Shown here piece by piece: positions 1 to 64,000 of a stretch of DNA of 64,000 bases. The translations under genes and the position numbers were made by a program. Location: the IMG/VR virus record IMGVR_UViG_3300022752_000015, positions 1 through 64,000 of that record; one strand, written 5' to 3'. Under the pieces are notes generated by a model, which was not told the origin of the DNA, ran no database searches, and was given only the letters and a program-made list of their open reading frames with translations. The number at the start of each line of letters is the position of its first letter. The stretch's first letter is position 1.

Positions 1-202
1 TGAAGATGGAACGTAGATCCTCATAACCAATCACAATGGAATTGGTTCCTCTACCACAGGAATCGGTAACACTGATGTTAAACTTGTTCCAGTGTGGGTT
101 GAAGGTGATACTGAACTGAGTTCCTTCGAGATCTTGGAATTCAGTACTGAGGTTCTGGAGTTTCTTTGGTACTGAGGTACCGAGTTTCTTCTTGGCCTTC
201 AT
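1..202 (-). CDS. hypothetical early protein, 3' end beyond window
   Basis: ATG at 202, 6 nt downstream of the conserved early promoter; open to the window edge. Confidence 0.55.
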   Translation of the reverse strand, partial: MKAKKKLGTSVPKKLQNLSTEFQDLEGTQFSITFNPHWNKFNISVTDSCGRGTNSIVIGYEDLRSIF

Positions 203-208
203 GTTTCC

Positions 209-238
209 ATCCTATCATCCTCGGGTGGAATTTTTCAC
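209..238 (-). promoter_or_regulatory. early promoter GTGAAA-N18-TAGGAT, leaderless ATG 6 nt downstream
   Basis: same hexamers and spacing recur upstream of many minus-strand genes. Confidence 0.75.
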
Positions 239-505
239 CGGATCAACATCACTCATGAAAAGGTAGAATTCCTTAACACCTTCGTAATCCCAAACACCAA
301 CTCGAATTCCAAAACGTTTAACCGCACCGATCCAGGAACCGTGAGGAGATCTGGAACTCTGTGGAGAATCATAGGTAAATCCTCCTGCGGAAATCCAGGA
401 ACCTCCTCTTTCCACTCCACGAAATCCTCTATTCTTACCGGATTTTATTGGTGGTTGAGAGGAAATATTTCCGTGTGGATCTCGGCCGAGAACCTCAAGG
501 TTCAC
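215..505 (-). CDS. hypothetical protein
   Basis: GTG start overlapping the stop of 502..1002 by 4 nt. Confidence 0.5.
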   Translation of the reverse strand: MNLEVLGRDPHGNISSQPPIKSGKNRGFRGVERGGSWISAGGFTYDSPQSSRSPHGSWIGAVKRFGIRVGVWDYEGVKEFYLFMSDVDPVKNSTRG

Positions 506-1002
506 CCTTCCAACTTCCTCATGTTCCATATCTTTTCCGGGTTGTATTCCAAGGAATATCGAATAGATCCACCTTCACTCTTCTCGGGGATCTGTGATTC
601 AATCTCTCCGATGAGTTGGGAATGATACTGAGGATCCATTTCGATTTCCCATGGAACACCTTCACCATCCTTCACCACAACCTTCACACCAACCTTTGGA
701 GGTGGTTCAGGAATATTTTCATCATCATCATCCGGTTCAACACCAACGAATTCGATGAATTTCTGGAAGTATTCCTGGATTAGATCCGAATCACGTTTAG
801 GATCAACCCCAAACCAACTTCCATCCCATTCATTACACCTCCACTTCCAAAAATCGATCGCTTCAGAGTTCGATAGTGTAACTCCGAATAACCGGTGAAC
901 TTCGGATTTGATGTGATCCACATCATCCTGTTCATAGTAGATCCCAGAATTTTGGAGCCTAACATTAAAGGTTTGAGTTACCAGTTCTTGGTTGATCTTC
1001 AT
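502..1002 (-). CDS. hypothetical acidic protein
   Basis: 166-aa ORF with SD; only one Ala. Confidence 0.75.
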   Translation of the reverse strand: MKINQELVTQTFNVRLQNSGIYYEQDDVDHIKSEVHRLFGVTLSNSEAIDFWKWRCNEWDGSWFGVDPKRDSDLIQEYFQKFIEFVGVEPDDDDENIPEPPPKVGVKVVVKDGEGVPWEIEMDPQYHSQLIGEIESQIPEKSEGGSIRYSLEYNPEKIWNMRKLEG

Positions 1003-1006
1003 TGTT

Positions 1007-1180
1007 TCACCCTTCCTCCTTCACCTTCTCCAGTTCCTTACGAACCACGGTGTGTATCCCCAGGATTATTTCATCCTGAACCTCATAACCATAAACAAGA
1101 TCGTTTGCCTCGTTGGGATTCAAAACAATAGTGATTCCCTCCAACATACCATTCTTATCGTAGCTTCTCCTGGCTTCCAT
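1007..1180 (-). CDS. hypothetical protein (57 aa, below ORF-track cutoff)
   Basis: fills the gap in frame; coupled to the upstream stop. Confidence 0.55.
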   Translation of the reverse strand: MEARRSYDKNGMLEGITIVLNPNEANDLVYGYEVQDEIILGIHTVVRKELEKVKEEG

Positions 1181-1545
1181 CACCCCTCCTTCTTCTCCCT
1201 CAATTCCTTCATGCTTTCCACCAGGATCTTCTGTAGGTTTTCCATCTCCTCCGGGCTCAAGGAATCCAACTTTTCCATGATGGAATACTTCATTTTTCGG
1301 ATTAGAAGAGGATCCGTGATTGGAAAGGATTTGGTTCCTCTCTCCTCTCTTCCCTTCACATCCATGTAAAGGTTAGAATCACCACCGAATTCCTTGCAAG
1401 GATTAGGAATATCCACCTCACTCCACCCATTCTCACAACGGTTACACCCATAAACATGTGTGCTTGAAACCCCATCATCATTCATGAATGAGGTGTGTTG
1501 AATTGTTCCGGAATCACACTTTCCACACTTATCATTACCGCTCAT
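1180..1545 (-). CDS. zinc-ribbon protein
   Basis: CGKC...CNRC pairs at the N-terminus; start chosen at MSGNDK. Confidence 0.6.
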   Translation of the reverse strand: MSGNDKCGKCDSGTIQHTSFMNDDGVSSTHVYGCNRCENGWSEVDIPNPCKEFGGDSNLYMDVKGREERGTKSFPITDPLLIRKMKYSIMEKLDSLSPEEMENLQKILVESMKELREKKEG

Positions 1546-1729
1546 TGTTCTTCTCCAACTCCACCATGTTTCCATTGATATACACGAAACGATTGAAACT
1601 CAAATCGTTTGGATTATGGAAAACCTCCTTGGTGTAGGTAACGTTCCATTGTTCTCCGCTCGGATCATATTTCTTCATGATGTGGAGGAACTTCGCAACC
1701 GTTTCGAATTCTTCTTTGCTGATCTTCAT
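1535..1729 (-). CDS. hypothetical protein
   Basis: GGAG SD before MKISKEEF. Confidence 0.55.
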   Translation of the reverse strand: MKISKEEFETVAKFLHIMKKYDPSGEQWNVTYTKEVFHNPNDLSFNRFVYINGNMVELEKNNER

Positions 1730-1739
1730 GGCTTCTCCT

Positions 1740-1943
1740 TCACAGGGGTGTTGCATAACCAACGATCTTGTGGTGGATTTCCGAGAGGAGAATCTTGTAC
1801 CCCTCAACCTGGCTCCTCAGATTTCCAATGCAAACCTGATGATCCGGATGGAAATGTTTTCCATTGAACTCAATGAACTCGGAATCGTTTGTGATGTTAA
1901 CCTTACAGTGAGAACAGTTTCGTACAGGGTTTTTCTTCTTCAC
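1740..1943 (-). CDS. small putative Zn-binding protein
   Basis: CSHC...HxxH..C pattern; directly downstream of an early promoter, with AGGAG SD. Confidence 0.6.
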   Translation of the reverse strand: MKKKNPVRNCSHCKVNITNDSEFIEFNGKHFHPDHQVCIGNLRSQVEGYKILLSEIHHKIVGYATPL

Positions 1944-1960
1944 TTTTCTTCTCCTTGATC

Positions 1961-1990
1961 AAGGTACCACATGAGGTGGAGGAATTTCAC
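1961..1990 (-). promoter_or_regulatory. early promoter GTGAAA-N18-TACCTT
   Basis: consensus match with extended -10 TG. Confidence 0.65.
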
Positions 1991-2313
1991 TCATCACCTT
2001 TCATTCTTTTTTCCACCATATCCAGGTAGAATGGAAGGGCACCTTGAGGAGGAGGTTCCACGGTGAATAAATTCCTTGCAACCTGATTGTAGTTAATCCT
2101 ACCTCCGGGCCTCCCCAATGTATCGAGGAAGGGATTGTAAAAATCACCCCATAAAACCTCCACCTGATTATCGGAGGTTTTTCTCACAATGGTTCCGGTG
2201 GAACTGGAGTAAAGGAACTTCACCATATCTCCAATTTTCCAATCAACCTCATCGAGTAGTTTTCCATCGAGGGTGAGGAGGGAGGAGATGAATACCGTGT
2301 TTATTTCACTCAT
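1987..2313 (-). CDS. KOW/SH3-like protein
   Basis: IGDMVKF...GTIV...VEVLW. Confidence 0.65.
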   Translation of the reverse strand: MSEINTVFISSLLTLDGKLLDEVDWKIGDMVKFLYSSSTGTIVRKTSDNQVEVLWGDFYNPFLDTLGRPGGRINYNQVARNLFTVEPPPQGALPFYLDMVEKRMKGDE

Positions 2314-2503
2314 GATATTTTTGAATATCCTCGGGGAGGATGATCTGATCGGGGCGGAAGAACAACTGTTTTCCACACGATAAAACGGTTAGGTAGGAAA
2401 CGATCCCATAGGGGTTTCTATTCACCTCCAGGATTATCCCCGCCCGGGGAGGTTCACCGAAGAATTTGGTGAAGATTAAATCTCCAATACTACTTTGATT
2501 CAC
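2306..2503 (-). CDS. KOW/SH3-like mini-protein
   Basis: IGDLIF...GIILEV...YLTVL. Confidence 0.7.
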   Translation of the reverse strand: MNQSSIGDLIFTKFFGEPPRAGIILEVNRNPYGIVSYLTVLSCGKQLFFRPDQIILPEDIQKYHE

Positions 2504-2714
2504 TTAGTATCTCCACGTTCCACCGATCCGCGATGAGATGGTGGTAGTTGATACCATCCTCACACAACAAGGTTACATTCAAACCATGGTTTCCATTGAA
2601 ACCTTCCACCGGAGGAACCTCTTCACATTCCAACAACAAACCGGTTATGGTACCGTTTTTCAGTGGAAAATCCTGGTATTTCCAGGTGAAACGAATCAGA
2701 TCACCCCGTTTCAC
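2490..2714 (-). CDS. KOW/SH3-like mini-protein
   Basis: MKRGDLIRF...GLLLE...VEIL. Confidence 0.7.
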   Translation of the reverse strand: MKRGDLIRFTWKYQDFPLKNGTITGLLLECEEVPPVEGFNGNHGLNVTLLCEDGINYHHLIADRWNVEILSESK

Positions 2715-2904
2715 TTAGTATCTCCACCGAACCTGGTGATACATAGTAACTCTTTCCCTCCTCGGGGATGATTACTTTAAGGTAACACATCTTACCGGAA
2801 ATCAATTCCTCATCCCGATATTCCTCAATGATTCCAACCGCTCCGCGGGGAGGAAGAAAACCAGGTAACTTACCTGTGAAAAGAACCAGATCACCGGGTT
2901 TCAT
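2701..2904 (-). CDS. KOW/SH3-like mini-protein
   Basis: MKPGDLVLF...GIIEE...YLKVI...VEIL. Confidence 0.75.
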   Translation of the reverse strand: MKPGDLVLFTGKLPGFLPPRGAVGIIEEYRDEELISGKMCYLKVIIPEEGKSYYVSPGSVEILSETG

Positions 2905-2911
2905 TGTGGGG

Positions 2912-3097
2912 TTATACCTTCACCAGTTCGTAGTTGTAGAACCAGGTTAACCTCTCACGGAATAGAACCCGATAACGATGTGATCCACCGTGATGTTCCT
3001 GTGAATCTGGATGAACCACTATTCCAAAACCAAGGATCTCGGATGGATTATCCCAATCCTCAACCTTCACAATATCTCCATTCTCAAGGTTGCTCAC
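2912..3097 (-). CDS. KOW/SH3-like mini-protein
   Basis: NGDIVKV...GIVV...YRVLF...ELVKV. Confidence 0.75.
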   Translation of the reverse strand: MSNLENGDIVKVEDWDNPSEILGFGIVVHPDSQEHHGGSHRYRVLFRERLTWFYNYELVKV

Positions 3098-3309
3098 CTT
3101 ATCACCTTAACCCTTTCATACCTCACCCACCCGATGGATTCACCGGTGATTATTTTGATGTATGGAACATCGATGTTGGAATAACATGAATCTATAATGA
3201 TTCCAATGTGATCCTGTGGAAAGGTTGAGGTATACGTACCTAATGGGTTAACTGAATCAAAGATGTGTAGGTTTCCAACGGTAGGTTGAACAAGGTTTCC
3301 AGGGTTCAC
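3094..3309 (-). CDS. KOW/SH3-like mini-protein
   Basis: MNPGNLV...GIII...IGWV. Confidence 0.75.
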   Translation of the reverse strand: MNPGNLVQPTVGNLHIFDSVNPLGTYTSTFPQDHIGIIIDSCYSNIDVPYIKIITGESIGWVRYERVKVIR

Positions 3310-3512
3310 TTCACCACCTCGATCTCATATTTCTCACCGATTCGATTGATTGGAATGTAGAAAATCTTCCCAGTTCCATTCTCAAGAACATCATAGAAAT
3401 CGGTGTTGTGTTGATGTGATTCACCTATAACAACACCACCGTTTCTCAACTCATCCCGGTGGGATTTGGAGGTGATAAAGATTCGTATCATATCTCCTGG
3501 AAACAATCTCAA
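3306..3512 (-). CDS. KOW/SH3-like mini-protein
   Basis: PGDMIRI...GVVI...YDVL...IEVV. Confidence 0.75.
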   Translation of the reverse strand: MRLFPGDMIRIFITSKSHRDELRNGGVVIGESHQHNTDFYDVLENGTGKIFYIPINRIGEKYEIEVVK

Positions 3513-3718
3513 GAGATCCTCTCGGTGAAGTTGTTCTCCATGAATTCCATCAACTCATTTCCCCATAGAACCTTATAGTAATCCCCAAATTCATCCCCGT
3601 TTCTATGAACACCAACCACCAAACCAGGCCCGGTGATCCTGAATTTTTCCTTATGGTTTCCAACCCAGGTATGAATTAGATCGGTACACATCCATAACTC
3701 ACCTGTGTTTGGTTTCAT
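3509..3718 (-). CDS. KOW/SH3-like mini-protein
   Basis: TGELW...GLVV...YKVLW. Confidence 0.7.
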   Translation of the reverse strand: MKPNTGELWMCTDLIHTWVGNHKEKFRITGPGLVVGVHRNGDEFGDYYKVLWGNELMEFMENNFTERIS

Positions 3719-3939
3719 GCCACCAACTCCAGTTTACCTCTTCCAATCCAACCGATTCCATGTGAGGTTAGAATCCTACACATCCCCCGGAAAAGAACCC
3801 CATTTTGGGTGGTTTGTAGAAGTATTCCAATCTCTCCAGGGGGTACAACCGGGCCATGGGAATCATGTGGAACATCGATATCCGGAACCAGTTGAAAATT
3901 GTTGAAAGAGTTAACTCGGATTAGATCACCTGGAATCAT
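3715..3939 (-). CDS. KOW/SH3-like mini-protein
   Basis: MIPGDLIRV...GILL...GIGWI...LELV. Confidence 0.75.
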   Translation of the reverse strand: MIPGDLIRVNSFNNFQLVPDIDVPHDSHGPVVPPGEIGILLQTTQNGVLFRGMCRILTSHGIGWIGRGKLELVA

Positions 3940-4184
3940 TGATGATCTTCCTTATCTAACCAAGAATCATAAACCCAACCCTTACCGTAACCAGGAAAAA
4001 GAATCAAGTGCATTTTTCCAACCGTTTCCAAAAATATCCCGCTGGAGTTGGTTGGAATCTCAAAACAATCGCTCATCTTATATGAGCGATATGGTGTGTT
4101 ACTCCGGTTCTCGTGAAAAACCCTGAGGAATTCCTTGGCCCAGGAGCATCTATGATGAACCACAAATATATCACCACGAATCAT
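3936..4184 (-). CDS. KOW/SH3-like mini-protein
   Basis: MIRGDIFVV...GIFL...GWV. Confidence 0.7.
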   Translation of the reverse strand: MIRGDIFVVHHRCSWAKEFLRVFHENRSNTPYRSYKMSDCFEIPTNSSGIFLETVGKMHLILFPGYGKGWVYDSWLDKEDHQ

Positions 4185-4380
4185 TGATTCTCTCCACCGC
4201 CCAACGGTTACTCCACAACCAAACCAACCCATTCGGGCCTAAAACATTGTATTCGGAGGGGCTCCATTCCAACCTTCTCCTTCCAATGAACAACCCAAAA
4301 AACGGTGGGGAATTCACTTCAGGGTTGTTGTGAAGTTTGAAAGGTTCACATATAACAGGATCTCCAACACACAACACCAT
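4171..4380 (-). CDS. KOW/SH3-like mini-protein
   Basis: VGDPV...GLFI...YNVL. Confidence 0.65.
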   Translation of the reverse strand: MVLCVGDPVICEPFKLHNNPEVNSPPFFGLFIGRRRLEWSPSEYNVLGPNGLVWLWSNRWAVERINDSW

Positions 4381-4391
4381 GGTTAAACTCC

Positions 4392-4421
4392 AATGTAAAC
4401 CATCCCATCCCGGTTTTACAC
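4392..4421 (-). promoter_or_regulatory. early promoter variant GTGTAA-N18-TACATT
   Basis: near-consensus with correct spacing, upstream of 4171..4380. Confidence 0.5.
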
Positions 4422-4679
4422 CGTGTGGAGTTCCAAATGGTTCTCACTCACCCACCCGAAAACCTCACCACCGAAAAACAGAACCTTACACTGATCCTCT
4501 TTGATTTCAATCACAACACCAATCGATCCGCTTGAAATTTTACCTATGAAACTCCGAGGAACTATGGATTCTCCAACCCAACGGATCTTCTCCGGGAAAT
4601 CGTAAATTCGGTGTAGATTTGTTGGGTGATTTTTAAGAGTTAAAATCCTTACAGAATCACCGGGTTTAAACCTGTTCAC
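4416..4679 (-). CDS. KOW/SH3-like mini-protein
   Basis: KPGDSVRI...GVVIEI...CKVLF...GWV..NHLEL; zero Ala. Confidence 0.75.
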   Translation of the reverse strand: MNRFKPGDSVRILTLKNHPTNLHRIYDFPEKIRWVGESIVPRSFIGKISSGSIGVVIEIKEDQCKVLFFGGEVFGWVSENHLELHTV

Positions 4680-4857
4680 CTGGAATCACCTCACACTTCC
4701 TCTCCACCCAATCCAATCCCCACCCACGGATCTCCTGTGTTCTTGGGTTAAGAACATGAACCAGGTTGATCTCCTTGTTTATCTCCAACACGAGGCAAAC
4801 ATCACCATCGAAATAATCCTCGATTACCACCATATCCCCGATCCGAAGTTTTCTCAC
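4666..4857 (-). CDS. KOW/SH3-like mini-protein
   Basis: RIGDMVVI...LVLEI...VHVL. Confidence 0.75.
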   Translation of the reverse strand: MRKLRIGDMVVIEDYFDGDVCLVLEINKEINLVHVLNPRTQEIRGWGLDWVERKCEVIPGEQV

Positions 4858-5060
4858 CCCAACACCTCAACCTCATCCTCCGGAACCAGGAGAATATCCT
4901 GAATTTCTCCATTGGTTTCCAACATCCGAATATTGAAAGATTTTTTATGGGTATCTCTGATTGGTGCCACGGGGCGAAAATGAAGTAGAACACCGGTGAT
5001 GGTGGGGAACTTCCACTTCTTGTGGAACCGAGTGATTCGAAGAAGATTTCCTATGTTCAT
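4854..5060 (-). CDS. KOW/SH3-like mini-protein
   Basis: MNIGNLLRI...GVLL...VEVL. Confidence 0.7.
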   Translation of the reverse strand: MNIGNLLRITRFHKKWKFPTITGVLLHFRPVAPIRDTHKKSFNIRMLETNGEIQDILLVPEDEVEVLG

Positions 5061-5314
5061 CTCACCAACTCCAGGATTTTCCTATCCGCCCAACCTACTC
5101 CACCGGGGGTTAACAACTTGATGTAGAAGAAATCCTTGTTCTCTGGAAACTCCGCGGTGAGTAGAACCAAACCTACATCCTTCCCATAGAAGAGTGTTTT
5201 CGTGGTGATTAGATAACCTCTATCATCCCAACAACGGGTTTCTCCTCCGTAAAGTTCAGCGGGATGGGGATCCCATGAATCCATTCGAAGTTTTACAATT
5301 GAACCTATGTTCAT
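5057..5314 (-). CDS. KOW/SH3-like mini-protein
   Basis: MNIGSIVKL...GLVLL...GGVGW...LELV. Confidence 0.75.
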   Translation of the reverse strand: MNIGSIVKLRMDSWDPHPAELYGGETRCWDDRGYLITTKTLFYGKDVGLVLLTAEFPENKDFFYIKLLTPGGVGWADRKILELVR

Positions 5315-5580
5315 CCCACCAACTCCAGATCACATCTTTTAATCCAACCTATCCCACCGGGGCACAATACCTTCACCCAAAAACTGGTGGGTAGAGAATC
5401 ATAAACATCATTGAGAATGTATCTTTGTTCCAGAATCACTCCCACCTCGGTGTAACGGAACCTCCCGGTGTGGTTCTTCCTGTAGATTGAAGTGAAATCA
5501 GGTGGATCATCCCAGAGGATTTTGTGATCCTCGTTACCTTCCATCTCGGGAATTAAACGAACTTGTGATCCGGGTTTCAC
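5311..5580 (-). CDS. KOW/SH3-like mini-protein
   Basis: GTG start (MKPGSQVRL)...GVILE...GGIGW...LELV. Confidence 0.75.
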   Translation of the reverse strand: MKPGSQVRLIPEMEGNEDHKILWDDPPDFTSIYRKNHTGRFRYTEVGVILEQRYILNDVYDSLPTSFWVKVLCPGGIGWIKRCDLELVG

Positions 5581-5828
5581 CTTTGAAACTCCTTCACCCA
5601 ACTCTGATGTGCCCAACCAACACCACGAGGGGTTAATAACTTCACATACTGGAGGTACCTATTCGTAATGATTCGAGTTTCAAGAACCAATCCTAGATCC
5701 GAAAAACCGAATGGAATATCGGTGGGGATGAGGTTATTGGTGATTGGATCCATTAGATCCGAATGGTATAACCAATGGGTGGTACCGGTATCTCCACCGT
5801 TCACACCAACAACATCACCGGGTTTCAC
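5577..5828 (-). CDS. KOW/SH3-like mini-protein
   Basis: GTG start (MKPGDVV)...GLVLE...GVGW. Confidence 0.75.
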   Translation of the reverse strand: MKPGDVVGVNGGDTGTTHWLYHSDLMDPITNNLIPTDIPFGFSDLGLVLETRIITNRYLQYVKLLTPRGVGWAHQSWVKEFQR

Positions 5829-6016
5829 TGGAACTTCTCCAACCATCTAACCGGAAACATTCTTATCCTATCACCCAATCCCTTTACATATTCACCGGGA
5901 AGATTGGGGGTGGTGTACCTCTCACCGAGGATAACCACCAACATTCCATGGAGATAATCATCCCGTGGATGGGCACCCGGTGGAACTGAAACTCGATATA
6001 GATCCCCTTTTCTCAT
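5825..6016 (-). CDS. KOW/SH3-like mini-protein
   Basis: MRKGDLYRV...GMLVVIL...WLEKF. Confidence 0.7.
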   Translation of the reverse strand: MRKGDLYRVSVPPGAHPRDDYLHGMLVVILGERYTTPNLPGEYVKGLGDRIRMFPVRWLEKFQ

Positions 6017-6216
6017 ACGATCTTCCTGATGGTATCACTGGGATGATGAACCAGTTTATCACCTCTTAGAACCACCCACCAATCAGCGGAACCGTTTTCA
6101 CCTGAACTCCTGTATCCATCATCCCAAAGTGATTCACGGATGATTATCCCGGTTGAGTGCGGATCATCCTCATCAAGAAACTCCGGAAGGATTTCAACAA
6201 CATCTCCGGGTTTCAT
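6013..6216 (-). CDS. KOW/SH3-like mini-protein
   Basis: MKPGDVVEI...GIII...WVVL. Confidence 0.75.
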   Translation of the reverse strand: MKPGDVVEILPEFLDEDDPHSTGIIIRESLWDDGYRSSGENGSADWWVVLRGDKLVHHPSDTIRKIV

Positions 6217-6416
6217 GGTGCCTCCGAGAGGAGTGTTAGGTTTTCCCATATGAAAGGAATGAAATCTTCGTTCCAGAAAACGATACAATCACACTCACCT
6301 GCAACCTGATCTCCCCATTCATCCAGTGGAACCTTATCACTCCAGAATATCCCCACGCGGGGTTCATGTGGTTCCAGAAAATCCGCGGAGATTAAAACCA
6401 GATCTCCGGGTTTCAC
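6213..6416 (-). CDS. KOW/SH3-like mini-protein
   Basis: MKPGDLVLI...GIF...CIVFW. Confidence 0.75.
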   Translation of the reverse strand: MKPGDLVLISADFLEPHEPRVGIFWSDKVPLDEWGDQVAGECDCIVFWNEDFIPFIWENLTLLSEAP

Positions 6417-6598
6417 TGGAGATTCCTAAAGATATTTCTGAATCCATTCATCTCCCACCTCACGGTGGAGTTTCCGAGTAGAACCTCAACCATGTTCCAG
6501 GAAACACGGAGAACCACACCGATCTCAGGGGTGTAACGGTGGATAACCAGGGATCCAGGTACCACCTGGTTCACACTGAGGATATCATCGTTTCTCAC
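6413..6598 (-). CDS. KOW/SH3-like mini-protein
   Basis: PGSLV...GVVL...VEVL. Confidence 0.7.
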   Translation of the reverse strand: MRNDDILSVNQVVPGSLVIHRYTPEIGVVLRVSWNMVEVLLGNSTVRWEMNGFRNIFRNLQ

Positions 6599-6801
6599 CG
6601 GATCACCTCTATGTAGTATGATTCCACTGGGTAACGGGTTATCCTCCCATCGGGATCGATAACCTTTATTTTTTCGTTTTCACCACCGATCTCAAAGTTT
6701 TCGTGTTCCAGGTAGATCCCAAACTTCCAACCGGTTTCACGGTAAACCGGATCCAATAGATCGATTCGGTGGATGATTTTGAGAAGAGAACCGGGTTTCA
6801 T
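6595..6801 (-). CDS. KOW/SH3-like mini-protein
   Basis: MKPGSLLKI...GIYL...IKVI...IEVI. Confidence 0.75.
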   Translation of the reverse strand: MKPGSLLKIIHRIDLLDPVYRETGWKFGIYLEHENFEIGGENEKIKVIDPDGRITRYPVESYYIEVIR

Positions 6802-7007
6802 TTTGGAAGTGTTCCGATGGGTGGTGTGGTTGAGATGTTGTGTTCCTGATATTCCAGTTTCTCACCGGTGAGTGGATTGAGAACCACATACCATGGTGTG
6901 GAGGAGTAGGTAGGTTGGAAAATATCGGAGATGATTACCGGTGTGTGGGGGTGAATGTATAGGGAACCGATGATAAAAACCAGATCTCCGAGTTGAATAT
7001 CCTTCAT
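6798..7007 (-). CDS. KOW/SH3-like mini-protein
   Basis: LGDLVFI...VII...YVVL. Confidence 0.7.
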   Translation of the reverse strand: MKDIQLGDLVFIIGSLYIHPHTPVIISDIFQPTYSSTPWYVVLNPLTGEKLEYQEHNISTTPPIGTLPK

Positions 7008-7219
7008 TCCACCACCTTCACGTTTCCTACATAACACCAACCAATATTTTCTCCACTGATAACCTTAACATCGGAGCGATAAACATCAACAACCAAACCG
7101 ATTCCGGTTAGAAGCCCGTGGTATTTCCTGGTTCCAGGAGGAACCGATCCGAGTGGGGATGAGAATAACTTGGAGGAACTTCCTGGGGAATTGTTGGTTA
7201 CAATATCACCGGGCCTCAT
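7004..7219 (-). CDS. KOW/SH3-like mini-protein, close paralog of 10234..10467
   Basis: MRPGDIV; shared SKLFSSP and N(I/V)GWC motifs. Confidence 0.75.
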   Translation of the reverse strand: MRPGDIVTNNSPGSSSKLFSSPLGSVPPGTRKYHGLLTGIGLVVDVYRSDVKVISGENIGWCYVGNVKVVE

Positions 7220-7397
7220 TGATGATTTTCCAGTTGGGTGTTACCATTTCGGTTTGAACCTCACCGTTGTGAAGAATGGTACACCAGTGTTCGTGGTTGA
7301 AGATGATTGGAGTTTCCAGTACCATTCCGATGTAGGTGTGCCATGAACAGGTTCCGGAACCCCACTTTTTAAATTCCACAAGATCACCTACATTCAT
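7206..7397 (-). CDS. KOW/SH3-like mini-protein
   Basis: MNVGDLVEF...GMVLE. Confidence 0.75.
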   Translation of the reverse strand: MNVGDLVEFKKWGSGTCSWHTYIGMVLETPIIFNHEHWCTILHNGEVQTEMVTPNWKIINEAR

Positions 7398-7602
7398 TCC
7401 AGATCTCCTCCAGGTAGTTCCAGTTTACCCATCCGATCTTCCCGTTGTAGAGAACCTTGATCCAGGTACCATTCGGAGGTGAAACGATCAAGAGGGATGA
7501 TCCGATTGGAATTCCATCATCCGGTAGGTGTTTGTGAACCTTATTCACCGTGGAATAGAAGTTGGTGAAACAAAGGTTTTTGGCAAGTGAACCGGGAAGC
7601 AT
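7384..7602 (-). CDS. KOW/SH3-like mini-protein, leaderless
   Basis: MLPGSL...IKVL...IGWV...LEEI. Confidence 0.75.
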   Translation of the reverse strand: MLPGSLAKNLCFTNFYSTVNKVHKHLPDDGIPIGSSLLIVSPPNGTWIKVLYNGKIGWVNWNYLEEIWNECR

Positions 7603-7608
7603 GTTTCA

Positions 7609-7638
7609 AGTATATCATCCCACGGTGGGGAATTTCAC
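7609..7638 (-). promoter_or_regulatory. early promoter GTGAAA-N18-TATACT, leaderless ATG 6 nt downstream
   Basis: consensus match. Confidence 0.8.
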
Positions 7639-7640
7639 TG

Positions 7641-7814
7641 TTACCCCACCAGGTGTTTTTCGTTTTTGAATTGAGTGAGAACCTCCCATAGGAGTTGTGG
7701 AAGGGAATCCTGGATGTGAAGGTATGATGAGTAGGAACAACACCACACCGGGCCGGGAGAAATAACTCCAGGTTTCTCTTTCCAGATTTTTACCGAACGT
7801 AGGAACTTAAACAT
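7641..7814 (-). CDS. hypothetical protein (57 aa)
   Basis: fills the intergenic gap on the coding strand. Confidence 0.35.
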   Translation of the reverse strand: MFKFLRSVKIWKEKPGVISPGPVWCCSYSSYLHIQDSLPQLLWEVLTQFKNEKHLVG

Positions 7815-7815
7815 T

Positions 7816-8181
7816 TTAAGTGAAATCCCCCACGATTAAATCCCAGCTTCCGGATCCATGCCCAACACAGTGATCCCCAACACTTCTGTGTAGTTCCATT
7901 CCTTCCGGGCACCACCGCCCTGGGCCACGTGTGGTGATGATTTTGATCATATCCTCGGGGAGAACCTCTTCATCATATTCATTTAGGATCTTTGTGTTGG
8001 GTTTACCCCATTCGGTGATCCAATCCTCCAGGGAATTGATGCCCCTCTCGGGGATGATGTGCAGGGAGAAACACCAACCGTAGGAGGATTTTCCGATGTG
8101 AAGAACCTCCTCATCGGGATCGTGTTTACAGGTTACACATTTCGAAGGTGATTCTTTGTGTAGGTAGTAGTTTGTTCCCAT
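7816..8181 (-). CDS. conserved phage hypothetical protein
   Basis: MGTNYY...LHIGKSSYGWCFSLH motif; AGGA SD. Confidence 0.7.
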   Translation of the reverse strand: MGTNYYLHKESPSKCVTCKHDPDEEVLHIGKSSYGWCFSLHIIPERGINSLEDWITEWGKPNTKILNEYDEEVLPEDMIKIITTRGPGRWCPEGMELHRSVGDHCVGHGSGSWDLIVGDFT

Positions 8182-8182
8182 C

Positions 8183-8425
8183 TCACTTTCCTCCTAAAAT
8201 CTCTTCCACTCGAAGTTCAGATTCACCACTTCTTTCCATTGCTCTCCATGGTAATGATCCACGTTCCTCCCGGTGAAGTTGATCCACCGAATCGATCTTA
8301 TCAACCTTATACACCGATGAACCTCTAATCTCCTCGGATAGGTTCCGGAAACCGATACTCTCAGCCTCGTGTGGATCAACACAATCCACAAGGATATCTG
8401 TGTGAAATGTTACTCGGTACAACAT
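8183..8425 (-). CDS. hypothetical protein, paralog of 12332..12619
   Basis: YRVxFxTD...EAExIGF...ERGSLPWR shared. Confidence 0.75.
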   Translation of the reverse strand: MLYRVTFHTDILVDCVDPHEAESIGFRNLSEEIRGSSVYKVDKIDSVDQLHREERGSLPWRAMERSGESELRVEEILGGK

Positions 8426-8431
8426 GATTCA

Positions 8432-8461
8432 ATCTTATCCTCCACCGGTTGGGTTTTTCAC
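8432..8461 (-). promoter_or_regulatory. early promoter GTGAAA-N18-TAAGAT, leaderless ATG 6 nt downstream
   Basis: consensus match. Confidence 0.8.
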
Positions 8462-8616
8462 CGGAGGTTAATCAAAAAATCCACTTCGAATGGTACGTAA
8501 ACATATTCCAACCTGCCGGGCCCTGATACCCATGAGGTTCCAGTTGGGGAAGGAGGTGAGGAACCCGGTGGAACTTCTCAACAACAAACGAAATCCACTT
8601 CGAATTCGAGGGAGGT

Positions 8617-8799
8617 TCACTTCTCATCCTCCTCCACTTCATAGTAACCTACCACATCACAGATCCTCTTGATGAAATCCTGGGAGTTTAGGATGATCCG
8701 ATCCGATTGGTAGATAACCTCGGAACAACTGATACCATTCTCACGGATGAAATCCATGCAAACCTGAAGTAGTTCATCCCTCATTCCTGATTTCTTCAT
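8617..8799 (-). CDS. hypothetical protein
   Basis: coupled to 8796..9311 by a 4-nt overlap. Confidence 0.65.
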   Translation of the reverse strand: MKKSGMRDELLQVCMDFIRENGISCSEVIYQSDRIILNSQDFIKRICDVVGYYEVEEDEK

Positions 8800-9311
8800 G
8801 ATTTACCCATCAAACCATTCAACCAACTCTCGTTATCCTCAGGAACAAAACTTCCAACCGGATCCCATAGAACCGTGAAACGATCCTCCTTCAACATATC
8901 CACCAGATCCTCCTCACTCCAGTTCTCGTGGGAGGGAATGAGGTGGTAGGTATCACCGATGAACTGGGGAACCTTGTTGATGATCTGCGGGATGTTGTTC
9001 ACATTGAGGAACACCGTGTGAAGTGAGAAGAGGTTATCCGGTTTCTCGTTCACATCGATCAACTCGGATGCGATCTTTTCCACCTTGAGAAGTTCCAGGA
9101 TGATCCCATCCGCACCGCTCTCGGAATATCGAGTTGCACTTCCGATATCGGCCACCCAACCTTGCCCGGATTCACTGTAGAACATAGGTGAACCCCAGGA
9201 GTTATTCTCCCCATCGAGGGATGAGTGGAACCTCAAAACGAAGTTCTTCTTCTCGGTGGATTTCTTGGTGGGGTTCTTCTTCGTGGAACTGGAGGATTTC
9301 TTGGTTGCCAT
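8796..9311 (-). CDS. hypothetical protein with Lys/Ser-rich N-terminal tail, leaderless
   Basis: MATKKSSSSTKK; start 6 nt after a -10 box. Confidence 0.75.
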   Translation of the reverse strand: MATKKSSSSTKKNPTKKSTEKKNFVLRFHSSLDGENNSWGSPMFYSESGQGWVADIGSATRYSESGADGIILELLKVEKIASELIDVNEKPDNLFSLHTVFLNVNNIPQIINKVPQFIGDTYHLIPSHENWSEEDLVDMLKEDRFTVLWDPVGSFVPEDNESWLNGLMGKS

Positions 9312-9315
9312 GATG

Positions 9316-9519
9316 TTATCCTATCCTATCGAGGTGGGGATTTTCACCGGGGAGGGAGATGTAGTGATCAGAGATCATTTGTTTCCTACCGGTGTGGAGG
9401 AGAACGGTGAAGAAACGGTGATCCATTGAGATATCGTTGTGTTCCTCGATGATTATCCCGAGTGTGGGGGAGATCATCCTCTGGGGATTGGTGTAGAGGA
9501 TGAGTTGCCCGATTCTCAC
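9316..9519 (-). CDS. KOW/SH3-like mini-protein
   Basis: MRIGQLI...GIII...FTVLL; paralog of 10061..10237. Confidence 0.7.
   Translation of the reverse strand: MRIGQLILYTNPQRMISPTLGIIIEEHNDISMDHRFFTVLLHTGRKQMISDHYISLPGENPHLDRIG
9318..9347 (-). promoter_or_regulatory. early promoter GTGAAA-N18-TAGGAT, leaderless ATG 6 nt downstream
   Basis: consensus match. Confidence 0.8.
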
Positions 9520-9704
9520 TAGATCTCCTGGAGGTCTGATTCTCGGCAGTGAAGAATTCCACGATCTGGAAACAATACCTTCCAGTGTGGGAACGGATCA
9601 TTTCCACGGAATTCGTAGGGGATGTGTTCGAGGATGATCCCAACATCACCGGGAAGATCCATTTGGAATCGGTACCTCCATACCACCATGTTACCAACCC
9701 TCAT
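9519..9704 (-). CDS. KOW/SH3-like mini-protein
   Basis: MRVGNMVVW...GIILE...WKVLF...DLQEI. Confidence 0.75.
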   Translation of the reverse strand: MRVGNMVVWRYRFQMDLPGDVGIILEHIPYEFRGNDPFPHWKVLFPDRGILHCRESDLQEI

Positions 9705-9891
9705 CCGTGATCCTCCTTGATCCATGTGGGTTTAACCACCTCATACTACCATCACCCAATAAAACTTTACATACATTGGAAATTGGATCAGGATCCTCAT
9801 GGATATCAATGATCAACCCAAGGATATAAATTATTTCCTTGGTGATGGGATTCCTTCCGTTCCTAAATTCTCTAAGTTCACCAACCTTCAT
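9691..9891 (-). CDS. KOW/SH3-like mini-protein
   Basis: MKVGEL...GLII...CKVLL. Confidence 0.75.
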   Translation of the reverse strand: MKVGELREFRNGRNPITKEIIYILGLIIDIHEDPDPISNVCKVLLGDGSMRWLNPHGSRRITDEGW

Positions 9892-10064
9892 TCCAACACC
9901 TGGAATAATTCATCTTTTAAGTGGATTGAGATCCTCCTGATTTTATCTCCATCGAGAATAACCAATGAATACCTCTCAATATCAACCTGAAGTATTAGTT
10001 GAATATCGGTATTCCATCCACTTATCCTTTTACTGGATGTTTTTATTAGATCTCCACGTTTCAC
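9888..10064 (-). CDS. KOW/SH3-like mini-protein (58 aa, not in ORF track)
   Basis: GTG start MKRGDLIK; 4-nt overlaps on both sides. Confidence 0.7.
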   Translation of the reverse strand: MKRGDLIKTSSKRISGWNTDIQLILQVDIERYSLVILDGDKIRRISIHLKDELFQVLE

Positions 10065-10237
10065 TGTAGAAAATCCAGGTAGTGGGTGGAGATTAGTTTA
10101 ACAATACCGTTTTCCAGTAGAACATTGTAGAATTGTTGATCCAGGGATATTCCAAGTTTTTCCTGGATGATTATCCCGATGAGGGGTTGAGGAATTCTAG
10201 TATTATTTCGGTAACGAACCAAGGAACCGGGTTTCAT
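10061..10237 (-). CDS. KOW/SH3-like mini-protein
   Basis: MKPGSLVRY...GIII...YNVLL. Confidence 0.75.
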   Translation of the reverse strand: MKPGSLVRYRNNTRIPQPLIGIIIQEKLGISLDQQFYNVLLENGIVKLISTHYLDFLQ

Positions 10238-10467
10238 TCCACCACTCGGAGGTTCCCCGCGAAACACCAACCAACATTTCCATCACAGGTGATCTTCACC
10301 TCGGAACCATGTTGTTCCAGAACCATACCAACCCCGGATAGATACCCGGTGGTGAAACGTGAAACATAACCATTGTTCCCAACCGTGATTGGAGAGGAAA
10401 ATAGTTTGGATCTGGAATTGGTTCCAAGGTTGGTTACCAAAGTTCCGGGGAGATATGTGGTGTTCAT
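10234..10467 (-). CDS. KOW/SH3-like mini-protein
   Basis: PGTLV...GMVLE...NVGWC...LRVV. Confidence 0.75.
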   Translation of the reverse strand: MNTTYLPGTLVTNLGTNSRSKLFSSPITVGNNGYVSRFTTGYLSGVGMVLEQHGSEVKITCDGNVGWCFAGNLRVVE

Positions 10468-10673
10468 GGTGTTGTTAGTAATCGGTTTTTTATCCAACCA
10501 ACCTTACCACGGTTCGTTAGGATTTTTGAGGATGATTTTCTGGATTCAATGATGATAACAATCTCGGGGGCTCTTATCCAATCCACTGCCACGCATCCTA
10601 GTGGAATTTCATCCATACACACATCCCAAACATAGGTTTGAACTGAACAGAGGTATAGTTCATTGGGTTTCAT
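10464..10673 (-). CDS. KOW/SH3-like mini-protein
   Basis: MKPNEL...VIIIE...KIL...VGWI. Confidence 0.7.
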   Translation of the reverse strand: MKPNELYLCSVQTYVWDVCMDEIPLGCVAVDWIRAPEIVIIIESRKSSSKILTNRGKVGWIKNRLLTTP

Positions 10674-10885
10674 TGGTGAACCTTGTACATGTATGAAACT
10701 TGGCTCCACCCAATTTTCTCCCCAATTAACCATTGAACGAAACCGTTTTGGGAGGGGGTGATGATGATCCCGGTGGAGGGTGGAATTTCCGGTGGGAATG
10801 TTGGGCCTGAGTATAGATCAGGATGTACCGGAAAGAATTGAAGTACCACCGAGGATTTAACCAGGGTTCCAGGGGAATATTTCAT
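10670..10885 (-). CDS. KOW/SH3-like mini-protein
   Basis: PGTLV...GIII...IGW. Confidence 0.7.
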   Translation of the reverse strand: MKYSPGTLVKSSVVLQFFPVHPDLYSGPTFPPEIPPSTGIIITPSQNGFVQWLIGEKIGWSQVSYMYKVHQ

Positions 10886-11055
10886 TGGAGAACCTTGAAG
10901 TTCCTTTTGAGGAAGAAGTAGGAGTAGATGGAGGTGGTTCCATTGTTCCACATGATTTCACATGCTCCGGTGGGGGATTCGGAGAGGAGAAGGGCGATAC
11001 CGGGTGGAACATGGTGGTGAGGTTCGATTGAGATGAGAAGGGAACCAGGAACCAT
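10882..11055 (-). CDS. KOW/SH3-like mini-protein (not in ORF track)
   Basis: MVPGSLLI...EIMWNNG...FKVL; 4-nt overlap. Confidence 0.6.
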   Translation of the reverse strand: MVPGSLLISIEPHHHVPPGIALLLSESPTGACEIMWNNGTTSIYSYFFLKRNFKVLQ

Positions 11056-11067
11056 GGTTATATGGTA

Positions 11068-11241
11068 TCATGTGGAATGTGGGTTTTTCACCACGGTGAA
11101 GTTTTTACTGATCCAATTGTATCCCCAACGATCCATGGTTTGGAGCCTGGGGTTGAAGAGGATAACAATGTTGAGGTGTTTGTGTACCTCGAGAACAAGG
11201 TTGGGATCTTCGTAGAAAATAACGAGATCACCGGGGCTCAA
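11068..11241 (-). CDS. KOW/SH3-like mini-protein (not in ORF track)
   Basis: TTG start MSPGDLVIF...LVLEV. Confidence 0.6.
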   Translation of the reverse strand: MSPGDLVIFYEDPNLVLEVHKHLNIVILFNPRLQTMDRWGYNWISKNFTVVKNPHST

Positions 11242-11414
11242 TGAACCACCTCGAACATCCGAGAGATGAAATCAACAGAGAATCGTGATGTGGTTCCGTT
11301 GTGGGCCCACATGATATCGAACCACCCGTTGGTTTCCTGGGAGATGATAACCGCGAGGGTTTCGTTGGGAAACTCACCATTGATGTGAAATCGTATCAGA
11401 TCTCCCCTCTTCAC
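11238..11414 (-). CDS. KOW/SH3-like mini-protein (not in ORF track)
   Basis: GTG start MKRGDLIRF...FDIMW...FEVV. Confidence 0.7.
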   Translation of the reverse strand: MKRGDLIRFHINGEFPNETLAVIISQETNGWFDIMWAHNGTTSRFSVDFISRMFEVVH

Positions 11415-11617
11415 AACACCACCTCGAACAAATCGCGGATAACATCATCACCAATTCTACGGGTGATTCCATTGGATAGGTGAACGAGGTAGTTAACCGT
11501 GTTCCACCTCTCATCGATGAGAACCTCGAGAATCAATCCTGATGTTGGATTTCCGTTGCGAACCTGGTAATCGTTGGGTAGGAGAAGTGTTCCGATGGGA
11601 AGTGGATCAGGTTTCAC
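11411..11617 (-). CDS. KOW/SH3-like mini-protein
   Basis: IGTLL...GLILEV...YLVHL...FEVV. Confidence 0.75.
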   Translation of the reverse strand: MKPDPLPIGTLLLPNDYQVRNGNPTSGLILEVLIDERWNTVNYLVHLSNGITRRIGDDVIRDLFEVVL

Positions 11618-11846
11618 TGAGAACCTCTATGTCATCCGAGATTTCACCATCCATCAACCAGGATTTTCCAATCACACCACCGTGGGAGGTGAAGAGAACC
11701 TTGAGTTGGTTGTACTTGGAACCACGGTGCTTGGGGATGAAATCGATTACGATTCCGAACCAATCACCACAAACGTTATCGAATAGTTGGTGTTGATATT
11801 CACCGGGAGAGGTGGGTTTGTTTCGAATCAAAGAACCGATTTTCAC
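11607..11846 (-). CDS. KOW/SH3-like mini-protein
   Basis: MKIGSLI...GIVI...LKVLF...IEVL. Confidence 0.75.
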   Translation of the reverse strand: MKIGSLIRNKPTSPGEYQHQLFDNVCGDWFGIVIDFIPKHRGSKYNQLKVLFTSHGGVIGKSWLMDGEISDDIEVLSET

Positions 11847-12079
11847 CTGAGAACCTCGAGAATTTCTTCCATCTCATCATTCAAGAGGAGTGCCCTCATC
11901 ACCAGGTTATCGGGTGTAACGAGGGCCTCGATGGTGGTGTAGTGAGTTGTGTAGTGGGATGGTGGAGTTACCTTGAGAACCACCGCGATCCAATCGAAGT
12001 CCTGGGAGATGATTTCCCTGAAGATAGCCACACCGGATGTTTGGTATCGATTCCTTCGAAATAGATCACCAGGTTTCAT
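11843..12079 (-). CDS. KOW/SH3-like mini-protein
   Basis: MKPGDLF...VVLKV...LEVL. Confidence 0.75.
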   Translation of the reverse strand: MKPGDLFRRNRYQTSGVAIFREIISQDFDWIAVVLKVTPPSHYTTHYTTIEALVTPDNLVMRALLLNDEMEEILEVLR

Positions 12080-12360
12080 AGCTCCTCTTCAGGAATCACT
12101 CGAAAATCATGGGTGTGGTACCCGAATCGAACCAATCCATCGTTCCCCACGAAGATCCCATGGCCCTTCATCCCTGGGATTTCACCTAGGAAAAGTATTG
12201 GATTTCCGGGGCGAAGTGGGTACAACCTTTCATCCTGGGGAGGTGGAGTAAATACCACCAAAAATCCTGAGGTAATTCCTCTAGGGAAATTAACGGGATT
12301 TTTTAGGTGTTCATCCAGGGGTATCCATGTTTCAACCTGGTGTTTTTGGTAGATTGCCAT
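12076..12360 (-). CDS. hypothetical protein with SH3-like C-terminal half
   Basis: LFLGEIPGMKGHGIFV...GYHTHDFRVI; GAGG SD. Confidence 0.65.
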   Translation of the reverse strand: MAIYQKHQVETWIPLDEHLKNPVNFPRGITSGFLVVFTPPPQDERLYPLRPGNPILFLGEIPGMKGHGIFVGNDGLVRFGYHTHDFRVIPEEEL

Positions 12361-12619
12361 TTTGTGCCTCTCTGAGGATTTGTTCCACAGGTTTTTCACG
12401 TTCTCCGCGGAGATCTCGTTGGGTATCCCTCCATGGTAAGGAACCTCTTTCCCACCTGCGAACCTGATCCGGAGATTCTAGGAGTTTGATTGAGAAAACC
12501 TCGGATCCTCGGTTATCAACCTCATCGGTGAGGTGTTTGAACCCGATCATCTCGGCTTCTTTTTCATTTTCACATTCCACCAGGAGATCGGTGAGGAATG
12601 AGACTCGATAGATGGCCAT
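12332..12619 (-). CDS. hypothetical protein, paralog of 8183..8425
   Basis: YRVSFLTD...ERGSLPWR. Confidence 0.75.
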   Translation of the reverse strand: MAIYRVSFLTDLLVECENEKEAEMIGFKHLTDEVDNRGSEVFSIKLLESPDQVRRWERGSLPWRDTQRDLRGEREKPVEQILREAQNGNLPKTPG

Positions 12620-12627
12620 GGTGTTGT

Positions 12628-12656
12628 ATACTAATCCATTTTTAGTGGGTTTTCAC
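12628..12656 (-). promoter_or_regulatory. early promoter GTGAAA-N17-TAGTAT
   Basis: consensus match upstream of 12332..12619. Confidence 0.7.
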
Positions 12657-12862
12657 CGAATGATTTCAAGGAATTCGTTGGGGATCCACCCGTGGGCATT
12701 GGGGAATGCCACCTGGGAACGGTAAGAGTGTTGTTCCGTTATGATTCCGAGTGAACCATAGGGGATAATCAGGGATGAATTGATTCGATTGTTGAAGAGT
12801 TCCGTGTAGGGTATGGCACCACCGGTGTTACAAACCCTGATCAAGGTTCCTACTGGATACAT
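12653..12862 (-). CDS. KOW/SH3-like mini-protein
   Basis: VGTLIRV...GII...GWI...LEII. Confidence 0.7.
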   Translation of the reverse strand: MYPVGTLIRVCNTGGAIPYTELFNNRINSSLIIPYGSLGIITEQHSYRSQVAFPNAHGWIPNEFLEIIR

Positions 12863-13080
12863 GGGTGAATTTCCTGGAGATCCTTGGAATCGAAGGTGTG
12901 AACCATGGAGGTTGTTGGAACGAGACACCGGCAGAAGTACATGGTGTACTTGAATTCAACATCGATGATGAGGAGTGGTTGATCGTAGTAGGGTGAGGTG
13001 CGGTACTTCGTGAGCCTCACCATGGAACCCCTGTTGAATGGTGGGTTCACTGTTGAACCTCCTTCATGCCAACAGTACAA
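12850..13080 (-). CDS. KOW/SH3-like mini-protein (start uncertain)
   Basis: RGSMVRL...LLIIDV...DLQEI. Confidence 0.6.
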   Translation of the reverse strand: MYCWHEGGSTVNPPFNRGSMVRLTKYRTSPYYDQPLLIIDVEFKYTMYFCRCLVPTTSMVHTFDSKDLQEIHPCIQ

Positions 13081-13262
13081 ATATAGCCCACTCGCTGATC
13101 GGAGAGAAGCACCTTGGCCCAGTTATCTCGATGTGGAATCTCAGACTGGAGGACGAGAATGGGTTGATTCTCCAGCACGCGGACCGAATCTCCGTAGCGA
13201 AGATCCGGATAGAAGTTCACGTATGAACGAGGAGGAACTACGATGAGAGATCCTGGTTTCAT
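13047..13262 (-). CDS. SH3-like mini-protein
   Basis: MKPGSLI...WAKVL...VGYI. Confidence 0.7.
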   Translation of the reverse strand: MKPGSLIVVPPRSYVNFYPDLRYGDSVRVLENQPILVLQSEIPHRDNWAKVLLSDQRVGYICTVGMKEVQQ

Positions 13263-13510
13263 GATCCTCGACGATATTGGGATGCAGGGATGAGGAAACG
13301 GGCCACACACCAACCAATGTGACCGGTGGAGGAGAGGACCTTTGCATAGGTGATCTGCTCTCGGCCGATGGCGTCGGGAGTCTCCAGGAGTTCCACGATG
13401 ATTCCGAGCTGATACCTGCTGAAGATCGTGGAGGAATAGTAGAGGGATGGATCGGTGCAGAGATCCACGTAGCTTGGTGTGGTCACCATGTTACCAACCC
13501 TGAGGTCCAT
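13259..13510 (-). CDS. KOW/SH3-like mini-protein, leaderless
   Basis: RVGNMV...GIIVEL...AKVL...IGWC. Confidence 0.75.
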   Translation of the reverse strand: MDLRVGNMVTTPSYVDLCTDPSLYYSSTIFSRYQLGIIVELLETPDAIGREQITYAKVLSSTGHIGWCVARFLIPASQYRRGS

Positions 13511-13516
13511 GGTTTC

Positions 13517-13546
13517 ATTGTATCATGGGACGTGAGGGGATTTCAC
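13517..13546 (-). promoter_or_regulatory. early promoter GTGAAA-N18-TACAAT, leaderless ATG 6 nt downstream
   Basis: consensus match with extended -10 TG. Confidence 0.8.
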
Positions 13547-13620
13547 GGGATGAAAAACGACCGGGAGTGTTTAGTTCCCGGTCGAAAACTAGGTTAAGTT
13601 TTTAGTTGTGATCAGATCAA

Positions 13621-14472
13621 TCAGATCGATATTCCATAACGAGAAGACAAGTAAGACAAGGTAGCGGCTCTTTCTGAGCTATCGTGTTCCTTCTTGTAGT
13701 AGATTATCTCAGCGATTTTGCCATCGAAGGATCCATTTCCCATCGTTACTTTGTTAACGGGGGATGGAAGAGCTGGAACTGCTCCTGAATTAAATGAATC
13801 AGTGATTGTTTGTGACACACCATTTACTGCTTGGAAGGCACTTCCTACAGTCCCGCCTTGCGAGATTTTTAGCTCTACAATTCTGGCAGTAGAATCTATA
13901 GAATAATTGTAAAGATTAGCCGCGTAACCCGTCTCCAAACCTAAACGTTTTGTGCCCCATTGATCTGCCAAAAATAGCGAAATCATGCTTTGCTGCTGGT
14001 AAGTACCTAATGTACCGTATGTGAATATCCTTTTGGGATCGCCCACATAATTGTCGATGGAAATAACCGCGTATATAGTTAATGCAGAATCTCCAGATAG
14101 GTATGCAGCAGGTGATGTCATAGCTAGGTATGAGCCATAAAATAATCCCCCAGGTCCTGATGATACGAAACTAACTGCCGGTTGATTATTGAAAGCTGCT
14201 ACTGAGGATAGGTAAGTAGGTGGTTGCATAGGTGCTGCAAATTCGCCTGGTACTGTTAGTACATCACCAGAAGCTGAACGATCAGCCCAGCTGTTGACTG
14301 CTGCACCGTTAGAAGAGCCTGCATCATCCGCTCTAAACCACGCGCCGAGCAGTGTCATTGGAGGCGATCCACCACCTCCACCGCCACCACCACCCGATGA
14401 TGTGATGCTTATACCACCACCAATTCCTGTAAATTTGATGGATCCGCCGGATCCTTTTGATACTATGGCCAT
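13621..14472 (-). CDS. LamG/concanavalin-like domain virion-associated protein with poly-Gly linker
   Basis: AWFRADD...VNSWADRS...FNNQPAVSF...FDGKIAEIIYY...YLSSRYGI. Confidence 0.7.
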   Translation of the reverse strand: MAIVSKGSGGSIKFTGIGGGISITSSGGGGGGGGGSPPMTLLGAWFRADDAGSSNGAAVNSWADRSASGDVLTVPGEFAAPMQPPTYLSSVAAFNNQPAVSFVSSGPGGLFYGSYLAMTSPAAYLSGDSALTIYAVISIDNYVGDPKRIFTYGTLGTYQQQSMISLFLADQWGTKRLGLETGYAANLYNYSIDSTARIVELKISQGGTVGSAFQAVNGVSQTITDSFNSGAVPALPSPVNKVTMGNGSFDGKIAEIIYYKKEHDSSERAATLSYLSSRYGISI

Positions 14473-14482
14473 AAAATCTCCA

Positions 14483-14521
14483 GATTGAACAACCTAAATT
14501 TGTTCAATCAAATATAAATAT
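14483..14521 (-). promoter_or_regulatory. 10-bp hairpin (GATTGAACAA/TTGTTCAATC) and ATATTTA candidate late-promoter motif
   Basis: perfect inverted repeat just upstream of the GGAG SD of 13621..14472. Confidence 0.45.
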
Positions 14522-14542
14522 CAGCAAAATTCAATGTTGAAT

Positions 14543-14743
14543 TCAATTTGACTCAACTCTTTCCATGTAATCCTCGTAGAACTGGTGTGTTTTTCCATCG
14601 GGTGTAAGGACCTCCACGATGTTGTCGAGGAATCGATCGGAGAAGAAGGTTCGTAGCACCACGTAGACCTGAGGTTCATCAGAGAACTTTACGAGTTCGC
14701 CGAGGAGGAGAGGTTCTCTCCATGTTTTAGGGGAGCGCTTCAT
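14543..14743 (-). CDS. KOW/SH3-like mini-protein
   Basis: LGELVKF...YVVL...VEVLTPDG. Confidence 0.7.
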   Translation of the reverse strand: MKRSPKTWREPLLLGELVKFSDEPQVYVVLRTFFSDRFLDNIVEVLTPDGKTHQFYEDYMERVESN

Positions 14744-14928
14744 TTTACAAGGTCCATGTAGTTTTCGGTTTCTTCCACTATTAAACCATCCTCGCAGAGT
14801 ACATACCACCAACGGTGTTGTTGATCACCCCACCAGTTGGTACGAGGAGATTCGTATAGAATTATACCAGTGAGAGGTTTTCCTTCACGACCTTCTTGAC
14901 GTCCCATGACCAAATCACCTGGTTTCAT
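14740..14928 (-). CDS. KOW/SH3-like mini-protein
   Basis: MKPGDLV...GIIL...WYVL. Confidence 0.75.
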   Translation of the reverse strand: MKPGDLVMGRQEGREGKPLTGIILYESPRTNWWGDQQHRWWYVLCEDGLIVEETENYMDLVK

Positions 14929-14940
14929 TTCTTCGATAAT

Positions 14941-14970
14941 AAGATAATATCCTCAAGCTGTTTATTTCAC
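14941..14970 (-). promoter_or_regulatory. early promoter GTGAAA-N18-TATCTT
   Basis: consensus match. Confidence 0.65.
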
Positions 14971-15011
14971 TTTTTCGGGAACTTATTGTTTCTCCGGTTT
15001 TCTAATGCATC

Positions 15012-16301
15012 ATGGCAAAAGAAGAAATTCTCAGTTTTGTTGGCAGTACAAGATCCGTTGAATTGAGGTTGGAATGGGGTAACTCAACCTTGAAGGTTGT
15101 TGATCTAGATCCTCCTAGGAACTTCACTGTTGGAAACACGATACACTGCGATCATCACCTTCCCATCGAACCGGTGGAAATCATTCATGTTGAAGGTGAT
15201 GATGTTTTTCTATGTGGAGAAAAGCTGGGTTTTGATGTTGAGAAAACCATTGAACATGGTGGTGTTACGTTCCGTGCTCGGTTGGGGGATAGAGGTGAGA
15301 AGGTTGTTGGCGGGTTTGAATTAGGAAATGGTGGGTGGTTCAATGGATTATCAGCTGTGATTCATGCCGCGTTCCTGGGTGTCATATTCTACTACAATCC
15401 CCTGTTGAATTCCACCGAAGATGGATCGATAACCGAGGAACAGAGGATTGTTTTATCTCAGTATCTTTCCACCGCGGCCGAGAGGGAGGAGAAGAGGATG
15501 GAATCCGAGGTGGAAAATGTTCTAAGCGGTGGTGAGGTTGGTGGAAGATCCAAAGGAAGTGAAGGAAACATGGGAAGTAGTTCCTCCAAACCTTCCAACT
15601 CACGTTACACGGTTGCAGGACCGAAGGATAATGTGGATCCACATGTATCGAAACAGGTTGCTCTAAAGGATGCTGAGAACTTTGGAATGGTTGGATTGTT
15701 GAGTTCCACCGGAGGAGATCCGAATTCTCCAACATCTCCTTGGGGTAGAGATGATTCTCTTGGAAATGATGCGGTGAGTTTCAATGGTTCACTTTGGGGT
15801 GATCAACCTGGGGATAACTTTGGTTCCAATGGATTGGGGCTTTCTGGGATAGGTGAAGGAAGTGGTGGGCCTGGTGAGGGGATAGGCGTTGGACCGAACA
15901 TTGGGGGTTTGGGGAACAACATTCATCATGGGTTTGGACCACCAGGAGTGTTATCGAAGAAGTATGTGCAGAAGGATATAAAGATGAGACCGAGTTCGAC
16001 CAGTGTATCAGGAAGAATTCCGCCTGAGGTAATACAGAGGATTATTCGCCAGAATTATGGGCGGTTCAGGGCGTGTTACGAAACGGGGTTGAGGAACAAC
16101 CCATCGTTGAGCGGAAGGGTTGCGGTGAGGTTTGTTGTAGGGCGAGATGGGTCAGTGGCGAGTGTTGGGAATGGTGGATCTGATCTACCTGACGGAGGGG
16201 TTGTGAATTGTGTGGTGAATTCCTTCAGAGGTCTGTCGTTTCCTGCCCCTGATGATGGAATCGTGTCTGTAGGATACTCAATACAGTTTTCACCGGGATG
16301 A
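15012..16301 (+). CDS. AgmX/PglI C-terminal (TonB-like) domain membrane protein, GltG-like, myxobacterial type
   Basis: single TM segment, Gly-rich linker with PWGRDDSLGND, and C-terminal IQRIIRQNYGRFRACYETGLRNNPSLSGRVAVRFVVGRDG...FPAP. Confidence 0.85.
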   Translation: MAKEEILSFVGSTRSVELRLEWGNSTLKVVDLDPPRNFTVGNTIHCDHHLPIEPVEIIHVEGDDVFLCGEKLGFDVEKTIEHGGVTFRARLGDRGEKVVGGFELGNGGWFNGLSAVIHAAFLGVIFYYNPLLNSTEDGSITEEQRIVLSQYLSTAAEREEKRMESEVENVLSGGEVGGRSKGSEGNMGSSSSKPSNSRYTVAGPKDNVDPHVSKQVALKDAENFGMVGLLSSTGGDPNSPTSPWGRDDSLGNDAVSFNGSLWGDQPGDNFGSNGLGLSGIGEGSGGPGEGIGVGPNIGGLGNNIHHGFGPPGVLSKKYVQKDIKMRPSSTSVSGRIPPEVIQRIIRQNYGRFRACYETGLRNNPSLSGRVAVRFVVGRDGSVASVGNGGSDLPDGGVVNCVVNSFRGLSFPAPDDGIVSVGYSIQFSPG

Positions 16302-16310
16302 TTGTTGACT

Positions 16311-16505
16311 TCATTGTAACTTCTTTAAGTGACGGCTAAAGTAGGTCTTCACCGTTCCATCTGGGAATAACAACGTGCAAGTGGACTTCCTGAGCTTCAC
16401 AGTTCTACCCGATCCCACGACGAGCAGGATCGGGTATTTTCCCTCTTTAATCCACGCCGAAGGAATGTTGAGCGTGACGAGTTCACCGACTTTGAACGAA
16501 TCCAT
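16311..16505 (-). CDS. KOW/SH3-like mini-protein
   Basis: FKVGELV...LLVV...CTLLFPDG. Confidence 0.75.
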   Translation of the reverse strand: MDSFKVGELVTLNIPSAWIKEGKYPILLVVGSGRTVKLRKSTCTLLFPDGTVKTYFSRHLKKLQ

Positions 16506-16506
16506 G

Positions 16507-16719
16507 CTAACGATTGTGGACGATTATCTTGTTGTCGTCGACTCCTTCCCACACATCATACCAGAATCTCTTCTCATTATCCTCAAGCAGTTCAAAGGAA
16601 TATAGGATTGAATGTTTGCCGTGTAAATCTGAAGTGTCTTTGACGTTGAGGACAAGCCCATGGAACGTAAGGTTTGACGCCCACTCGTAGGTCACGAGGT
16701 CTCCAACGCGAACCTTCAT
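16507..16719 (-). CDS. KOW/SH3-like mini-protein
   Basis: RVGDLVTY...GLVLNV. Confidence 0.75.
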   Translation of the reverse strand: MKVRVGDLVTYEWASNLTFHGLVLNVKDTSDLHGKHSILYSFELLEDNEKRFWYDVWEGVDDNKIIVHNR

Positions 16720-17000
16720 GACTTCTCGTAGGAAACCATGGAGAACTTGCTCATGGTGTGGATGCCGGTGGGGGTGAGGACCTGCACGAAGGTCTCATAT
16801 TTCCCAGGGATGACAATCGCTGGAAAGATCTCTGAATCGCTGACAAAACTCATGAGATCCTCGAGATAGTAGTTGCCACCCTTACAGCTGTTTTGAGCAT
16901 CTGTGCTTGGATACATCAAAGATCCCATAGGAACATCGAAGATGTAGGCGTCACGGAAGTGCATGTCTATATTGTATCGATCGTGTTGCAAAAATTGCAC
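16716..17000 (-). CDS. hypothetical protein with SH3-like C-terminus
   Basis: AIVI...VQVLTPTG. Confidence 0.55.
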   Translation of the reverse strand: MQFLQHDRYNIDMHFRDAYIFDVPMGSLMYPSTDAQNSCKGGNYYLEDLMSFVSDSEIFPAIVIPGKYETFVQVLTPTGIHTMSKFSMVSYEKS

Positions 17001-17013
17001 GAATAAATCAGCA

Positions 17014-17424
17014 TCACTTCATGTTGAAAAGCGTCAGGCCTGACAGCGTGAGCAAGGTGGCCACGAGGTGCTTCAATTCGAACTCTTCGTTGAGGAAAGC
17101 TATCGACAGCACGGTCGTGATGACAGGTGAGGCAGATATCATCACCGAAAGTGCTCCTGTCGTGTTCGATGATTTCAATAGCATCCCAAACATCACAGCA
17201 CCACAGATGTGCAGACACGTGGTGATCACTGCGTAGATCACGCCTTGTGAATCTATGGACGAGTGTTTGGGCGCAAAATTGTACCATGCCGGGACCAGTG
17301 CCAGATAAATGAAAGCAGAGATGATCTGCATGTGGTAAGGATGAATTTTATCGACAGATAATTTTCGAAAGAACGCAGACAATCCGAAAGACAAAATTGT
17401 TGCTGCGATCAGTATGCGGTTCAT
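17014..17424 (-). CDS. EamA/DMT-family small membrane transporter
   Basis: 4-5 TM helices; SPVITTVLSIAFLNE..L motif. Confidence 0.8.
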   Translation of the reverse strand: MNRILIAATILSFGLSAFFRKLSVDKIHPYHMQIISAFIYLALVPAWYNFAPKHSSIDSQGVIYAVITTCLHICGAVMFGMLLKSSNTTGALSVMISASPVITTVLSIAFLNEEFELKHLVATLLTLSGLTLFNMK

Positions 17425-17431
17425 TGGATTC

Positions 17432-17677
17432 TTATATTAACACATTTTTTAGATAATTTTCGTCAGAAGCAAGAGTTAACTCATAATCATAAAATTGGTA
17501 CATCTTGCCTTCAGGTGTCAAGACGTCGCATATCATACGTTTATAGTCAGCCACACGCTGCTCTTCCTTGTAAACATTTAACACCACGAAGACAGAATCA
17601 TTCCAATGCGGGAGGATGTTGTCATATCCAAACCACATAGGATCTATTCTGACGAGGTCTCCTAACTTTAATTTCAC
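17432..17677 (-). CDS. KOW/SH3-like mini-protein
   Basis: KLGDLVRI...VVLNV...DVLTPEG. Confidence 0.75.
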   Translation of the reverse strand: MKLKLGDLVRIDPMWFGYDNILPHWNDSVFVVLNVYKEEQRVADYKRMICDVLTPEGKMYQFYDYELTLASDENYLKNVLI

Positions 17678-17681
17678 TGCT

Positions 17682-17924
17682 CTATATTTTTTCTAAGATT
17701 GCTGTTTTTGTCCATCCTGTCGTTCCGTCTGACAGCATTAAAAAAATGTTGTGTTGCCTTAAGTACACCACAAGCATTATGTCACCAGGTCGTATTATGC
17801 TCGTTACATCTAGAGAAGAGTCTTCGTAGTCTGGGCCTGCCCATAGAACATATCCCATCTTGAACGATGGATTGTCATTTTTGAATATGACTAGATCGCC
17901 GATCTCGATGGGATCGTGACACAC
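17682..17924 (-). CDS. KOW/SH3-like mini-protein
   Basis: IGDLVIF...GW...LEKI. Confidence 0.7.
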   Translation of the reverse strand: MCHDPIEIGDLVIFKNDNPSFKMGYVLWAGPDYEDSSLDVTSIIRPGDIMLVVYLRQHNIFLMLSDGTTGWTKTAILEKI

Positions 17925-17966
17925 ATAAATTAAGTATTTATCGAATATCGATTTTCATCGAAAAAT

Positions 17967-18197
17967 TTAGTGTAAAGTCTCTTTAGCAAACGTATAAGGA
18001 GCAGTAGACACTAGAGGTGAAATCGTAGTTCCATCGTATACCCAGGGAACATGTGGAGCTGCATCATCATGATTTTTGTTTAAAAGTCTAACAACATCAT
18101 GGATGTAATCCAATTTGGAACTTATTTCAAAAACGTCCACGGCGGTGCCATGCTTGTCGACGACAAAGATAAAAGGAAGCGGAACGACTATTTGCAA
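17967..18197 (-). CDS. hypothetical protein
   Basis: ORF in the coupled minus-strand run. Confidence 0.55.
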   Translation of the reverse strand: MQIVVPLPFIFVVDKHGTAVDVFEISSKLDYIHDVVRLLNKNHDDAAPHVPWVYDGTTISPLVSTAPYTFAKETLH

Positions 18198-18430
18198 TTT
18201 TTTACCTCTAGTTCGATTTTTTGTCGCAGTTTTTTCAATCTCTCAACAGAATCATAATCTGCGTATTCTAGTTCGACGCCGATCGCAATGTTGACTGTTT
18301 CATTCGCCTCTTTTAGGAGGCTGACTAGATTTTCGATCCTTACCTTGAGCTCATCTCTTTCAATGATGACTTTATCCAACGCCTTCATAGTATTACAACT
18401 TAATTTATCATCACAAGTCGTTTTTTTCAA
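18188..18430 (-). CDS. hypothetical coiled-coil protein
   Basis: heptad-like charge pattern. Confidence 0.55.
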   Translation of the reverse strand: MKKTTCDDKLSCNTMKALDKVIIERDELKVRIENLVSLLKEANETVNIAIGVELEYADYDSVERLKKLRQKIELEVKNCK

Positions 18431-19115
18431 TAATAGAAGAAAAAATTGCTTTCTTAAAGTCTCTTACGACATTCTCGTGTTGTTTAGAGAGCATCGTGGT
18501 CTCGCCCGCCTTCCCGCTGCCATACCATGTGCCGACAGGGCACAGAGAAAACCACGTTTTATGAACTCGTTTATCGTCTCTTGGAAATCCTTTCCAGGTG
18601 GTATCGGTCCCAACAAACAGCATGATCGAATTGGGATCTAGGCCTGCAGCTTTGAACTCTTCAATCCTTTTCAAGAAATCGCCTTCCCATTCCTTACGAC
18701 GGCGCCCTAAAGACGTTTTGCACTCCACGATCAATTTTAGTTTTTCGTCTTTCCAAATTCCAACGTCAGGTTTTCGATATCCTGATGGCAACTTCACGTT
18801 TTTCTCTGAAGACACTTGAAATCCAAGATGCCTCATCGTAGGTTGTCTGATAAATGAATCAACAAGCATGTTGACAGACTCAGTCACGATCTCTGATAAA
18901 GCGGGTTCTTTTGCTCTGCCAAGAGTCTCTGACAATGCGCGGACCCGAAGAGCAGAAGTATCCAGATATTTGCATAATGATGACTGTAATTGATCTTCAG
19001 ACAATCTCAAGTCTGCCGCCAAGTCGCAGGCCGTTGCATAGTTCAACAATTCCTGTGTGGGCTGGATCTGCTTGTAGCTGAAATTCCGCTTGATTCTTTC
19101 GACCAATGATTCCAT
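18411..19115 (-). CDS. PD-(D/E)XK restriction-endonuclease-like protein
   Basis: RKPDVGIW...IVECKTSLG catalytic-type motif; GAGGA SD. Confidence 0.65.
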   Translation of the reverse strand: MESLVERIKRNFSYKQIQPTQELLNYATACDLAADLRLSEDQLQSSLCKYLDTSALRVRALSETLGRAKEPALSEIVTESVNMLVDSFIRQPTMRHLGFQVSSEKNVKLPSGYRKPDVGIWKDEKLKLIVECKTSLGRRRKEWEGDFLKRIEEFKAAGLDPNSIMLFVGTDTTWKGFPRDDKRVHKTWFSLCPVGTWYGSGKAGETTMLSKQHENVVRDFKKAIFSSIIEKNDL

Positions 19116-19129
19116 CTTTTCCTCTTACG

Positions 19130-19369
19130 TCAGCAAGGATTGTTTCGATAATATTGGATCAATTGGAGTATTTTTTCCATCTCTAAATCGTCACAATCCT
19201 TATAGGATCTTCCTAGCCTAGCTTTCAGGCGTTCCCAAATGTGGGCATATGAGTTGCGCTGCTTCAAAAATTTGCAAGGAGGTAAGCGACCTTTAAGATG
19301 ATCTCCTGCTTCACGAGCAGCCTTGCGAACGATTTCTTGATTCTCCTTGGACAACCCCATGCATTTCAT
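19130..19369 (-). CDS. conserved hypothetical protein
   Basis: GDHLKGRLPP...RNSYAHI...GRSYKD motif. Confidence 0.6.
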   Translation of the reverse strand: MKCMGLSKENQEIVRKAAREAGDHLKGRLPPCKFLKQRNSYAHIWERLKARLGRSYKDCDDLEMEKILQLIQYYRNNPC

Positions 19370-19386
19370 TGTAACACGTCAAGGTG

Positions 19387-19731
19387 TCAGATTTCATGAA
19401 CATGAAGCATGTTTATTTCGTAGACAAATCCGCTACCAGAGGCTGCAGTAACGTACCAGTAATTTGCTCCCATTTTTCTTGACAGAAAGACTGTCGTCAC
19501 GACGTCACCAAAAGAAAAATATCCTAAGGGGTGTTGTATGTCATTGTCTGCAACCCAGTACGGTACTAAATCATATGCGATGATTGCAAGATCTCCAGGA
19601 TTAAATTTAGATTTTTTTTCATCTATTTTTTTTTGACGTTCGTTGTAACATTTCTCTGAACAGAAATTCCCGTTCTCGCCACAGATCACGAATGTGTTCG
19701 GAATCACGTTCGAACATTTCTTCTTGCTCAT
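19387..19731 (-). CDS. small Cys-motif plus KOW/SH3-like protein
   Basis: CGE..NFCSEKC, then FNPGDLA; extended -10 TGaTAGGAT 6 nt upstream of the ATG. Confidence 0.7.
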   Translation of the reverse strand: MSKKKCSNVIPNTFVICGENGNFCSEKCYNERQKKIDEKKSKFNPGDLAIIAYDLVPYWVADNDIQHPLGYFSFGDVVTTVFLSRKMGANYWYVTAASGSGFVYEINMLHVHEI

Positions 19732-19757
19732 AATTTGATCCTATCATATTATAAGAA

Positions 19758-19994
19758 TTACTGCGTGGCAAAAGGCATCAAAAGTTCAATCGGTACGTTT
19801 TTCACCGTACCATCAAATGTCAAAACTTTGGCGGATCTGCACGTTGCGGGTTGATTTGGATACGACAATATGATCACCATACGACGGTTCAGGTTAGCTG
19901 ACGTGCCGTCTGAATTTTCGTACGCGTCGGTGTAATCCCAGGCAAGGTCACCGAGTTCCATATACATAAATATTGAATCAGCAAAAATTCGCAA
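19758..19994 (-). CDS. KOW/SH3-like mini-protein (start uncertain)
   Basis: LGDLAW...VIIL...AKVLTFDG. Confidence 0.6.
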   Translation of the reverse strand: MRIFADSIFMYMELGDLAWDYTDAYENSDGTSANLNRRMVIILSYPNQPATCRSAKVLTFDGTVKNVPIELLMPFATQ

Positions 19995-20026
19995 GTGAAT
20001 TATATTTATTTTTGAGGAGGTTTGTC

Positions 20027-20794
20027 ATGAACAACCTAAAAACCTCAAAAAATGGATTGGAATTTATTTCTAGATGGGAAGGCGTCGTGTTACAACCGTA
20101 CATGGACGTTGGGGGATTGTGGACTATCGGGATTGGACATTTAATAACTCCGTACGATTCGTTTAGTACGATACCTAATGAAAAAGTTAAGGCGTTGTTA
20201 AAATCCAAAGATAGATCTCATCCTTATTCAGAACTTTTGATATCTAGAGAGGAGGCGCTGGAGTTCCTTGCAAGAGACATAGTCGACGTGGAAACAGCGC
20301 TCAATCGAGATATCAGAGTTCCTCTCAATCAGAATCAATTTGATGCGCTCGTATCGTTTGGATTTAACTGCGGTACAGGCGTTTTCAAAACTTCAGGAGC
20401 GTGTAGAGCGTTGAACGCAGGAAATTACAATGCTGTTGCAGAAAGATTATTAGATTGGAGTAAAGTAAGAATTGGTGGCGAACTGAGAACGAATAAAGGT
20501 CTTTTGGCAAGACGAACCGCTGAAGGAGAATTATTCAACAAAATTCCGTTTGTTCCTGTCGATCCGCACGAAGTACCAACAATCGTGTCGTGGACGAGAG
20601 AAACAATCATGGATACTCAAACCAGGCTGAAAATGCTTGGCTTGTATCCAGGAGTAATCGACGGGATTATGGGACCAGCCACAAGAAAAGGAATCGAAGA
20701 TTTCTCAAAAAAATACAACGTACCGACAGGCGCGGACCCAAAGATAGGAATTGCTCCTTCATGGTTAGCTGCGCTCGCAAAGGTGGTCGGATAA
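20027..20794 (+). CDS. endolysin: GH24 (T4-type) lysozyme with C-terminal peptidoglycan-binding domain
   Basis: WEG-x8-D-x5-TIGIGH, LNQNQFDALVSFGFNCG, GLLARRTAE, DGIMGPAT; GAGGAGG SD. Confidence 0.92.
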   Translation: MNNLKTSKNGLEFISRWEGVVLQPYMDVGGLWTIGIGHLITPYDSFSTIPNEKVKALLKSKDRSHPYSELLISREEALEFLARDIVDVETALNRDIRVPLNQNQFDALVSFGFNCGTGVFKTSGACRALNAGNYNAVAERLLDWSKVRIGGELRTNKGLLARRTAEGELFNKIPFVPVDPHEVPTIVSWTRETIMDTQTRLKMLGLYPGVIDGIMGPATRKGIEDFSKKYNVPTGADPKIGIAPSWLAALAKVVG

Positions 20795-20881
20795 AAAATC
20801 AAACAATATAAAATTCATGAGGAATTTTGTAAAAAAATTAAAATCAATTTTTCACAAAAATTCAGTAGCGAACATAAATAT

Positions 20882-20943
20882 TCATATGGGAAGATGAGCT
20901 TCCCATATGACAAGTACGTACAACTAAGGACCCTGCTGGGTCC
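20882..20943 (+). promoter_or_regulatory. structured 5' leader: 12-bp perfect hairpin and 6-bp hairpin
   Basis: TCATATGGGAAG-N5-CTTCCCATATGA and GGACCC-N4-GGGTCC, upstream of the AAGGA SD. Confidence 0.55.
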
Positions 20944-20965
20944 GCAACAAAGGATGATATAAGTT

Positions 20966-22972
20966 ATGGCAAGAACATTCGTTCAGCAATCACAGATCAG
21001 TGGTTCATTAACATTTAACGATGCGATGGAAGCAGGCTCCGCGCTTGCTGGCAAGCAGACACTCGTAGGCGACCTCGACGCACTCCGCTCGCAGATCAAC
21101 AAGATCGTCGGCGGTGAGCGCTGGTACGATGCACTCAGCGGTTCACAAAACCTCGCAGACATCTACGCAGCATTGCAGGTAACTGGGGCTGATGCAAGCT
21201 TCCAGGGCGCAATGGACGTCGCTGGTGTGGCAGATTTTGATTCAGCAGTCTTCATGGCTTCTGATCTCGGAGTTTCTGGTTCGCTCGTTGTAGCAGGTCT
21301 TGCAGACCTCAACGGCGCACTTGAAGTAGCCGGAGTAGCTGACTTCGCTTCTGCAGCCTACATGGCTTCGGATCTTGGCGTCAGCGGCTCGCTCACAGTT
21401 GCAGGCCTCTCTGACCTCAACGGCGCCCTCGAGGTTGCTGGTGTGGCAGACTTCGCTTCAGCAGTCTACGCGGCTTCTGACCTCGGTGTCAGCGGATCAA
21501 TCACGGTTGCAGGACCTGCAACAATGAATGATGGCCTCACCGTAACAGGCGATCGTCTCGAAGTAACAGGTTCCATGGGCATCACCGGTGCAGTCGACTT
21601 CGACAGCACGCTCAACGTCGATGGCGTTGCAGACTTCAAGGCAGACGTCTATATGGCAGCTGCTCTCGGCGTCTCAGGTTCTGCATCTGTAGCAGGAGCA
21701 CTCGACGCAGGTTCACTCGAAGTTGCAGGTCTCTCTGACCTCAACGGTGCACTTGAAGTAGCTGGTGTTGCAGACTTCACATCTGACGTCTACATGGCAG
21801 CAGCCCTCGGTGTAAGCGGTTCGCTCACAGTTGCCCAAGCAGCAACGCTCTCTAATGGCCTCACGGTCAATGGAGCAGCTGCTGACTTCAATGCTGACGT
21901 AACAGCAAACAAGATCAGCATCGATGGCGATGCTGCTATGCACCTCTACATCGTTGATGCAGATGGTTCTATCAAGGATGAAGCTGCACTTTGGTTCGAC
22001 GGAACCAAGCTCTACGTGACCGGCGCTCTTGAGATCTCAGATGACCTCAAGGTCGGTGGAAACGACATCATCGACGGTTCCGACGCAACAGTGATCACAT
22101 TCAAGTCGATCAACAGCGTCGCCTCCAGCGTCGAAGTTGCAAACAACATGGAAGTCAAGGGCGACATGTTCTATGCCGTCAGCGCTTCTTTCTCAGGAGA
22201 CGTCACAGTCCAAGGTGATCTCACGATCCAGGGCTCGATGACATACATCGACACCGAGAACCTCAAGGTGAAGGATGCACTCATCCACCTCAACACAGGC
22301 GGAAACTCTAACCTCTCTCCACGTGGCCTTGTGCTCCATGGCGACCAGGCATATGACGATCTCGCCTTCGGCGCAAAGCCTGCTTCTGGTGACTTCGTCC
22401 TCGCAAAGGAAGTCTCTGACGCAGACGTCGACGCAGGAAACAGCGACGTATTCGCTAACGCGAAGCTCGCAGCAATGTGGATGTCTGAGATCAAGCTCGG
22501 TGGCATCGAAGGATCGCTCAGCGGTTCATTCGTGGCAACAGCAGCTGGTGCAGAACTCAGCTCAACAGCAGCACTCTCAGTCGCAGCAGCAGACGACATG
22601 ACCCTCGGTGCCAACGGCGAAGAAATCGGTCTCATGTCATCCGCCGAGAAGGGCGACTTCGACACGAACTTCGATGCAACGACGATCGTCGGCGCTCTCA
22701 ACGAGCTCTTCGACATGATCGGCGGTGGTTCTGCAGCTAAGGGTGACCTCAGCGTGGCAAACGTCGCAGGTAACACACTCACCTTCAGCTCGATCGGCAC
22801 ACTCACGGCAGCAGAACACAAGTTGGTCGACGTTTACCTCAACGGCGTCCTTCTCTCTCCAAGCCGCGATCTCTCCGGTCTCACAACGACAACTGTCGAC
22901 CTCGACTCTGCAATCGCCAGCGGCCTCATGGCTGATGACGTTATCACAGTCGTGATCCGCAGCGCAGTCTGA
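20966..22972 (+). CDS. virion fibre/structural protein with beta-helix-type repeats
   Basis: 36-aa tandem repeats (ASDLGVSGSLxVAGLxDLNGALEVAGVADFASAxYx) with 6-aa sub-period; C-terminal VYLNGVLL; strong codon bias. Confidence 0.7.
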   Translation: MARTFVQQSQISGSLTFNDAMEAGSALAGKQTLVGDLDALRSQINKIVGGERWYDALSGSQNLADIYAALQVTGADASFQGAMDVAGVADFDSAVFMASDLGVSGSLVVAGLADLNGALEVAGVADFASAAYMASDLGVSGSLTVAGLSDLNGALEVAGVADFASAVYAASDLGVSGSITVAGPATMNDGLTVTGDRLEVTGSMGITGAVDFDSTLNVDGVADFKADVYMAAALGVSGSASVAGALDAGSLEVAGLSDLNGALEVAGVADFTSDVYMAAALGVSGSLTVAQAATLSNGLTVNGAAADFNADVTANKISIDGDAAMHLYIVDADGSIKDEAALWFDGTKLYVTGALEISDDLKVGGNDIIDGSDATVITFKSINSVASSVEVANNMEVKGDMFYAVSASFSGDVTVQGDLTIQGSMTYIDTENLKVKDALIHLNTGGNSNLSPRGLVLHGDQAYDDLAFGAKPASGDFVLAKEVSDADVDAGNSDVFANAKLAAMWMSEIKLGGIEGSLSGSFVATAAGAELSSTAALSVAAADDMTLGANGEEIGLMSSAEKGDFDTNFDATTIVGALNELFDMIGGGSAAKGDLSVANVAGNTLTFSSIGTLTAAEHKLVDVYLNGVLLSPSRDLSGLTTTTVDLDSAIASGLMADDVITVVIRSAV

Positions 22973-23007
22973 ACCTAATACGTTCCCTTAATAAAATAAG
23001 GTGAGCT

Positions 23008-23040
23008 TCGGAGGCCTCGAAAGGGGCCTCCGATTTTTTT
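23008..23040 (+). terminator. rho-independent terminator
   Basis: TCGGAGGCCTC-GAAA-GGGGCCTCCGA followed by a T-run. Confidence 0.85.
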
Positions 23041-23056
23041 TGGTATATTTAGTTAC

Positions 23057-23665
23057 ATGAGCATAATCGAAAATTTAGCACATTCTTTAGTAATTGTCCA
23101 AGAGTTGGGCGTGAAGACAGATGACGCGCTTGAGAAAAAAAAGGAAGAAATAAAGCTTACAGCGGGTGGCGTCGCGGCCATCACAGAGCTTGTTAGGATT
23201 CATAGCGAATTTATGGAAAAGAACAAGCAAGAGCTCGAAGCAAAAGTAAAAGAAGGCAAATTAACCCAAGAATTCGTTAAAGCTGCTATGAGCATCTCTT
23301 CAAAATCGCACGACGTTGTTAAAAAATTCTTGACAGACAAAACGGCTCAATACAACATAAAACGAGGAGAATCTTTGGCTTTGGAGTCTAGCGTGAAACT
23401 GTTGAAAACGACTCACGACGTGTTAGACAATAACAAACGTTCAATAGAAGAAGCAAAGAAAGCAGAATTGGAAGCAAAGAAAGCAGAAAATGAGCTTCTT
23501 GAAAAGCAAAGAGAAGAACAAACGCAACAAGTTCGTTTTGAAGAAATTAGTGAGGTCCCAAAGAAAGCAGTGGGCAGAAAGAAAAGAAGACCTGACGAAG
23601 CAGCTCACGTTTCAGAAACTGTGAACAGGCTTAAAGAATCTCGCAGAAAAAAAGCCAATAAATAA
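23057..23665 (+). CDS. coiled-coil hypothetical protein
   Basis: E/K-rich heptads. Confidence 0.7.
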   Translation: MSIIENLAHSLVIVQELGVKTDDALEKKKEEIKLTAGGVAAITELVRIHSEFMEKNKQELEAKVKEGKLTQEFVKAAMSISSKSHDVVKKFLTDKTAQYNIKRGESLALESSVKLLKTTHDVLDNNKRSIEEAKKAELEAKKAENELLEKQREEQTQQVRFEEISEVPKKAVGRKKRRPDEAAHVSETVNRLKESRRKKANK

Positions 23666-23666
23666 G

Positions 23667-23855
23667 CTACCAAATCTCTCTACTCGTGTAGTTTCTTTTT
23701 GGAGGAATGCTCCAAAGAATCAAAATTTCTTCTGCAGATAAAAACTCAATAACCATTCCGGTCGCGTTTTCATCTGCAGAAGATTTGACAAGACATCCTA
23801 CGGATAACTCTTCATCGAGAGCAATTACTTCTTTTATAGACACAACTAACTTCAC
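23667..23855 (-). CDS. KOW/SH3-like mini-protein
   Basis: VGCLVK...GMVIEF...ILILW. Confidence 0.55.
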   Translation of the reverse strand: MKLVVSIKEVIALDEELSVGCLVKSSADENATGMVIEFLSAEEILILWSIPPKRNYTSREIW

Positions 23856-23867
23856 GTGATCTATATA

Positions 23868-24800
23868 TCACAAATTCTTGCAACACCTGAATCCTTGCTG
23901 GTAAAAGGTATGTCCAGGACCATGATTGCGAGTGGCAGGACGGCATCTTGTTCTAACAGTCCCCCAATACCCTCCTTTGAGAACTGAAGAGTAAGGATAC
24001 TGACTCTTTATCGTTCCGACAGTCCATTCATCTACGGACCCATTCATATCCTCAACGCCGAAAAAAGAGGCACATTGAGGTGCAGACCCGCTGCGGTGGC
24101 CCTGCCACAATCGCTTTAACTCTCGTGAACATTCTTGTGACCCACGCCGGGACAGGAATTTTTGTGAATATCTCTTCCATGGATTGTCCAAGTTACATTC
24201 TTGAGAATTACGTGTATAACCGTAAGGGAAAGGAGTGGCCTCCTCACCTTCGCAGGCAAAGGTCCATTCATCCTCGGCACATAGACGTTTACCGACGGAT
24301 TCACATAACTTTTGAGATTCGCCCCACGTGATCATGACCCATGGGTATGCACCCTTCTTGTTGGGCCATTCGTACTTATCAATGCAGAACGACATCGGTT
24401 TGCGAGGAAAGCGGTTCGATACTTCAAGCCATTTATCACGATCAAAAGACGCGCAACGTTCGGGGTACTTCCTCTCTATCCACTTCGTGCATGTGGTCTT
24501 CTGTAGAGACTCAATAGAGTTGTTGTTCCAACTTCCTAATCCACCATCATCTAACATGGTTCCTGAAACAAGAAGCATGTCTTCAGGACATCCTGAATCT
24601 GAGATGGGTAATGGATTTAAATCGTATGAAATTGCCTCATACGACCACCAGACCTTATTAAAAAAACCTGGAGAGATATGTGTCGATTGGCGGATCGACA
24701 GTATCTCTCCAGAAAGGAGATATGCTATGGCTAGTAGCATATTATTAAGTATACTACTGCTGAGGACACATGTTAAAACATTGCGCGTAACAAACGTCAC
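23868..24800 (-). CDS. FGE-sulfatase (SUMF1/EgtB/PvdO) fold protein, myxobacterial type
   Basis: FCIDKYEWPN, GKRLCAEDEWTFACEG, FPYG, DMNGSVDEW, KGGYW, GFRCC. Confidence 0.85.
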   Translation of the reverse strand: MTFVTRNVLTCVLSSSILNNMLLAIAYLLSGEILSIRQSTHISPGFFNKVWWSYEAISYDLNPLPISDSGCPEDMLLVSGTMLDDGGLGSWNNNSIESLQKTTCTKWIERKYPERCASFDRDKWLEVSNRFPRKPMSFCIDKYEWPNKKGAYPWVMITWGESQKLCESVGKRLCAEDEWTFACEGEEATPFPYGYTRNSQECNLDNPWKRYSQKFLSRRGSQECSRELKRLWQGHRSGSAPQCASFFGVEDMNGSVDEWTVGTIKSQYPYSSVLKGGYWGTVRTRCRPATRNHGPGHTFYQQGFRCCKNL

Positions 24801-25176
24801 AATTGCAAGTTTTTACTTTGCTTGGCGTAAAAAGAGTTTGAATTGATTCATCGCAGGAATTGTAGCAAATTTCCTCAGCATCGTTAATCACGCAAGATTC
24901 GGTGCAATCTTTCCACGCCTTACAACTCATTGATGATAGACAATCTTCATTCTCATCCAAACAAGCTTCTGATGCCGCTCCAAGGCACCACAGACATTCT
25001 TCAGCTGCGATTGATGTACTGTCGTCAGGGGATGCAGGTGGAGGTTCCTCTTGCGGAGAAAGACACTTGTCGTCACCACACTTGCTGTTAGATGGTGGAG
25101 AAGGTGCGACGTCGATGCAAGAGGTAACAAAGAAAACTGAAGCGATTGCTAGAGAAATTGTTTTTGAGAAACGCAT
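24754..25176 (-). CDS. Cys-rich lipoprotein
   Basis: signal peptide with lipobox VTSC; paired Cys repeats. Confidence 0.7.
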   Translation of the reverse strand: MRFSKTISLAIASVFFVTSCIDVAPSPPSNSKCGDDKCLSPQEEPPPASPDDSTSIAAEECLWCLGAASEACLDENEDCLSSMSCKAWKDCTESCVINDAEEICYNSCDESIQTLFTPSKVKTCNCDVCYAQCFNMCPQQ

Positions 25177-25250
25177 AACGATAATTTACTGTAAAATCTT
25201 TGCTTGTTCAACGATTGAACACCTTGCAACAAGTGATGTACATAAATATC

Positions 25251-25751
25251 ATGCATTTGCCGCCGAGGAGCCCATTCGGCTTAATACAAGAAGATCTGTG
25301 GCCAGATAAGTGGAAAATATTGGTTTCTTGCGTTATGTTGAACTGTACGTCTAGGAAGCAAGCAGAAAAAGTTTTACCAGAATTTTTCTCGCGTTGGCCG
25401 GATGCTGCTTCAATTGTGGCTGCAACTGAGGTAGATCTACAGTCAGTGATCTATCCTTTAGGATTTAAAAATAGAAGGTCTTCTTTGCTAAAGAAACTAG
25501 CCTCCAGTTACCTTGAAGAATGGCAAGACGTGCGAAGTCTTCCAGGCATAGGAGAATATGGGTCAAGAGCCTGGGAGATATTCTGCAAGAACGACATAGG
25601 TGACGTGGCACCAAAGGACCACGCTCTGACGAAGTATTGGCATTGGAGAATAAAACATGATCAAAAGAAAAATGATGGAACAACCAGAGAAGACAGAGAA
25701 AAGGGCTCCGAGGCAGAAGAAGGTGAAAGTCGATCTGTCAAAGCTGCCTGA
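25251..25751 (+). CDS. HhH-GPD DNA glycosylase, MBD4-like
   Basis: WKILVSCVMLNCTS, YPLGF, LPGIGEYG, IFC, PKDHALTKY resemble the MBD4 catalytic domain. Confidence 0.8.
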   Translation: MHLPPRSPFGLIQEDLWPDKWKILVSCVMLNCTSRKQAEKVLPEFFSRWPDAASIVAATEVDLQSVIYPLGFKNRRSSLLKKLASSYLEEWQDVRSLPGIGEYGSRAWEIFCKNDIGDVAPKDHALTKYWHWRIKHDQKKNDGTTREDREKGSEAEEGESRSVKAA

Positions 25752-25956
25752 CGCAATCGTCGACGGCAAGTTCGTCGTCCCCGTCAAGGGAAAGGTGTTC
25801 TTTGAGAGAACCTTAAGCGGGACGACCAAAGTCCACGAAGGAACTGTGGTGAAAATTAATGAAAATGGTGTCGTCGATCTATTCGACGACACCGTAGAAC
25901 AATTTTATAGCTTTAGCCTGTATCAGAAGTTGCCAAACATCAAGGCATCTTCTTAA
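25657..25956 (+). CDS. hypothetical protein
   Basis: ORF overlapping the glycosylase 3' end; codon usage like its neighbours. Confidence 0.6.
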   Translation: MIKRKMMEQPEKTEKRAPRQKKVKVDLSKLPDAIVDGKFVVPVKGKVFFERTLSGTTKVHEGTVVKINENGVVDLFDDTVEQFYSFSLYQKLPNIKASS

Positions 25957-26677
25957 AAGATTCTTGACGTAAGAATGATTTTACGACATCTCTGTGTATA
26001 AAAAACGTCAATTGCGGACCGTTCTTGGAAATCCATGAGCAGATTCCGATCAATTGGCCGTTGGAATCAAAAGCTCCACCGCCGCTGTTCCCCATCCACA
26101 CCGGAGCTGATATTTGGACAACCTTAACATCGAATGCCGACGGACCGAACATGCTATCTCGTATGGCAGACACGAATCCGCTTGAATAAGTCCATGGGTA
26201 ACCAGCAGTGTGACCGACAATATGCATAGGATCACCTACCATGATCGGATCTTCACTCAGCTTGGCAACACTGTGATCAGGCAAATCTTCAGGATTCGAG
26301 ATCAGCAGAGCAAGATCAGTTTTTTTGTCGGTTGCTAACAAGAGAGCTTCTCTCAACTTTTTGTCAGCCAAGTCTCCTTGAACTATATACTGAAAATTCG
26401 GCGGTTTTTCGTCCACGCAATGATTCGCTGTCAAAATCAATGTTTTTGATATCCAAACGCCTGCGCAGTTTGGTATAACGAATGGACCGGCACTATCGAC
26501 AAGGGCCACCGTGGAATGCAGCAAGTATTCCACGGTTTTTTGCCTGTCGTTTGCTACGACATTTTTTGGCAATTCTTGAGGTGTAGGCTCTGGTTTTAAT
26601 GGTACAGACCCTCCAGCGCAACACCCGACCACGAATGATAGCAAACTAAACTGTAATAGGCTCCTGAAAGTTTTCAT
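25940..26677 (-). CDS. trypsin-like serine protease, probable lipoprotein
   Basis: TANHC, DLALL and GNSGG catalytic triad motifs; lipobox VVGC. Confidence 0.9.
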   Translation of the reverse strand: MKTFRSLLQFSLLSFVVGCCAGGSVPLKPEPTPQELPKNVVANDRQKTVEYLLHSTVALVDSAGPFVIPNCAGVWISKTLILTANHCVDEKPPNFQYIVQGDLADKKLREALLLATDKKTDLALLISNPEDLPDHSVAKLSEDPIMVGDPMHIVGHTAGYPWTYSSGFVSAIRDSMFGPSAFDVKVVQISAPVWMGNSGGGAFDSNGQLIGICSWISKNGPQLTFFIHRDVVKSFLRQESFKKMP

Positions 26678-26777
26678 CAGGACCTCCTGGCCGGAGGGGC
26701 TGAGCTCCAGCCTTATTAATAGCTATTCATCTGTGATCGCTCATTTTACAAAAATCGTAAAAGAATTTTACGTTACG

Positions 26778-27320
26778 TTACTTTTTTGTAATACCTTTAA
26801 TCACTCCGTCGTACCATTCCTCTACAGATTTTTTCCAAGGCCACATCCACATATATTCAGCAGAAGTGAAGTGTTGAACTACGTCATCTTTTAACGCTTG
26901 CGTAAAAAGAGTGGTGCCATAATACTCATGAGCTGCTATTAGACTTTCTTCGTACGCTTCCTTTTCAAACTTCATTCTGAAGTATGCGAAGACAAAGGGC
27001 AGCGGAAAAAACAAGTAGAGAAAAGAAAATACTATCCTCCCCCAATCTCTAGCTTGACGCATGTGTACCCTTTCATGACGCATCGTTATAGCTTTTGATG
27101 AAGAAGATCTAGAATCCCAAGAGTCAGGAACGTACACCGTTGTTCCAATAGTCGTAATGAAAGAATCCATGAAAGTCGTCATCTTACCGAAAGACACGAA
27201 TTTCAAAAATCTGCCTATTGTCTTCATCAATGAAGACTCTGATTTTTTTAAAATCTTAAAATCTGGAAACTCTTCGCTTATCTGTTTAAGCAGTTCGTCA
27301 TATCCTTCAGTAGAAAGCAT
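26778..27320 (-). CDS. zincin-like (HExxH) protein with membrane segment
   Basis: RHERVHMRQ...FEKEAY; AGGAG SD. Confidence 0.65.
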   Translation of the reverse strand: MLSTEGYDELLKQISEEFPDFKILKKSESSLMKTIGRFLKFVSFGKMTTFMDSFITTIGTTVYVPDSWDSRSSSSKAITMRHERVHMRQARDWGRIVFSFLYLFFPLPFVFAYFRMKFEKEAYEESLIAAHEYYGTTLFTQALKDDVVQHFTSAEYMWMWPWKKSVEEWYDGVIKGITKK

Positions 27321-27390
27321 GATTCTCCTTCTGGTAATTGTCTTACATAATTAAATTGAACTATAGAGAAAATAAGAATAATTTACTAAC

Positions 27391-27687
27391 ATGCTATCCG
27401 CAGGAGACATAGTCATTCCAAATCTTCAGGAAGAAAAGAAGCTATTGCTATGGTCGGATGGTAAGACTCCTATAACAGTCGTGGCAGAAGTAGATCCGGG
27501 TACCATTCTAATGATCATCGAAATACAAGACTTCGATGATACAAACAAGCACAAACTACAACCAGAATGGGAACATAGTTCTTGTTTGTTACTAGGTCCT
27601 CGAGGAGAGGTAGGATGGACAGGAGCTGGTTGGGTCACAAAAATTACCAACGAATTTTTGGGCCGACGACAACCCCATTTGGGATGA
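27391..27687 (+). CDS. KOW/SH3-like protein
   Basis: AGDIV...LMIIEI...EVGW. Confidence 0.65.
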   Translation: MLSAGDIVIPNLQEEKKLLLWSDGKTPITVVAEVDPGTILMIIEIQDFDDTNKHKLQPEWEHSSCLLLGPRGEVGWTGAGWVTKITNEFLGRRQPHLG

Positions 27688-27931
27688 TGGGCACGTCGAA
27701 TCCATCTAACTCGTTGAGTCTAACATCAAAATTCAGGTCAACTATTGACCTGAAACCACCTGTGACTTTCTTTTGCACTTTCAAAGGTACTGATATGTTC
27801 ATCGCGCTATCCTTTATTGCTGCCTTGACAGGCAAAGGATGAACGCGAGTAGGGCTGTTACCTAACTCGATCAATCCGAGAGAGTAACAGCCCTGCAAGA
27901 AAAAAGAAATAATCACAAGAGATTTTTTCAT
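27644..27931 (-). CDS. putative lipoprotein
   Basis: MKKSLVIISFFLQGC lipobox. Confidence 0.55.
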   Translation of the reverse strand: MKKSLVIISFFLQGCYSLGLIELGNSPTRVHPLPVKAAIKDSAMNISVPLKVQKKVTGGFRSIVDLNFDVRLNELDGFDVPIIPNGVVVGPKIRW

Positions 27932-27947
27932 CAAAGCATAGGTATCA

Positions 27948-28772
27948 TCAACCCCACAAACTTTCAAATGGTTTCACAAACTTTTGCCAAGATCCTTCTT
28001 TGGTGATCGAATGAAATCCCATCTCAGTAAAAGCTTCCTTGACGACGTTCCAATCCTGCACAGGCGAGGTAGAAGTCATTTTTGTCGCCTCGGCCTCAGA
28101 CCACGTCTGAAAAGAGATGAGATCGTAATTACGTTGGAATGTCTCAGCCTTGGTTGGATCTAACAAAAATTCGGTCAAAAGCTCCGGATCGCAGGCTAAC
28201 TTCTCCGCCGTCTTGTCACCAACGCCTGGGATACCAGGAATGTTGTCGGATGAATCGCCTCGAAGCGCCTTCCAGGTGACATAAGGATGATCAGGAGAAT
28301 TCACGAAAATCTTTTTGACCGGATTATACAGGGAAATATGCGGGAATTCTTGTAGGGCTTGAATGAAGTCAGTGTCTGTCGACACGACGATCCATGGTAC
28401 TGCAGTGGATGAAGTACGAATGAGATTGTAGATTGTATCATCGGCCTCGGAGGTGGGATGGCGGACGAGGGAGACCGGGAAGTAGGACGAAAGTAGTTGT
28501 ACAATGCGATCCTTCTGCTTGAAGAACTTCATGAGTTCCTCGTGACGGGGATCGGTCTCCTCCACAATTCGATTGGCCTTGTATTCTGTCATCGCAGCAT
28601 GGCGATGGACCGGACGACCTTCAAGCGCCAAGTAAACTCGATTAGGTTTGAATTGATCGACGAGTGCCCTGAACTGACGAAAGAAGTTGTAAATGACAGC
28701 GTGCTCGCCAGCGGTAAATCCACTGCGAGCACGATGGGCTGCGTTCATGAAGTCGATGCAGAGGATGGTCAT
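27948..28772 (-). CDS. 5'-3' exonuclease / flap endonuclease (T4 RNase H / PolI N-terminal family)
   Basis: IDFMN, EADD, STDTDF, GDSSDNIPGIPGVGDKTA. Confidence 0.92.
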   Translation of the reverse strand: MTILCIDFMNAAHRARSGFTAGEHAVIYNFFRQFRALVDQFKPNRVYLALEGRPVHRHAAMTEYKANRIVEETDPRHEELMKFFKQKDRIVQLLSSYFPVSLVRHPTSEADDTIYNLIRTSSTAVPWIVVSTDTDFIQALQEFPHISLYNPVKKIFVNSPDHPYVTWKALRGDSSDNIPGIPGVGDKTAEKLACDPELLTEFLLDPTKAETFQRNYDLISFQTWSEAEATKMTSTSPVQDWNVVKEAFTEMGFHSITKEGSWQKFVKPFESLWG

Positions 28773-28779
28773 GAGGACC

Positions 28780-28808
28780 ATCATACCACGTAAATGATGT
28801 TATTGCAC
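28780..28808 (-). promoter_or_regulatory. sigma70-like promoter GTGCAA-N17-TATGAT, ATG 7 nt downstream
   Basis: same family as the early promoters. Confidence 0.6.
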
Positions 28809-28813
28809 AAAGA

Positions 28814-29296
28814 TCAGGTTCCTAACCTGCCTTGATCTACTTCTTCACGTGAAACAACTTCACCTGTCATCTTGTCTACAATCACCTTTGTCGAGCTGGC
28901 GTACATCGGATCACGCTCATATTTTTCCTGAAAACGTGCTTGACCTTCTACATAAGCTGCATTGTCTTGCATCAATTGCTCGACAGCTTGCTTGACAGTT
29001 TTACTAATTCGTTTCAGGTTTTCAAAAACAGCGGATATTTGTTCAGGTGTATTGCTCTTGTACAAGTCTCCATGAAATTCGTCGTAATTTCCCATTGCAG
29101 AATTGTAAATGTCTTGTAGATCTTTGGGAGTTCCCTTGTAAAACTTGAAAAAACGCATAACGCCGCTTGGGTTATACATCGATTTCTTTAAAGCCAAAAA
29201 TTCTTTGTATGCAGCCATGGAATCGCTTGAACCCGCTGCTGCGCTCTCGACAGTTTCACGAATAATTCTCTTCAGATCTCCTAGACGTATCTTCAT
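28814..29296 (-). CDS. hypothetical protein with N-terminal LKRIIRE helix
   Basis: MKIRLGDLKRIIRETVE. Confidence 0.7.
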   Translation of the reverse strand: MKIRLGDLKRIIRETVESAAAGSSDSMAAYKEFLALKKSMYNPSGVMRFFKFYKGTPKDLQDIYNSAMGNYDEFHGDLYKSNTPEQISAVFENLKRISKTVKQAVEQLMQDNAAYVEGQARFQEKYERDPMYASSTKVIVDKMTGEVVSREEVDQGRLGT

Positions 29297-29324
29297 GTTG
29301 CCTCTTAAACTTGAGTAAATATAA

Positions 29325-30068
29325 TCACGCAAGCAATTGTTCAATAATTTGTGTTGTGTGTTCAGGCCCGGTGGTTTCTATGCACTGAACACCTGTGGTT
29401 TTCACCGCGTAGTCATTTCCTCCTGGGAACAATGCATCTCCAATGAATAACATATCTTCCTTGGCGAAACCTAGGTGTTTCTCGATCTGAGAAATACCGT
29501 ATGCCTTGTCGATACCTTTTCTCGTCACATCAATGGAGGTCGATCCGCCTGCTCTGATGTCGAATTCAGGTATCAGCTGTAACAATTTTTCGATGAGGAT
29601 CAATCTCTTCGAAAAAGTTGGATCCCACTTTTTCTTCTCCGCAACGGGAGCGAGCTGACCCATCGCCGAGAAAGTGACCTGCGTGCCACGGTTCTCGATT
29701 TGATCTCCCCAAAATCTCTTTGGCATGCTAACTCCTGGATCTGCCAAGACTTGTTTGAAAGCTGACATGATCTTTTTTACCTCTACGTCTGTGAGGTCTT
29801 CGCAGTAGACCTGCGACCACTTTTTTCCGTCATGATTGTTGTAGAAACTTGTACCTGATGTCGGGAATAGGTGTAAACGACATGACAGTTCAGAAGTCAA
29901 CCCAAGTTGATTAACTAGTTGCGACTCGAATTGTGGCCATGCACCTCCTGAAATGACAGCAACATCGTAAGAAGCGAGCAAACGCCGCAAGACACCAGAC
30001 ATATCTGATGTTATTCGTGACTTGCTTTCTGCCAACGTACCGTCTAAATCAAAAATGATTATTTTCAT
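29325..30068 (-). CDS. HAD-IIB hydrolase, phosphomannomutase-like
   Basis: DLDGTL, ENRGTQVTFS, GGSTSIDV, FIGDALFPGGND. Confidence 0.85.
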   Translation of the reverse strand: MKIIIFDLDGTLAESKSRITSDMSGVLRRLLASYDVAVISGGAWPQFESQLVNQLGLTSELSCRLHLFPTSGTSFYNNHDGKKWSQVYCEDLTDVEVKKIMSAFKQVLADPGVSMPKRFWGDQIENRGTQVTFSAMGQLAPVAEKKKWDPTFSKRLILIEKLLQLIPEFDIRAGGSTSIDVTRKGIDKAYGISQIEKHLGFAKEDMLFIGDALFPGGNDYAVKTTGVQCIETTGPEHTTQIIEQLLA

Positions 30069-30100
30069 GACGGAATTAAATAGGCGAGAGTTCGCTAAAA

Positions 30101-30682
30101 TCAGCTACGAATGTATTTCTTGATGACATGTCGACCAGTTCTCTCCTGTGGCGGGACAAAGTCCATCTCAAGAAGGTCAAAGAAATCCTGTTCTTCAGGA
30201 ATCCACAGCTGTTCGCCGGTTGGCATCGTCGGCATGCAGTCGGTCATGCGGCCACCACCAGAGAGCTTCTTCCATCTTGAAAAGATTCCAGGAGTGAAGC
30301 CGTTGAAGGAATTGCCGTCAGGACCCGCACCTGAGCCAGTTCGCATGAGAAAAAGTCCACCCCAGTTCTCAGGAGAAGCCATGAAGAGATCAAGGTTCAT
30401 ACCTTCAGCCAAACGAACTCGTAGGTATTTTGCGGCTGGTTTAGGAGACCATGGAACAACACCTGGCACGCCTGGTTTGATGTGTTGACCCACATCTGAT
30501 AACAAAGAAAGCAAAAGATCTCGTTGCGTAGAGACCGCCACGATCTCGATGTCGCCTACAACTTCTTTTTGGCGACGGATCGATCCTGCGATCTCGCCTC
30601 GATCAAGTGAAGGCATGACGTGATTCAGTACGGAACTTGCGATGGTGTTTGCTTCAAGCAGGTCGATCTTGCCGATACCCAT
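30101..30682 (-). CDS. minimal X-family DNA polymerase (palm and thumb only)
   Basis: AGSIRR...GDIEIV, DLF, RTGS, EEQDFF...PPQER. Confidence 0.8.
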   Translation of the reverse strand: MGIGKIDLLEANTIASSVLNHVMPSLDRGEIAGSIRRQKEVVGDIEIVAVSTQRDLLLSLLSDVGQHIKPGVPGVVPWSPKPAAKYLRVRLAEGMNLDLFMASPENWGGLFLMRTGSGAGPDGNSFNGFTPGIFSRWKKLSGGGRMTDCMPTMPTGEQLWIPEEQDFFDLLEMDFVPPQERTGRHVIKKYIRS

Positions 30683-30694
30683 ACCAACATGGTA

Positions 30695-30886
30695 TCAAAG
30701 GATCTTTACGATTTGCACAGAAGATTCTTCTTGCGAATTTTCTGTAAGATTCTTTTTAGAATATGGACAATTACGACAGCGAGAGTTGCAACAGTAGCCA
30801 CGTTTCAAAAGAAATTCTTTCGTAAAAACCATCTTGTTGCTTTCCATGACGTAATCTACGCCTTCAACAAGACTTATCTTGGTCAA
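30695..30886 (-). CDS. DUF5522-like small Cys protein
   Basis: KMVFTKEFLLKRGYCCNSRCRNCPY. Confidence 0.75.
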   Translation of the reverse strand: MTKISLVEGVDYVMESNKMVFTKEFLLKRGYCCNSRCRNCPYSKKNLTENSQEESSVQIVKIL

Positions 30887-31143
30887 CGTTTGATCCTCTT
30901 CGTAGGAATGGTTCGATAAGCAGCAAGTGGAACCATCTTTAACGCTTTGATAGACATCTCAGCCGTTGCAAACCATTCGTCAAGAGATTCTTGATCGGAT
31001 ATTTCTCCTGAGGCGACTTTTTGAGAGATCAAATCTTGAAGAGACTGTCTCACTTCTTCCTTTTTCATATAAGAAGCCGAAGCGGCTACTCTTGATTCCA
31101 TAATAAAATCGAAAATTAACCGCTTCAGCTTATTCTTTGTCAT
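30883..31143 (-). CDS. hypothetical protein with N-terminal LKRLI helix
   Basis: MTKNKLKRLIFDFIME. Confidence 0.65.
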   Translation of the reverse strand: MTKNKLKRLIFDFIMESRVAASASYMKKEEVRQSLQDLISQKVASGEISDQESLDEWFATAEMSIKALKMVPLAAYRTIPTKRIKR

Positions 31144-31152
31144 AAGTTTTGA

Positions 31153-31404
31153 CTAATATCTATCAATCAAATTATTAGATACCTTTGCTAATATTTGAAT
31201 TAAATCTTCAACTTCTGTTATCGTGGCATTTATTTTTGTCTCAGCAGCAATAACAGAAAGAGGGACCATGCCATTTTGACCTAATCCCTTCATTCTCCAA
31301 TTAGATAAGGTGCCAGCAATAATCTCAAGGTCGCCCTTGATATTAAATAACATAACACCTAGTTCGTTCGGTGTCAGGTCGCGCATAACTACGCCTCCTG
31401 ACAA
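31153..31404 (-). CDS. hypothetical protein
   Basis: ORF in the minus-strand run. Confidence 0.55.
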   Translation of the reverse strand: MSGGVVMRDLTPNELGVMLFNIKGDLEIIAGTLSNWRMKGLGQNGMVPLSVIAAETKINATITEVEDLIQILAKVSNNLIDRY

Positions 31405-31431
31405 TAAATAAAAATTTAACTGAGATTTTTT

Positions 31432-32676
31432 TTAAAATTGTTCTTCTTCGGTAGAACCATGCAACGCCAAAGTTGAAGAATTGCCGGCGGAGATAACCTG
31501 AGACACAGCATCGAAATAACCCGTCCCAACCTCTCGTTGGTGCTTCGTGGCCGTGTAGCCGATTTTTTCTGCATCAAATTCTGCCTGTTGTAGTTTTGAA
31601 TAAGCCGCCATGCCATGATCCTTATATCCATGAGCTAATTGATACATAGAATGGTTGAGGGTATGAAATCCTGCCAAGGTAACAAACTGAAACTTATAGC
31701 CCATGGCTCCTAGCTCTCTTTGAAACTTGGCGATAGTCAAGTCGTCCAGATTCTTCTTCCAGTTAAAAGAAGGTGAACAGTTGTAAGCGAGAGGTTTTCC
31801 TGGAAATTTCGCGTGGATAGCTTCGGCAAATCGTTTTGCTTGATCAAGATCAGGAGTCGATGTCTCCATCCAAAGTAAATCGGCATATGGAGCATACGCT
31901 AGTCCACGGGCGACTGACCTCTCAAGTCCTGTTCTACACAGATAATGAAAACCCTCTGGAGTTCTTTCTTTCGTCGCTTCGATATAATTGCGATCGTAAG
32001 GATCAACATCGCTGGTGATAAGATTTGCAGAATCAGCGTCTGTCCTGGCAATGATCACCGTGGGAACACCCATAACGTCTGCAGCGAGGCGGGCTGCCGT
32101 GAGAGTTCTTACGAATTGCGAAGTTGGAACAAGAACTTTGCCGCCCATGTGACCGCATTTCTTTTCAGAAGCTAACTGATCTTCAAAATGAACTCCAGCT
32201 GCACCAGCTTCAATCATGGCTTTAGTAAGTTCAAAAACGTTTAGAGGACCTCCAAATCCTGCCTCGGCGTCGGCAACAATCGGAGCAAACCAATCAGTTC
32301 CTGATTTGCCTTCGGAGTTATCAATTTGATCGGCTCTCTGCAAGGCATTATTGATTCTGCGAACAACGGTCGGGACGCTGTTGACAGGATAAAGGCTTTG
32401 GTCAGGATACATTTCTCCTGAAAGATTGGCATCAGCAGCAACTTGCCAGCCAGAAAGATAAATAGCTTTAAGTCCAGCCTTGACTTGTTGCATGGCTTGA
32501 TTACCTGTTAAAGCTCCGAGTGCAGCAACATAAGGTTCAGTATGGAGAAGCCTCCATAGTTTTTGAGAACCAACATTAGCTAGTGTGTGTTCGATTTTTA
32601 ATGAGCCTTGAAGCTTTCTAACATCTGCTTCTGAATAATTTCGAATGATTCCATCGAATCTTGCTTCCATTATCAT
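31432..32676 (-). CDS. aceA: isocitrate lyase
   Basis: [58 protein letters not shown]. Confidence 0.97.
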
Positions 32677-32681
32677 TTCCT

Positions 32682-33101
32682 TTATTCTTCGTTTACGTTG
32701 TTGGATAATTTCAAATTTGCAACTTTTCCATCAGGAAGAACCACCACAGCTTTTTCTTCTCGCTGCTGCAACGGATCAATTATAGGAGAATGAACTTCAG
32801 AACGTGGATACCACTCTTCGGCCTTTAAAGCAGAAGAATCTATGATGTTATTCACGGTATTCATCACACGATGAGTGAGATCTCTACGTAAGTCTTCTAT
32901 GTCTTCATAGAGCTCTCCGTCAACATCAGATAAAGAAATTGTTCTTGCGTTTTTCCCAACCTTCGCAATATACGAAATGGATTCTCCTGAGACTGTTCTT
33001 TTTATTATCTCTTCTACAATTTGTAGAGGATAAATTTTCGTTTCTTTGTTGGTTAAGACGTAAAGAATCTGCCCAACTCTATAAGAACGTGATGTCATCA
33101 T
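32682..33101 (-). CDS. hypothetical protein with KOW-like N-terminus
   Basis: YRVGQILYV. Confidence 0.65.
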
Positions 33102-33111
33102 TCCCTCTTAG

Positions 33112-33483
33112 CTACTCATCATCTGCATCGTCTTCTGAATCAGGTGCTGGTTCAGAGGATTGATCGTAATCAGAAGCAACTTCAAAGACTCCTAACTCAG
33201 GAGGAGCTGTCACAGTGATTATAAAGTCTGGAGATTCTTCTTCCAGTGGAACACTGCCTTCTTTACAAAGATTCACAATTTTATTCCACAGCTTCGTTTC
33301 TACGATTTGCCTTCCTTGCCCAATCGCAAGAGATTGGCTCACTGTTGTTTTTAAATCAACAGGCAAAGAAATACTAAAAAGATCCCTTAGATGGATCAGC
33401 TCAGCAAGCGATAATTTTAAGGTAAAAGTCTTTTTTGGTTTCAGCAAAGCTTCTCTAGAGTTATCCATTGTTTTTTCCTTCAA
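33112..33483 (-). CDS. hypothetical protein
   Basis: ORF with acidic tail. Confidence 0.65.
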   Translation of the reverse strand: MKEKTMDNSREALLKPKKTFTLKLSLAELIHLRDLFSISLPVDLKTTVSQSLAIGQGRQIVETKLWNKIVNLCKEGSVPLEEESPDFIITVTAPPELGVFEVASDYDQSSEPAPDSEDDADDE

Positions 33484-33776
33484 GTTGATTTTTCTACGCC
33501 CGTCAATGCCTCAAGAAATAGATCAAACGTATCTTTATGCGCAACTGCTTGTTGGATCTTGACGACCTTAAGAGCAGATTGCAAAGTTTTCATATCTAGC
33601 TTTTCAGAGTACTCTTCAATGATCTCTTTTCGATCTCCTTTTAAGAGCTCTATCTCATTATCAATAGATTCGATCTTGTGGATAAACTCTTTAACTAGAG
33701 TGCGCAGAGAGTTAATCTCATCTGGCTGCATCGTTTCTACGTTGTAATTTTTTTGAGAAGCATTTTTTTTAGACAT
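33480..33776 (-). CDS. GapR/DUF2312/T4 DsbA-like dsDNA-binding protein
   Basis: LVKEFIHKIESIDNEIELLKGDRKEIIEEY...LDMKTL helical pattern. Confidence 0.6.
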   Translation of the reverse strand: MSKKNASQKNYNVETMQPDEINSLRTLVKEFIHKIESIDNEIELLKGDRKEIIEEYSEKLDMKTLQSALKVVKIQQAVAHKDTFDLFLEALTGVEKST

Positions 33777-33782
33777 ACAATG

Positions 33783-33811
33783 ATTATAATCTAAAAAAAA
33801 TCCTTGTTCAA
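33783..33811 (-). promoter_or_regulatory. sigma70 promoter TTGAAC-N17-TATAAT, leaderless ATG 6 nt downstream
   Basis: near-consensus hexamers. Confidence 0.7.
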
Positions 33812-33815
33812 TCAA

Positions 33816-34709
33816 TTATTCTTTGGCGCTGATGCCGATCATCGCAGCAATTTTCTTTATTTCTTCAGAGTATCTGGCGGGTAATCCTTTTTTAGACATT
33901 ATATCAGAAGTTGAAATCCCTTTTTCCTTCATCTGACCAACTATCTTATCTCTTTCTTGCTTCAAAGTTTTGATTGAAGTCATGAAAATTTGATGTTTAC
34001 CAGCTTCTAAAATCTTTTCTTCCGCTTGCTTTTTCTCTGCTTCAGGTTTTTCCGACAGCTCAGCTGACATCTTGTCTATTGTCTCTTTCGGTGCATTCAG
34101 CTGTTGCAAGTTCTTTGCAGATTTAACTTTTGAAAGATCATTTTTGATCTTACCGAAATATCTATCGACGGCTGCATGAGCTTTTTCGACCAGCTCAGCA
34201 GGAACCTGCGGTAATTTTTGCTTTTTTCCTGCGTCTTCCTCACGCTCTAACAAGACAGAGTTACTTTTTCTTACATTTTCCAGCGCGGCTTTTGCCGTCA
34301 TCACGGCCGCTGGGTTATATAAAAAACCGATTGCGACTAAATCGCTAGCCAGCAAAGCTTTTATACCGGCCGATCTTGCACCTTCATACTCACTTCTTAT
34401 CTTCGATATTTCATTGTTGTACGCGTCTTTGGCGGCTTGATAATTCGGCTCCCAAGCGCCAGCTGTCAAGAGACCTAATCCTCCGCTAAGAGACACGCGC
34501 ACGAGCCTTTTTGCTCCAGAGAATAGTTCTTTTGCTCTACCTTTCAGGATCTTAAAAATGTCAGTAACAGGGTCTACAAACGCTGTCTTTATGGCCGTCC
34601 CACCAAAGGTACTGCCACCTGACATGTAGGATGACGAATAGTCACCTGACATTTCTTCTGCTAAAATTCGTCTAACGTACTCTCTTAATAATTTATTTTC
34701 TTGCATCAC
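33816..34709 (-). CDS. hypothetical protein with N-terminal LLREYVRRIL helix
   Basis: 297-aa ORF. Confidence 0.75.
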   Translation of the reverse strand: MMQENKLLREYVRRILAEEMSGDYSSSYMSGGSTFGGTAIKTAFVDPVTDIFKILKGRAKELFSGAKRLVRVSLSGGLGLLTAGAWEPNYQAAKDAYNNEISKIRSEYEGARSAGIKALLASDLVAIGFLYNPAAVMTAKAALENVRKSNSVLLEREEDAGKKQKLPQVPAELVEKAHAAVDRYFGKIKNDLSKVKSAKNLQQLNAPKETIDKMSAELSEKPEAEKKQAEEKILEAGKHQIFMTSIKTLKQERDKIVGQMKEKGISTSDIMSKKGLPARYSEEIKKIAAMIGISAKE

Positions 34710-34941
34710 GACTCTTAATTATCAGTTTAACGTTAGTTAATTTTTCCCATTTTTCCACAATCTTACATTCAAATTCATTTAACGTCTGTTGCTTGGTCAG
34801 CGGATCTCTAGTAGAAAAAAACTTCCTATCAGATGGAGGCAAGGATTTTAAAATTTCCTTTTTTATAGTCTGCCAATCTTTCACGTTCATAGCATAACTA
34901 CGTATTTCTAACAAAATTTGCTCTAGCTTCTTTTCATCCAT
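34693..34941 (-). CDS. hypothetical protein
   Basis: coupled ORF. Confidence 0.6.
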   Translation of the reverse strand: MDEKKLEQILLEIRSYAMNVKDWQTIKKEILKSLPPSDRKFFSTRDPLTKQQTLNEFECKIVEKWEKLTNVKLIIKSRDARK

Positions 34942-35353
34942 TTCCCATCTCCAACATCAAAAGAGCTGCATCGAAGATAGGATGCTGATACGAGCACAAC
35001 GGAGGCAACTTTTTTATATCGAACCATCTTGCTTCTACGACTTCTGAAGCTTCATGACCGCTGCTCGGCTCACGATCGCATGTTTGTATTGCTAGGAAAG
35101 GTATCACAATTTTTTTATATTTTTTTCTTGTTATGAACACGTGGGGTAATTGCGTGATTATTTTTATGTCAATTCCAGCCTCTTCGAGGGTTTCTCTAAC
35201 AGCTGTCTCTACGTATGTTTCGCCATACTCCATGTGGCCTTTCGGAATTCCCCAAGATTCATCATTTGTAGACTGCTTCACCAATAAGATTTGCGTGCAA
35301 GTAGGTTGCTTTCTATAAACTACAGCTCCGCATGAAAATCTTGTTGGTACCAT
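34934..35353 (-). CDS. Nudix hydrolase
   Basis: PKGHMEYGETYVETAVRETLEEAGI Nudix box. Confidence 0.9.
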   Translation of the reverse strand: MVPTRFSCGAVVYRKQPTCTQILLVKQSTNDESWGIPKGHMEYGETYVETAVRETLEEAGIDIKIITQLPHVFITRKKYKKIVIPFLAIQTCDREPSSGHEASEVVEARWFDIKKLPPLCSYQHPIFDAALLMLEMGNG

Positions 35354-35407
35354 AAATTCTAAATTTATCCTGTTAAGTAGATAAATATAGGATTATTAGA
35401 TCTAGAT

Positions 35408-36421
35408 ATGCCATATAACAATAGAAAAAACAGCGTAACATTGCTTAGAGAGTACGTAAAACAATTGCTTGAAGTAAAAGTCACTATTAATGACGAAGAA
35501 TTCGAAGTTCCTAATAAAGTCGCAGAAAAAATTAAAGCTCGTATTTTAAAGGCAACAACTAAAGATCGGACATCTCCAGTAGAGCAAGGGTCAAAACCTT
35601 CCGCGAAAGAATCCCAAGATTATGAAAATTTGCTACAAAGCATAGATCGTATCGACCCAGCAGTCTCTGAAAAACTAAAAGGAATTGTAGAAAGCACAAA
35701 CGTGTTAAGAGATGAACTCAAGATTCTACTTTCAAAAAAAGATCCAGTGAAGCTAGAGGCTTCTTTATTTAAGCTGGCTGCAACGCCTGCTAATACGTCA
35801 ATAAATGTACCTGAAGTTTTGCGTGATGTAGCAAGATTGTCTACTAATCCTAAAGCCGGTGGTATGCAAATTGGAGCAGGCGAAATTGTGATTCGTCTGA
35901 TGTTTGAAAACACAAGCGCTGGTGAAAAAAGCAATTCTTTATATGATGTAACAATCAACAATGAACCGTGGCACGTTAAAGCTGGATCTAGAACCGCTGG
36001 AATCAAGATGGGTTCAGCAAAAGGAAAATTGCTTACTAGCACGCCATTCGTACTAAAACTCGTAAGAATGGGTATTTCAGACATTAGCGATTTGACAGAG
36101 TTTGGTCAAAAACAATTCGCAAATCTTCTAAAGAAATGGTCAGATGAATTCAAGAAAAACGACTTGCAAGATTACACGCCGGAAAATATCTACAAAATAA
36201 TCAATGCTGAAGCTATCAAAGCCGCAGTGGGAGATGCAGTAGGCATTGTGTGGTATGAGAATAATTCGTTGTTTTTTGCTACAAAAGATATTATCTCGAT
36301 AGTTGCGACGACGCAAGGTGGAAGAATCGTGGTTTCCGTCGCAGGAAAAGAAAAAATTCTAAGTTTAATCAACTCTCAGCAGCCTGAAAGCGGCAAGGTT
36401 AAAAGAAAGACGAAATTGTAA
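35408..36421 (+). CDS. LLREYV-helix protein with possible degenerate PD-(D/E)XK domain
   Basis: GAGEIVI...YDVTINNEPWHVKA. Confidence 0.6.
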   Translation: MPYNNRKNSVTLLREYVKQLLEVKVTINDEEFEVPNKVAEKIKARILKATTKDRTSPVEQGSKPSAKESQDYENLLQSIDRIDPAVSEKLKGIVESTNVLRDELKILLSKKDPVKLEASLFKLAATPANTSINVPEVLRDVARLSTNPKAGGMQIGAGEIVIRLMFENTSAGEKSNSLYDVTINNEPWHVKAGSRTAGIKMGSAKGKLLTSTPFVLKLVRMGISDISDLTEFGQKQFANLLKKWSDEFKKNDLQDYTPENIYKIINAEAIKAAVGDAVGIVWYENNSLFFATKDIISIVATTQGGRIVVSVAGKEKILSLINSQQPESGKVKRKTKL

Positions 36422-36438
36422 AAGACGAAAAGTAATTT

Positions 36439-36711
36439 TTATTTTTCGTCTTCAACTTTTTCTTTTTTTATAGCAGCTTTTAACTGACGTTTGATGTCAT
36501 TAACAACATTTCTATAATGGGCTCTTTTTTCAGAGCCCTTCTTTTGCTTGTCACGCCAGTACTCAGCTTCTTTCAAACGGCGCTTGAGATCTGAGATGTG
36601 CTTTCTTGATCCCCATTTGGCCTTTTGACCGTCAGATATGTCGGCTTCTCTAATCTTTTTTTCAAGTATTAAAGCAACATATTCAAGCAGAATTTTCTCT
36701 GAATCCTTCAT
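36439..36711 (-). CDS. hypothetical protein with N-terminal LLEYVALIL helix
   Basis: ORF. Confidence 0.65.
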   Translation of the reverse strand: MKDSEKILLEYVALILEKKIREADISDGQKAKWGSRKHISDLKRRLKEAEYWRDKQKKGSEKRAHYRNVVNDIKRQLKAAIKKEKVEDEK

Positions 36712-36892
36712 TTTCAGCCTTGTCTATCGCAATTTTAAATACATCAAATATGTACATACGTATGTGATCATCTGTTACATTTTCAGCTTTAGCTAGCTGA
36801 AAATGTGAAGAGATTCTTTCAAGAAATCCTGGTCTCATAGAGACTTCAAGCACTTCACCATCATGTAATTGTATTCGCCTAACTTCTTCCAT
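36683..36892 (-). CDS. hypothetical protein
   Basis: ORF with TATAAT upstream. Confidence 0.6.
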   Translation of the reverse strand: MEEVRRIQLHDGEVLEVSMRPGFLERISSHFQLAKAENVTDDHIRMYIFDVFKIAIDKAENEGFRENSA

Positions 36893-36910
36893 AATGATTG
36901 AATTATAATA

Positions 36911-37411
36911 CTATTTCTTCTTGGGTTCAATCGGGGCGGGAGGAGAAGTATCTTCTGAAGGACTAGAAGACTTTGTAGTCTCTTCAGACTCTGGCTTTTT
37001 TATCACATTCGGCGTGACAGAAACCTTTTGCTTTTCAGATGACTTCTTTTTCATCTTCACTTTAGAAGGAGTGTCTGTTGGTTCAAACGCTTTGGTTCCT
37101 GATACACCTGCAGTAACTATTTCAGATATGCCCTTTAAAAATGCAAGAAGCGCTGTTTTTTCTGGCTTGTCAAGATCTTCTAAGTATTTTTGCATATTTG
37201 CTAGAACTTCTTCATCCTTAAAAGATTTTCCTGATCGAATTACGTTCAACTTATCGACCACATCCTCGACAGAAATATCTCCTGTTGATAAAGCTTCCGC
37301 ATCTTTTTTCTCAGACAGTCTTATCTTTTCAGAATAAGATTCTTTAATAATCTCAGATAAAAAACTGCTAAGCGTTTCTCCAGATTTTATAGTAGGACGA
37401 TTAGACATCAT
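36911..37411 (-). CDS. hypothetical protein
   Basis: VVDKLNVIRSGKSFKD motif. Confidence 0.7.
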   Translation of the reverse strand: MMSNRPTIKSGETLSSFLSEIIKESYSEKIRLSEKKDAEALSTGDISVEDVVDKLNVIRSGKSFKDEEVLANMQKYLEDLDKPEKTALLAFLKGISEIVTAGVSGTKAFEPTDTPSKVKMKKKSSEKQKVSVTPNVIKKPESEETTKSSSPSEDTSPPAPIEPKKK

Positions 37412-37624
37412 AACACCTTAGAAAATCTAATGCGATTTGAAGCACGCTCTGTATACTTTTTTACATATTTACGCTGCGGAGTTTCTTCAACTAATTCCTG
37501 CTTTTTCTTTGACTCTTTAATGAGAATATCATCCATAAATTTGTCAAAATTTATATCTTGTTCATCTCGTTCCATTGTGACGTGACTCCTGGTATAACTA
37601 TATATTAGACGCTTGAATCAATCA

Positions 37625-38005
37625 TTAAACAGATTTAATGCTTAATTCTAGATTGCACTCTTGATCTTCAACGTTGATGTCTAACATTTTCACTTGTTGA
37701 ACTGCATAATGACCGTTCAATTTTATTAAGTTGTCTTTTAAAACAAAGTTGACATCATCAAACTTTAAAAAGCTTTTCAACTTCATTATATGAAAAGCTT
37801 TATCAATTTGCATTTTCATGTTGATACTAACTTCATTGGAAATAGAAAATGATGTAATGGGGCCATCTAGCTCCAATGAAGCATTAGAATCTTTAAGATA
37901 AATGCAAACAGCTGAAAACAAATAATCAGACAAAGATCCTTCTATGTCAGGTATCTGACCTTCAAGTTCTTTGCTGACTAAAATTCTAGAATCATTCTCT
38001 TTCAT
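37625..38005 (-). CDS. hypothetical protein
   Basis: coupled ORF. Confidence 0.6.
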   Translation of the reverse strand: MKENDSRILVSKELEGQIPDIEGSLSDYLFSAVCIYLKDSNASLELDGPITSFSISNEVSINMKMQIDKAFHIMKLKSFLKFDDVNFVLKDNLIKLNGHYAVQQVKMLDINVEDQECNLELSIKSV

Positions 38006-38372
38006 ACAGCGGATTATACGCTATGTCTTTACAAATTAAATCCGCATATCTGCTGTAAGCTTTGTCTAGCTCTGTCGTTTTGTTCTTTTCTAGAGTTTCT
38101 AGTTCTACAAAAACTACTTTTTTGTCTATTCTTAGTCTAGCATGATGACCAGACTCTGACTCGTAACTTAATAGAGATGTTACAAATCTGTTTCTATCTT
38201 GTAGGCTTTCAAAGAAAAACTTCTTTACATAAGAGTTTCCGTCATCAAGAAAGGACCATTTTTCAATCGCTATGATTGGTTTATCAACATTCTTTACAAC
38301 CTTAACCGGGGCATCGACGACCGATCTAAAAGAATCGCGTATAAAATTTCGGTTGATTTCTACAAGCTTCAT
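37992..38372 (-). CDS. pterin-4a-carbinolamine dehydratase-like protein
   Basis: W...YVKKFFF...RFV...GHHA...TELD..Y...D pattern. Confidence 0.6.
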   Translation of the reverse strand: MKLVEINRNFIRDSFRSVVDAPVKVVKNVDKPIIAIEKWSFLDDGNSYVKKFFFESLQDRNRFVTSLLSYESESGHHARLRIDKKVVFVELETLEKNKTTELDKAYSRYADLICKDIAYNPLYERE

Positions 38373-39130
38373 AGTTCAATTATACCACCAACGACGGCTT
38401 CGTTCAAAAAGCTGGAACCATGTGTGTAGACTTGTTTGTTACGAGTAACTATACAAGAACCGCCTTTGAATGTCAAATCTCTTTCTTTTCCAACGCGATT
38501 AGAAACGATGATATTTGCATTCGTTTGTTCGGCAAGTTCTACCCATGTATGATCCGGATGACCTACATTCCCACCCCAGTTTGTCAATAATGCTATAGTA
38601 TCAACCGACCCTTTTCTATAGAATCTTTGATCTTCTTTGTAAAACTTGTAACTTTCTCTATAGACATTCATAGCATCTCTACAGATCAAAGCGCCAAGTC
38701 GACCAGCTCTTGTTATAACAACGGGATTAAATGCTTCTGAAGACTCTGCCCACAAATAATCGTTAGCCCAAAGATTGTGTTTTTGAAAATTAGCGCTAAC
38801 GCCATTTGGACCTACGACTACAGCTGAATTATACAGCTTTCCTTCATTCAATTCTACGTATCCGACCACGATGTGACAATTGTACTGTTTAGCTATTGGC
38901 AGAAATGCTTCAGTTTGGTAACCATCTCTAGTTTGCGCACATTGAGAAGCTTCTTGTTTATTGCGCAATACATAACCGCTGATGCACAATTCTGGTAGTA
39001 CCACTACGCTCGCTCCTTTTGCTGCGGCTTCATGAGCAAGATAACGAGCAGTAGAAAGATTCTTTTGTACGTCAAGAATCTTCGGTTCGAATTGTACTGC
39101 AGCGGCTATGGTAGCATTAAACATTTTCAA
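38369..39130 (-). CDS. carbon-nitrogen hydrolase (nitrilase family)
   Basis: LPELCISGY, YNSAVVV, FQKHNL, GALICRD, SNRVG; E-K-C triad. Confidence 0.9.
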   Translation of the reverse strand: MKMFNATIAAAVQFEPKILDVQKNLSTARYLAHEAAAKGASVVVLPELCISGYVLRNKQEASQCAQTRDGYQTEAFLPIAKQYNCHIVVGYVELNEGKLYNSAVVVGPNGVSANFQKHNLWANDYLWAESSEAFNPVVITRAGRLGALICRDAMNVYRESYKFYKEDQRFYRKGSVDTIALLTNWGGNVGHPDHTWVELAEQTNANIIVSNRVGKERDLTFKGGSCIVTRNKQVYTHGSSFLNEAVVGGIIEL

Positions 39131-40077
39131 CGTCCACGCAATCTAGATTCGTTTTTTGCTGTCTCAAGCGTCTTTTTAGCTTTTCTTAAATCTTTATCTA
39201 AAAATTCTCTAAATCCGTCGAGCGTTCTAACTATAGCTGGATTGTCTTTCAACATCTTTACTTCTTGAGGTGTAAGTTCTCCAGTCGAAGATAAAACGTC
39301 GATATAATCTGACATTGATTGTAGAACTAAAATCTCTAAAGTGTCAGGATCAAATAAATCCATCTTAGTTACAAGTTTAGCTTTTTCTAAAGCTTTCTCA
39401 ACGGCTTGTTTTGCACCAGATTCTGCAGCAAATCCTAGCTCTTTTGCAATCTCTTTAAATGAGGAACCACCAACGTCTGTCATCATGACATTCTTACGTC
39501 CTGTCGGTTCTGATTCTGCTTCATCTTCTAAGTCTGACATTTTCATAGTTGAAAATGTTTTTTGAAGCTGCGACTTATTCTTTTCAAATTTTGCTTTTTG
39601 TTCTGCTGGTGTTCCTGATTTACTAGAAACCCCTGGATCTACCTTCGTTACTTGTGGATAAGTAGAAGGATCTACTTTGGGTAGTTCACTCCACAACTTG
39701 TCGGCAGCCATTTGGCGTTTTTCTGACGCTGAAATTTCAGATAATAGTTTTCTAACCGTAGCACGAATAGTTGATTCAACTTGGGTATTCTTCATCTCTT
39801 CACCTTGCTTCTCTAGCGCATCTTTTACAGCTATATAAACAGCGGGAACTTGATCGTCTTCTACGTTGCATATTGTGCGCAAAGCAGATAACAACTCGAC
39901 TTTATTTTGAGGTGTGAAATTAGAATTAGCAGAATTGACCTCGGCAGCATCAGGAGCTACAACGGGACTTATTCTAACAGGCATATTTCCATCTAAATGA
40001 CTATTCGTCGACGGAGAATCTAACATCTCTCTCAAAAACTCTCTCAAAGCAGATTCTGTTATGACAATCGAATTCAT
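39127..40077 (-). CDS. hypothetical protein with LREFLRE and VRKLLSE helices
   Basis: 316-aa ORF. Confidence 0.7.
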   Translation of the reverse strand: MNSIVITESALREFLREMLDSPSTNSHLDGNMPVRISPVVAPDAAEVNSANSNFTPQNKVELLSALRTICNVEDDQVPAVYIAVKDALEKQGEEMKNTQVESTIRATVRKLLSEISASEKRQMAADKLWSELPKVDPSTYPQVTKVDPGVSSKSGTPAEQKAKFEKNKSQLQKTFSTMKMSDLEDEAESEPTGRKNVMMTDVGGSSFKEIAKELGFAAESGAKQAVEKALEKAKLVTKMDLFDPDTLEILVLQSMSDYIDVLSSTGELTPQEVKMLKDNPAIVRTLDGFREFLDKDLRKAKKTLETAKNESRLRGR

Positions 40078-40112
40078 AATATACTTCGATAACTATAACG
40101 TTATTTCCTAAT

Positions 40113-40475
40113 TTACTGATCAGATTTTGTTTCAGGCGTGGAAGAATACTTTGCCTCAGTTAACCTTCTACCAAAATACAAGCTTAAAGCTGGTAAGAAA
40201 TAAGCCATGCACGCCCCTACGTCAAAAGGCCTAAAGGATACCGGTCCTAATTTTTCAAAAGCTGCAACAAGATAGACTAAAGTTGTCACTAAAAACGAAA
40301 TTGACGCGAATGTCACACTCACTGATTTACGACCTTTGTCGTTCCTCATCCACCACCACGGGATAGCGGAAGATTTCTTTTCTTCATTCTCAACAATTTT
40401 TACTGGTTTTGCCATAAACGGTTCAAGAGTAGGAGGCGGGATGCTGTTATTTCTTCTCATTGTAATTTTCCTCAA
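40113..40475 (-). CDS. two-TM membrane protein, holin-like
   Basis: two hydrophobic segments; no family match recalled. Confidence 0.45.
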   Translation of the reverse strand: MRKITMRRNNSIPPPTLEPFMAKPVKIVENEEKKSSAIPWWWMRNDKGRKSVSVTFASISFLVTTLVYLVAAFEKLGPVSFRPFDVGACMAYFLPALSLYFGRRLTEAKYSSTPETKSDQ

Positions 40476-41002
40476 TTAGAAACGGCTGTTATTATAGAAG
40501 CTGTTGTTGTTGTTACGACAACGCCTGCAGCAAGGCCCAATAAAGACCACATGACTGGATTTGGTCTTGATTCTATTTCTGCTTTGATGGTAGAGTCTAG
40601 CAATTCAATTTGCTTTTTCTTTTCTTCTACGCTGACTTCTAACACTTTTTTATCTGCTGTACATCTATTTTCAAAGATTTGCTGTTTGTATGCAAATTCT
40701 GCCGTCGTTGTTTCTACCGCTTTCTTTACTTCAATATCAATCTTTTCTTGTTGAAACTTTATTTCAGAGATGATCGTCGCAATAGCCATCGGAGACAGCA
40801 AGACACCAGTAAAAGGAGCAAACTGAGATTTTCGCATAGGAGAAATTGCTGTCAAGTCTTTTTCAGAACTAGGCATCTCAGGAACAACGTCTTTGACAAC
40901 TTTAGACAGTTCAACATTAGGACCTTTCTTTTCATCAGAAACAGCCCAAGAAGAAATCGTGAATATAAATGCAGATAAGAACAACGGTATAATTTTTTTC
41001 AT
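40472..41002 (-). CDS. secreted/membrane coiled-coil protein, possible spanin-like
   Basis: signal peptide, coiled coil, C-terminal TM. Confidence 0.45.
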   Translation of the reverse strand: MKKIIPLFLSAFIFTISSWAVSDEKKGPNVELSKVVKDVVPEMPSSEKDLTAISPMRKSQFAPFTGVLLSPMAIATIISEIKFQQEKIDIEVKKAVETTTAEFAYKQQIFENRCTADKKVLEVSVEEKKKQIELLDSTIKAEIESRPNPVMWSLLGLAAGVVVTTTTASIITAVSN

Positions 41003-41004
41003 AT

Positions 41005-41415
41005 TTACTCCGGAAGAATTATCTTAAATCCCGTAACTTCAGAAAGCTTCTTTGCTAGCTCTTCTGGGTCGTCTGAGTACTTTTCGACAAGATCTTTTAT
41101 TTCTTCTTTTTTCTTTTTTTCTAATTCTACTTTTGCATCGTCATACTGTTTTTGGACATCAACAAGCTTTTTCTTTAGTTGTGACAACGCTTCATCATTT
41201 TGTCTGCGTTCTTCTTTTCTTGCATTTTCAATCTGACTGATTCTTTCTTCGTACGCTGTTCGAGTAGATTGAAGTTGTTGCGTTAAAGAGATTCTATCTT
41301 TTTGCAAGAATAACAACACTAAAATAGTAAAAATCGCAATCGCAAAATATCTCCAATTTTTTTTCAAAAAAGGTAATAACTTGCTCATATCAATTTGGTT
41401 TGTCTTTTCTCGCAT
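41005..41415 (-). CDS. N-terminal TM coiled-coil protein, possible i-spanin-like
   Basis: TM followed by heptads. Confidence 0.45.
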   Translation of the reverse strand: MREKTNQIDMSKLLPFLKKNWRYFAIAIFTILVLLFLQKDRISLTQQLQSTRTAYEERISQIENARKEERRQNDEALSQLKKKLVDVQKQYDDAKVELEKKKKEEIKDLVEKYSDDPEELAKKLSEVTGFKIILPE

Positions 41416-41680
41416 TTTTTATTTGACCTACGTCTTCAAAATTTTCTCTAATAGAATCTTGCGTTAAGTTTTCCATCAGTTCAGAGATAGCAATTTGATG
41501 AACGTGTAACGCTTTAGTAAGAGTCGACAAAGATTCTTTGATGCTTTTTATCTCATTGGTCAACACCAACATGTTATTGACGACGGTTGACATGACTCGA
41601 GAAGACCCTATTGCGACATCGATAATCTCTTCAAGCAGACTCATCTTCTTTTTTTCGCTTTCCTCTTTTGTCTTCTGCAT
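41390..41680 (-). CDS. hypothetical coiled-coil protein
   Basis: ORF; start uncertain. Confidence 0.5.
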   Translation of the reverse strand: MQKTKEESEKKKMSLLEEIIDVAIGSSRVMSTVVNNMLVLTNEIKSIKESLSTLTKALHVHQIAISELMENLTQDSIRENFEDVGQIKNARKDKPN

Positions 41681-41969
41681 TGATCATATTATACAGCGTG
41701 TTATGATCTAGTTCATCAATACGTTCACGACTTCCTGTAAATTTCCTAATTGGTTTTTCTAATTCAGCCTGAGCTCTTTTTAACGCAAGATCTTCCAGCA
41801 TTTTTATTGCTTTTCGATCCTCTGTAACAATCAACATCGCAAATTCATCAAAAACAGATTGTATAGACAACTGGTAAGCGAATAATTTTTCTCTTAGACG
41901 TAGATGAACATCTTTCTTCAATTTAACATGAATGCATTTTCTATCATGCAAAATGTCAGTTCTGATCAA
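41631..41969 (-). CDS. hypothetical protein, possible ribbon-helix-helix
   Basis: KCIHVKLKKDVH.LR. Confidence 0.55.
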   Translation of the reverse strand: MIRTDILHDRKCIHVKLKKDVHLRLREKLFAYQLSIQSVFDEFAMLIVTEDRKAIKMLEDLALKRAQAELEKPIRKFTGSRERIDELDHNTLYNMINAEDKRGKRKKEDESA

Positions 41970-42508
41970 GCACCACCTCCAGATGGTCCCATAGCTCTAT
42001 CGGCTGGCGGTGCTGGGAATTTCGAAAATTTTTCTTCTGATTGATTTTTGCCAACTTCTATATCGTACTGTTCTTCTAATATTTCTTTAAATGATTGTAT
42101 GACGCTCGAATCATAACTCTTTGATAAGAAATTTATGGCTCTACGAACCACAGTGTCTCTTACCTCTAAAAGAGAATCGTAGTTATCAATTAAACGAACT
42201 ACACTGTTTGTAAAGGATTCTAGATCTATATCATCGATTGTGAGATCAGATGGAACTTCTTGAACTTTATCATCTTTTTCTTCTTTGTCATCTTCTGCTT
42301 CTAACAGAAAATTTCTCGTCATAATTTTGAAATCAAATCCTTCTTTTTTAACAGAAGTCGCTTCTTTTTCATATTTGGCGAAGTAAGAGTCTATTTGCGA
42401 ATCTAAAGAGTCTTCCGATTCTACTTTAGAAGATTTGCTTTTCTCCTCGAGCAAATGAGATACGCTATCTTTAATAATCTTTTTCAACTCTTTTAAATGA
42501 ATTTTCAT
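41966..42508 (-). CDS. hypothetical protein with N-terminal LKKIIKD helix
   Basis: MKIHLKELKKIIKDSVS. Confidence 0.7.
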   Translation of the reverse strand: MKIHLKELKKIIKDSVSHLLEEKSKSSKVESEDSLDSQIDSYFAKYEKEATSVKKEGFDFKIMTRNFLLEAEDDKEEKDDKVQEVPSDLTIDDIDLESFTNSVVRLIDNYDSLLEVRDTVVRRAINFLSKSYDSSVIQSFKEILEEQYDIEVGKNQSEEKFSKFPAPPADRAMGPSGGGA

Positions 42509-43233
42509 TTTAATACCTGCGCAATTTGCTCGGCTTTCTTAACTCTCTCTTCAACAACATTCCAATTAATTTCTCTCATTTGAGAAACTATATAGCTCTG
42601 TTTGTCGTTCAAGTAATCGCGATAAGCATGTTCCCAAACGTCTAGAACGATCACTGGATATATACCCAACATAACATTAGCGTCATGACTTCCGACGAAC
42701 GTATTCACATATCGTTGCAAAAACATGTGATATCCGCAAACAGCCCAACCAACTCCGGCTGAGTTTGAACATGCTATGAAATCTCTTTGCCAGTCTTCAA
42801 ACGTGCCGAAATCTCGTTCCAATCGTAGATAAGACAAAGAATCCATTGTGATCTCAGAATGAGGATCAAAACAATTCGAGAAGTATAACTCGTGAAGCCA
42901 AATCGCGTTCAGGTTATAAACCTCATCTTTTTTCAGAGATTTATACGATGAGTGACGAGGATTAGCGTCTCCACGTTTTGAAGTGTCAAGTTCAGCAGAT
43001 ACTTTGTTGAATGATTCAACGTAGCCCTTGTAGAGATCATAATGAGCATCTTTGGTTTTTTGAGTAACAAACTCAGTTACTTGTTTAAAAACCTTGGGTT
43101 CAGCAACGTAAGATTCATTTATCTGATCTGCTTGAGGCATTAACCCAATAGATGGCGCTTTTTTAGAAATGCTGTCCTTAACAGCTTTTTTTAATAACGA
43201 GTCTATTTTTTGAGGATCTATAAGCTTGTTCAT
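42505..43233 (-). CDS. Fe/Mn superoxide dismutase family protein with N-terminal extension
   Basis: AHYDLYKGYV, LHELYF, DFGTFEDW, GWAV, LDVWEHAY. Confidence 0.88.
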   Translation of the reverse strand: MNKLIDPQKIDSLLKKAVKDSISKKAPSIGLMPQADQINESYVAEPKVFKQVTEFVTQKTKDAHYDLYKGYVESFNKVSAELDTSKRGDANPRHSSYKSLKKDEVYNLNAIWLHELYFSNCFDPHSEITMDSLSYLRLERDFGTFEDWQRDFIACSNSAGVGWAVCGYHMFLQRYVNTFVGSHDANVMLGIYPVIVLDVWEHAYRDYLNDKQSYIVSQMREINWNVVEERVKKAEQIAQVLK

Positions 43234-43237
43234 TTGA

Positions 43238-43582
43238 TTACTGCCTCTCGAATTCTTTTACAAATTCATCAAAAGTTACCGTTGTTTCTGCCACGCCATC
43301 TTCTTTTTGGTGAGTTAAAGTGATGGTTTTGTTGGTTGGATTCACGTTTGAAACAGTGTACAAAAGACCCTGCCCCGTTCCTTTTTTACTTTTCACCTTG
43401 AATTCAGGAGATATAACTATCTCTTTTTCTCCCTTGAGTGGAAATTCTACAGACAGATCAGTGTCAGCTTTTTTCTTGTCTTTCTTTTCTAATTTATCTT
43501 TTTCAGGGAGGAAAGACTCTATTTTTTTATTCCACTCTTCTCGTAAAAGTCTTATTACTTCTTTTTCTGTTAATTTTTTCAT
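43238..43582 (-). CDS. hypothetical protein with N-terminal IRLLREE helix
   Basis: MKKLTEKEVIRLLREEW. Confidence 0.65.
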   Translation of the reverse strand: MKKLTEKEVIRLLREEWNKKIESFLPEKDKLEKKDKKKADTDLSVEFPLKGEKEIVISPEFKVKSKKGTGQGLLYTVSNVNPTNKTITLTHQKEDGVAETTVTFDEFVKEFERQ

Positions 43583-43636
43583 GAATCTACCCAAACTACA
43601 TAGTAATTATCATGCCGTTTAGTCCACGTTCGGAAT

Positions 43637-44095
43637 TTATAAAGAAATTATATCTTCATACTTTTTACAAGAAGTATTGCTATTCTTGAATATCTCATCT
43701 GTAGCAGACTCTTTATCTAAATAATCGACTTCATAGACAACATTTTGAATTCCGCTATTCACGATGCGACGGGCACACATTGAGCAAGGCTTATGAGTAC
43801 ATAACATGATTAGTCCAGATCGAAGTTCATAAGGCTTGCAAAGATGAAAAAGAGCATTTTCTTCGGCATGGAGAAATCCTGAGTTACCGTGGTCTAAAGA
43901 ACTTCTCTCGTTAGGCCCGCCTTTGTATCCTCCGTTATACCCGATAGCACAAACTTCTCTAAAGTCTGGAGTGATAATAATTGAAGCTACCTTATATTTC
44001 GGATCATATGAAAGAACAGACAGGTCCCTGCACATTTGCATGAAAACAGAAAGCTTTAATTTTTTCCTATCAATCATTTCAGCTAGCCGGATCAA
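43637..44095 (-). CDS. dCMP deaminase
   Basis: IGYNG, HAEENA, PCSMC. Confidence 0.9.
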   Translation of the reverse strand: MIRLAEMIDRKKLKLSVFMQMCRDLSVLSYDPKYKVASIIITPDFREVCAIGYNGGYKGGPNERSSLDHGNSGFLHAEENALFHLCKPYELRSGLIMLCTHKPCSMCARRIVNSGIQNVVYEVDYLDKESATDEIFKNSNTSCKKYEDIISL

Positions 44096-44642
44096 ATATT
44101 ACTGGATGACACTTTAAACATCTTGGTTCATAAAGTTCAGCTCCGCCGACCTCTATTTCATTTCCTCCAATCTGCTTTTTGTATGTGTAATGAGCATCTT
44201 TGTTGCAGACTGTACAGACCGCCGTCCGTTTTTCCACCTGAGTTGCCCAAGGCAGCATTTTTTCAATTTCATTGAATGGTTTTCCGCTGGCTGATAGATC
44301 TAATGACGATACCACTATCGAATATCCACTTCTATAAAGCCAGACTAAAACTTTCGAAATACCTGGTATCATGAATGCTTCATCAACAGCCACGACATGA
44401 GGATTTTCATTCATCTCTGACAATTTTTCAAGTATGTCGGTTCCTTCTTTTATGCAAATGGCAGGTACTTTCCACCCGCTATGAGTACAAATATACTCTT
44501 CACTGTATCTATCATCTAAGCGTGGCTTAAACACAGCCACTCGTTTGTTTTGGTATTTAAAACGATCTATTGAAGACAGCAGTCCGGTTGTTTTGCTAGA
44601 AAACATTGGACCCGTATAGAGTATGAATTGAGGATTTGACAT
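44079..44642 (-). CDS. tdk: thymidine kinase
   Basis: GPMFSSKT, VDEAF, CTVC, GGAELYEPRCLKC. Confidence 0.93.
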   Translation of the reverse strand: MSNPQFILYTGPMFSSKTTGLLSSIDRFKYQNKRVAVFKPRLDDRYSEEYICTHSGWKVPAICIKEGTDILEKLSEMNENPHVVAVDEAFMIPGISKVLVWLYRSGYSIVVSSLDLSASGKPFNEIEKMLPWATQVEKRTAVCTVCNKDAHYTYKKQIGGNEIEVGGAELYEPRCLKCHPVIFDPAS

Positions 44643-44648
44643 AACACC

Positions 44649-45647
44649 TTATTTGTTAAAAAATTTATAGCCGTTAAATTCCGTTGATTTCAAAAGGTCT
44701 AACTTAAAGTTTTCAGAATCAACACCTTTTAACTTATTTGCTCTATGCGAAATTAAAATCTTGCACCAATCATTCCAATATTCAGAACCAGCATTGAGAT
44801 TAGAAGCCAACTGTTTTAATTCATCAATAGTCTGACAATTTCTGCACTTGGATTCTTGCTCCAAAATATATTCTAAAGGTAGTTTACCCTTTGGTAGCTT
44901 CGGCATTTCTAAACTAAAAAACTCTCGTTTTTTTAGAATTTCTTCTACCATTCCAAAATGCTTTTCATAAATATGCAAAGAATTGCTTACGTGAGTATAC
45001 TCACCAACGCTTATAGACCTGTTCAACCTATCCGATAATTGATTAGCCAACAACTCTTGAAACAACGTGAATGCAGGAACATCATACGCAATTCCTAAGA
45101 TGAGATCAGATGATCTCATAGAGACTATCATGTGAACCTGATCGTTACGCAAAAAAAACTGCAAAGACAAAGTGCAAGGAACGTCCTTTGAGGCTAGGAT
45201 AGAATCCTGAGGAGATCTAATATGAATGACGGCTCGGCGAGAATCTGGATCTGCCGTCAGTTCATTCAAGATGTAATCCCATTGTGTCCAAGAAGGATCG
45301 ATTTGACCAGCAATTCTTGAATGAGGATTAAAAATCCTGGCACCGTAAGCGCTGTTAGCTGTAGTGCCATCATCAGAAATGTTCTTCCAAAAAGAAGAAT
45401 AATTCGATATCCATTCAGTGGAATCGTTTCCAGAAAGATACCACAAAGACTCTGCAACAAAATATGATAAGCTAAAGTCTCTTTGCTCTACATACGGTAA
45501 TCTATCAAGAGGATTAGAAATCCTGAATGATACGCCCAACTTTTCTCTGATCTTCTGCCCTCGAGGAGAAGAAACAAAGTCAGGATGCTTGTAGACGTCT
45601 AGAAGCAGATCATAGTAGGCTTCAGTGAAGCTAGAAAAAACTTTCAT
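44649..45647 (-). CDS. thymidylate-synthase-family enzyme, probable dCMP hydroxymethylase/methylase
   Basis: AYGAR, DSRRAV, DVPCT, MRSSDLILGIAYD (Asp at the nucleotide-specificity site), SLHIY. Confidence 0.8.
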   Translation of the reverse strand: MKVFSSFTEAYYDLLLDVYKHPDFVSSPRGQKIREKLGVSFRISNPLDRLPYVEQRDFSLSYFVAESLWYLSGNDSTEWISNYSSFWKNISDDGTTANSAYGARIFNPHSRIAGQIDPSWTQWDYILNELTADPDSRRAVIHIRSPQDSILASKDVPCTLSLQFFLRNDQVHMIVSMRSSDLILGIAYDVPAFTLFQELLANQLSDRLNRSISVGEYTHVSNSLHIYEKHFGMVEEILKKREFFSLEMPKLPKGKLPLEYILEQESKCRNCQTIDELKQLASNLNAGSEYWNDWCKILISHRANKLKGVDSENFKLDLLKSTEFNGYKFFNK

Positions 45648-46624
45648 ATATTCTCTTTATCACTCAACGTTTTAATTAGTTCCCAATTGTCCTGATACCA
45701 CTGGATTGTTTTTTCCAATCCTTCCCAAAAATACACCAGGGGAGTGTAACCTAAAACTTCTTTTGTCCTAGAAATATCAGCTTGAGTGTGCATGACATCA
45801 CCAGGTCTCCAAGGAGCATCATGGTATTTCGCATCAGGAAATTTTTTCAACAAAAATTGCAAAATTTCTCTATTTGTTGTCCTGTCGCCACAAGCCACAT
45901 TTAAAGTTTCAGACTTTAATGGGAAATTTGCCTTTGCTGCTCTTACGCATGCATCGGCAACATTATCAACATAACACATGTCGCGAGATTGCGTTCCGTC
46001 TCCGTCAGAACGCATCAAAGTCCCCTTCATAATTGCATTGACCCACGCAGAAACCGCTGTGGAATAAGGAGAATTTCCTAACTGATTTGGACCAAAGACG
46101 TTAAAGAACCTTAGGCTGACTGAATCGAACCCATAAAGATCATAATACATCTTCAAATAATCTTCAATTATAGATTTTTGCAAAGCGTAAGGTGATTTAG
46201 GGTTCTTTACAGCATTAGGAGGAGTTGGTAGCTGGTCAGCACCTCCGTAAACAGATGACGAGGATGCAAAGACAAAACGTTTAATCTTTCCTCGACAAGC
46301 ATCAATCAATTTCATTGTTGCTGTCACGTTTGCGTTGTGAGATTCAAGAGGAAAATCGACGGAATAACTCACGCGCGGGACGGCAGCCAAGTGTATAACA
46401 ACATCATACAATCCAGACCTTATCTTTGCTAAGATTGTTTCGGAGTCAAAGCTGGCAATCGTAATGTTACGATCCAGCAGCGAGGGATCAACAAACGACA
46501 TGTGACCGTTTGACAGATCGTCAACGATGTCAAATTCTATATTTTCTGCCATTAATCTTTTTGCGACGTTACTGCCTATGAAGCCCGCACCACCCGTCAA
46601 TAAAATTCTCATATGATTATACAC
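45644..46624 (-). CDS. NAD-dependent NDP-sugar epimerase/dehydratase
   Basis: TGGAGFIG, ASSSSVYG, YALQK, LRFFNVFGP. Confidence 0.92.
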   Translation of the reverse strand: MYNHMRILLTGGAGFIGSNVAKRLMAENIEFDIVDDLSNGHMSFVDPSLLDRNITIASFDSETILAKIRSGLYDVVIHLAAVPRVSYSVDFPLESHNANVTATMKLIDACRGKIKRFVFASSSSVYGGADQLPTPPNAVKNPKSPYALQKSIIEDYLKMYYDLYGFDSVSLRFFNVFGPNQLGNSPYSTAVSAWVNAIMKGTLMRSDGDGTQSRDMCYVDNVADACVRAAKANFPLKSETLNVACGDRTTNREILQFLLKKFPDAKYHDAPWRPGDVMHTQADISRTKEVLGYTPLVYFWEGLEKTIQWYQDNWELIKTLSDKENI

Positions 46625-46664
46625 CTTTTTTAATTATAAACAAGCTTGTTTCATATTTACAATT

Positions 46665-47393
46665 ATGAGAACGTTTAATGTCATCAATAAATCGACCAAC
46701 GTTTCCGAAGCAGATTTAACCCTCATGGTTGAAGCCTGCAAAATACAGTTAGCCCAACATGCAGCCCCACTCCTGGAAAGGGTGCCGTGGGAGATAAAGG
46801 TAGGTGGTAATGATGGATTCCCCGTTGTTCTTATTGACTCTCCAGATGTTGCTGGTGCTCTTGGATACCATACGCAAGATCCTGACGGAAGAGTTTGGTG
46901 TAGAGTTTTTACGGACCCGTTACTAAAACATGGTGGAACAACACTAAAGGGCACTCATGCAGTCTCTACCGTGTTATCACATGAAATACTTGAAACCTTC
47001 TATAATCCGTACATCAATCTGTGGTCTAACAGAGGAGATCACACATTCGTTGCGTTAGAACTATGCGACCCTGTTCAAGGAGACTCGTACGAGATTGATG
47101 TCAATGGTACACCCGTTTCTGTCTCTAACTTTGTGCTTGAAGCTTGGTTTGATAGGGAAATGAGTAAAGCGGGTAGATTCGATTATATGAACACTATAAA
47201 AAAGCCTCTAGATATGTCCAGAGGCGGGTATACTATTATTTTTAATAGTGAAACAGGTGAAGTCAAATCAGTATTTGCTAGCAAAGAAGGAGAAGACTTA
47301 CATAACCTCTTGAAACCTGGGCATCCTGCTTCTAGATCGTCTCGTAACAAAAGTGATTGTCCGCTGAGACAACACACGTTACCTACGTACTAA
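46665..47393 (+). CDS. putative metallopeptidase-like protein
   Basis: ALGYH, VLSHEILE, ELCDPV, VSNFV motifs. Confidence 0.55.
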   Translation: MRTFNVINKSTNVSEADLTLMVEACKIQLAQHAAPLLERVPWEIKVGGNDGFPVVLIDSPDVAGALGYHTQDPDGRVWCRVFTDPLLKHGGTTLKGTHAVSTVLSHEILETFYNPYINLWSNRGDHTFVALELCDPVQGDSYEIDVNGTPVSVSNFVLEAWFDREMSKAGRFDYMNTIKKPLDMSRGGYTIIFNSETGEVKSVFASKEGEDLHNLLKPGHPASRSSRNKSDCPLRQHTLPTY

Positions 47394-47578
47394 GAAGATT
47401 TTGAAGAATAGTTATCAGCAGCCCATCCAGAACCCTTCAAGACAAATGTTGATTTGCTTATAAGTCTTCGTAAAAAGTCAGTTTTACAACGAGGGCAGTT
47501 TGTCAATGGTGGATCTTTGATTGATTGTTCCGCTTCAAACTGATGATTGCAAGCTTTGCATTCATATTCATACGTCAT
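47390..47578 (-). CDS. FmdB-family zinc-ribbon protein
   Basis: YEYECKAC...CPRC...RRLIS...FVLKGSGW. Confidence 0.88.
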   Translation of the reverse strand: MTYEYECKACNHQFEAEQSIKDPPLTNCPRCKTDFLRRLISKSTFVLKGSGWAADNYSSKSS

Positions 47579-48372
47579 ACAATTCCTCCTTGCGAAGTAA
47601 TTTTTACAGGGAACATAACCGAAGTTCCGACAAATGGAGACGTACCAGGCTGTCTAACTAAGCTTAAAGGACCATTAGCAGTAGCAAGATCACATTTCAT
47701 TGGATCTTGCAGAACGTCAGATAAGCGATGTATGACACCGTCGATCCAACAAGCTTGAGAAACAAGCTGACAAATTTGAGAATAATCAGAGTGTTTCATA
47801 TCATGAGCAGTTGCATTCGGCTGGATCACTGATATTGTCGATCCATTTAGCTTGTTCTGCTTGGATCCAGTTGGGTGACCTTTTATACCCTTGTAGTTCG
47901 TGCCAACGAAATGCCACCCATAGTTACAAGCTCTTCTAGGATTTAAGTCTAATTTCTTATCTAAAATCCAATGCTTTCCAGGGGAGGCTACTAATCCTGT
48001 CACATTAAACCCAACTTTTCCATTTACCATTTTGCTGTGTTTGATCATAGAATCGACTGTTGAAGATATCGTCATAGGACAGGGTTCTACTCGGTGCGTA
48101 GCATTGATAAACATTAAGTCAGCGATGTGTGTTGTCAATAAAGACGCATTAAATACATCTGCTAGCTTTTGCTGAAGTTCTGCAGATACATTAACTCTTA
48201 TGCCGTCAATTTTCAATGCATCATTCATCACATTGAATTTAATGGTTCTTCCTCCTGAAGAAAATTCGAGAGGAACCCATTCTGCATCAAAATTGCCAGC
48301 TAAAACTTGATCAAAAATGTATTTTTCTCTATCAGCTAATTTTTCAGGAAAAGTCATAATCATTTCTTCCAA
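47575..48372 (-). CDS. conserved hypothetical protein
   Basis: IDGIRVNVS, GKHWI, NYGWH, IQP..TAH...DYSQ motifs. Confidence 0.65.
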   Translation of the reverse strand: MEEMIMTFPEKLADREKYIFDQVLAGNFDAEWVPLEFSSGGRTIKFNVMNDALKIDGIRVNVSAELQQKLADVFNASLLTTHIADLMFINATHRVEPCPMTISSTVDSMIKHSKMVNGKVGFNVTGLVASPGKHWILDKKLDLNPRRACNYGWHFVGTNYKGIKGHPTGSKQNKLNGSTISVIQPNATAHDMKHSDYSQICQLVSQACWIDGVIHRLSDVLQDPMKCDLATANGPLSLVRQPGTSPFVGTSVMFPVKITSQGGIV

Positions 48373-49361
48373 AAAGAGTACATGTTCTTTTCAATCTCAT
48401 AATCCATGTTCTTTATTTGTCTATCAGGCTGCTTCATAGCCCAGACAAACATTTCTTTAATCATATCTCTAAGATTAGTTTCATCTTTAAACCCTAACAG
48501 CTTATGAGCTTTACTGTGATCGCAGTATGCAGTGTGCACTTCATTGCGTTTTTCTAAATGAACCTTGGTCGCTTTAACTCCAAGCTCAGCTGCAACGTCC
48601 ATCACGAGATCGCAAGCTTCGTTAATTGTGAAATCTTTATCAGCTCCTATGTTGAAAGTTTCACCGTCAAAAGACGTCATAAGCTTTTCAAAAGGAGCCA
48701 TATAGAACTTGATGTCTGAAAAAGCACGTTTTTGTGTACCGTCTCCAAAGATAGTCAGCGGTTCTCCAACAAGAGCTTTACGAATCCAAATGCCTATAAC
48801 GTTTCGATACCTATCCCAAATATTTTGATAAATGCCAACAACGTTGTGCGGGCGAACAATGCTGTATCTTAGTCCAAACATTTCATGCGCAAGTTTGAGA
48901 TCCATCTCTACTGCATATTTCGCAATACCGTAAGGATCCTCTGGGGTTGGTAGCTGATCTTCTGTAAAGGGTGGATTGCCTACTCCGTATACCGCCATCG
49001 ATGAGGTAAAAACAATCTTTTTGATATCATGATTTACACAAGCATTAATTACATTAGCGGAAGCTAACACGTTGTTTGTGTAGTTGTAATTTCTAATGAA
49101 AGGACTCAATCCTTCTGCTGCGTACGCAGCAAAATGGAAAACATAATCAGGTTTTTCTTTTGCAAATACCTCTTCTGTTTTATGACGATCTACCAAGTCT
49201 ACGTCGTAGAATGTCATTTCTTTTGGAACAGAATCTAGATATCCGCCGCTTAAATCATCAATCCCAACGACATCATAACCTCTGGACAACAGATATCTAG
49301 AAAAATTTGCCCCAAGAAGTCCAGCTACGCCTGTGATTAGAACCTTATCTTTTTTCATCAT
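48360..49361 (-). CDS. NAD-dependent NDP-sugar epimerase/dehydratase
   Basis: TGVAGLLG, TSSMAVYG, YGIAK, RPHNVVG. Confidence 0.92.
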   Translation of the reverse strand: MMKKDKVLITGVAGLLGANFSRYLLSRGYDVVGIDDLSGGYLDSVPKEMTFYDVDLVDRHKTEEVFAKEKPDYVFHFAAYAAEGLSPFIRNYNYTNNVLASANVINACVNHDIKKIVFTSSMAVYGVGNPPFTEDQLPTPEDPYGIAKYAVEMDLKLAHEMFGLRYSIVRPHNVVGIYQNIWDRYRNVIGIWIRKALVGEPLTIFGDGTQKRAFSDIKFYMAPFEKLMTSFDGETFNIGADKDFTINEACDLVMDVAAELGVKATKVHLEKRNEVHTAYCDHSKAHKLLGFKDETNLRDMIKEMFVWAMKQPDRQIKNMDYEIEKNMYSFWKK

Positions 49362-50386
49362 ACGAGTGTCTCCAAGAAATCTATTACGTCGCTTACAGAA
49401 AATACATTCTTATTTTTCAAAATCGTCATTTGTTCTTTGACTAAAGAAACTCTGAATTCGTACGAAAGCTTGCTGATGTATTTGACTTGAGCGATTACTT
49501 GTTCTGACGTCGATACTGTCCACTCACTTCCTAGTAAGTTTGGGATCAAAAACTCTGATGGGACCAAAGCGGGCGTGCCCACAGCCATATTTTCTAAGTA
49601 ACGAGGAGATGCAAACCCGCGCTTAGCGTATTCTGGCTTGGTTATGTGCGTTGCGCAGATAAAAGAATTCAATCTTTTCATTGAATCATGAAAATTCAAA
49701 CGCTGCGCAAATGAGACGTAGGGATGCTCTTTTATCAAGGACGTGGGATGTTCTCTCTCAGGAGAAACTTCTAACCAGTTACCATGAACCGTCGTCTGTA
49801 TTCCTAAATTTCTAAGCTCTCTTGACGGTGAGGAATAGTATCTATAAAACGCTTCTGGTCTTTCATAATTGTTTCCTACGTAGCCGTATTCAAAAGACAC
49901 GTTGGACGGTTGCAACAAAAATTGCCAATCTGTCCAAAACATCAATCTTTCTCTTTTTCTGGTCAAATATCTTGGCTCAAATGCAGGATCTGCAATTATA
50001 GCTTTAGGCCATGCGAGCTCATCTTCTGGAGTCACCTTGTAATCACAATCCCAAATAACAACAGGAATCTTTCCATGATAATGCCGAAGAAGCTCGTTTT
50101 GTCTGAGCAGATCAGGTTCGGCAGGATTTTCTCCTGAATTTTTATACGTTGGCCAACGCCACTCAACGAACAAAACATCTATGTCAGGAAATCCCTCATC
50201 ATAATTGATGTTTTTATATGGCACAACTTCTCTACGTTTTTGTAATGCATAAATCTGGTGTCCTGACGTGACGGCTGCGTTCACAAAAATAGGACGACCA
50301 TACCGATGACCATCAGGCGTTTTTGCTTCTCCTGATGTCCCAAAAGGTTCACAAAAACCCCAATAACTAATTCCGATGCGCATCAT
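49358..50386 (-). CDS. GT-B glycosyltransferase resembling T4 DNA beta-glucosyltransferase
   Basis: MRIGI..WG, YGYVGN...R, VHGNW, FASPRYLENMA..ALVPSEF, comparable to BGT FITLRVWETMA..MLIDEEF (from memory). Confidence 0.7.
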   Translation of the reverse strand: MMRIGISYWGFCEPFGTSGEAKTPDGHRYGRPIFVNAAVTSGHQIYALQKRREVVPYKNINYDEGFPDIDVLFVEWRWPTYKNSGENPAEPDLLRQNELLRHYHGKIPVVIWDCDYKVTPEDELAWPKAIIADPAFEPRYLTRKRERLMFWTDWQFLLQPSNVSFEYGYVGNNYERPEAFYRYYSSPSRELRNLGIQTTVHGNWLEVSPEREHPTSLIKEHPYVSFAQRLNFHDSMKRLNSFICATHITKPEYAKRGFASPRYLENMAVGTPALVPSEFLIPNLLGSEWTVSTSEQVIAQVKYISKLSYEFRVSLVKEQMTILKNKNVFSVSDVIDFLETLV

Positions 50387-50916
50387 GCCTCCTTTTTCAA
50401 GAATTTACGAATGGTCTCCATTTCCCATTCTAGGTTTTCAGAATCAATGCAAAAGCGTAATACGTCACATTTGGTCCACTTTGCAAATTCTTCATACATG
50501 TCTGACAATTTTTGTAGATGATATTCACCTATGTTATGAATATCGTCTTTTAGACCAGAATAAGAAGTCCTATACGGAATGACTATCTTAACGCCAAAAG
50601 AAGCTGCAAGAAAATCAATATGAGACAGAGCATCATGATCGGTCTTTCTATCATAAACTCTTGAATACACCCATTCGGAAGGATACGATCGATCAAGAAT
50701 AACAGACGTCTTGGTGTCTCGAAGAAAAGTGTAGAAGTAAGGGTCTCCATATCGAAGAGCCTTCACGAAATAATCTGGATCTGAGCTAAATGCTTTCCAT
50801 TCTGATTTGTTCTTGAAATATGGAATCTCCATTCGTCTCGAAAGCTCACGAGCCATTTCGGTCTTGCCAACCTTGTCACATCCTTCGAAAATTACGATAG
50901 TGTTCATGTTATTCAT
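50383..50916 (-). CDS. thymidylate-kinase-like dNMP kinase
   Basis: IFEGCDKVGKT P-loop; ILDRSYPSEWVY. Confidence 0.85.
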   Translation of the reverse strand: MNNMNTIVIFEGCDKVGKTEMARELSRRMEIPYFKNKSEWKAFSSDPDYFVKALRYGDPYFYTFLRDTKTSVILDRSYPSEWVYSRVYDRKTDHDALSHIDFLAASFGVKIVIPYRTSYSGLKDDIHNIGEYHLQKLSDMYEEFAKWTKCDVLRFCIDSENLEWEMETIRKFLKKEA

Positions 50917-53900
50917 CGATTACCTTAACCTTGCTCATAAAAGTTTTATTACCGTAATTATCGACAGTAATTTCTGCTATGCATGTGGAGTACTTCGGCA
51001 ACTCAGTTCGGCCATCCCATCCCCAACAAAAGATCCGACGGGTTTGGCCTTCGAGGCCTATTGCCGTCAGAAGCAAGTATGGCTTTCCGTTCTTCGTCTT
51101 TTTTTCTTTTACGTCAGAAATAATGAACCAATAAACGTCAGTTTGCTCGATGAGGTCGATGGATTTGACGCCTTTAGATTCTAGCTTTGCAATCAGTTCT
51201 TGAGAAACTAAAATGTTAGAGTTGAATGATCCAAGATATTTCACACTGTTGTCAACCAACTCCCCACGAGTCCACTCATCTATGTCATTTGTTTCTATCA
51301 AAAGATTTCGAAAGTTTTCCATACCGAGAGTAGGATTTTTCTTTGAAGTTTTCTTGATGTCGGCACCTTTATCAATCAAGATGTGATGCATCTGTTTGTA
51401 GCTGTTGAATGTTTTTCCTTCGCCCACGCAGTCAAGAGAGTCAAACGCTCTGATGGAGATGAGACCTTCAAAAGCTCGCTTGTTAAATTTGGAATGTTTC
51501 CATGAACCATCATCATTCCACAACATCTCTTCGACACTCTTGTAAGGTCTGTTCTCGACGATTTCATCGATAGCAGCCTCTCCAATTCCCTTGCAAGACA
51601 AGAAGCTTGGCATGAATCGTTTACCTTCCAAGATTGTCCAGCTCTTTGTCGCGTAGTTTACGTCAATTGGAACGATCTTATATCCTAGCGCTTTTACTTC
51701 TGAAAAAGCTTTGGCTCGTTTCTCGTCGTTTCCTGACATCGATTCGAGATATGCGCATAGCCATTCCTCTTCATAATAAGTCAAGAGCCAAGCGCAATAG
51801 TAAGAATCAATTGCATAAGACACGGCATGCGAGGCATTAAAGCCGTATCCAGAGAAGAATAGAATCTTATCGTATAGTTCAGATGCGACCTTCTCGTTGA
51901 CGCCATTCTTCACGGCACCTAACACGAACTCTTCTTTTGCTTTCCTCGCATCCGCTGCAGCATCGTCTTTCTTAGACGCGCTGCGCTTCATAATGTTACG
52001 ACGGATGGTGTCAGTCTCAGCCTCAGGGAATCCCGCCACCACAGAACATAACCTCATGGTCTGCTCTTGAAAGATGATACAACCGTATGTAGACTCGAGG
52101 ACTTTTTTGATCAATGGATGTTGATAGTCAATCTTGTCAGGATTATTCTTTGCATCAATATAAAGTTTATCCACGTTAGCCGCAAGAGGACCAGGACGAT
52201 AGATCGAAGTAAGAGTGGCAATGTCGATGATGCTACGTGGTTTAGCCTTCGTAAACAGCCGCTGAGCACCTGTTTGTGTTAGCTGGAAGATACCTGCGAA
52301 CCTACCTTCGTGGTAAACATATTCGTAGACCTTTTGATCGTTCAGATCAATGTTCTTCGGATCCATATGCTTATCAAACCACGCTCGAATTTGCTTAAAA
52401 TCAGGATTCTTTACACCTTCCCGGCGCTCGAGGATTAGGCCGATGCATCGTTCGATGATACGTAAGGTTTCAAGACCTAGCAGATCGAACTTGATCCACC
52501 CAAATTCTTCGAGATGTTTATAGTTCATGCCTTCGACCCAAGGTGTCTGGGCCTCACCACGAGCAAGGATTAGAGGCATTCTTTCGGCGACATCTTCTGA
52601 TACGATGACGCCACCGGCGTGGCGGCCCAAAGAACGGTTTTGCTTGAATAAAATCTCAATTGGTTCGGCCACCTCGGGATGTGCAGCAATGAAGTCTTGT
52701 AGAGACTTTGAATACTTGATGGCGTCTTCGTATGTAAGAACGAACAAGTTCTTGTCTGTTCCTGGTTTAAAGACCTCCTTCTTGACATCATCCTCGACGG
52801 GAGCAAGAGCAGCGTTGACTTCCTCAAAAGGGATGCTGTAGAATCGAGCAATATCTTTAATGAGGCTCTTTAACCTGAAGGTGTTGTAGTTGGAGATAGG
52901 AATGACGTTCCTTTCGCCAAGATTCTTTCTAAGAAGTTCGATCAATAAATCTCGATCAGAGATGTCAGAGTCAATATCAGGGGCGCCTGTTCTAGAAGGA
53001 TTCAAAAATCTTTCAAAAGAAAGATCATATTCAATTGGATCCAAATTCGTAATTCCAAGAACATAGGCTACAAGTGAACCAGCAGCTGATCCACGACCTG
53101 GTCCGATCAACATATGCTCACGAGCAATATCCATGATAGCCTTCATCGTCAAGAAGTACCTAGAGAACTTCTTACCTTTGATGATACCTAGCTCATATTT
53201 GATTCTGTCGATGTAGTCTTGTCTTGAGTCTAGACCTCTCCACTTCAATCCATTTTTACACGCAACCACGAGTGCCTTATCTTCCGTGGTTCCCTCAGGG
53301 ATCACGTAAGAAGGAAGCTTCATTGTCTTGTCAGGCTGAATGTCACCTAATTCGTTATGAACGATATCATGGGTTCTTTCAATCGCGTCCTTAACAAATT
53401 CATCGTCATAGAAATCCATGCCTTCCGTCGTAGACAAATAAGATTCCCACACCTGCTTGGCATTTTTGGGATACAATTCGCATTTTAAATCGTCCTTAGA
53501 CTTAGGCAACAAGCTTGGATCAAAGTTTTGATAGTTAAGCCAACCTAGCTTCTTATAAATCTCTCGTTCTTTCCAGTTTTCTGGTCGTGAATAGTGCGAG
53601 TCGCAAGTAACCACCACTCTATCGCGCAGGGAATTTCGTTTGGAAAACTCAATGAGAGCTCGATTAACAAGATGCTGAGCAGGGAGCTTGTTGAATTGTA
53701 GTTCAAGACACACGTTATCACGACCGACGGCATCAACTAACTTGTCGTAAGTGTTACTCATCGTAGCAATGATACGATCCAAAAGTGATCTGTCATTAAG
53801 CAATTGGTGTTTCAATTCTTCGAACGGAACCTTTTGAAGCTGTTCGAAAGCGTCGAAAGCCAAAGGACCGCCTAAACAAGCTGTGCTGATCATGAGATGA

Positions 53901-54502
53901 TCACCTTTTGCTGCTTCTTTTAGCATCGAATAATCGATTCGAGGGAATCGGTAAAATCCCTCCATGTATCCCCTGGATACCAGATGGAACAGACGTTGAA
54001 GACCTACTGAGGTTTTTGGTAGAACAACTAGATGATGACGACGTTTGACGGGATCATTGTATTTACCTGACTTCGTCTCGTCCTCGTTCTCAACAGTCAA
54101 AGCTGCTTCATCCGTGCCAACGTCTGTCGTCTCGTCATCGCCATCAACGACCGCGGTGATAGGAGTAATGATGGACTCGTCCTTTGCAGGTTTTACCTTG
54201 GACGCTTCCAGATCTTTTTTCCACTGGGTAAGATCAGGATGAACGTACATCTCGCAGCCAGGGATAAACTTAAAGTTCTTTCCTGACTTTTTCATCTTTT
54301 CGGCATGAAGAAAAGCGTGACAGAACCCATTCATGTTACCATGGTCCGTCAACGACCAGGCATCCATACCGTTCTCTAACACGTAATCGATGTGTTCTTG
54401 CGGGTAATCAAGACCATCGTACTGCGAAAATGTAGAATGCGCGTGGAGACCGACGAACCGATTTGGTCCCCCGCCACGCATTTCCTTCTTGCTGTTTGAC
54501 AT
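50909..54502 (-). CDS. dnaE: DNA polymerase III alpha subunit
   Basis: PHP domain HAHSTFS/TDHG, GPGRGSAAGS, PDIDSD, GRHAGG, KFDLLGL, FSGYGFNASH. Confidence 0.97.
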   Translation of the reverse strand: MSNSKKEMRGGGPNRFVGLHAHSTFSQYDGLDYPQEHIDYVLENGMDAWSLTDHGNMNGFCHAFLHAEKMKKSGKNFKFIPGCEMYVHPDLTQWKKDLEASKVKPAKDESIITPITAVVDGDDETTDVGTDEAALTVENEDETKSGKYNDPVKRRHHLVVLPKTSVGLQRLFHLVSRGYMEGFYRFPRIDYSMLKEAAKGDHLMISTACLGGPLAFDAFEQLQKVPFEELKHQLLNDRSLLDRIIATMSNTYDKLVDAVGRDNVCLELQFNKLPAQHLVNRALIEFSKRNSLRDRVVVTCDSHYSRPENWKEREIYKKLGWLNYQNFDPSLLPKSKDDLKCELYPKNAKQVWESYLSTTEGMDFYDDEFVKDAIERTHDIVHNELGDIQPDKTMKLPSYVIPEGTTEDKALVVACKNGLKWRGLDSRQDYIDRIKYELGIIKGKKFSRYFLTMKAIMDIAREHMLIGPGRGSAAGSLVAYVLGITNLDPIEYDLSFERFLNPSRTGAPDIDSDISDRDLLIELLRKNLGERNVIPISNYNTFRLKSLIKDIARFYSIPFEEVNAALAPVEDDVKKEVFKPGTDKNLFVLTYEDAIKYSKSLQDFIAAHPEVAEPIEILFKQNRSLGRHAGGVIVSEDVAERMPLILARGEAQTPWVEGMNYKHLEEFGWIKFDLLGLETLRIIERCIGLILERREGVKNPDFKQIRAWFDKHMDPKNIDLNDQKVYEYVYHEGRFAGIFQLTQTGAQRLFTKAKPRSIIDIATLTSIYRPGPLAANVDKLYIDAKNNPDKIDYQHPLIKKVLESTYGCIIFQEQTMRLCSVVAGFPEAETDTIRRNIMKRSASKKDDAAADARKAKEEFVLGAVKNGVNEKVASELYDKILFFSGYGFNASHAVSYAIDSYYCAWLLTYYEEEWLCAYLESMSGNDEKRAKAFSEVKALGYKIVPIDVNYATKSWTILEGKRFMPSFLSCKGIGEAAIDEIVENRPYKSVEEMLWNDDGSWKHSKFNKRAFEGLISIRAFDSLDCVGEGKTFNSYKQMHHILIDKGADIKKTSKKNPTLGMENFRNLLIETNDIDEWTRGELVDNSVKYLGSFNSNILVSQELIAKLESKGVKSIDLIEQTDVYWFIISDVKEKKTKNGKPYLLLTAIGLEGQTRRIFCWGWDGRTELPKYSTCIAEITVDNYGNKTFMSKVKVIDE

Positions 54503-54508
54503 AGTAAC

Positions 54509-54538
54509 ACTATATCTTTACAGCAAACTGTTTTGCAC
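54509..54538 (-). promoter_or_regulatory. promoter GTGCAA-N18-TATAGT, leaderless dnaE ATG 6 nt downstream
   Basis: same architecture as the early promoters. Confidence 0.7.
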
Positions 54539-54585
54539 CACAAAGATTTGGAAAAGAAAAAGCCTGATCTTTCGTATTCATCCCA

Positions 54586-55539
54586 TCATGCAAAGGTTGT
54601 CGTTCCAATGAAGACGACCTTACCCTTTACCATATTGATGAATCTTTCTTTGAGGTTGAGGGCGTCGAGCGCAGCCTTCAGAGCGTTCATCTTGTTGTCA
54701 TTCTTAGCGTTAGGTAGCGACCCGGATGCTGAGCGTGGCTTCCATATCGCGGAACGCCTGTCAATCTCTGCTGCTCGAGTTGCTTCTGCTTCTTCGCCTT
54801 GCCCGAAGTCCACCCCCTTTGCTTCAAGCCAGTCTCTTGTGATGAACTCGACGCCGCTCGTCGTTATCAACGCTTGGGTTATCAGCTCTGCTGCTAGGTC
54901 AGAATCTGCATCGAGTATGTTGGCTTGAAATTCGCGAGGTCTCTTGTTCTTTCCCCATGGAAGTCCTCTAGCGGATCCCATCGTCATACGCCGAACGATG
55001 TCTTGTTGAGCCATTCCAGCCGCTGCAAGTTCAATCGCTGAATAAACTTGATTTATCATTGTTCCCGCATCACGAGGCGGATTAGCTGCATCGAACACAG
55101 CGTGGATCATCATCCACGGCGTCGGCCAAAGATCTTTGCCCATTTCAGCAGATCCGTTGATGAAGACGGTTCCTCCCTGGGCGAGAGCATCCTTCAACTT
55201 ATCAAATTCGTAGTCAAGTTTGAAAGACTTGAGAATGTCTAACCCTTCTTCTGCTTCATAGACGTGAGATCGGTCAGAAGAGATTGGTATCATCGAGTTT
55301 TGTCGAGCCACGACTGTCGCAGGTACCATGTAGACCGGCTGAGGCCACGTCCTAAACGCTGCTTTCGCCTTCGCTTTGAAAGCAGGAGTAGAGCTGAACT
55401 TTGCGACTGCTTTTCTATTCTTCTCAGGAGTCCCTGGCTCATGGATCGCAGGAGTGATGTCTTCTAACGGTGCCTCGATCATCACCCTCGAGATCTCTTC
55501 CTTAATGATTCTGCGTAATTGTGATACCGTGATCTTCAT
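54586..55539 (-). CDS. hypothetical protein with N-terminal LRRIIKEE helix
   Basis: MKITVSQLRRIIKEEIS. Confidence 0.75.
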   Translation of the reverse strand: MKITVSQLRRIIKEEISRVMIEAPLEDITPAIHEPGTPEKNRKAVAKFSSTPAFKAKAKAAFRTWPQPVYMVPATVVARQNSMIPISSDRSHVYEAEEGLDILKSFKLDYEFDKLKDALAQGGTVFINGSAEMGKDLWPTPWMMIHAVFDAANPPRDAGTMINQVYSAIELAAAGMAQQDIVRRMTMGSARGLPWGKNKRPREFQANILDADSDLAAELITQALITTSGVEFITRDWLEAKGVDFGQGEEAEATRAAEIDRRSAIWKPRSASGSLPNAKNDNKMNALKAALDALNLKERFINMVKGKVVFIGTTTFA

Positions 55540-55688
55540 GCTTCGTTCTACCTTAACCTGATGTTATTATATATAACCGCATCTGGCAAAAAAAATCACA
55601 TGATTTGTGCAGCTATCAAACGCCCCATAGGCGACTGCGGGAAGCAGTTCTTTTTCCAAATTTCTTATAAGGAGGTATATTTATCGAC

Positions 55689-56159
55689 ATGAGAGCAAAA
55701 GACTATCTAGCAGAAACATTTGGAGAACCCATAGGAAGTTACGCAGGTAACGCACCAACGGGTGTGATGGACACAAGAGAAGCAGGAATGCCATGCGAAG
55801 AGTGTGGCATGATGTCGCAATCAGTCGAGTCAGATTGTGGTTGCGGTGGAATGGAATCTGAAATGTGTGGAATGTGTGGAATGCCTGCCGATCAATGTTC
55901 ATGCGAACAAGCTTCAGTTTGCCCTATGTGCGGTATGATGCCTTTAGAGTTAGAAGGGCCATGCACATGTGCAATGACAGAAGCAAAAAAAGGACCTTCT
56001 AAATCAACAGCAAAAAAAATATTGAAAGGCGCAGTAACCGCAACAGAAAAAGCAAAAAAAGTTGATAGTTGGGCTACGAATCCTTGGGCCGCAGCAAATT
56101 GGATGTCAAAGCAAGCAGGCGTTCCATTTCACGGAAAAAAGAAGAAAAAGAAAAAGTGA
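55689..56159 (+). CDS. Cys/Met-rich putative metal-binding protein with basic tail
   Basis: three CxxCGM...CxC units; GGAGG SD. Confidence 0.65.
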   Translation: MRAKDYLAETFGEPIGSYAGNAPTGVMDTREAGMPCEECGMMSQSVESDCGCGGMESEMCGMCGMPADQCSCEQASVCPMCGMMPLELEGPCTCAMTEAKKGPSKSTAKKILKGAVTATEKAKKVDSWATNPWAAANWMSKQAGVPFHGKKKKKKK

Positions 56160-56161
56160 AA

Positions 56162-57229
56162 TCACTTTCCGTGAGGACCATTTTCTTTGACAGCATTTGA
56201 AGTGATACCTAAAAATTTAGCTTTGCTTCTAAACTCTCTAATACTTTTAGCGCCTGAATATGACAGACCTGATTTAATGCCTTCAAGCAGGTCTGTCAAA
56301 GTATCTTGAAGAGAACCTCTGTAAGGGATCAACGTTGACTCTCCTTCAGCAACGGACACCTTACCTCTCCATTCCAATTGCGCTTCTCTTGAAGCCATTC
56401 CGCGAAACTTCTTGTAACGTTGGTTGTCTTTTGTAATGATTGCTCCTGGGGATTCATCATGTCCAGCAAGAACTGATCCTAGCATCACCATGTCCGCTCC
56501 AGCAGCTAGAGCTTTCACTGCATCGCCGCTGTTCCTAATTCCACCATCTGCTACAATGTAAACGTCCCTGTCGGATTTTGCACAATCGATGATTGATTGC
56601 AGCGTTGGAACTCCATGTCCTGTGCGAATTCTCGTTGTACACATGGATCCTCCTCCGACACCGGTACGTATGGAATCAGCACCCCAGTCAGCAAGATCAT
56701 TGAAGGCTTCCAAAGTTGCAACGTTGCCAGTCATTATGTGAATTTTTTTACCAAATTTTACTCTTAGCTTATTTAGAGCATTTTTAACATTCGTGTGGTG
56801 ACCATGCGCAACATCAACGCAGAAAGCCCTACAACCCACGTCATATAGTTCAACTGCTCTTTCAAGATAATCACCCGTCGCACCAACAGCCACCATCAAG
56901 TTCGGGATAAAAGCCGAAGAACTATTGTCACAATCATCAAGCAATAGTTTAGCCGTTTCAAGAAACATCTTTTTAGAATCATCGATTGAACAGTATCGAT
57001 GCAAAACTCCGAAGCCTCCAAGCTTTGCAATGACAGCCGCCGACTGAGGACTTATTACTGTGTCCATAGGAGAACCGACAATGGGACACTTTAATTCTTC
57101 GTGTTTGTCGGTTAAGCTAGCAAAAGCGGAGTCAAATCCAGGCACTGAAAGATCTACATGCGATCTAGACTCTATGTCTGAAAGTTGAGGGACGAGCAGT
57201 ACATCATCGAAGCACAATGAACGTTGCAT
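56162..57229 (-). CDS. IMP dehydrogenase / GMP reductase family (no CBS domains)
   Basis: [42 protein letters not shown]. Confidence 0.93.
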
Positions 57230-57270
57230 ATTATTTCATACGATATATTATGAAAACTTTTTTACTTTGT

Positions 57271-57828
57271 TCAAAAAAGCTTAACTGCTTCTAAAAAGAA
57301 ATTCTTTTGCAAATTTTCAGGAACTGCTTGTTGCAAAGAAACAGGACAAAATTCATGCCTGTCTACGGCTACATTGTAATGATTTTCTAGATTAGGATTT
57401 TTTTTATCATGTGAATGTCCATGTATTACATGAGACACTTCACCCCAATGAGAATCTTTTACTTTTCTAGAAAAAGCTTCGTGCAACGGATAATGGACAA
57501 GCAAAACGCCTGCTACGTTGATAGAATCGTATACTTTTTTAAACCCTGCATCTAAAAAAAACGAGTCACTATCTTTGTCATGGTTGCCTTTAATAAGAAT
57601 TTTCTTACCCTTTAATCTGTTTATTACATCTCTTAGTTGAATGGAGTCCACGGGACGCAACAATGAAAAATCGCCAAGATGAAAAGTTAAATCATCTTCA
57701 TCTACGAATGAATTCCACGTGTCTATCATGAATTCATTCATTTCGTCGACCGTCTTAAAGGGTCTGTCACAATATTTTATGATGTTCGCATGAAAGTAGT
57801 GAGTGTCAGAACTAAAAAAAATTCTCAT
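57271..57828 (-). CDS. calcineurin-like metallophosphoesterase
   Basis: SDTH, HLGD, KGNHD, HYP, HGHSH. Confidence 0.9.
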   Translation of the reverse strand: MRIFFSSDTHYFHANIIKYCDRPFKTVDEMNEFMIDTWNSFVDEDDLTFHLGDFSLLRPVDSIQLRDVINRLKGKKILIKGNHDKDSDSFFLDAGFKKVYDSINVAGVLLVHYPLHEAFSRKVKDSHWGEVSHVIHGHSHDKKNPNLENHYNVAVDRHEFCPVSLQQAVPENLQKNFFLEAVKLF

Positions 57829-59513
57829 TATGCAAGAATTAATCTTACATATGATTTCAACAGATTTTCACTTTGCGAAACTTTACTTTTTGACAAAGAA
57901 TTCCAAATTGCTAGTTTTGAATCTTCATTCAAAAAATCAGGCAAATTTTTCATGAACTGTTCTCCTTGTCCAGTCGACAAAAATTCTCTCATTTTTGTGC
58001 CAGAAATTCCGCCGGAAGATTCTCTGGGTACCGATCCTGCCACGACTTTTCTCGTTAGATCAATCGCATTTTTTTCATTATTGATTATACCATCGACGCG
58101 ACGGGCAGCATCTTCTGGGTCTCCATAAAGAGTCACTACTGTTTCTTCTGATTGTCTGACTAGGTTGGAGATTGCAGATCTCAGTTCATACATGGGAGAA
58201 ATTCCTTTTGTAAACCTGATGGCAACTTTATCTCCATACGTCTCTTGTATGGCTGGCAAGTAGTAGTTTTTCCACAACGGGACCATGTCAGAAGAACTTA
58301 TTTCGTCTCTTCCTCCAGTAGATACGTACACTAGAATCAATTCATTTCCGTCTGCTTCTGCTGCATCCAATAACGCTTGATGACCTCTGTGGAAAGGTTT
58401 TGCAGCCATAGGAATGACAGCTATCTTTTTGAGTCTATGACCTAAAACGAACAATCTGGTTTTAGCGGTCAGCATTAAATCTTCTTGCTTATTTAAGAGA
58501 GTTTTAACAGGATGATATGCTCCTATGTCTTCTTCAGACATCTCATAAACTCTTGCCGACAAGTCTTTCAACACCTCTTCGGGTCGAGAATCACCCATGA
58601 CAATCTGCAATTCGTCCAGAATTAGATCAGTAGCAGCGTTGATGTCTTCCCAGTATGCTGCTTCTTCTTGCGGGGTACCCTTATACCTAGATTTCTTTTT
58701 CTCTCTTACTTCTTTGCTGTGTTGATCAGCTGCTAAAACTTTATATAGCTGCTTCTCAGACATATCATCACCTTTGACAGTGATGACTACCCCTTCTGAT
58801 TGTCCTCCCAACGAAGATTCCAACGCTTGAAAAGAACTAATAACTCCGCCGAGAATTTCTTGCGGATTTGAAAAATCAACTGTCTCTAGATTTTGTGCGA
58901 ATAATTCTCTAAGTCTCGGATCAAGATGTTCGCTATTTTCAAATATCTCCGCCCTAGAAGACAAATTACCTTCGTAGAGTAGTGGAAAAGAATTTAACTG
59001 TAATATTTCTCTGTACTCTTCTAGTTTAAGAGGATCATCAATAAACGTGGAAGAAGAATAGATTTGCCCCTTTGATGATGCATATACTGCCGGTCCGAAC
59101 CCGACCAAAAACATGCCGTGTTTCTTCGCGTAATCTCTAGTTACAGTAGGTTTATTTTGGACAAATTCTATAAAAAATTCTGTATTGAGAGGAATTGAAG
59201 AAGTTCCTTCATGGACTCTTTTCAAATGATCATACACAAATTTGTATTGAGACGTACCTAACCCAGACGTTTTAATGTCTTTGTCTCTCTTTTCCAATCC
59301 AGAAAATTCCGTAGAATAAATGATATTTCCCTTATACGAAATAATCCAGTTTTTTGTATAGTCACTTGGGTCAAATTGCGCATCATTGCGTATCAAGGTA
59401 AGTTTCGTTCCGTCGATTTTCTCGACAGCCTTGATATGCTTTCTGATAAAATTAGAGGCAGCCTTCGGAGTCTTGACTGCTTTTTTTAGTTCTAGAATTG
59501 AAATATCTAACAT
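57828..59513 (-). CDS. fusion of RNA/DNA-ligase-like nucleotidyltransferase and HIGH-family (NMNAT/cytidylyltransferase-like) domain
   Basis: EKIDG, EFF, EGVV and YK ligase motifs; KPFHRGH and ISGTKMRE. Confidence 0.7.
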   Translation of the reverse strand: MLDISILELKKAVKTPKAASNFIRKHIKAVEKIDGTKLTLIRNDAQFDPSDYTKNWIISYKGNIIYSTEFSGLEKRDKDIKTSGLGTSQYKFVYDHLKRVHEGTSSIPLNTEFFIEFVQNKPTVTRDYAKKHGMFLVGFGPAVYASSKGQIYSSSTFIDDPLKLEEYREILQLNSFPLLYEGNLSSRAEIFENSEHLDPRLRELFAQNLETVDFSNPQEILGGVISSFQALESSLGGQSEGVVITVKGDDMSEKQLYKVLAADQHSKEVREKKKSRYKGTPQEEAAYWEDINAATDLILDELQIVMGDSRPEEVLKDLSARVYEMSEEDIGAYHPVKTLLNKQEDLMLTAKTRLFVLGHRLKKIAVIPMAAKPFHRGHQALLDAAEADGNELILVYVSTGGRDEISSSDMVPLWKNYYLPAIQETYGDKVAIRFTKGISPMYELRSAISNLVRQSEETVVTLYGDPEDAARRVDGIINNEKNAIDLTRKVVAGSVPRESSGGISGTKMREFLSTGQGEQFMKNLPDFLNEDSKLAIWNSLSKSKVSQSENLLKSYVRLILA

Positions 59514-60767
59514 TTATCGACCGAATAAGATGCGTATATACCTGGATATAGATTCTCTTATCTTATACGAAGAATAGTAAGATTGCACCATGGTCGCATC
59601 TGGTTCTGCCAAAAACGGAAACTCTTTTCTAAATCTTCCTACGGCGGCGAGCTTCGAAGATTTATCTACTTCTGCACTTGTCAAATCTAATCCTTGAGCT
59701 TCAGGAGAAAATAGCTTTTCATTAACAAAATCTTCGTAGATATTTTCTATGTCATCGTCTGACATATACATTTTCATTAACGAAAGTATGCCAGAAAAAG
59801 ACTGCAATTTTGTCATGTCATCTGACGACGAAGGAACCTTACCAAACAACAATGTAAATATTTCGTCTATATTTTTTACGTAGCTTGATTCTGCTGTTGA
59901 TAGTTCTCTATAAACGAAAGAATCTCCTAATTTAACAGGTTGACCGATTAGTTCTTTCGGAATATTAGGATCGTCAGGGTATTTCTGCAACTCCACAGTG
60001 GTTCTCAACCCTTGCGAAACAGAAAAAGAGAGCAGCTTAATTGGATCAGATTTCTTCTTAATCTTTATTTTTTCTGGTGGGTATACTAGGCTATTCTTGG
60101 CAAGAATGACTGCATCATTTAGAGTTGATTTTGTCGTTAGAGATCTCAACAAATATTTGTGGAACACGCCTTTTACGCCCTCTTTTACGTCTTCCCAAGC
60201 CGAAGAATGTCCAAATTTCGCAAATGAATCCGGACGGCCCCCAGCATAGTCTACTGATTCAAAATCAACTTGAACGAATACTGGGTCTGCGTCTTTTGTT
60301 TGCCTGTACGCAAACAAAGCATTTATTTGATCTCCTCCGTACTTTTTTCTATTTTGTCCTACATACCAAATTTTCCCAGGTACCACTTCTTTTCCTTCAA
60401 GAGAAGCTAGTAGATCAAATATAGTTTCTATTTTTTCAGCAGGAACTGTCAAGTCAATATCGCCTACCGAAGGCTTAAATTTTGTGAATTCTTTATCCGT
60501 TATTTTATCGTTGAATAGATGTTCAGAAGATCCGTTAAACGCCTCACCGGATGAGAGTAATGAATTTCGTTGTGAACGATCCCAAATAGGAACGCCAAAT
60601 TCATTCTCGTACAACGAATCCAAATTTTTAAAAGCAGTAATGATAGATCTTTTTAGAGAAGAGCGATCTAATTTTTTAAGATCTATTTTGTCTGCATACC
60701 CAGGACGACCAAAGAAGTTTACAACTTCTCCAGTCTCACGATCTATAGCCTTAGTATTACCACCCAT
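59514..60767 (-). CDS. Pol-beta-superfamily nucleotidyltransferase
   Basis: NGSS...VGDIDL...VQVDF. Confidence 0.7.
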   Translation of the reverse strand: MGGNTKAIDRETGEVVNFFGRPGYADKIDLKKLDRSSLKRSIITAFKNLDSLYENEFGVPIWDRSQRNSLLSSGEAFNGSSEHLFNDKITDKEFTKFKPSVGDIDLTVPAEKIETIFDLLASLEGKEVVPGKIWYVGQNRKKYGGDQINALFAYRQTKDADPVFVQVDFESVDYAGGRPDSFAKFGHSSAWEDVKEGVKGVFHKYLLRSLTTKSTLNDAVILAKNSLVYPPEKIKIKKKSDPIKLLSFSVSQGLRTTVELQKYPDDPNIPKELIGQPVKLGDSFVYRELSTAESSYVKNIDEIFTLLFGKVPSSSDDMTKLQSFSGILSLMKMYMSDDDIENIYEDFVNEKLFSPEAQGLDLTSAEVDKSSKLAAVGRFRKEFPFLAEPDATMVQSYYSSYKIRESISRYIRILFGR

Positions 60768-60784
60768 ACGTCGATTCCAGAATG

Positions 60785-61345
60785 TTAGAATGACTCTCTT
60801 TGTACAACACCATCAAGAACCACAAGGCCTGTTCCATTCATGTTAACATCCGTTGGAAGAACTCTCAATTCTAAAGCTATATCTTCAACTGTAACTTTAG
60901 AGCCATTGTACCCGCCTAGGTCTTCCCAAACTTCTCTAATTCGATCGGGGTCAACAGATTGAGATGTCTCAGAAATGAATCCCCAATTGCCTTTCGACCA
61001 TTCTTTAATTTCTCTTGTCGTAATCTTAGAAATAGACTCTGAAATATTTTTTTTCTGATTACTAGATCTAGATTCTTGCTTCAATGTTCCCATCAAATAA
61101 CCATGAACCTGTTGCAGATTTTCATGAGCAACAGAAAGATGATCTTGAACCCAACCCGGGAGTTGATCATCGTCTGCCATGACATCTTGAATATCAGAAG
61201 CCATATTCATCACGGCTGACAAACTAGATTTTACCATTGCACCTTCATCGTCAGGTCCATGTAAAAATCTTTGATTTTCGCCTGATTTTGCAAGAGTAAT
61301 TTCTTCTTTTATGATTCTTCTTAACTGTTCAAATTTAATTTTCAT
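60785..61345 (-). CDS. hypothetical protein with N-terminal LRRIIKEE helix
   Basis: MKIKFEQLRRIIKEEI; LPGWVQDH motif. Confidence 0.7.
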   Translation of the reverse strand: MKIKFEQLRRIIKEEITLAKSGENQRFLHGPDDEGAMVKSSLSAVMNMASDIQDVMADDDQLPGWVQDHLSVAHENLQQVHGYLMGTLKQESRSSNQKKNISESISKITTREIKEWSKGNWGFISETSQSVDPDRIREVWEDLGGYNGSKVTVEDIALELRVLPTDVNMNGTGLVVLDGVVQRESF

Positions 61346-61347
61346 GT

Positions 61348-61908
61348 TTAAACGGCCTGTTTGGAACAACGTTGTTTTAAGAGATAAACATGTCCTTCAT
61401 GTTTGTCTGCAATGCCTTGTAACAAATTATCGATACCGTTTGACAACATTCCACACTCATTCAAAGAAGACATCGCGTGATCAATTACTTTCAAAAAGTT
61501 CAACTCTGCAATCATTGAGCGTTTTGCTAAATCAGTCGATTGCGGAATCGTCATACCTGATCCAACGTTAGAAATGAGTTTTAACATTTGAGAATGAATC
61601 AGCTGAATATTGACGTTGGAAGTTGATCCAAGGCCTATAGCTTTTTCAGCAACTGAATCTACTTCTGCAGAAACGCCTTCGTACAATCGTTGAAAAAGAA
61701 GATGATCGCCGTAGAATGGATCTCCCATGCAAGTCCAGTGATGATTCTGGTGTAGTTCTGCCAAAAATTTTAGATGAACTAAAACAACAGAAAGCTGGCA
61801 ATAAGGAACATTTCCCCACTCAGCCATCATATTTTCTGTAATGATGTTTAAGTTTGGTTCGATCGTCAACATCATGTGTAAAGATTCGGTAATTTTTTTC
61901 TTGCTCAT
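61348..61908 (-). CDS. Dps/ferritin-like protein
   Basis: HQNHHW..G..FYGDHLLFQRLYE...D..AE; HEGHVYLL. Confidence 0.8.
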   Translation of the reverse strand: MSKKKITESLHMMLTIEPNLNIITENMMAEWGNVPYCQLSVVLVHLKFLAELHQNHHWTCMGDPFYGDHLLFQRLYEGVSAEVDSVAEKAIGLGSTSNVNIQLIHSQMLKLISNVGSGMTIPQSTDLAKRSMIAELNFLKVIDHAMSSLNECGMLSNGIDNLLQGIADKHEGHVYLLKQRCSKQAV

Positions 61909-63002
61909 TTTGACCCCAGATAAAATTTGACTTTATTTTGAATCTCTGGATGTGGCGACCAAGAAAGTCTATAGTTGCTTCCTTGAAGCGCTTGCTTATT
62001 GTTCCAATGCTTCACATACGTGTCTAAAGCAATTTCATCCGTAAATCTGGGAGAAGATTGATGAGGTAACATTCCTGACAAGGGAACAGAAATAAATTCC
62101 GCTATACCTTCATTGAGATCATCATCTTTAACCAACTTCGTAATTTTCATAGAAAAAACATCATGAGCTTTTGTGATGTATTCATTAGGTAATGAAGCTG
62201 TTTCTAACAAGCTTTCTACCTGATCATTCTGCTCATCTGATTCTTGAACGTCATATTTAAACGATTCATTAAGCTCTAATTTGTCTCTGCGTTCTTCTTC
62301 GTTGTCAGCCATTATCTCTACAACTTTTTTCATGAGCTTATAAGAGTCTATGTTGTAGCGATTGACGGATCTAGCGGCTGAACAATATTGATTTACCGCT
62401 GCAGAAACCCACCCCGTGTCCAGGGTTCTACCATAGTCTTGTATCAATTTACGGGCTTTTGAATCATACCATGCGTCGCTAAGGAAAGATTCTCCTTCAG
62501 GACTTGACGCAGCAGACTTAAGAGCAGGCTTACTCTCAGTAAGACGCTTTCGTTTTAAGATATCACGTAGGGTGTCATCTGTCGGATATTTTTTGATCGT
62601 CTCTTCAATTAACTTGACGGGAGAGTTTTGCGCGGCGGCGGCTCGAACAAAAGGAACCTTATCATTAATAAATTTGCATGCTAGATGTTCTGGCAACAAT
62701 CTAACAGCCAATCTCCTGATTTCTGGATTCTTGTGATGAGCTACTTTGAGAGCTGCGTTTGCAGAGAACTTTATGTAGTTTCTTCTACCAGTTCTTTCTA
62801 GCACATCCAAACGATCGTTGGCTTGTTCAGACAAAGCCACCACGTCATTTGCAACAATCACAGTCGGTCCAAAGACTCTTTTTATCTCTGAACAAAATTC
62901 TGCCACTGCTTTTTTCTCTTGTACCGTTTCTTCTACGATACGTTGTAAGTCAGTTATCTTCAAACGCATGAATGCAAAACTCCTGTCATAACTATTATCC
63001 AA
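61905..63002 (-). CDS. hypothetical protein with LQRIVEE helix and HEAT-like repeats
   Basis: PEIRRLAV, PFVRAAAA. Confidence 0.65.
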   Translation of the reverse strand: MDNSYDRSFAFMRLKITDLQRIVEETVQEKKAVAEFCSEIKRVFGPTVIVANDVVALSEQANDRLDVLERTGRRNYIKFSANAALKVAHHKNPEIRRLAVRLLPEHLACKFINDKVPFVRAAAAQNSPVKLIEETIKKYPTDDTLRDILKRKRLTESKPALKSAASSPEGESFLSDAWYDSKARKLIQDYGRTLDTGWVSAAVNQYCSAARSVNRYNIDSYKLMKKVVEIMADNEEERRDKLELNESFKYDVQESDEQNDQVESLLETASLPNEYITKAHDVFSMKITKLVKDDDLNEGIAEFISVPLSGMLPHQSSPRFTDEIALDTYVKHWNNKQALQGSNYRLSWSPHPEIQNKVKFYLGSK

Positions 63003-63043
63003 CAGAAGATATTACATCATTGTTGAAAATAGAATATAAAGAT

Positions 63044-63574
63044 TTATGTGCCGACGAACAAAAACCAGTCATCATGCCATGAAGTAGACTTAGAAAGATC
63101 CCAATAATGAAGCGCGTTTGGTTCAACGGGAACTTTCAATAATTTCATGCCAGCTTCTTCAGGCGTCTTATTCCCTTTATTGTTGTTACAGTAACGACAT
63201 GCTGCAACGCAATTTTTCCACGTAGTAGCGCCACCTCGAGACGCAGGGTAGATGTGATCTACCGTTATGCCAGAATAGTTGAGCTCAATGCCGCAGTATT
63301 GACATTTCCAAGCATCACGATTGAATAAAACTTTCTTTTGAAATCTAGGTGGCTTAATATACTGCCTCTTATTCACGTAATACTTTAATCTTAAAACTGC
63401 AGGCAGTTGAATTCCTCGAGTCGGAGAGTTAACAATCTCATCCCAAAAGCAAGGCTCTCCTGTCATACCAGAAGCAACTTCAGCTCTACCTTTTAACATC
63501 AACTTAATAGCCCTAGAACCATCGATGAATTGTAAAGGTTCTCCATTAAAGTTTAAGAGAAGCGCTCTTTTCAT
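63044..63574 (-). CDS. HNH endonuclease
   Basis: RDAWKCQYCG, TVDHIYP..RGG..TW.N.V.AC..CN..K. Confidence 0.9.
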   Translation of the reverse strand: MKRALLLNFNGEPLQFIDGSRAIKLMLKGRAEVASGMTGEPCFWDEIVNSPTRGIQLPAVLRLKYYVNKRQYIKPPRFQKKVLFNRDAWKCQYCGIELNYSGITVDHIYPASRGGATTWKNCVAACRYCNNNKGNKTPEEAGMKLLKVPVEPNALHYWDLSKSTSWHDDWFLFVGT

Positions 63575-63593
63575 GGAGGAAACTCCTTTAACT

Positions 63594-64000
63594 TTAAATA
63601 TCGATGATCCCTGCAATTTGTGGTGAACCATATTGAGAATTTCCGACGCGAACGTTCAAGTTGTTGAGCAAATACTCATCATAATGACTGTGAGAGTGTC
63701 CCGATAAAATCGTGAACTTAACACGTGGATAAGCTCTTGCTGCAGATAGTAACGTATCACCTAAGGTTTTAGATGTATACCACGGCAAAATTGAAGCAGA
63801 ATTTGTTGGTCCGTACTTCGTACTATTGTAGGATTCTTTAAAAGGAGGAACGTGCGAGACAACGATGACGTGTTCATTTTTGTCACGAATGGCAGCCTTT
63901 ATTCCATTTGCTATATGGTTTACAGACGCGCTGCATATCGCTCTTGAAATTTTTATTATCACATCTTTGTTTATCGATTTACCTCCCAACGAAGGAAGGA
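63594..64000 (-). CDS. metallophosphoesterase, 5' end beyond window
   Basis: SHVPP and SGHSH motifs. Confidence 0.6.
   Translation of the reverse strand, partial: LPSLGGKSINKDVIIKISRAICSASVNHIANGIKAAIRDKNEHVIVVSHVPPFKESYNSTKYGPTNSASILPWYTSKTLGDTLLSAARAYPRVKFTILSGHSHSHYDEYLLNNLNVRVGNSQYGSPQIAGIIDI

Follow-up and report, generated by a model that had tools for sequence, protein, structure and literature searches.

The window, a 64-kb stretch of DNA, forms the start of a 212.8-kb IMG/VR contig from an uncultivated phage. Its leftmost part is a block of small genes in which the words GAC and GTC (henceforth GWC) and the dinucleotide GC are largely missing. The features of the locus are as follows.

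1–12930, minus strand: main island free of G(W)C, with ~47 small, closely spaced ORFs of 57–171 aa
200–238, minus strand: promoter-like element of 39 nt, GTGAAA-N15-TGnTAnnAT-N6-ATG, repeat family D2
7600–7638, 8423–8461, 9309–9347, 11053–11091 and 13508–13546: further copies of the 39-nt element, from regex and consensus scans
8796–9311, minus strand: island protein of 171 aa, from the most strongly conserved island family (32 clusters, 51–96% identity)
12929–13053, minus strand: right island edge, where the stop of one gene overlaps the start of another, co-oriented gene (TGA/GTG near 13,050)
13054–14907, no strand assigned: block of normal composition between two depleted blocks
13621–14472: Gly/Ser-rich 283-aa ORF inside the normal block
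14908–15892, plus strand: mini-island, an intergenic/promoter region and the first 880 nt of a 429-aa ORF
15012–16301, plus strand: 429-aa ORF, homolog of Polyangiaceae AgmX/PglI-type proteins
16311–19994, minus strand: small-gene array, used as internal control
17682–17924, minus strand: SH3/KOW-like paralog by HMM membership, with normal GWC and GC

JGI gene calls agree with the island ORFs, the first of which (ATG at 202) extends past the contig start. The 39-nt element resembles a sigma-70-type extended −10 promoter; a regex scan returned six hits in gene orientation and none on the opposite strand, and in relatives the element recurs within depleted and normal blocks alike. Since the element reaches as far as the start codon, a leaderless mRNA is probable. 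This sigma-70-like promoter family, together with the small orphan proteins, suggests that the island genes are early. The 171-aa protein has no Pfam, PHROG or PDB match, and its AF2 model (pLDDT 71) gave no Foldseek hit. No match to a nuclease, methylase or toxin family was obtained for the island proteins, with 64 of 213 kb read. The window contains a DnaE-type polymerase gene and a 332-aa protein with a divergent thymidylate synthase (TS) fold (82 bits vs a cut-off of 327), near which lie nucleotide genes, sugar epimerases and a weak glycosyltransferase-like hit; this gene content makes DNA modification possible. The 429-aa ORF is host-derived by its homology and has been recoded, and a high-G+C myxobacterium of the Polyangia is the probable host.

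Between positions 1 and 12,900, GAC and GTC were found four times, compared to 361 expected from base composition and 340 expected at rest-of-window density. The recount placed them at 9534, 11631, 11999 and 12602, exactly as listed in an earlier note made from the sequence alone. All four lie inside ORFs, and the promoter and intergenic DNA of the island is equally clean. GpC occurs 118 times vs 662 expected (ratio 0.18). The observed/expected word counts proposed as a check in that note are therefore far below 1 for GAC/GTC and for GC, the purge amounting to 99% and 82%, respectively. Both words are depleted in every flanking context, with 16 of 16 NGWCN contexts missing, GCGC at 0 vs 34 expected and AGCT at 3 vs 49. 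Observed/expected is 0.13 for G-N-C overall, 0.71 for GNNC and 0.69 for CpG, and a word scan of the island returned no avoided word besides GWC and GC. Enrichment was observed for GG/CC (1.48-fold), GAT/ATC, GTT/AAC and GATC (2.7-fold), the last explained by its enriched GAT and ATC halves, while GT/AC shows no excess (0.955). The G+C content of the island is 44–47% (~45%) vs ~41% in adjoining DNA. Elsewhere in the window GWC and GC occur at normal density apart from the mini-island.

The avoided words are palindromic or closed under reverse complement, and residual sense-strand GAC is approximately equal to GTC in partly depleted blocks, which fits recognition of double-stranded DNA. Since reverse-complementing the set returns the same words, depletion on the sense strand alone would look the same as depletion on both.

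The island ends sharply at ~12.93–13.05 kb, where the earlier note had described a gradual relaxation from 12.9 to 16.3 kb. The gene upstream of this edge (13047–13261), an SH3/KOW-like "MKPGSLIVV" paralog, is normal in GWC and GC, whereas the downstream genes are depleted; the edge is also present in relatives L002 (85% identity) and L040 (95.6%). The 13.05–14.9 kb interval is normal, as is GWC density in the same block of L002, the mini-island contains 2 GWC vs ~24 expected, and composition is normal again from ~15.9 kb, including the last ~410 nt (C-terminal domain) of the 429-aa ORF. This mini-island pattern, including the exempt 3′ third of the ORF, is repeated in L002 (91%) and L007 (80% nucleotide identity). 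The observation that KOW paralogs at 16.3–19.7 kb use these words normally was borne out by the 16311–19994 array, which has 56 GAC and 59 GTC in 3.7 kb and normal GC. The statement that the effect follows position and not gene family holds for the SH3/KOW-like paralogs, position here being island membership and not a proven distance from the genome end. Judging from the far edge seen in L066 and L016, the island probably continues ~1.5 kb past window position 1. The complete island measures roughly 14 kb, of which the 1–12.9 kb interval makes up the greater part, and its ~50 small early genes belong to a 213-kb phage. Suspicion of a chimeric contig was dispelled by independent assemblies from other samples that bridge both island edges, and the suggested comparison with related genomes recovered the same islands in at least 11 contigs, some of 200–300 kb.

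Alanine accounts for 1.16% of residues in the ~47 island ORFs compared to 7.0% in 75 ORFs outside the island. Dipeptides that can only be encoded with GAC or GC (Met or Trp before Thr, Pro, Gln or His) were found twice vs ~30 expected, Asp is encoded by GAT 183 times and by GAC once, and none of 262 Val codons is GTC. Depletion is present in all three codon phases. Encoding the same proteins with rest-of-window codon usage gave an expectation of 208 ± 11 GWC and 264 ± 14 GC, and shuffling the island's own synonymous codons gave 98 ± 8 and 193 ± 8, compared to 3 and 86 observed. Because the depletion extends to every codon phase and to codon pairs and dipeptides, it acts on nucleic acid and not on codons or tRNAs, and the tuning of codon pairs and dipeptides indicates selection. 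That alanine and certain dipeptides are nearly absent is a side effect of the GC rule. The observation as a whole was found to be real and stronger than originally claimed, and the proposed DNA-level constraint that costs proteins alanine was confirmed.

GWC is the most depleted word in 13 of 13 island segments from 11 contigs of 31–50% G+C, and the same top word across contigs of differing G+C and sample argues for a constant agent. Observed/expected GC ranges from 0.13 to 0.65 by lineage, and alanine tracks GC in the islands checked (1.0–1.4% at strong GC depletion, 2.7% at GC 0.44). The two words are separable, as in a pentapeptide-repeat gene with 0 GWC the Ala GCG codons are retained. Over 3.7 kb of orthologous sequence, the window and L021 differ by 427 mismatches and both contain 0 GWC, with 39 ± 5.5 expected. 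The mini-island is retained in three lineages at 80–91% identity. Purifying selection on the nucleic acid itself is ongoing, strict for GWC and laxer and lineage-variable for GC. The island of the closest relatives is one contiguous 8–14-kb block with sharp edges. Those of L016 and L025 are split by 6 kb of GWC-rich DNA and L007 has a 1.7-kb island amid normal DNA, all still under selection, and several relatives are only partly depleted (ratio 0.1–0.3). Contigs often break within or beside the island, in many independent cases; the 278-kb contig of a 95%-identical relative circularizes across it. An unrelated 40-kb phage likewise avoids GWC, across at least 20 kb of its sequence, a hint of a widespread agent.

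The reading we favor, at somewhat short of even confidence, is that the early genes form an expression module without sites and so escape an activity that has a 2–3-base site and is constant across the clade. Each G(W)C would be the target of a site-directed activity that is the same across the phage clade, and so probably phage-encoded or universal in the host lineage, and that operates at the very start of infection, when the island genes must be expressed. The hazard would be additive per site and local, acting on expression of single early cassettes (template or transcript) and not through one genome break; split islands, the 1.7-kb L007 island and edges inside an operon and an ORF point to such a local hazard. 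Immediately needed cassettes, such as anti-defense and takeover genes, would for this reason be purged, and the remaining genome would be served later, once the activity is neutralized or the DNA replicated. As agent we would prefer a phage-made virion-DNA feature at G(W)C (a modification or nick) poorly read by host RNA polymerase, then a short-site DNA endonuclease combined with staged DNA entry, and lastly an mRNA endonuclease. No phage DNA modification is known to hinder host RNA polymerase on early genes, which counts against the first of these. The SPO1 host-takeover module, in a 13-kb terminal redundancy, is similar in size and in its few dozen small early genes with strong host-type promoters; no report of a word purge in it is known to us, and no homology to it was detected.

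Some observations run against the expression-module reading. The same promoter type heads depleted and normal genes, so promoter class fails to explain the purging. A GWC-bearing gene heads the operon that runs into the island, which is awkward for a template block unless the per-site hazard is small. The exempt 3′ third of the 429-aa ORF in three lineages is explained by no version of the model, and a contiguous, sharp-edged 8–14-kb block with contig breaks would also fit a terminal, first-entering segment.

Such a segment, perhaps a long terminal repeat, could enter first as in T5 and survive a G(W)C-cutting DNA endonuclease, either a host defense or the phage's own host-DNA shredder, with the remaining genome entering after the danger; we consider this unlikely. 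In T5, restriction and CRISPR targets matter only in first-step-transfer (FST) DNA, the remaining genome being insensitive, and Davison proposed that the A1 nuclease acts as a restriction enzyme sparing site-less FST DNA. In the T5 FST region (left terminal repeat), ~10 kb are taken up by small early genes that mostly point leftward, and the present island is likewise contiguous (13–14 kb, 5–7% of the genome), sharp-edged and made of leftward small early genes. It also lacks the putative nuclease sites present in the remaining DNA (GWC 4 vs ~340–360). Palindromic words, the many contigs that break inside or beside the island and a constant word, as from a phage-encoded nuclease, are consistent with staged entry, and a very short site would suit the shredding of a roughly 70% G+C host. 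However, one cut in the 6-kb GWC-rich spacer of L016/L025 would defeat the purpose, an isolated 1.7-kb island is still selected, a normal 1.9-kb block separates two depleted blocks in the window and L002, and partial depletion would be useless against a frequent cutter. Unlike T5, relatives of the present phage have split and tiny islands, and the T5 FST region shows just 2–5-fold shifts of some words, with no trinucleotide eliminated and no amino acid lost. No Pfam or PHROG family relevant to A1, A2 or dmp-type pre-early proteins was found among 50 island proteins, no large injection-stop repeats or palindromes were found at the inner border, which is an overlapping stop/start, and no terminal repeat was seen, the first 39 nt of the contig, which begins inside an island gene, having no second copy. 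The 278-kb relative, moreover, closes as a circle.

Chlorella viruses have frequent cutters and nickases (CviJI, RGCY; Nt.CviPII, CCD) and a cognate GpC methylase, M.CviPI. Their enzymes with 2–4-base sites degrade host DNA early, so such short specificities exist, but these viruses protect themselves by methylation and not by site loss, and no short-site enzyme of this type was found in 64 kb.

Immunity at the RNA level is less probable again. An early endoribonuclease, which might be a MazF/MqsR-like abortive-infection toxin of the host or an RNase with which the phage shuts the host off, would cut single-stranded RNA at G(N)C/GC so that only site-free cistrons are translated, one of which would later neutralize it. 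The unit of purging does look like a cistron or cassette, with edges at gene junctions in operons and with mosaic or partial depletion tolerated. mRNA interferases typically have 3-nt sites and motif-free escape mRNAs are known, the separable, lineage-variable loss of GWC and GC is as expected with two toxins, and high-G+C host transcripts would be shredded. For an RNase, however, a set closed under reverse complement with GAC equal to GUC would be a coincidence, and island promoter and intergenic DNA would not be expected to be as clean as the ORFs that hold all 4 GWC. Such an enzyme would still cut the 429-aa ORF at its exempt 3′ end, and no RNase or toxin fold was detected among island proteins. 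Purging of 2–3-nt words from transcripts is also seen in MazF/MqsR-escape mRNAs and in the CpG/UpA suppression of animal RNA viruses (ZAP, RNase L), but those motifs are not reverse-complement symmetric, and no mRNA-interferase-type purge is known from an array of early phage genes.

Classical avoidance of many host sites containing GC or GWC (GGWCC, GTCGAC, GCGC, AGCT and others) is very improbable. G+C-rich hosts tend to have G+C-rich restriction sites, the lost words are palindromic with GCGC and AGCT nearly gone, and restriction-site avoidance likewise removes short palindromes by selection, synonymously where possible. Known avoidance concerns 4–6-bp sites, is usually genome-wide and tracks host enzymes, whereas the present purge is of 2–3 bp, regional, 99% complete, reshapes proteins and is identical across the clade. 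The avoided words match no 4–8-bp restriction-site palindrome and do not change between relatives (13 segments, 11 contigs). Loss of all 16 NGWCN contexts would need more than 10 systems, each 6-mer would occur only ~3 times in 13 kb at 45% G+C, making alanine loss unnecessary, and the remaining DNA is not depleted. The earlier proposal of first-injected DNA evading many host sites is weakened because the words are constant in all relatives, where host specificities would be expected to differ, because islands are split or 1.7 kb long and still selected, because a relative's contig closes circularly across the island, because T5 FST shows nothing comparable, and because no restriction enzyme known to us has a 3-bp site; what survives of it is T5-like two-step entry, at the low probability given above.

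Avoidance of primase start sites is just as doubtful. Phage primases recognize single-strand trinucleotides (T7 GTC, T4 GCT/GTT, SP6 GCA), and avoiding GTC on both strands would remove GAC and GTC so that no primers start in the island. The word length, strand symmetry, locality, additivity and clade constancy are those expected of a phage replisome, and a DnaE-type polymerase is present, but one triplet fails to explain GC depletion, no primase was seen in the 64-kb window, and we know of neither a benefit of a primer-free early region nor a precedent.

Decay by mutation, with modified cytosine deaminated in GC/GWC, is scarcely credible, and so is a chimeric assembly or a foreign insert, since enriched GAT/ATC and GTT/AAC and a composition unlike neighboring DNA are outweighed by compensating GG/CC, tuned codon pairs and dipeptides, edges spanned by independent assemblies and SH3/KOW-like paralogs on both sides of an edge. 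Deamination, one of the options in the earlier note, was rejected since both the product excess (GT/AC) and the G+C loss are missing, G+C being higher in the island. Another of its options, avoidance of the phage's own context-specific base modification, keeps some plausibility, as the window contains the divergent TS-fold gene along with nucleotide and sugar genes.

No precedent for such a purge was found in the literature searched. That the island marks a novel nucleic-acid-targeting system, with only G-W-C (plus GpC) as its site, in a 200–300-kb environmental phage clade, probably of myxobacteria, is a possibility we take seriously without counting on it; the system would be either a new form of immunity in the host or, on the phage side, a new weapon for host shutoff or a new mark on DNA. 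If this is true, these phages would answer a targeting system by recoding a whole early-gene module to near alanine-free proteins.

The near-absence of GAC and GTC (together GWC, where W is A or T) and the scarcity of GpC, described in the earlier note from reading by eye, were both borne out by counting. Within window positions 1–12,900, GAC or GTC occurs solely at 9534, 11631, 11999 and 12602, the same four sites as found by eye, against 361 expected by base composition and 340 expected from the density elsewhere in the window. GpC was counted 118 times against 662 expected (18%). A G followed by a C with one base between them is found at 0.13 of expectation, and with two bases between at 0.71. 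CpG (0.69) and TpA (0.55) are ordinary in this island, GG/CC is enriched 1.48-fold, and the G+C content of 44–47% is above that of adjoining DNA. Apart from GC and GWC, no further 4- or 5-mers were specially avoided in the island. The longest runs devoid of GWC are 9,534 and 2,097 nt, while GWC gaps elsewhere in the window have a mean of 38 nt and a maximum of 410 nt. The latter run, at 32482–32892, is the longest outside islands and is borderline significant. Rather than relaxing gradually from 12.9 to 16.3 kb, as had been proposed, the depletion stops at a sharp edge at ~12.93–13.05 kb. Composition is normal from 13.05 to 14.9 kb, a second depleted block (mini-island) spans 14,908–15,892, and from ~15.9 kb onward everything is normal.

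The island holds ~47 small minus-strand ORFs, in agreement with JGI gene calls, and the description of its proteins as nearly alanine-free proved accurate: Ala accounts for 1.16% of residues compared to 7.0% elsewhere, and the shares of Gly, Pro, Trp and His are raised. Asp is encoded by GAT 183 times and by GAC once, and Val is never encoded by GTC. Both words are depleted in each of the three codon phases. Dipeptides in which Thr, Pro, Gln or His comes directly after Met or Trp necessarily create GAC or GC; the island has two of them versus ~30 expected, and the rest of the window has 98 versus ~90 expected. Encoding the same island proteins with the genome's usual codons would give 208 ± 11 GWC and 264 ± 14 GC, and a shuffle restricted to synonymous codons already used in the island still leaves 98 ± 8 and 193 ± 8; the observed counts are 3 and 86. 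Since these lie below both recodings, the tuning extends to codon choice, to codon pairing and to the amino-acid sequence. A tRNA- or codon-level cause was ruled out because all three phases and the codon junctions are purged and there are no tRNA genes. The constraint works on the nucleic acid, and the proteins bear the cost.

The island is not an assembly artefact, as independent assemblies cover both of its edges. The contig (IMGVR_UViG_3300022752_000015, 212,804 bp, equivalent to JGI Ga0214917_10000008), of which the window is positions 1–64,000, starts within an island gene. The possibility of a mis-joined contig was discounted, since the right edge is crossed by L002, a 200-kb contig from a different sample (85% identity), and by L040, a 278-kb contig (95.6% identity), and the left side is reached by two further contigs, L066 and L016, in which the island reaches ~1.5–1.7 kb past the point matching window position 1 before it stops. 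The window and the 278-kb relative are collinear, and both ends of the relative's contig meet at the equivalent of window ~5.24 kb. These abutting ends indicate a circular assembly opened within the island, which measures 8.7 + 5.6 ≈ 14.3 kb in this relative and has two sharp edges. An ORF across the junction was uninformative as evidence of closure, since many reading frames are open throughout island DNA. No terminal repeat or circular closure was detected for the window's own contig: its first 39 nt are present once, and the gene and 20-mer expected from L016 just past position 1 were not found at its far end.

When relatives were searched for using homologs of the 429-aa ORF that begins in the mini-island, homologs of the 171-aa protein at 8796–9311 (minus strand; the best-conserved island family) and the promoter pattern described below, the same GWC purge was found in at least 11 other contigs from varied samples and assemblers, several of them 200–300 kb long. 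GAC/GTC is the top-depleted trinucleotide in each island (0.01–0.16). GpC depletion ranges from 0.13 to 0.65, and Ala content is 1.0–1.4% in islands strongly depleted of GC and 2.7% in one with a GC ratio of 0.44, compared to 5.7–7.2% in the flanks. Four distant homologs (L006, L009, L010 and L013) displayed no depletion, and L074 was discarded as a chance match. Within the islands of L016 and L018, a pentapeptide-repeat gene, (ADLxx)n, at 9380–9988 and 9350–9988, respectively, retains the Ala (GCG) required by its fold and uses GAT for Asp, with 0 GWC versus 20 expected. GWC and GC are thus separable constraints, of which GWC is the universal one. A HIP1/cyanobacterial signature considered for this GC-rich, GWC-free gene was rejected once its product was recognized as a pentapeptide-repeat protein. 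Pentapeptide-repeat proteins are DNA mimics that target gyrase or DNA-binding enzymes; by analogy, this one is a candidate anti-defence or takeover factor.

Selection against GWC is still operating. The window and its relative L021 have 3.7 kb of island in common at 81–97% identity, with 427 mismatches and zero GWC in both; an equal number of random substitutions would generate 39 ± 5.5. The mini-island in the 429-aa ORF is retained in three lineages at 80–91% nucleotide identity. Short cassettes at window 1–514, 1481–1556 and 1940–2049 are 94–100% identical to L016/L025, compared to ~70–71% for other island genes, indicating recent exchange of cassettes that move between genomes. Such movement may cause the frequent assembly breaks inside islands. 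No cultured close relative was matched in INPHARED by megablast of 1–13 kb and 20–44 kb or by tblastn of the 171-aa protein, and no cultured phage has a counterpart of the DnaE-type polymerase with more than 30% identity. GWC avoidance may reach beyond the island clade, as suggested by L075 (JGI 3300018416 contig Ga0181553_10000353, 39.6 kb; also L042 and L054), an unrelated phage of 31–38% G+C over most of the stretch examined, with tail-fibre-like genes and two called genes of ~4,000 aa each. GWC in L075 is at ~0.15 of expectation across most of the 20 kb examined, with weaker depletion in the last 3 kb; GpC is mostly normal, Ala is ~7% in the two short loci, and residual sense-strand GAC exceeds GTC.

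The island proteins are orphans: comparison of 50 of them with Pfam and PHROGs gave no family indicating a function, and a PDB sequence search with three returned nothing. SH3/KOW-like 'MxPGDL' paralogs are numerous among them. For the 171-aa family, AlphaFold produced a model of moderate quality, to which Foldseek found no structural neighbour. Operons in the window and relatives are preceded, in gene orientation only, by a 39-nt promoter-like element (GTGAAA-N15-TGnTAnnAT-N6-ATG) located in the window as follows:
200–238, minus strand, promoter-like element
7600–7638, minus strand, promoter-like element
8423–8461, minus strand, promoter-like element
9309–9347, minus strand, promoter-like element
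11053–11091, minus strand, promoter-like element
13508–13546, minus strand, promoter-like element
The element looks like an extended −10 sigma-70 promoter, and its end coincides exactly with the ATG, pointing to leaderless early mRNAs. Its −35 position carries GTGAAA instead of the canonical TTGACA, a hexamer containing GAC. Promoter class was rejected as a separator of depleted from normal genes because the element occurs in both block types. The distant relative L011 encodes a sigma-70 region-2 protein (2441–3238), so phages of this clade may steer the host RNA polymerase to their later genes.

The 429-aa ORF (15012–16301, plus strand) is a host-derived, full-length homolog of gliding-motility-associated AgmX/PglI-type proteins of Sorangium/Polyangiaceae, with 42% identity overall and 70–74% in the C-terminal domain, and without the FHA domain of its homologs. 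Its first 880 nt have been recoded free of GWC, but its last 410 nt have not. Based on this homology, the host of this ~40% G+C phage is probably a myxobacterium, a high-G+C member of the Polyangia. Other genes in the window are as follows:
20966–22972, plus strand, bactofilin-like gene (668 aa; G+C 55%, far over its surroundings)
31432–32676, 38369–39130, 42505–43233 and 23868–24800, minus strand, phage-atypical metabolic genes
43640–50386 and 56165–60767, minus strand, nucleotide and sugar gene cluster
A 730-aa bactofilin-like homolog adjoins the island in L021. The metabolic genes comprise isocitrate-lyase/PEP-mutase family, carbon-nitrogen hydrolase, Fe/Mn superoxide dismutase and FGE-sulfatase-like members. 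The cluster encodes dCMP-deaminase-like, thymidine-kinase-like, GMP-reductase/IMPDH-like and cytidylyltransferase-like proteins, two GalE-like epimerases, a weak glycosyltransferase-like protein and a divergent TS-fold protein (82 bits versus a cut-off of 327); judged by these similarities, its role could lie in DNA hypermodification or in the synthesis of glycans.

The explanation ranked first, which we hold tentatively and at slightly less than an even chance, is that an early expression module without sites escapes a clade-constant activity that has a 2–3-base site and acts locally. In its leading concrete form, the phage would mark or nick its virion DNA at G(W)C, and host polymerase would read such DNA poorly. 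The hazard would be local and additive per expression unit, not a single genome-breaking cut in first-entering DNA, because 6 kb of GWC-rich DNA separates depleted blocks in a 274-kb scaffold, an isolated 1.7-kb island exists, the normal block between the two depleted blocks is conserved in a relative, depletion is only partial in distant relatives, and one edge is an overlapping stop/start inside an operon. The same split and tiny islands count against the first-injected reading proposed in the earlier note, and staged entry combined with a DNase, ranked second, is accordingly considered unlikely. The first-step-transfer (FST) DNA of phage T5, to which the earlier note likened the region, is the closest known model for the island. 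In the T5 record, FST DNA is a 10.2-kb terminal repeat in which pre-early genes T5.001–T5.010 run leftward, and the first major nick, at 9,748, lies in the injection-stop region. In the T5 literature, EcoRI and CRISPR sensitivity are confined to FST DNA, and A1 has been proposed to be a nuclease whose sites are missing from it. Unlike the near-elimination in the island, word shifts in T5 FST DNA are just 2–5-fold. Relative to the next 40 kb, T5 positions 1–9600 (L023) are 5-fold poor in AGAG/CTCT (14 versus 73) and contain 1 GAACC/GGTTC versus 22; these mild shifts might be of interest for the A1-nuclease hypothesis.

An mRNA endonuclease, ranked third ahead of minor alternatives and rather improbable, would require coincidence to produce reverse-complement symmetric words and equal residual sense-strand GAC and GTC, features that favour recognition of duplex DNA. 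Evasion of many ordinary restriction sites, also put forward previously, cannot account for the loss of all NGWCN contexts or for identical words across relatives. Erosion by deamination, a further earlier suggestion, was excluded because G+C is not lowered, the products it should leave are not overrepresented and codon pairing is tuned. No explanation, including the site-free early module, accounts for the exempt 3′ third of the 429-aa ORF.

The ideas of motif avoidance and of early DNA without sites are already known, but the searched literature gave no precedent for early regions of phages depleted of GpC or of a trinucleotide, or for such a purge. Not among the known ideas are a word of only 2–3 bases, its elimination to 99%, the cost borne by the proteome, the architecture of islands and the clade-wide conservation. 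Sequence-specific immunity classically leaves motif avoidance as its footprint, and here that footprint is extreme: 1% of a trinucleotide and 18% of a dinucleotide are left, and one amino acid is nearly lost from ~50 proteins. The purge is regional, clade-wide and actively maintained, and it fits no known enzyme specificity; GWC/GC is therefore a precise, testable handle toward a system of defence, counter-defence or DNA modification that would be new. The purge also bears on a long-standing T5 problem, the means by which early phage DNA evades nucleases that act early. The islands are also a natural experiment on the limits of protein recoding under a nucleic-acid constraint, with SH3-like domains and a host-derived gene rendered almost Ala-free, and their genes form a catalogue of likely takeover and anti-defence proteins.

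What the first reader, a model, noticed from the sequence alone, without database searches (positions are those of the whole stretch)
1..50916. Possible linked system: context-specific C modification plus an early region kept free of those contexts
Inference joining separate observations. The purged interval coincides with the cluster of host-RNAP-type early promoters. The one gene there with a candidate late signal (LamG, 13621..14472) is not purged. The genome encodes a putative C-glycosylation pathway and an MBD4-like G:T glycosylase. If the glycosyltransferase acts mainly on C in GC and GWC contexts, genes that host RNA polymerase must read from fully modified incoming DNA would be selected to lack these sites. 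I am not aware of this arrangement being described.
Basis: inference. Interest (0 to 1): 0.8.

Follow-up and report, generated by a model that had tools for sequence, protein, structure and literature searches.

The report
Phage early genes purged of GWC/GC
A freshwater jumbo phage and its relatives keep their roughly 19-kb array of tiny early genes almost free of the DNA words GAC/GTC and largely free of GC, enough to strip alanine from about 50 proteins. The phage also carries genes for sugar-modified cytosine, but whether the two are linked is unproven.

Summary
- Window 1-13,143 has 5 GWC (GAC/GTC) against 369 expected and 126 GC against 677. The rest of the window is normal.
- The block is a tiled array of small minus-strand genes. 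Their proteins contain 1.1% alanine, against 6.8% elsewhere.
- The same two motifs are purged in every strongly related early array I fetched (over 15 contigs). Selection is ongoing: about 100 GWC-creating substitutions expected, 5 seen.
- The purge follows transcription units, not contiguous DNA. LamG-type genes form un-purged islands in three phages. Some operon-end genes lack GWC only. One relative (L286) is not purged.
- The modification annotation holds: a MilA-like cytosine-5-hydroxymethylase, a T4-BGT-like GT-B glycosyltransferase, UDP-sugar epimerases and a strongly MBD4-like glycosylase.

The causal link is untested. No sequence-specific modifying enzyme was found. The same leaderless promoter family also drives un-purged genes, including DnaE. 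Two phages with known motif-limited hypermodification, and the T5 first-step-transfer (FST) region, show no such purge.

Best reading (confidence about 0.35): the motifs are obstacle sites on modified parental DNA, and early genes avoid them. Nuclease avoidance and RNase avoidance remain rivals. I found no description of this arrangement.

The parts
1..13143 (-). Purged early-gene block, at least 48 tiled small ORFs of 37-171 aa. It continues about 6 kb beyond the window's left edge, judged from L099.
   Evidence: GWC 5/369 and GC 126/677. ORF tiling, Ala 1.1%, GAC 2 of 210 Asp codons, GTC 0 of 302 Val codons. Window position 1 aligns to about L099 5,880, and the L099 block ends at about 11,900.
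200..238 (-). Early promoter copy (GTGAAA-N16-GATAnnnT-N6-ATG, leaderless). The other copies that drive purged DNA are at 7600-7638, 8423-8461, 9309-9347 and 11053-11091.
   Evidence: Six exact copies against 0.02 expected. No GWC in the first 1,200 nt downstream of the 7638, 8461, 9347 and 11091 copies; only 202 nt are visible downstream of the 238 copy, also with none.
13508..13546 (-). Same promoter type at the upstream edge of the block. The two ORFs immediately downstream (13259-13510, 13047-13313) are not purged.
   Evidence: GWC 7/8.3 and 4/8.5.
13144..14908 (-). Un-purged island containing the LamG-like ORF 13621-14472. An ATATTTA element lies at 14515-14521, upstream of it.
   Evidence: GWC 31/51, GC 70/95. 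26% identity, E 5e-12, to the Laminin_G_3 protein of L097. ATATTTA element. Pfam itself gave no hit for the window ORF.
14909..15890 (+). Second purged stretch: the 5' two-thirds of ORF 15012-16301 (429 aa, no family). Its 3' third is not purged.
   Evidence: GWC 2/26. 5' part 3/23.7 against 3' part 8/10.8. The ORF is absent in L083 and present in L080.
16962..17000 (-). GTGCAA variant of the same promoter family, in front of un-purged genes. Further copies are at 30680-30718 (ORF 30101-30682) and 54500-54538 (DnaE).
   Evidence: Three exact copies against 0.00 expected. Downstream DNA is un-purged. The same variant lies inside the purged blocks of relatives.
25200..25751 (+). MBD4-like HhH-GPD DNA glycosylase.
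   Evidence: Pfam HhH-GPD, E 1.3e-8. PDB MBD4 glycosylase domain 4ew4, E 1.5e-28, covering residues 20-156.
43637..44642 (-). dCMP deaminase (43637-44095) and thymidine kinase (44079-44642).
   Evidence: Pfam, E 9e-16 and 8e-40.
44649..45647 (-). Pyrimidine-5-hydroxymethylase, predicted to be cytosine-specific (MilA-like).
   Evidence: PDB 5jnh/5b6d CMP 5-hydroxymethylase at E 3e-41, against ThyA at about 1e-15. Asp at the position of ThyA Asn177.
45644..49361 (-). Two GalE/TviC-like NAD-dependent sugar-nucleotide epimerase/dehydratases (45644-46624 and 48360-49361) flanking a conserved viral protein of unknown function (47575-48372).
   Evidence: The unknown protein belongs to a viral-only Atlas family. 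Its structure model is unusable, pLDDT 40.
49358..50386 (-). GT-B glycosyltransferase resembling T4 beta-glucosyltransferase; candidate DNA-hmC glycosyltransferase.
   Evidence: Weak Pfam Glyco_trans_1_2 hit. Atlas neighbours carry PF09198. AF2 pLDDT 91.7. Foldseek hits to T4 BGT 1c3j/1qkj, TM 0.63-0.65, E about 3e-10.
50383..50916 (-). dNMP/thymidylate-kinase-like protein.
   Evidence: phrog_761, E 7e-12. Weak AAA_28 hit.
50909..54502 (-). DnaE-type replicative polymerase. Un-purged, and used as the clade marker.

Best explanation
SHOWN. The block is this phage lineage's immediate-early gene array: about 19 kb, dozens of 40-170-aa orphan genes, and sigma70-like leaderless promoters. It is under intense, ongoing selection at the nucleic-acid level against the palindromic words G-W-C (essentially absolute) and G-C (about 3- to 6-fold in strongly purged arrays, paid for by removing alanine). 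The constraint applies to individual transcription units, not to a contiguous piece of DNA.

INFERRED. The phage replaces cytosine with 5-hydroxymethylcytosine, using its MilA-like hydroxymethylase and a kinase. It then decorates the hmC with a sugar, using its T4-BGT-like glycosyltransferase and a UDP-sugar supplied by the phage epimerases. In G-C and G-W-C contexts the two modified cytosines on opposite strands lie on adjacent or next-but-one base pairs. Either a context-selective writer acts there, or that geometry itself creates a site that unaided host RNA polymerase cannot pass on the fully modified parental genome. Only units free of such sites are expressed at once. Products of this array then let the same polymerase, from the same promoter family, read obstacle-laden units such as DnaE. 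This resembles lambda N 'delayed early' logic. GWC would be a strong obstacle and GC a weaker, cumulative one.
For: - Purge magnitude and specificity.
- A protein-preserving null expects 228 GWC; 4 are observed.
- Ongoing selection: 5 GWC-creating substitutions against about 100 expected, and 41 against about 130 for GC.
- The same motifs are purged in diverged relatives whose shared genes are only 26-89% identical.
- The purge follows transcription units. It ends where the early operon meets convergent virion-type genes (L092 about 10,017; L099 about 11,900). In L097 it resumes about 90 bp before an exact early promoter, right after the LamG island.
- LamG-type genes are un-purged in three phages and carry a different upstream element.
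- Polarity-like gradients: the L092 operon-end genes have GWC 0/37 but normal GC; in L182 the depletion fades along the array and vanishes in the downstream epimerase cluster.
- The motif set is closed under reverse complement, which fits double-stranded DNA recognition.
- The modification genes are verified and conserved beside DnaE across the clade.
- Motif-limited (GpC) cytosine hypermodification is documented in phages (PMC8256090).
- Bulky major-groove groups can block bacterial RNAP (PMC11550810).
Against: - There is no direct evidence that the DNA is modified, or that any modification depends on context.
- No C5-MT, TET or other sequence-specific modifier was found in the 64 kb.
- A pre-replicative hydroxymethylase implies hmC at every C, and the block is 23-25% C.
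- The same promoter family drives un-purged genes with no promoter-proximal purge. The two ORFs just downstream of P13546 are un-purged.
- Published RNAP inhibition acts mainly at promoters, and 5hmC is tolerated (PMC11550810). T4 early genes are read from fully glucosylated DNA (established knowledge).
- Phages 14-1 (TG) and CAjan (GA/GGC), which have motif-limited hypermodification, show no regional purge.
- Surviving GC sites include GGCC at late-region density and CGCG at about 0.8 of it. Pure steric reasoning does not predict this.
- In relatives, the -35 element inside purged blocks itself contains GC (GTGCAA).
Confidence: 0.35

Rival explanations
1. Nuclease avoidance in first-entering DNA. 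The array enters the cell first, by T5-like two-step or T7-like transcription-coupled entry. It must survive a DNA endonuclease of very short specificity until protective early proteins are made. The nuclease could be a host restriction enzyme, a modification-dependent (Type IV) enzyme that reads modified C in G(W)C, or the phage's own host-DNA-shredding nuclease.
For: - Classical precedent: the T5 FST region (annotated; bioRxiv 866236) and early-injected regions that determine sensitivity to Type I R-M (PMC12455610).
- The block is about 9% of the genome, close to T5's 8%.
- Per-site selection is near-lethal in strength.
- The palindromic motifs fit dsDNA enzymes.
- The same promoter type drives purged and un-purged genes, so timing of entry could be the only difference.
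- Nucleases that target hypermodified DNA exist (PMC12191111).
Against: - Un-purged islands with about 30-40 GWC sites lie inside the block in several phages (L097/L283 and L281, internal; the window at the block edge). A cutter would sever the DNA there.
- GWC-only genes and graded depletion do not fit all-or-none cleavage.
- I know of no nuclease with 2-3-bp G(W)C specificity, and a literature search found none.
- GATC and CCGG are enriched.
- T5's own FST shows no short-word purge; the lowest 3-mer O/E is 0.54.
- In large contigs the block is internal, so a terminal position is not shown.
Confidence: 0.2
2. RNA-level avoidance. Early mRNAs must be free of G-(A/U)-C and GC because an endoribonuclease active at the start of infection cleaves these words. 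It could be a phage host-shutoff RNase or a host toxin RNase. Genes expressed later do not need this protection.
For: - The purge follows transcription units, including 3' untranslated tails, and resumes at promoters.
- Un-purged islands and later genes are naturally tolerated.
- The early mRNAs are leaderless, an unusual class that a shutoff strategy might spare.
- Toxin RNases with 3-nt specificities exist, for example MqsR cutting GCU (established knowledge).
- ORF 39127-40077 has a weak RNase E (phrog_645) hit.
Against: - The motif set is exactly closed under reverse complement, which has no meaning for an RNA reader.
- Opposite-strand homing-endonuclease genes inside the blocks are purged as well, though they may also be early.
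- No RNase with this specificity is known, and no credible candidate was found.
- Polarity-like gradients fit a template obstacle better.
Confidence: 0.2
3. Another DNA-level reader unrelated to cytosine modification. Possibilities include a trinucleotide-specific primase (T7 primase recognises GTC), a roadblock or silencing protein that binds G(W)C, or small-molecule DNA binders made by hosts or neighbours that target GpC steps and stall RNAP (actinomycin-type or anthracycline-type).
For: - Primases are among the few enzymes with 3-nt recognition (established knowledge).
- GpC is the classical actinomycin step, and DNA intercalators act as anti-phage chemical defence early in infection (PMC13250531).
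- The whole-unit purge fits elongation blocks.
Against: - There is no rationale for making only early units free of priming sites.
- No known ligand has GWC as its preferred site.
- The phages come from pelagic freshwater metagenomes and the host is unknown.
- Nothing in the window points to such a factor.
Confidence: 0.1
4. Mutational artefact. Context-specific deamination or hypermutation of C in GC/GWC, for example of 5-substituted C, has eroded the motifs without selection.
For: - GAT, AAC and GATC are enriched, as C-to-T products would be.
- The phage encodes a deaminase-family protein and a G:T/hmU glycosylase.
Against: - The boundaries are sharp and coincide with transcription units.
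- The ORFs are intact and tightly tiled.
- Alanine is not replaced specifically by Val or Thr.
- GT/AC dinucleotides are not enriched (O/E 0.96).
- The deficit of motif-creating substitutions between close relatives indicates purifying selection.
- Homologous genes in L286 are un-purged.
- The deaminase is a dCMP (nucleotide-level) enzyme.
Confidence: 0.03

Closest known systems
T5 first-step-transfer (pre-early) region and T7-type early-injected regions with restriction-site avoidance
   Same: - A block of about 8-9% of the genome made of small host-takeover genes with host-RNAP promoters.
- Under selection to lack particular DNA words that are common in the rest of the genome.
   Different: - Those cases concern specific 4-8-bp recognition sites of host R-M systems.
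- T5's FST shows no 2-3-mer purge; the lowest 3-mer O/E is 0.54.
- Here a 3-mer is removed about 70-fold and a 2-mer about 5-fold, which reshapes amino-acid composition.
- The purge follows transcription units and tolerates un-purged islands.
Phage GpC-specific cytosine hypermodification: C5-MT, then TET/5mYOX, then glycosyltransferase (PMC8256090; bioRxiv 10.1101/2023.12.21.572611)
   Same: - Modified, glycosylated 5hmC confined to a short G-C context.
- The authors state that its biological purpose is unclear and probably goes beyond blanket anti-restriction.
   Different: - That pathway is post-replicative and needs a C5-methyltransferase and a dioxygenase. Neither was found in this window.
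- This phage instead has a nucleotide-level (ThyA-family) hydroxymethylase.
- No GWC specificity and no motif-free gene block have been reported for those phages.
T-even phage hmC synthesis and glucosylation (gp42, gp1, alpha/beta-GT)
   Same: - A ThyA-family cytosine hydroxymethylase with the Asp specificity residue.
- A dNMP kinase-like gene.
- A GT-B enzyme structurally like T4 BGT.
- A dCMP deaminase.
   Different: - The hydroxymethylase is closer to MilA than to T4 gp42.
- No clear dCTPase is present.
- Extra UDP-sugar epimerases suggest a non-glucose sugar.
- T4 has no motif-purged early region, and host RNAP reads its glucosylated DNA.
Lambda N / Q-type delayed-early control (functional analogy only)
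   Same: One polymerase and one promoter type; downstream units become readable only after an early product allows passage through obstacles.
   Different: - In lambda the obstacles are discrete terminators.
- Here they would be thousands of short modified sites.
- No antiterminator has been identified.
SPO1 host-takeover module
   Same: A block of about 13 kb of tiny early genes with strong host-type promoters, in a phage with a hydroxymethylated pyrimidine.
   Different: - SPO1 uses hmU.
- I recall no reported short-word purge, and I did not test SPO1 here.

Membership tests
Restriction-site avoidance in first-entering phage DNA (T5 FST / T7 early region type) | The avoided words are recognition sites (4-8 bp) of host restriction systems. 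| tested here: not met
   The avoided words are GWC and GC. The palindromes GATC and CCGG are enriched. The same words are avoided across diverged relatives. No reported G-W-C specificity was found.
Restriction-site avoidance in first-entering phage DNA (T5 FST / T7 early region type) | The protected segment is contiguous, since a single site would defeat the purpose. | tested here: not met
   Un-purged islands with 30-40 GWC lie inside or at the edge of the block in the window, L097/L283 and L281.
Restriction-site avoidance in first-entering phage DNA (T5 FST / T7 early region type) | The segment enters the cell first, ahead of the rest of the genome. | not testable with these tools
   Genome ends and ejection order are unknown. 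Contigs break inside the block or hold it internally.
Restriction-site avoidance in first-entering phage DNA (T5 FST / T7 early region type) | The reference member shows a comparable short-word purge. | tested here: not met
   T5 FST 1-9,200: lowest 2-mer O/E 0.77, 3-mer 0.54, 4-mer 0.20.
Pre-replicative hmC plus glycosylation pathway (T-even type) | A ThyA-family hydroxymethylase with cytosine specificity (Asp in place of ThyA Asn177). | tested here: met
   Best PDB matches are the CMP 5-hydroxymethylase MilA (E 3e-41) and T4 dCMP hydroxymethylase (E 5e-14). The alignment shows '...SSDLILGIAYDVPAF' with Asp.
Pre-replicative hmC plus glycosylation pathway (T-even type) | A DNA hmC glycosyltransferase. 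| tested here: inconclusive
   The GT-B model (pLDDT 91.7) matches T4 BGT at TM 0.63-0.65, but it matches GT4 enzymes such as BshA equally well. The acceptor substrate is not testable.
Pre-replicative hmC plus glycosylation pathway (T-even type) | A dCTPase to exclude unmodified C, and a kinase for hm-dCMP. | tested here: inconclusive
   A kinase-like protein matches phrog_761. Only a generic NUDIX protein (34934-35353) is a possible dCTPase. Only 64 of 213 kb is visible.
Pre-replicative hmC plus glycosylation pathway (T-even type) | Virion DNA actually contains (glycosyl-)hmC. | not testable with these tools
Post-replicative GpC-specific C5-MT/TET/GT hypermodification | A C5-cytosine methyltransferase and a TET/JBP dioxygenase beside the GT. 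| tested here: not met
   No DNA methylase or 2OG-dioxygenase family hit in any ORF scanned in the window. The remaining 149 kb of the genome was not seen.
MBD4-type HhH-GPD mismatch glycosylase | Sequence membership in the MBD4 glycosylase-domain family. | tested here: met
   E 1.5e-28 over residues 20-156 to 4ew4/1ngn. Pfam HhH-GPD is above the gathering score. Activity on T:G or hmU:G was not tested.

The most novel reading that the evidence does not exclude
A phage uses its own DNA hypermodification as a distributed timing device. Modified cytosines in G-C and G-W-C contexts act as thousands of obstacles to the unaided host RNA polymerase on the incoming genome. Only an array of genes that evolution has scrubbed of these words, at the price of alanine-free proteins, is expressed immediately. 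Products of that array then unlock the rest. This would be a new, epigenetic form of temporal gene control in viruses, and a biological purpose for motif-limited DNA hypermodification.
Probability: 0.3. Interest if true: 0.92.

Novelty: new variant of a known kind. Interest (0 to 1): 0.8.

Why it matters
Motif-limited DNA hypermodification (GpC, TG, GA and others) is now found in many phages, and its purpose is an open question. The authors of that work note that it cannot give blanket protection from restriction.

This lineage supplies a strong sequence footprint of something that reads G-W-C and G-C. About 50 proteins in the window (more across the full array) have been rebuilt almost without alanine to avoid it, and homologous arrays in relatives show the same constraint. 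The footprint is confined to one temporal class of genes.

It defines a precise, testable target motif and natural controls: un-purged LamG islands, GWC-only genes and the un-purged relative L286. If it is a nuclease or an RNase, it points to an enzyme with an unprecedented 2-3-nt specificity, which would be of biological and biotechnological interest.

It also shows that selection on nucleic-acid words can override amino-acid composition on a large scale.

Tried and rejected
1. General palindrome or restriction-site avoidance: rejected, because GATC and CCGG are enriched.
2. Amino-acid composition or codon bias as the cause: rejected by the protein-preserving null and by equal depletion in all frames and on both strands.
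3. Mutational erosion: rejected.
4. Consensus sigma70 scan: no enrichment, 14 against 26 expected, and TTGACA itself contains GAC. It was replaced by the repeat-derived promoter motif.
5. The idea that GTGCAA promoters form a separate 'GC-containing -35' class for un-purged genes: rejected, because the same variant lies inside the purged blocks of relatives.
6. Host inference from the phage isocitrate lyase: uninformative, 70-77% identity across many phyla. No tRNAs were found.
7. Reaching distant early arrays through flanking genes:
   - the 234-aa and 429-aa proteins found only near relatives;
   - the 1741-aa virion gene gave 78 loci, but synteny is not conserved, so they served only as negative controls.
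8. No cultured relative exists: the hydroxymethylase and DnaE are at most 38% and 30% identical to anything in 50,697 phage records.
9. A longer contig for the un-purged relative L286: none exists.
10. Structure of the 265-aa cluster protein: pLDDT 40, unusable. Atlas shows only a viral family of unknown function.
11. Pfam on ten early proteins: no hits.
No read-level or RNA evidence was obtained.
13. Literature searches for an early-region short-word purge or a G-W-C specificity found nothing.

Full report
WHAT THE WINDOW IS. The window is the first 64 kb of a 212,804-bp IMG/VR contig (IMGVR_UViG_3300022752_000015). It is a jumbo phage from freshwater metagenomes. It has no nucleotide match among 50,697 phage records. 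Its DnaE-type polymerase is at most 30% identical to any cultured phage's. Relatives are numerous in IMG/VR, JGI and ENA assemblies.

THE OBSERVATION. Positions 1-13,143 contain 5 G-W-C trinucleotides (GAC or GTC) against 369 expected from base composition, and none at all in 1-9,533. They contain 126 GC dinucleotides against 677 expected. In 15,891-64,000 the counts are 1266/1195 and 2171/2031.
- The effect is specific. GATC and CCGG are enriched 2.7- and 2.4-fold. G-N2-C and longer gapped words are normal unless they contain GC or GWC. Only ACGT, CTAG and TATA are otherwise low.
- The surviving GC sites are not random. GGCC stays at the late-region density and CGCG at about 0.8 of it, while WGCW contexts are 7- to 30-fold rarer. 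A first-order Markov correction makes most of this context effect mild.

CODING CONSEQUENCES. The block is tiled by at least 48 small, abutting minus-strand ORFs.
- Asp is encoded by GAT 208 times and GAC twice. Val is never encoded by GTC.
- Alanine, whose four codons all contain GC, is 1.1% of residues, against 6.8% in the rest of the genome.
- Re-encoding the same proteins with the phage's late-gene codon usage gives 228 +/- 11 GWC and 294 +/- 13 GC, against 4 and 106 observed.
- The constraint therefore acts on the nucleic acid, in all frames and on both strands, and is strong enough to have changed protein composition.

PROMOTERS. A repeat family read on the minus strand is GTGAAA-N16-GATAnnnT-N6-ATG. 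This is a sigma70-like -35/-10 pair with the start codon 6 nt after the -10, which implies leaderless mRNAs. There are six exact copies, all between 200 and 13,546, against 0.02 expected by chance. A consensus TTGACA/TATAAT scan is not enriched; TTGACA itself contains GAC.
- A one-base variant, GTGCAA, has three exact copies against 0.00 expected, in front of un-purged genes: ORF 16964 and below, ORF 30101-30682, and DnaE.
- The variant is not a separate class. In relatives it is the promoter found inside purged blocks.
- In the window, five copies drive DNA with no GWC in the downstream sequence examined (up to 1.2 kb). Four copies (13546, 17000, 30718, 54538) drive normal DNA with no promoter-proximal purge.
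- Promoter type therefore does not decide which genes are purged.

RELATIVES.
- The near relative L083 (DnaE 99% identical) has a mosaic early block, 82-96% nucleotide identity with gene replacements, and it is equally purged.
- A relative with DnaE 82% identical (L099/L100) holds the block inside a 211-kb contig. Window position 1 aligns to about L099 5,880, and the purge runs on to about 11,900. The whole block is therefore about 19 kb, roughly 9% of the genome. It ends against convergent 609- and 1741-aa virion-type genes.
- More distant arrays found through the promoter motif (L088, L089), through a conserved 129-aa early protein (L091-L097), through a profile of that family (L178-L182) and through a metagenome scan (L264-L290) are almost all purged of GWC. 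Examples: 3/370 in L091, 5/172 in L181, 2/103 in L088.
- No other 3-mer is purged in any of them. No purge of any 3-mer occurs in about 3 Mb of related phage DNA outside early arrays.
- Among 1,145 substitutions separating the window from seven relatives inside the block, about 100 should have created a GWC and 5 did. About 130 should have created a GC and 41 did. Selection is ongoing and much stronger on GWC.

THE PURGE FOLLOWS TRANSCRIPTION UNITS.
1. In L092 the purge ends sharply at about 10,017, where the early operon meets convergent genes.
2. A Laminin_G_3 gene forms an un-purged island inside the L097 block (GWC 39/43). Its 64%-identical homologue in L083 and the 26%-identical window ORF 13,621-14,472 are also un-purged. 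L281 and L283 show similar islands.
3. In L097 the purge resumes about 90 bp before an exact early promoter that follows the island.
4. The LamG genes and several virion-type genes carry a different upstream element, ATATTTA. It is absent from the window's block and sits exactly 5 nt before the ATG of three plus-strand ORFs.
5. Opposite-strand genes embedded in the blocks, a GIY-YIG-like homing-endonuclease family, are purged.
6. The two depletions are separable. The last three genes of the L092 operon have GWC 0/37 but GC 64/69. L178, L288 and L289 lack GWC but have normal or high GC.
7. L182 shows a gradient. Upstream genes have 0-1 GWC, the depletion fades over about 2 kb, and the orthologous epimerase cluster downstream on the same strand is un-depleted.
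8. L286 carries homologues of window early genes, up to 89% identical, in DNA that is not purged beyond its first kilobase.
9. Alanine tracks the purge: 0.7-1.7% in purged arrays, 4.0-4.7% in un-purged or GWC-only arrays.

THE MODIFICATION GENES.
- ORF 44649-45647 is a ThyA-family enzyme whose best solved relatives are the CMP 5-hydroxymethylase MilA (E 3e-41) and T4 dCMP hydroxymethylase, not thymidylate synthases (about 1e-15). It has Asp at the position of ThyA's uracil-specifying Asn177.
- ORF 49358-50386 gives a confident GT-B model (pLDDT 91.7). T4 beta-glucosyltransferase is among its best structural matches (TM 0.63-0.65). Its language-model neighbours carry the T4 glucosyltransferase family. 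GT4 enzymes match about as well, so the DNA substrate is inferred from context.
- Two GalE/TviC-like epimerases, a kinase-like protein, a dCMP deaminase and a thymidine kinase complete the cluster. The cluster lies beside DnaE and is conserved across relatives with DnaE identity of about 53% or more.
- ORF 25200-25751 is strikingly MBD4-like (E 1.5e-28). This fits a genome whose cytosines carry a 5-substituent and deaminate to T-like bases.
- No C5-methyltransferase, TET-type dioxygenase or other sequence-specific DNA modifier was found in the window.

WEIGHING THE EXPLANATIONS.
- The islands, the GWC-only genes, the gradients and the restart at promoters argue that the constraint concerns the expression of particular transcription units, not the integrity of a DNA segment. 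This disfavours simple nuclease avoidance, because a cutter would sever the block at the islands. The classical analogue also differs: T5's first-step-transfer region shows no short-word purge.
- The exact reverse-complement closure of the motif set favours a double-stranded DNA reader over an RNA reader. An early-acting endoribonuclease would explain the unit-level pattern equally well.
It has a precedent in GpC-limited hypermodification (PMC8256090; bioRxiv 10.1101/2023.12.21.572611).
- That idea needs additions. Un-purged replication genes share the same promoters, so an early product would have to unlock passage, as in lambda N logic.
- It also faces objections:
  - a nucleotide-level hydroxymethylase predicts hmC at every C;
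  - published inhibition of bacterial RNAP by bulky groups acts mainly at promoters, and 5hmC is tolerated (PMC11550810);
  - two phages with motif-limited hypermodification show no regional purge.
- I therefore rate the linked-system reading as the best single explanation at about 0.35. Nuclease avoidance and RNase avoidance follow at about 0.2 each, and other readers at about 0.1. Mutational erosion is essentially excluded.

NOVELTY. Early-region avoidance of restriction sites is known (T5, T7-like phages; PMC12455610). I found no description of any of the following:
- a near-total removal of a trinucleotide and a dinucleotide from one temporal class of genes;
- its conservation across a phage clade;
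- the resulting alanine-poor proteome;
- a link between such a purge and DNA hypermodification.

LIMITS.
- Only 64 of 213 kb of this genome was visible.
- The host is unknown.
- The co-occurrence test between purge and modification genes could not be completed, because the un-purged relative exists only on short contigs.

Noticed in passing
window 200-238, 7600-7638, 8423-8461, 9309-9347, 11053-11091, 13508-13546, 16962-17000, 30680-30718, 54500-54538 (all minus strand): In every copy of the GTGMAA-N16-GATAnnnT promoter family the ATG follows the -10 element by exactly 6 nt. The first cistrons, including DnaE, should therefore be translated from leaderless mRNAs. This hints at the host's translation biology.
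   Followed up: partly
window 23045-23051, 46653-46659, 55677-55683 (+); 14515-14521 (-); L097 and L083 upstream of LamG; L099 upstream of the 1741-aa gene: A second putative promoter class, (T)ATATTTA, reminiscent of the T4 late TATAAATA. It lies 5 nt before the ATG of three plus-strand ORFs, and upstream of LamG and virion-type genes. None occurs in the purged block. Overall enrichment is modest: 16 copies against 10 expected.
   Followed up: partly
L091:388-1329(-), L091:2075-2866(-), L097:10394-11284(-), L083:11774-12565(-); alignment A1: A family of about 263-313 aa on the opposite strand inside purged blocks. It has a GIY-YIG-like N-terminus and about ten 17-aa SExxKKxWEDPExRxK repeats, and is probably a homing endonuclease. 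It is GWC-free like its surroundings and is absent from the window.
   Followed up: partly
window 15012-16301 (+): This 429-aa orphan ORF is purged in its first ~890 nt and not in its last ~400 nt. It is present in one near relative (L080) and absent in another (L083). It looks like a mosaic gene built partly from early-pool sequence.
   Followed up: partly
window 1-13,143 compared with L083, L080, L099: The early block is far more variable than the rest of the genome: 82-96% nucleotide identity with gene swaps, where DnaE is 99% identical. Assemblies often break inside it (the window starts in it; the L083 and L080 contigs end in it; most homologues lie on contigs under 10 kb).
   Followed up: partly
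window 1-12,900: GATC (132 against 49 expected) and CCGG (82 against 34) are strongly enriched in the purged block. GG/CC, GGA/TCC and ACC/GGT are also raised. This is probably a by-product of replacing GAC with GAT and of avoiding G-to-C transitions, but Dam-type sites are unusually dense.
   Followed up: no
window 31432-32676 (-), 56162-57229 (-), 42505-43233 (-), 23868-24800 (-), 38369-39130 (-), 17014-17424 (-): An unusual set of metabolic genes for a phage: isocitrate lyase (70-77% identical to bacterial enzymes), a GMP reductase/IMPDH-family protein, Fe/Mn superoxide dismutase, an FGE-sulfatase-domain protein, a nitrilase-family CN hydrolase and a small EamA-type transporter-like protein.
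   Followed up: partly
L182 7690-11743: In a remote, higher-GC relative the early array runs directly, on the same strand, into the orthologous epimerase/TK modification cluster. In that lineage the modification genes may be delayed-early genes of the same transcription direction.
   Followed up: partly
window 57828-59513 (-) and 29325-30068 (-): A 561-aa protein with a C-terminal cytidylyl/adenylyl-transferase-like region, and a HAD-IIB/phosphomannomutase-like protein. These could be further sugar-activation enzymes feeding the glycosyltransferase.
   Followed up: no
window 63044-63631 (-): An HNH endonuclease gene (Pfam HNH_5/HNH, E about 1e-16) lies close to the replication genes. It is probably a homing endonuclease.
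   Followed up: no

Follow-up and report, generated by a model that had tools for sequence, protein, structure and literature searches.

A tandem array of about 45 tiny, predicted SH3-like barrel genes in a freshwater jumbo phage: a possible battery of small binding modules

Organisation of the array

The window considered here, the whole 64-kb stretch of DNA that was analysed, is the start of a 212.8-kb IMG/VR contig from a widespread freshwater lake jumbo phage, whose metagenomic range takes in lakes from at least 15 studies. About a fifth of it is given over to a minus-strand array, between positions 2306 and 14928, of about 45 genes for tiny proteins (57-89 aa) predicted to be SH3-like barrels. 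A first HMM, seeded on 20 clear members and then grown, matched 37 stop-to-stop segments at E<=0.02 among 907 six-frame segments, all of them on the minus strand, with zero matches in the other frames and the first plus-strand match at E=0.53. A second (A2), which additionally includes 108 independent database homologues, gave 47 matches in the window at E<0.01. Of these, 46 fall on the minus strand and the other is a genuine plus-strand ORF (27391-27687); in no reading frame of the window did a family-profile match fall outside a genuine ORF. Within 2306-14928, 43 genes are profile-supported, and two more (4171-4380 and 6798-7007) carry the motifs with weak pairwise support. A first-pass annotation had described 40 or more consecutive ORFs beginning at 1987. 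The number stands, but the run is interrupted at 7641-9311, 12076-12619 and 13621-14472, and ORF 1987-2376 is unsupported as a member (profile E=0.85). Four members shorter than 60 aa that it had pointed out (9888-10064, 10882-11055, 11068-11241 and 11238-11414) are present and belong to the family.

All four blocks of family genes lie on the minus strand. Block 1 (2306-7602) holds 25 genes of 61-89 aa, 23 of them profile-supported at E<0.01 and two motif-only, with starts, set by a 4-nt or 14-nt overlap with the stop of the preceding gene, at 2503, 2714, 2904, 3097, 3309, 3512, 3718, 3939, 4184, 4380, 4679, 4857, 5060, 5314, 5580, 5828, 6016, 6216, 6416, 6598, 6801, 7007, 7219, 7397 and 7602. 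It is followed by a minus-strand insert (7641-9311) whose ORFs (7641-7814, 7816-8181, 8183-8425, 8617-8799 and 8796-9311) have no family, Pfam or PHROG match. Block 2 (9316-12079) comprises 14 genes of 57-79 aa, all profile-supported, starting at 9519, 9704, 9891, 10064, 10237, 10467, 10673, 10885, 11055, 11241, 11414, 11617, 11846 and 12079. Next comes a minus-strand non-family pair, 12076-12399 and 12332-12619 (12076-12656 with the promoter-like element upstream), the second of which is a paralogue of insert ORF 8183-8425 (E=3e-22). Block 3 (12653-13550, including its promoter-like element) has four genes, with starts at 12862, 13050, 13262 and 13510. Beyond it but still within the array, a minus-strand non-family gene (13621-14472) encodes a 283-aa protein with a Gly-rich N-terminus, and Block 4 (14543-14928) adds two profile-supported genes starting at 14743 and 14928.

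Further copies had been proposed at 16.3-19.9, 23.7 and 27.4 kb, and the A2 HMM bears out the first and last of these locations. Three minus-strand members (16311-16505, 17432-17677 and 17682-17924; E=3e-5, 1e-6 and 2e-12) surround an EamA-like membrane gene (17014-17424), with a weak candidate between them at 16507-16719 (minus strand, E=0.15 with the first HMM); another minus-strand member, at 19758-19994, is weakly supported (E=0.004); and the lone plus-strand member, of 98 aa, lies at 27391-27687 (E=5.4e-7). The ORF at 23.7 kb (23667-23855) is unsupported (profile E=13).

Motifs, gene packing and a promoter-like element

The motif set given in the first-pass annotation is recovered across the members as described: M-K-P-G-D-L-V, G-(I/L)-(I/V)-(L/I)-E, K-V-L, G-x-(I/V)-G-W and, near the C-terminal end, L-E. 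Members differ chiefly in two loops, the first, between the first two motifs, running to 6-43 residues (median 16) and the second to 6-19 aa. Every member is single-domain and starts at the M-K-P-G-D-L-V strand, with no signal peptide, enzyme, anchor or partner domain. Their pI has a median of 6.05, with 22 of 45 below pI 6 and eight above pI 8, and the family motif set contains no conserved positively charged motif.

Packing is tight. The true start of many genes lies inside the longest ORF, in a 4-nt ATGA, GTGA or TTGA overlap, and a 4-nt overlap is found at 28 of the 41 gene junctions; a Shine-Dalgarno core precedes 29 of 45 starts, against a background of 17%. The terminal Leu-Glu-Val codons (CTGGAGGTG) double as the Shine-Dalgarno sequence of the following gene, and some stop codons sit inside the Gly-Asp codons of the next. 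The genes of the array are thus translationally coupled, and the use of tail codons as a neighbour's ribosome-binding site is a clear example of a gene-packing constraint shaping protein termini.

The array also carries an element, GTGAAA-N18-TATACT-N6-ATG, with a sigma70-like layout that ends 6 nt upstream of the ATG and matches nine times where 0.21 matches are expected. On the minus strand it heads Block 1 (7600-7642, repeat family D1, conserved in relatives L085, L079 and L088), occurs twice in the non-family insert (8423-8465 and 9309-9351), lies as an exact pattern match within the C-terminal tail codons of 11068-11241, ahead of 10882-11055 (11053-11091), precedes the non-family pair (12617-12656) and heads Block 3 (13508-13550); a seventh copy (200-242, minus strand) stands ahead of a gene truncated at the contig start. 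The element is conserved in L085, L079, L088 and L095 and does not occur in 1.4 Mb of DnaE-centred loci, with no consensus RNA structure found for it. Among the sampled loci it is specific to the arrays, and it splits the array into sub-operons, each of which it heads. If it is a promoter, first cistrons would be leaderless or nearly so. A generic scan for sigma70 promoters and terminators found no enrichment, and three true RNA libraries contain fragments of 125-242 nt at a contig depth of 2-3, a level at which DNA carry-over is possible and transcription is unproven. The case for early expression of the array, from a conserved, array-specific, sigma70-like element, is circumstantial.

Predicted fold and nearest relatives

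Two members were modelled with AlphaFold2. The product of 7206-7397 (minus strand, 63 aa, short loop; pLDDT 89.4) is predicted to form six beta strands and matches Tudor, SH3, ribosomal uL19-like and WYL barrels (Z about 7, TM 0.6-0.8), with VIA-align returning the 53BP1 Tudor domain, ribosomal SH3-like proteins and Spindlin at Z<=7.5. In the product of 5057-5314 (minus strand, 85 aa; pLDDT 93.0, pTM 0.83) the long loop 1 is predicted to fold into an ordered hairpin with extra strands rather than stay floppy; its PDB neighbours in Foldseek are SH3 domains, and the ESM Atlas places it beside viral hypothetical clusters (TM 0.82) and beside bacterial SH3_3 proteins (TM 0.70). Both models match SH3, Tudor or SH3b folds, so the shared fold expected of the family is borne out in one short-loop and one long-loop member, as is the proposed constant scaffold with a loop of variable length. 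Members are thus predicted to be small SH3/Tudor-like beta-barrels. Structural matches are nevertheless generic (Foldseek E>=0.009, Z about 7), and the fold therefore says little about function.

Profile comparisons lead to the same neighbourhood. A PDB profile search retrieved SH3 domains only (best E=5.7e-4), the long database matches of the family are bacterial SH3_3 repeat proteins, and hhalign of family profile A1 against 147 SH3_3 repeats gave 94.3% probability and E=9.8e-8 over just 25 columns, covering strands 3-5 with the GW motif. With hmmscan against SH3_3 (PF08239) no scanned window member reaches the curated cut-off, and five of 147 family members match weakly (best E=1.4e-4). On sequence comparison, bacterial SH3b (SH3_3) is the nearest family. 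The KOW half of the earlier "KOW/SH3-like" label fares worse than the SH3-like half, which two confident models uphold: KOW (PF00467) has no match at E<=1 among 10 window members, bar one KOWx_SPT5 match at E=0.11, and does not feature among the families that 147 members match at E<=0.01. Of those 147, one has a weak CarD_TRCF_RID match and two have MSSS matches; no member reaches Pfam, PHROG or NCBIfam thresholds, and tblastn against 50,697 deposited phage genomes found no homologue. The family is, to judge from these searches, previously undescribed. Language-model neighbours, small SH3-like accessory subunits that stand alone (such as PetP, NdhO, SipA/CRR42-like proteins and the FTR variable chain), score below 0.9 and serve as leads only.

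The likeness to bacterial SH3b domains (SH3_3, SH3_4, GW) extends from the predicted small beta-barrel (Atlas TM 0.70) to the pattern of the second half, hydrophobic-x-V-hydrophobic and G-x-x-G-W before the last strand, and to the long loop 1, the counterpart of SH3b's extended RT loop. Unlike them, the phage domain is the entire protein, lacking signal peptide, enzyme or anchor; the family falls under the Pfam threshold; and its copies are 40-plus separate genes, not repeats inside one cell-wall protein. A cell-wall-targeting SH3b module was considered and rejected, the proteins being single-domain (57-89 aa) and free of any secretion signal or lytic or anchoring fusion. The usual ligand of bacterial SH3b domains is the cell wall, outside the cell, and not cytoplasmic proteins, an observation that counts against reading the phage barrels as cytoplasmic protein binders.

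The same wall and carbohydrate binding would suit virion-associated proteins, whether packaged internally and ejected or serving as small decoration or adhesion modules, and two neighbours point the same way: the 283-aa product of 13621-14472 has a weak match to phrog_10356, a "virion structural protein" (E=9.3e-7), and an endolysin gene (19973-20794) adjoins the array region. We consider such a role quite unlikely, given that signal peptide, anchoring domain and any recognisable cleavage or targeting extension are all absent, that the conserved N-terminus belongs to strand 1 in both models, that 147 members yield no match to a structural PHROG, and that the array has its own promoter-like class, missing from the other sampled loci.

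Alternatively, the barrels could bind nucleic acids or ligands in the manner of KOW, Sm, Tudor or WYL-like domains, modulating transcription, translation or RNA decay, or acting as sponges for signalling molecules. Among the top Foldseek and VIA matches are the PafBC and DriD WYL domains, ribosomal SH3-like proteins, the Tudor domain of PcrA/UvrD, which contacts RNA polymerase, and Rof/YaeO, and the CarD_TRCF_RID and MSSS matches lean in the same direction. Against this, structural matches stay at the generic-fold level, a KOW match and a conserved positively charged motif are lacking, and a median pI of 6.05 with eight of 45 members above 8 is unlike general nucleic-acid binders; on balance the idea seems unlikely.

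An old expansion with exchangeable cassettes

An exhaustive search at E<=1e-3 found 449 representatives, most of them 55-100 aa long, and every homologue whose contig was fetched is located in an array. There are 44 copies in L095, a divergent relative on a 281-kb scaffold, 24 in the fetched part of a sister genome and 14-16 on short contigs; the 44 copies in so distant a relative indicate that the expansion is old and conserved. Comparison of the paralogues disclosed no recent copies, the closest pair being 45% identical in protein. Long DNA repeats are absent, and no direct repeat in 1-20000 is longer than the start-region and promoter-like motifs of 30-47 nt. Recent "accordion" amplification is rejected on both counts, as is a diversity-generating retroelement target, for which the direct repeats in 1-20000 offer no template/variable repeat pair.

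Pooled dN/dS against the sister genome is 0.20 (908 codons, 13 diverged orthologue pairs), neighbouring genes give 0.10 and the Block 4 genes 0.06-0.07, so each paralogue is maintained by purifying selection. The array is a lineage-specific multigene expansion of a jumbo phage, its paralogues being tandem, conserved and under selection. "Hypervariable" is not supported if it is taken to mean that diversification is still going on: the paralogues diverged anciently (<=45% identity), and orthologue differences are not enriched in the loop (9.9% in loop 1, 7.7% in the core; p=0.38). Arrays do tolerate insertions such as TnpB, and cassette loss, as might leftovers of neutral or selfish duplication or artefacts of gene calling. 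That the genes are functionless is highly improbable, and largely refuted by the dN/dS of 0.20; purifying selection across 13 diverged pairs is joined by two confident fold predictions, a 44-copy array in a divergent relative, profile matches confined to one frame and one strand, and conserved translational coupling.

What does change is which genes are present. Differences from the sister genome are whole-gene swaps, insertions and losses with breakpoints at gene boundaries, rather than hypermutated loops. Unrelated family members occupy the equivalent of 9685-10880, and the 10880 junction recurs in contigs from other lakes; 12078-12470 shares about 69% DNA identity with the 7.9-8.4 kb module as it stands in the sister genome; and unrelated DNA stands in place of 13621-14472. 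In relatives, contigs break at varied places within the array.

Comparison with known systems and proposed function

Paralogues arrayed in tandem, with strain-to-strain differences in content, recall the poxvirus ankyrin and ASFV MGF genes, terminal multigene families tied to host interaction, although here the virus is bacterial, the single-domain proteins are far smaller and there is no sign of recent amplification. Long dense runs of small phage genes of unknown function, presumed to redirect the host, are familiar from the early host-takeover clusters of SPO1 (gp37-60), T5 (pre-early genes) and T4 (early ORFs), but those encode unrelated proteins with experimentally proven timing, and ours a single family. 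Single, small, often acidic SH3-like barrels also include Rof/YaeO (an inhibitor of Rho), PetP, NdhO, SipA and NifZ, structural or language-model neighbours of the phage family that each act by binding one larger protein partner; they differ in being single-copy cellular genes, with no significant sequence similarity to the phage proteins. Bacillus phage G offers a lineage-specific expansion of a tiny domain in a jumbo phage, with about 35 zinc-ribbon genes (Iyer et al. 2021, PMC7824862). Both cases involve dozens of very small paralogous domains whose role is a matter of guesswork, but the present array has a predicted SH3-like fold, belongs to a different, uncultured clade, reaches a larger copy number, is conserved across relatives and tightly coupled, and has its own promoter-like element.

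Our leading interpretation, to which we assign a probability of roughly 0.4, is that the array is an old lineage-specific expansion of stand-alone SH3b/Tudor-like barrels in an uncultured clade of freshwater jumbo phages, serving as cytoplasmic protein-binding modules. That related phages hold equally large arrays suggests a battery of small binding modules, and cytoplasmic action is suggested by the absence of signal peptide and partner domain and by the mostly acidic or neutral character of the proteins. The barrels would act in the cytoplasm, each showing a distinct loop surface to a distinct partner in host or phage, and would serve host takeover or counter-defence by adapting or inhibiting that partner; cassette turnover would follow differences between host strains. 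Binders or decoys for takeover or anti-defence remain the most plausible reading of the family.

More speculatively, and with considerable doubt, the arrays may make up a set of interchangeable SH3-like binder modules, equivalent in a phage to a library for poly-immunity or counter-defence, with standardised ends and a dedicated promoter class. Each cassette would then neutralise or hijack a different host factor, uniform gene ends (the M-K-P-G-D start and the L-E-V tail with its Shine-Dalgarno sequence) would allow swaps between co-circulating phages, and the dedicated promoter class, with its leaderless first cistrons, would switch on the whole repertoire together.

Conclusions

A family invisible to Pfam, PHROGs and NCBIfam that nonetheless fills about a fifth of 64 kb in a phage encountered in at least 15 studies is a sizeable piece of viral dark matter, and one whose predicted fold, gene model, mode of evolution and candidate regulatory element can now be described. 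If the barrels are target-specific binders, the arrays would represent a library of very small binding scaffolds that nature has assembled and evolution has tested, and a large untapped source of phage proteins that inhibit or redirect bacterial machinery.

A conserved array of small genes

Between roughly 2.3 and 14.9 kb, the minus strand of the window is a near-unbroken series of short ORFs, which the analysis shows to be a battery of some 45 distinct single-domain SH3-like barrels that is conserved, selected and co-regulated. A first HMM was seeded with 20 clear members and run iteratively on the 907 stop-to-stop segments (35 aa or longer) of all six frames; it converged at 37 matches (E<=0.02), all on the minus strand, with the first plus-strand segment at E=0.53. 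A second HMM, enlarged with 108 independent homologues from public metagenomes, gave 47 matches in the window at E<0.01, 46 of them on the minus strand and one on the plus. Within 2306-14928 (-), 43 genes have profile support and two more (4171-4380 and 6798-7007) carry the motifs with weak pairwise support, bearing out the run of consecutive related mini-ORFs described in the first-pass annotation, together with all four ORFs below 60 aa that it had listed as missed members. Its limits were drawn too widely: the claimed start of the array, 1987-2376, lacked support from the first HMM, and among the outlying copies proposed, the plus-strand ORF at 27391-27687 stands through the second HMM while 23667-23855 is without support.

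Non-members break the array at 7641-9311, 12076-12619 and 13621-14472. The genes at 8183-8425 and 12332-12619 (-) are paralogues (E=3e-22) whose proteins begin M-x-Y-R-V-x-F, each lying directly 3' of a copy of a promoter-like element and each with a partner gene (7816-8181 and 12076-12399, respectively); the copy of the 7.9-8.4 kb module in the sister genome, IMGVR_UViG_3300044641_009805, has ~69% DNA identity with window positions 12078-12470, suggesting that a two-gene module was duplicated within the array. Neither Pfam nor PHROG matches this module. The protein encoded mid-array by 13621-14472 (-) is 283 aa long, has an N-terminal poly-Gly run and weakly matches a PHROG 'virion structural protein' (E=9.3e-7); unrelated sequence takes its place in the sister genome. 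That the family members themselves are virion or ejected proteins we judge quite unlikely. A 429-aa ORF on the opposite strand, 15012-16301 (+), splits the array. The ORF ends in an AgmX/PglI domain (myxo_SS_tail, 75.6 bits; cut-off 40) similar to the terminal part of GltG, a gliding-motility protein. Across 185,579 species genomes, the sole match to the ORF is in a Polyangiaceae (Myxococcota) MAG at 52% identity, a possible clue to the host; the GC content of the MAG locus is 62%, against 36-48% in the phage (~45% around the ORF).

A stand-alone SH3-like barrel

Members are 57-89 aa long and share M-K-P-G-D-L-V, G-(I/L)-(I/V)-(L/I)-E, K-V-L, G-x-(I/V)-G-W and an L-E near the end, with a first loop of 6-43 residues (median 16) between the first two motifs and a second of 6-19. 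Alanine is extremely rare, at 1.0-1.4% of family residues in 2306-14928; in eight large proteins that the window also encodes, the figure is 6.7%. AlphaFold2 models built on the family alignment were all-beta and confident both for a 63-aa member (7206-7397, pLDDT 89.4) and for an 85-aa long-loop member (5057-5314, pLDDT 93.0, pTM 0.83), in which the long loop adds strands. The shorter model has as neighbours PafBC/DriD WYL domains, ribosomal SH3-like proteins, the Tudor domains of PcrA/UvrD and 53BP1, Spindlin and Rof/YaeO (Foldseek E>=0.05, TM 0.5-0.7; VIA-align Z up to 7.5), and also matches uncharacterised AlphaFold DB clusters (TM up to 0.81) and small uncharacterised phage proteins. For the longer model, the PDB offers canonical SH3 domains as neighbours and the ESM Atlas viral hypothetical clusters (TM 0.82), bacterial SH3_3 proteins (TM 0.70, rmsd 2.0) and NifZ and CRR42-like proteins. 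Both models match SH3-like barrels, and their scores place the family in that class and nothing finer.

Profile searches point the same way. From the PDB, the family profile retrieved only SH3 domains (best, Pex13 SH3, E=5.7e-4), and an exhaustive search of 1.84 billion representatives returned 449 proteins at E<=1e-3, the majority stand-alone, 55-100 aa long and aligned end to end. The few long homologues, bacterial proteins that combine SH3_3/SH3_4/GW repeats with lytic domains, align at profile positions 35-63, and hhalign against 147 such repeats gave 94% probability over strands 3-5. SH3b units of this kind are, by contrast, repeats within longer proteins. The KOW label attached by the first-pass annotation lacks support, as 0 of 147 members match KOW and the family is SH3b-like instead. 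No member reached the Pfam cut-off (SH3_3 was weakly matched by 5 of 147), none of 147 matched a PHROG, NCBIfam gave nothing at threshold and tblastn of two members against 50,697 phage genomes found none; the family is thus undescribed, and closer to SH3b than to KOW. One metagenomic homologue, P0038 (129 aa), is a single chain of two family domains and shows that neighbouring cistrons have fused in one relative or more; a second candidate fusion, the 'multi-stretch' match P0068 (298 aa), was rejected as a low-complexity repeat.

Gene packing and a promoter-like element

Many longest-ORF starts proved wrong, the start that gives an N-terminal M-K-P-G-D-L-V usually falling within a 4-nt overlap with the upstream stop. 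Such overlaps occur at 28 of 41 junctions (ATGA 15, GTGA 11, TTGA 2), and seven further junctions overlap by 14 nt, placing the upstream stop in codons 4-5 of the next gene; in four of these seven the stop is the TGA within GGTGAT, the Gly-Asp codons. Start codons are ATG (27), GTG (16) and TTG (2). A Shine-Dalgarno core lies 4-16 nt 5' of 29 of 45 starts, against a background of 17%, and is often formed by the CTGGAGGTG codons of the previous gene's Leu-Glu-Val tail. Because codons at gene ends serve two uses, part of the conservation at both termini is a by-product of gene packing.

A repeat search uncovered an element of ~45 nt immediately 5' of seven start codons, all on the minus strand (238-200, 7638-7600, 8461-8423, 9347-9309, 11091-11053, 12656-12617 and 13546-13508). 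Its consensus runs GGTGAAA, a C-rich spacer (CCCCACC), (G/T)GA-TAnnAT, six bases and ATG, and the pattern GTGAAA-N18-TAnnAT-N6-ATG has nine matches at one mismatch or fewer, where 0.21 are expected. One-mismatch copies at 16962-17000 (-), before an internal ATG of ORF 16716-17000, and 30680-30718 (-), before gene 30101-30682, indicate that the element may serve a few genes outside the array too. Its copies recur at orthologous sites of the sister genome and of three arrays from more distant relatives (L079, L088 and L095), always on the array's coding strand, and the element is absent from 78 DnaE-centred loci (1.4 Mb; ~0.5 chance matches expected). An RNA-structure reading was rejected, since RNAalifold found 0 pairs, and the element is accordingly conserved at the level of DNA sequence.

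The layout is that of a putative sigma70-type promoter with an extended -10 box. As the ATG starts 7 nt after that box, we infer that each unit would open with a leaderless or near-leaderless cistron. A generic sigma70/terminator scan gave no enrichment; the specific element surfaced through the repeat search. Units delimited by its copies hold 4, 5 (plus two non-members), 9 and 25 family genes, and two further units are non-family. Early transcription would be consistent with a promoter of host type. In three true RNA libraries the array is represented by one or two contig fragments each (125-242 nt, contig depth 2-3), for which DNA carry-over is possible.

Cassette exchange and selection

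The closest paralogues, 7004-7219 and 10234-10467, are 45% identical and most pairs 12-30%, and no direct DNA repeat in 1-20000 exceeds 47 nt, so the expansion is old. Recent amplification is rejected on both counts, and a DGR on the lack of longer repeats over that stretch. Best-match pairs offset by a constant eight genes (7004-7219/10234-10467 and 7384-7602/10670-10885) suggest an old block duplication. GC skew of the plus strand switches sign twice, near 10 kb and near 18 kb. At third codon positions, read on the coding strand, family genes have a GC skew of +0.02 at 2300-7600 and of -0.28 at 9300-14900, strand unchanged; different origins of the array halves or a replication-related switch could account for this contrast.

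The sister genome, with a 99% identical DnaE, is collinear with window positions 6549-27418 at 79-96% identity. In it, 9685-10880 and 13588-14409 are replaced, 14928-16310 is absent and additional genes lie near 7.2 and 7.8 kb. Cassette breakpoints are gene boundaries, save one 63 nt into the 283-aa gene, and contigs from other lakes share the junction at 10880. Five neighbouring genes (10885-11846) are nucleotide-identical in the two genomes amid flanking genes at 70-90%, a recombination mosaic. Across 13 diverged orthologue pairs (908 codons), pooled dN/dS is 0.20 (range 0.03-0.54), against 0.10 for neighbouring non-family genes; that the family genes are without function is very improbable. 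Diversification focused on the loops, which the first-pass annotation had envisaged, is not seen between orthologues, where amino-acid differences are 9.9% in loop 1 and 7.7% in the core (p=0.38).

Related arrays and the phage that carries them

Every homologue whose contig was retrieved lies within an array of small same-strand genes. A syntenic phage (L079/L081) has its array after trypsin-like, FGE-sulfatase and EamA genes; L082 and L087 are additional arrays, and L088 and L089, the latter from the window's own metagenome, hold 13 and 16 matches in ~3.5 kb. A 281-kb ENA scaffold (L095) has 44 matches on one strand over ~14 kb, into which a TnpB gene is inserted on the opposite strand, and shares DNA identity with the window in patches only (69-83%). 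Three contigs of the L095 phage terminate at differing points within the array, and the window's contig and the sister genome likewise end in or beside theirs; it is evidently at the arrays that assemblies break, the expected outcome for regions that vary between strains. IS605/TnpB-type genes (Cas12f1-like_TNB, OrfB_IS605) occur in or beside relatives' arrays (L095-L097, 7010-8095 (-); L082, 3372-5199, an insertion that also includes a resolvase).

As anchors in IMG/VR, the 283-aa gene, an 85-aa member and a 166-aa ORF recovered the window's own contig only, and the family alignment offered no stretch conserved enough to serve. EamA and FGE-sulfatase anchors retrieved only the sister genome and three distant loci (0-3 members), and the 78 DnaE-centred loci gave one stray family match. 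The window's FGE-sulfatase-domain protein (23868-24800 (-)) is kept beside arrays in relatives.

The source is an uncultured jumbo phage widespread in fresh water. At least 15 studies of lakes and freshwater have yielded metagenomes with near-identical DNA; a megablast search with the array found nothing in 50,697 phage records, so no deposited phage is alike at DNA level, and the closest DnaE in GenBank phages is ~30% identical to the DnaE-like polymerase at 50909-54502. That polymerase is 100% identical to its counterpart on IMGVR_UViG_3300022752_000015, a contig of 212,804 bp whose coordinates coincide with those of the window, which is thus its opening 64 kb. Other window genes encode thymidylate synthase, nucleotide-sugar enzymes, a flap endonuclease, an endolysin and isocitrate lyase (31432-32676 (-), E=1.8e-100), with no tRNA genes in the window. 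A 668-aa protein (20966-22972 (+)) has a sub-threshold bactofilin match (27.0 bits, cut-off 27.9), and its gene contains internally repeated DNA at ~21.2-21.9 kb (multiple off-diagonal blastn matches).

Novelty and proposed role

The SH3-like fold is known; new here are the family itself, its copy number and clade-wide conservation, and also the cassette-exchange mode, the dual-use coding at junctions and the array-specific promoter-like element. Phage G, with ~35 zinc ribbons, is a precedent for lineage-specific expansion of a tiny domain in jumbo phages (PMC7824862), set against 43-45 SH3-like copies here and 44 in a relative.

The proteins would act in the cytoplasm, as they have no signal peptide or anchor, and would do so by binding, being too small and too varied for catalysis and having a fold that is a classic interaction module. 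Binding of nucleic acid or ligands is unlikely: the median pI is 6.05, with 8 of 45 members above 8, and charges that are for the most part acidic or neutral favour proteins over nucleic acids as partners. Rof (on Rho), PetP, NdhO and SipA, stand-alone SH3-like proteins that each grip one larger partner, are precedents for the proposed mode. Cassette turnover, tolerance of insertions and the surrounding unannotated small genes are in keeping with accessory functions in host interaction, and we give a probability of about 0.4 to the reading that the battery serves such a function, for example in host takeover or counter-defence.
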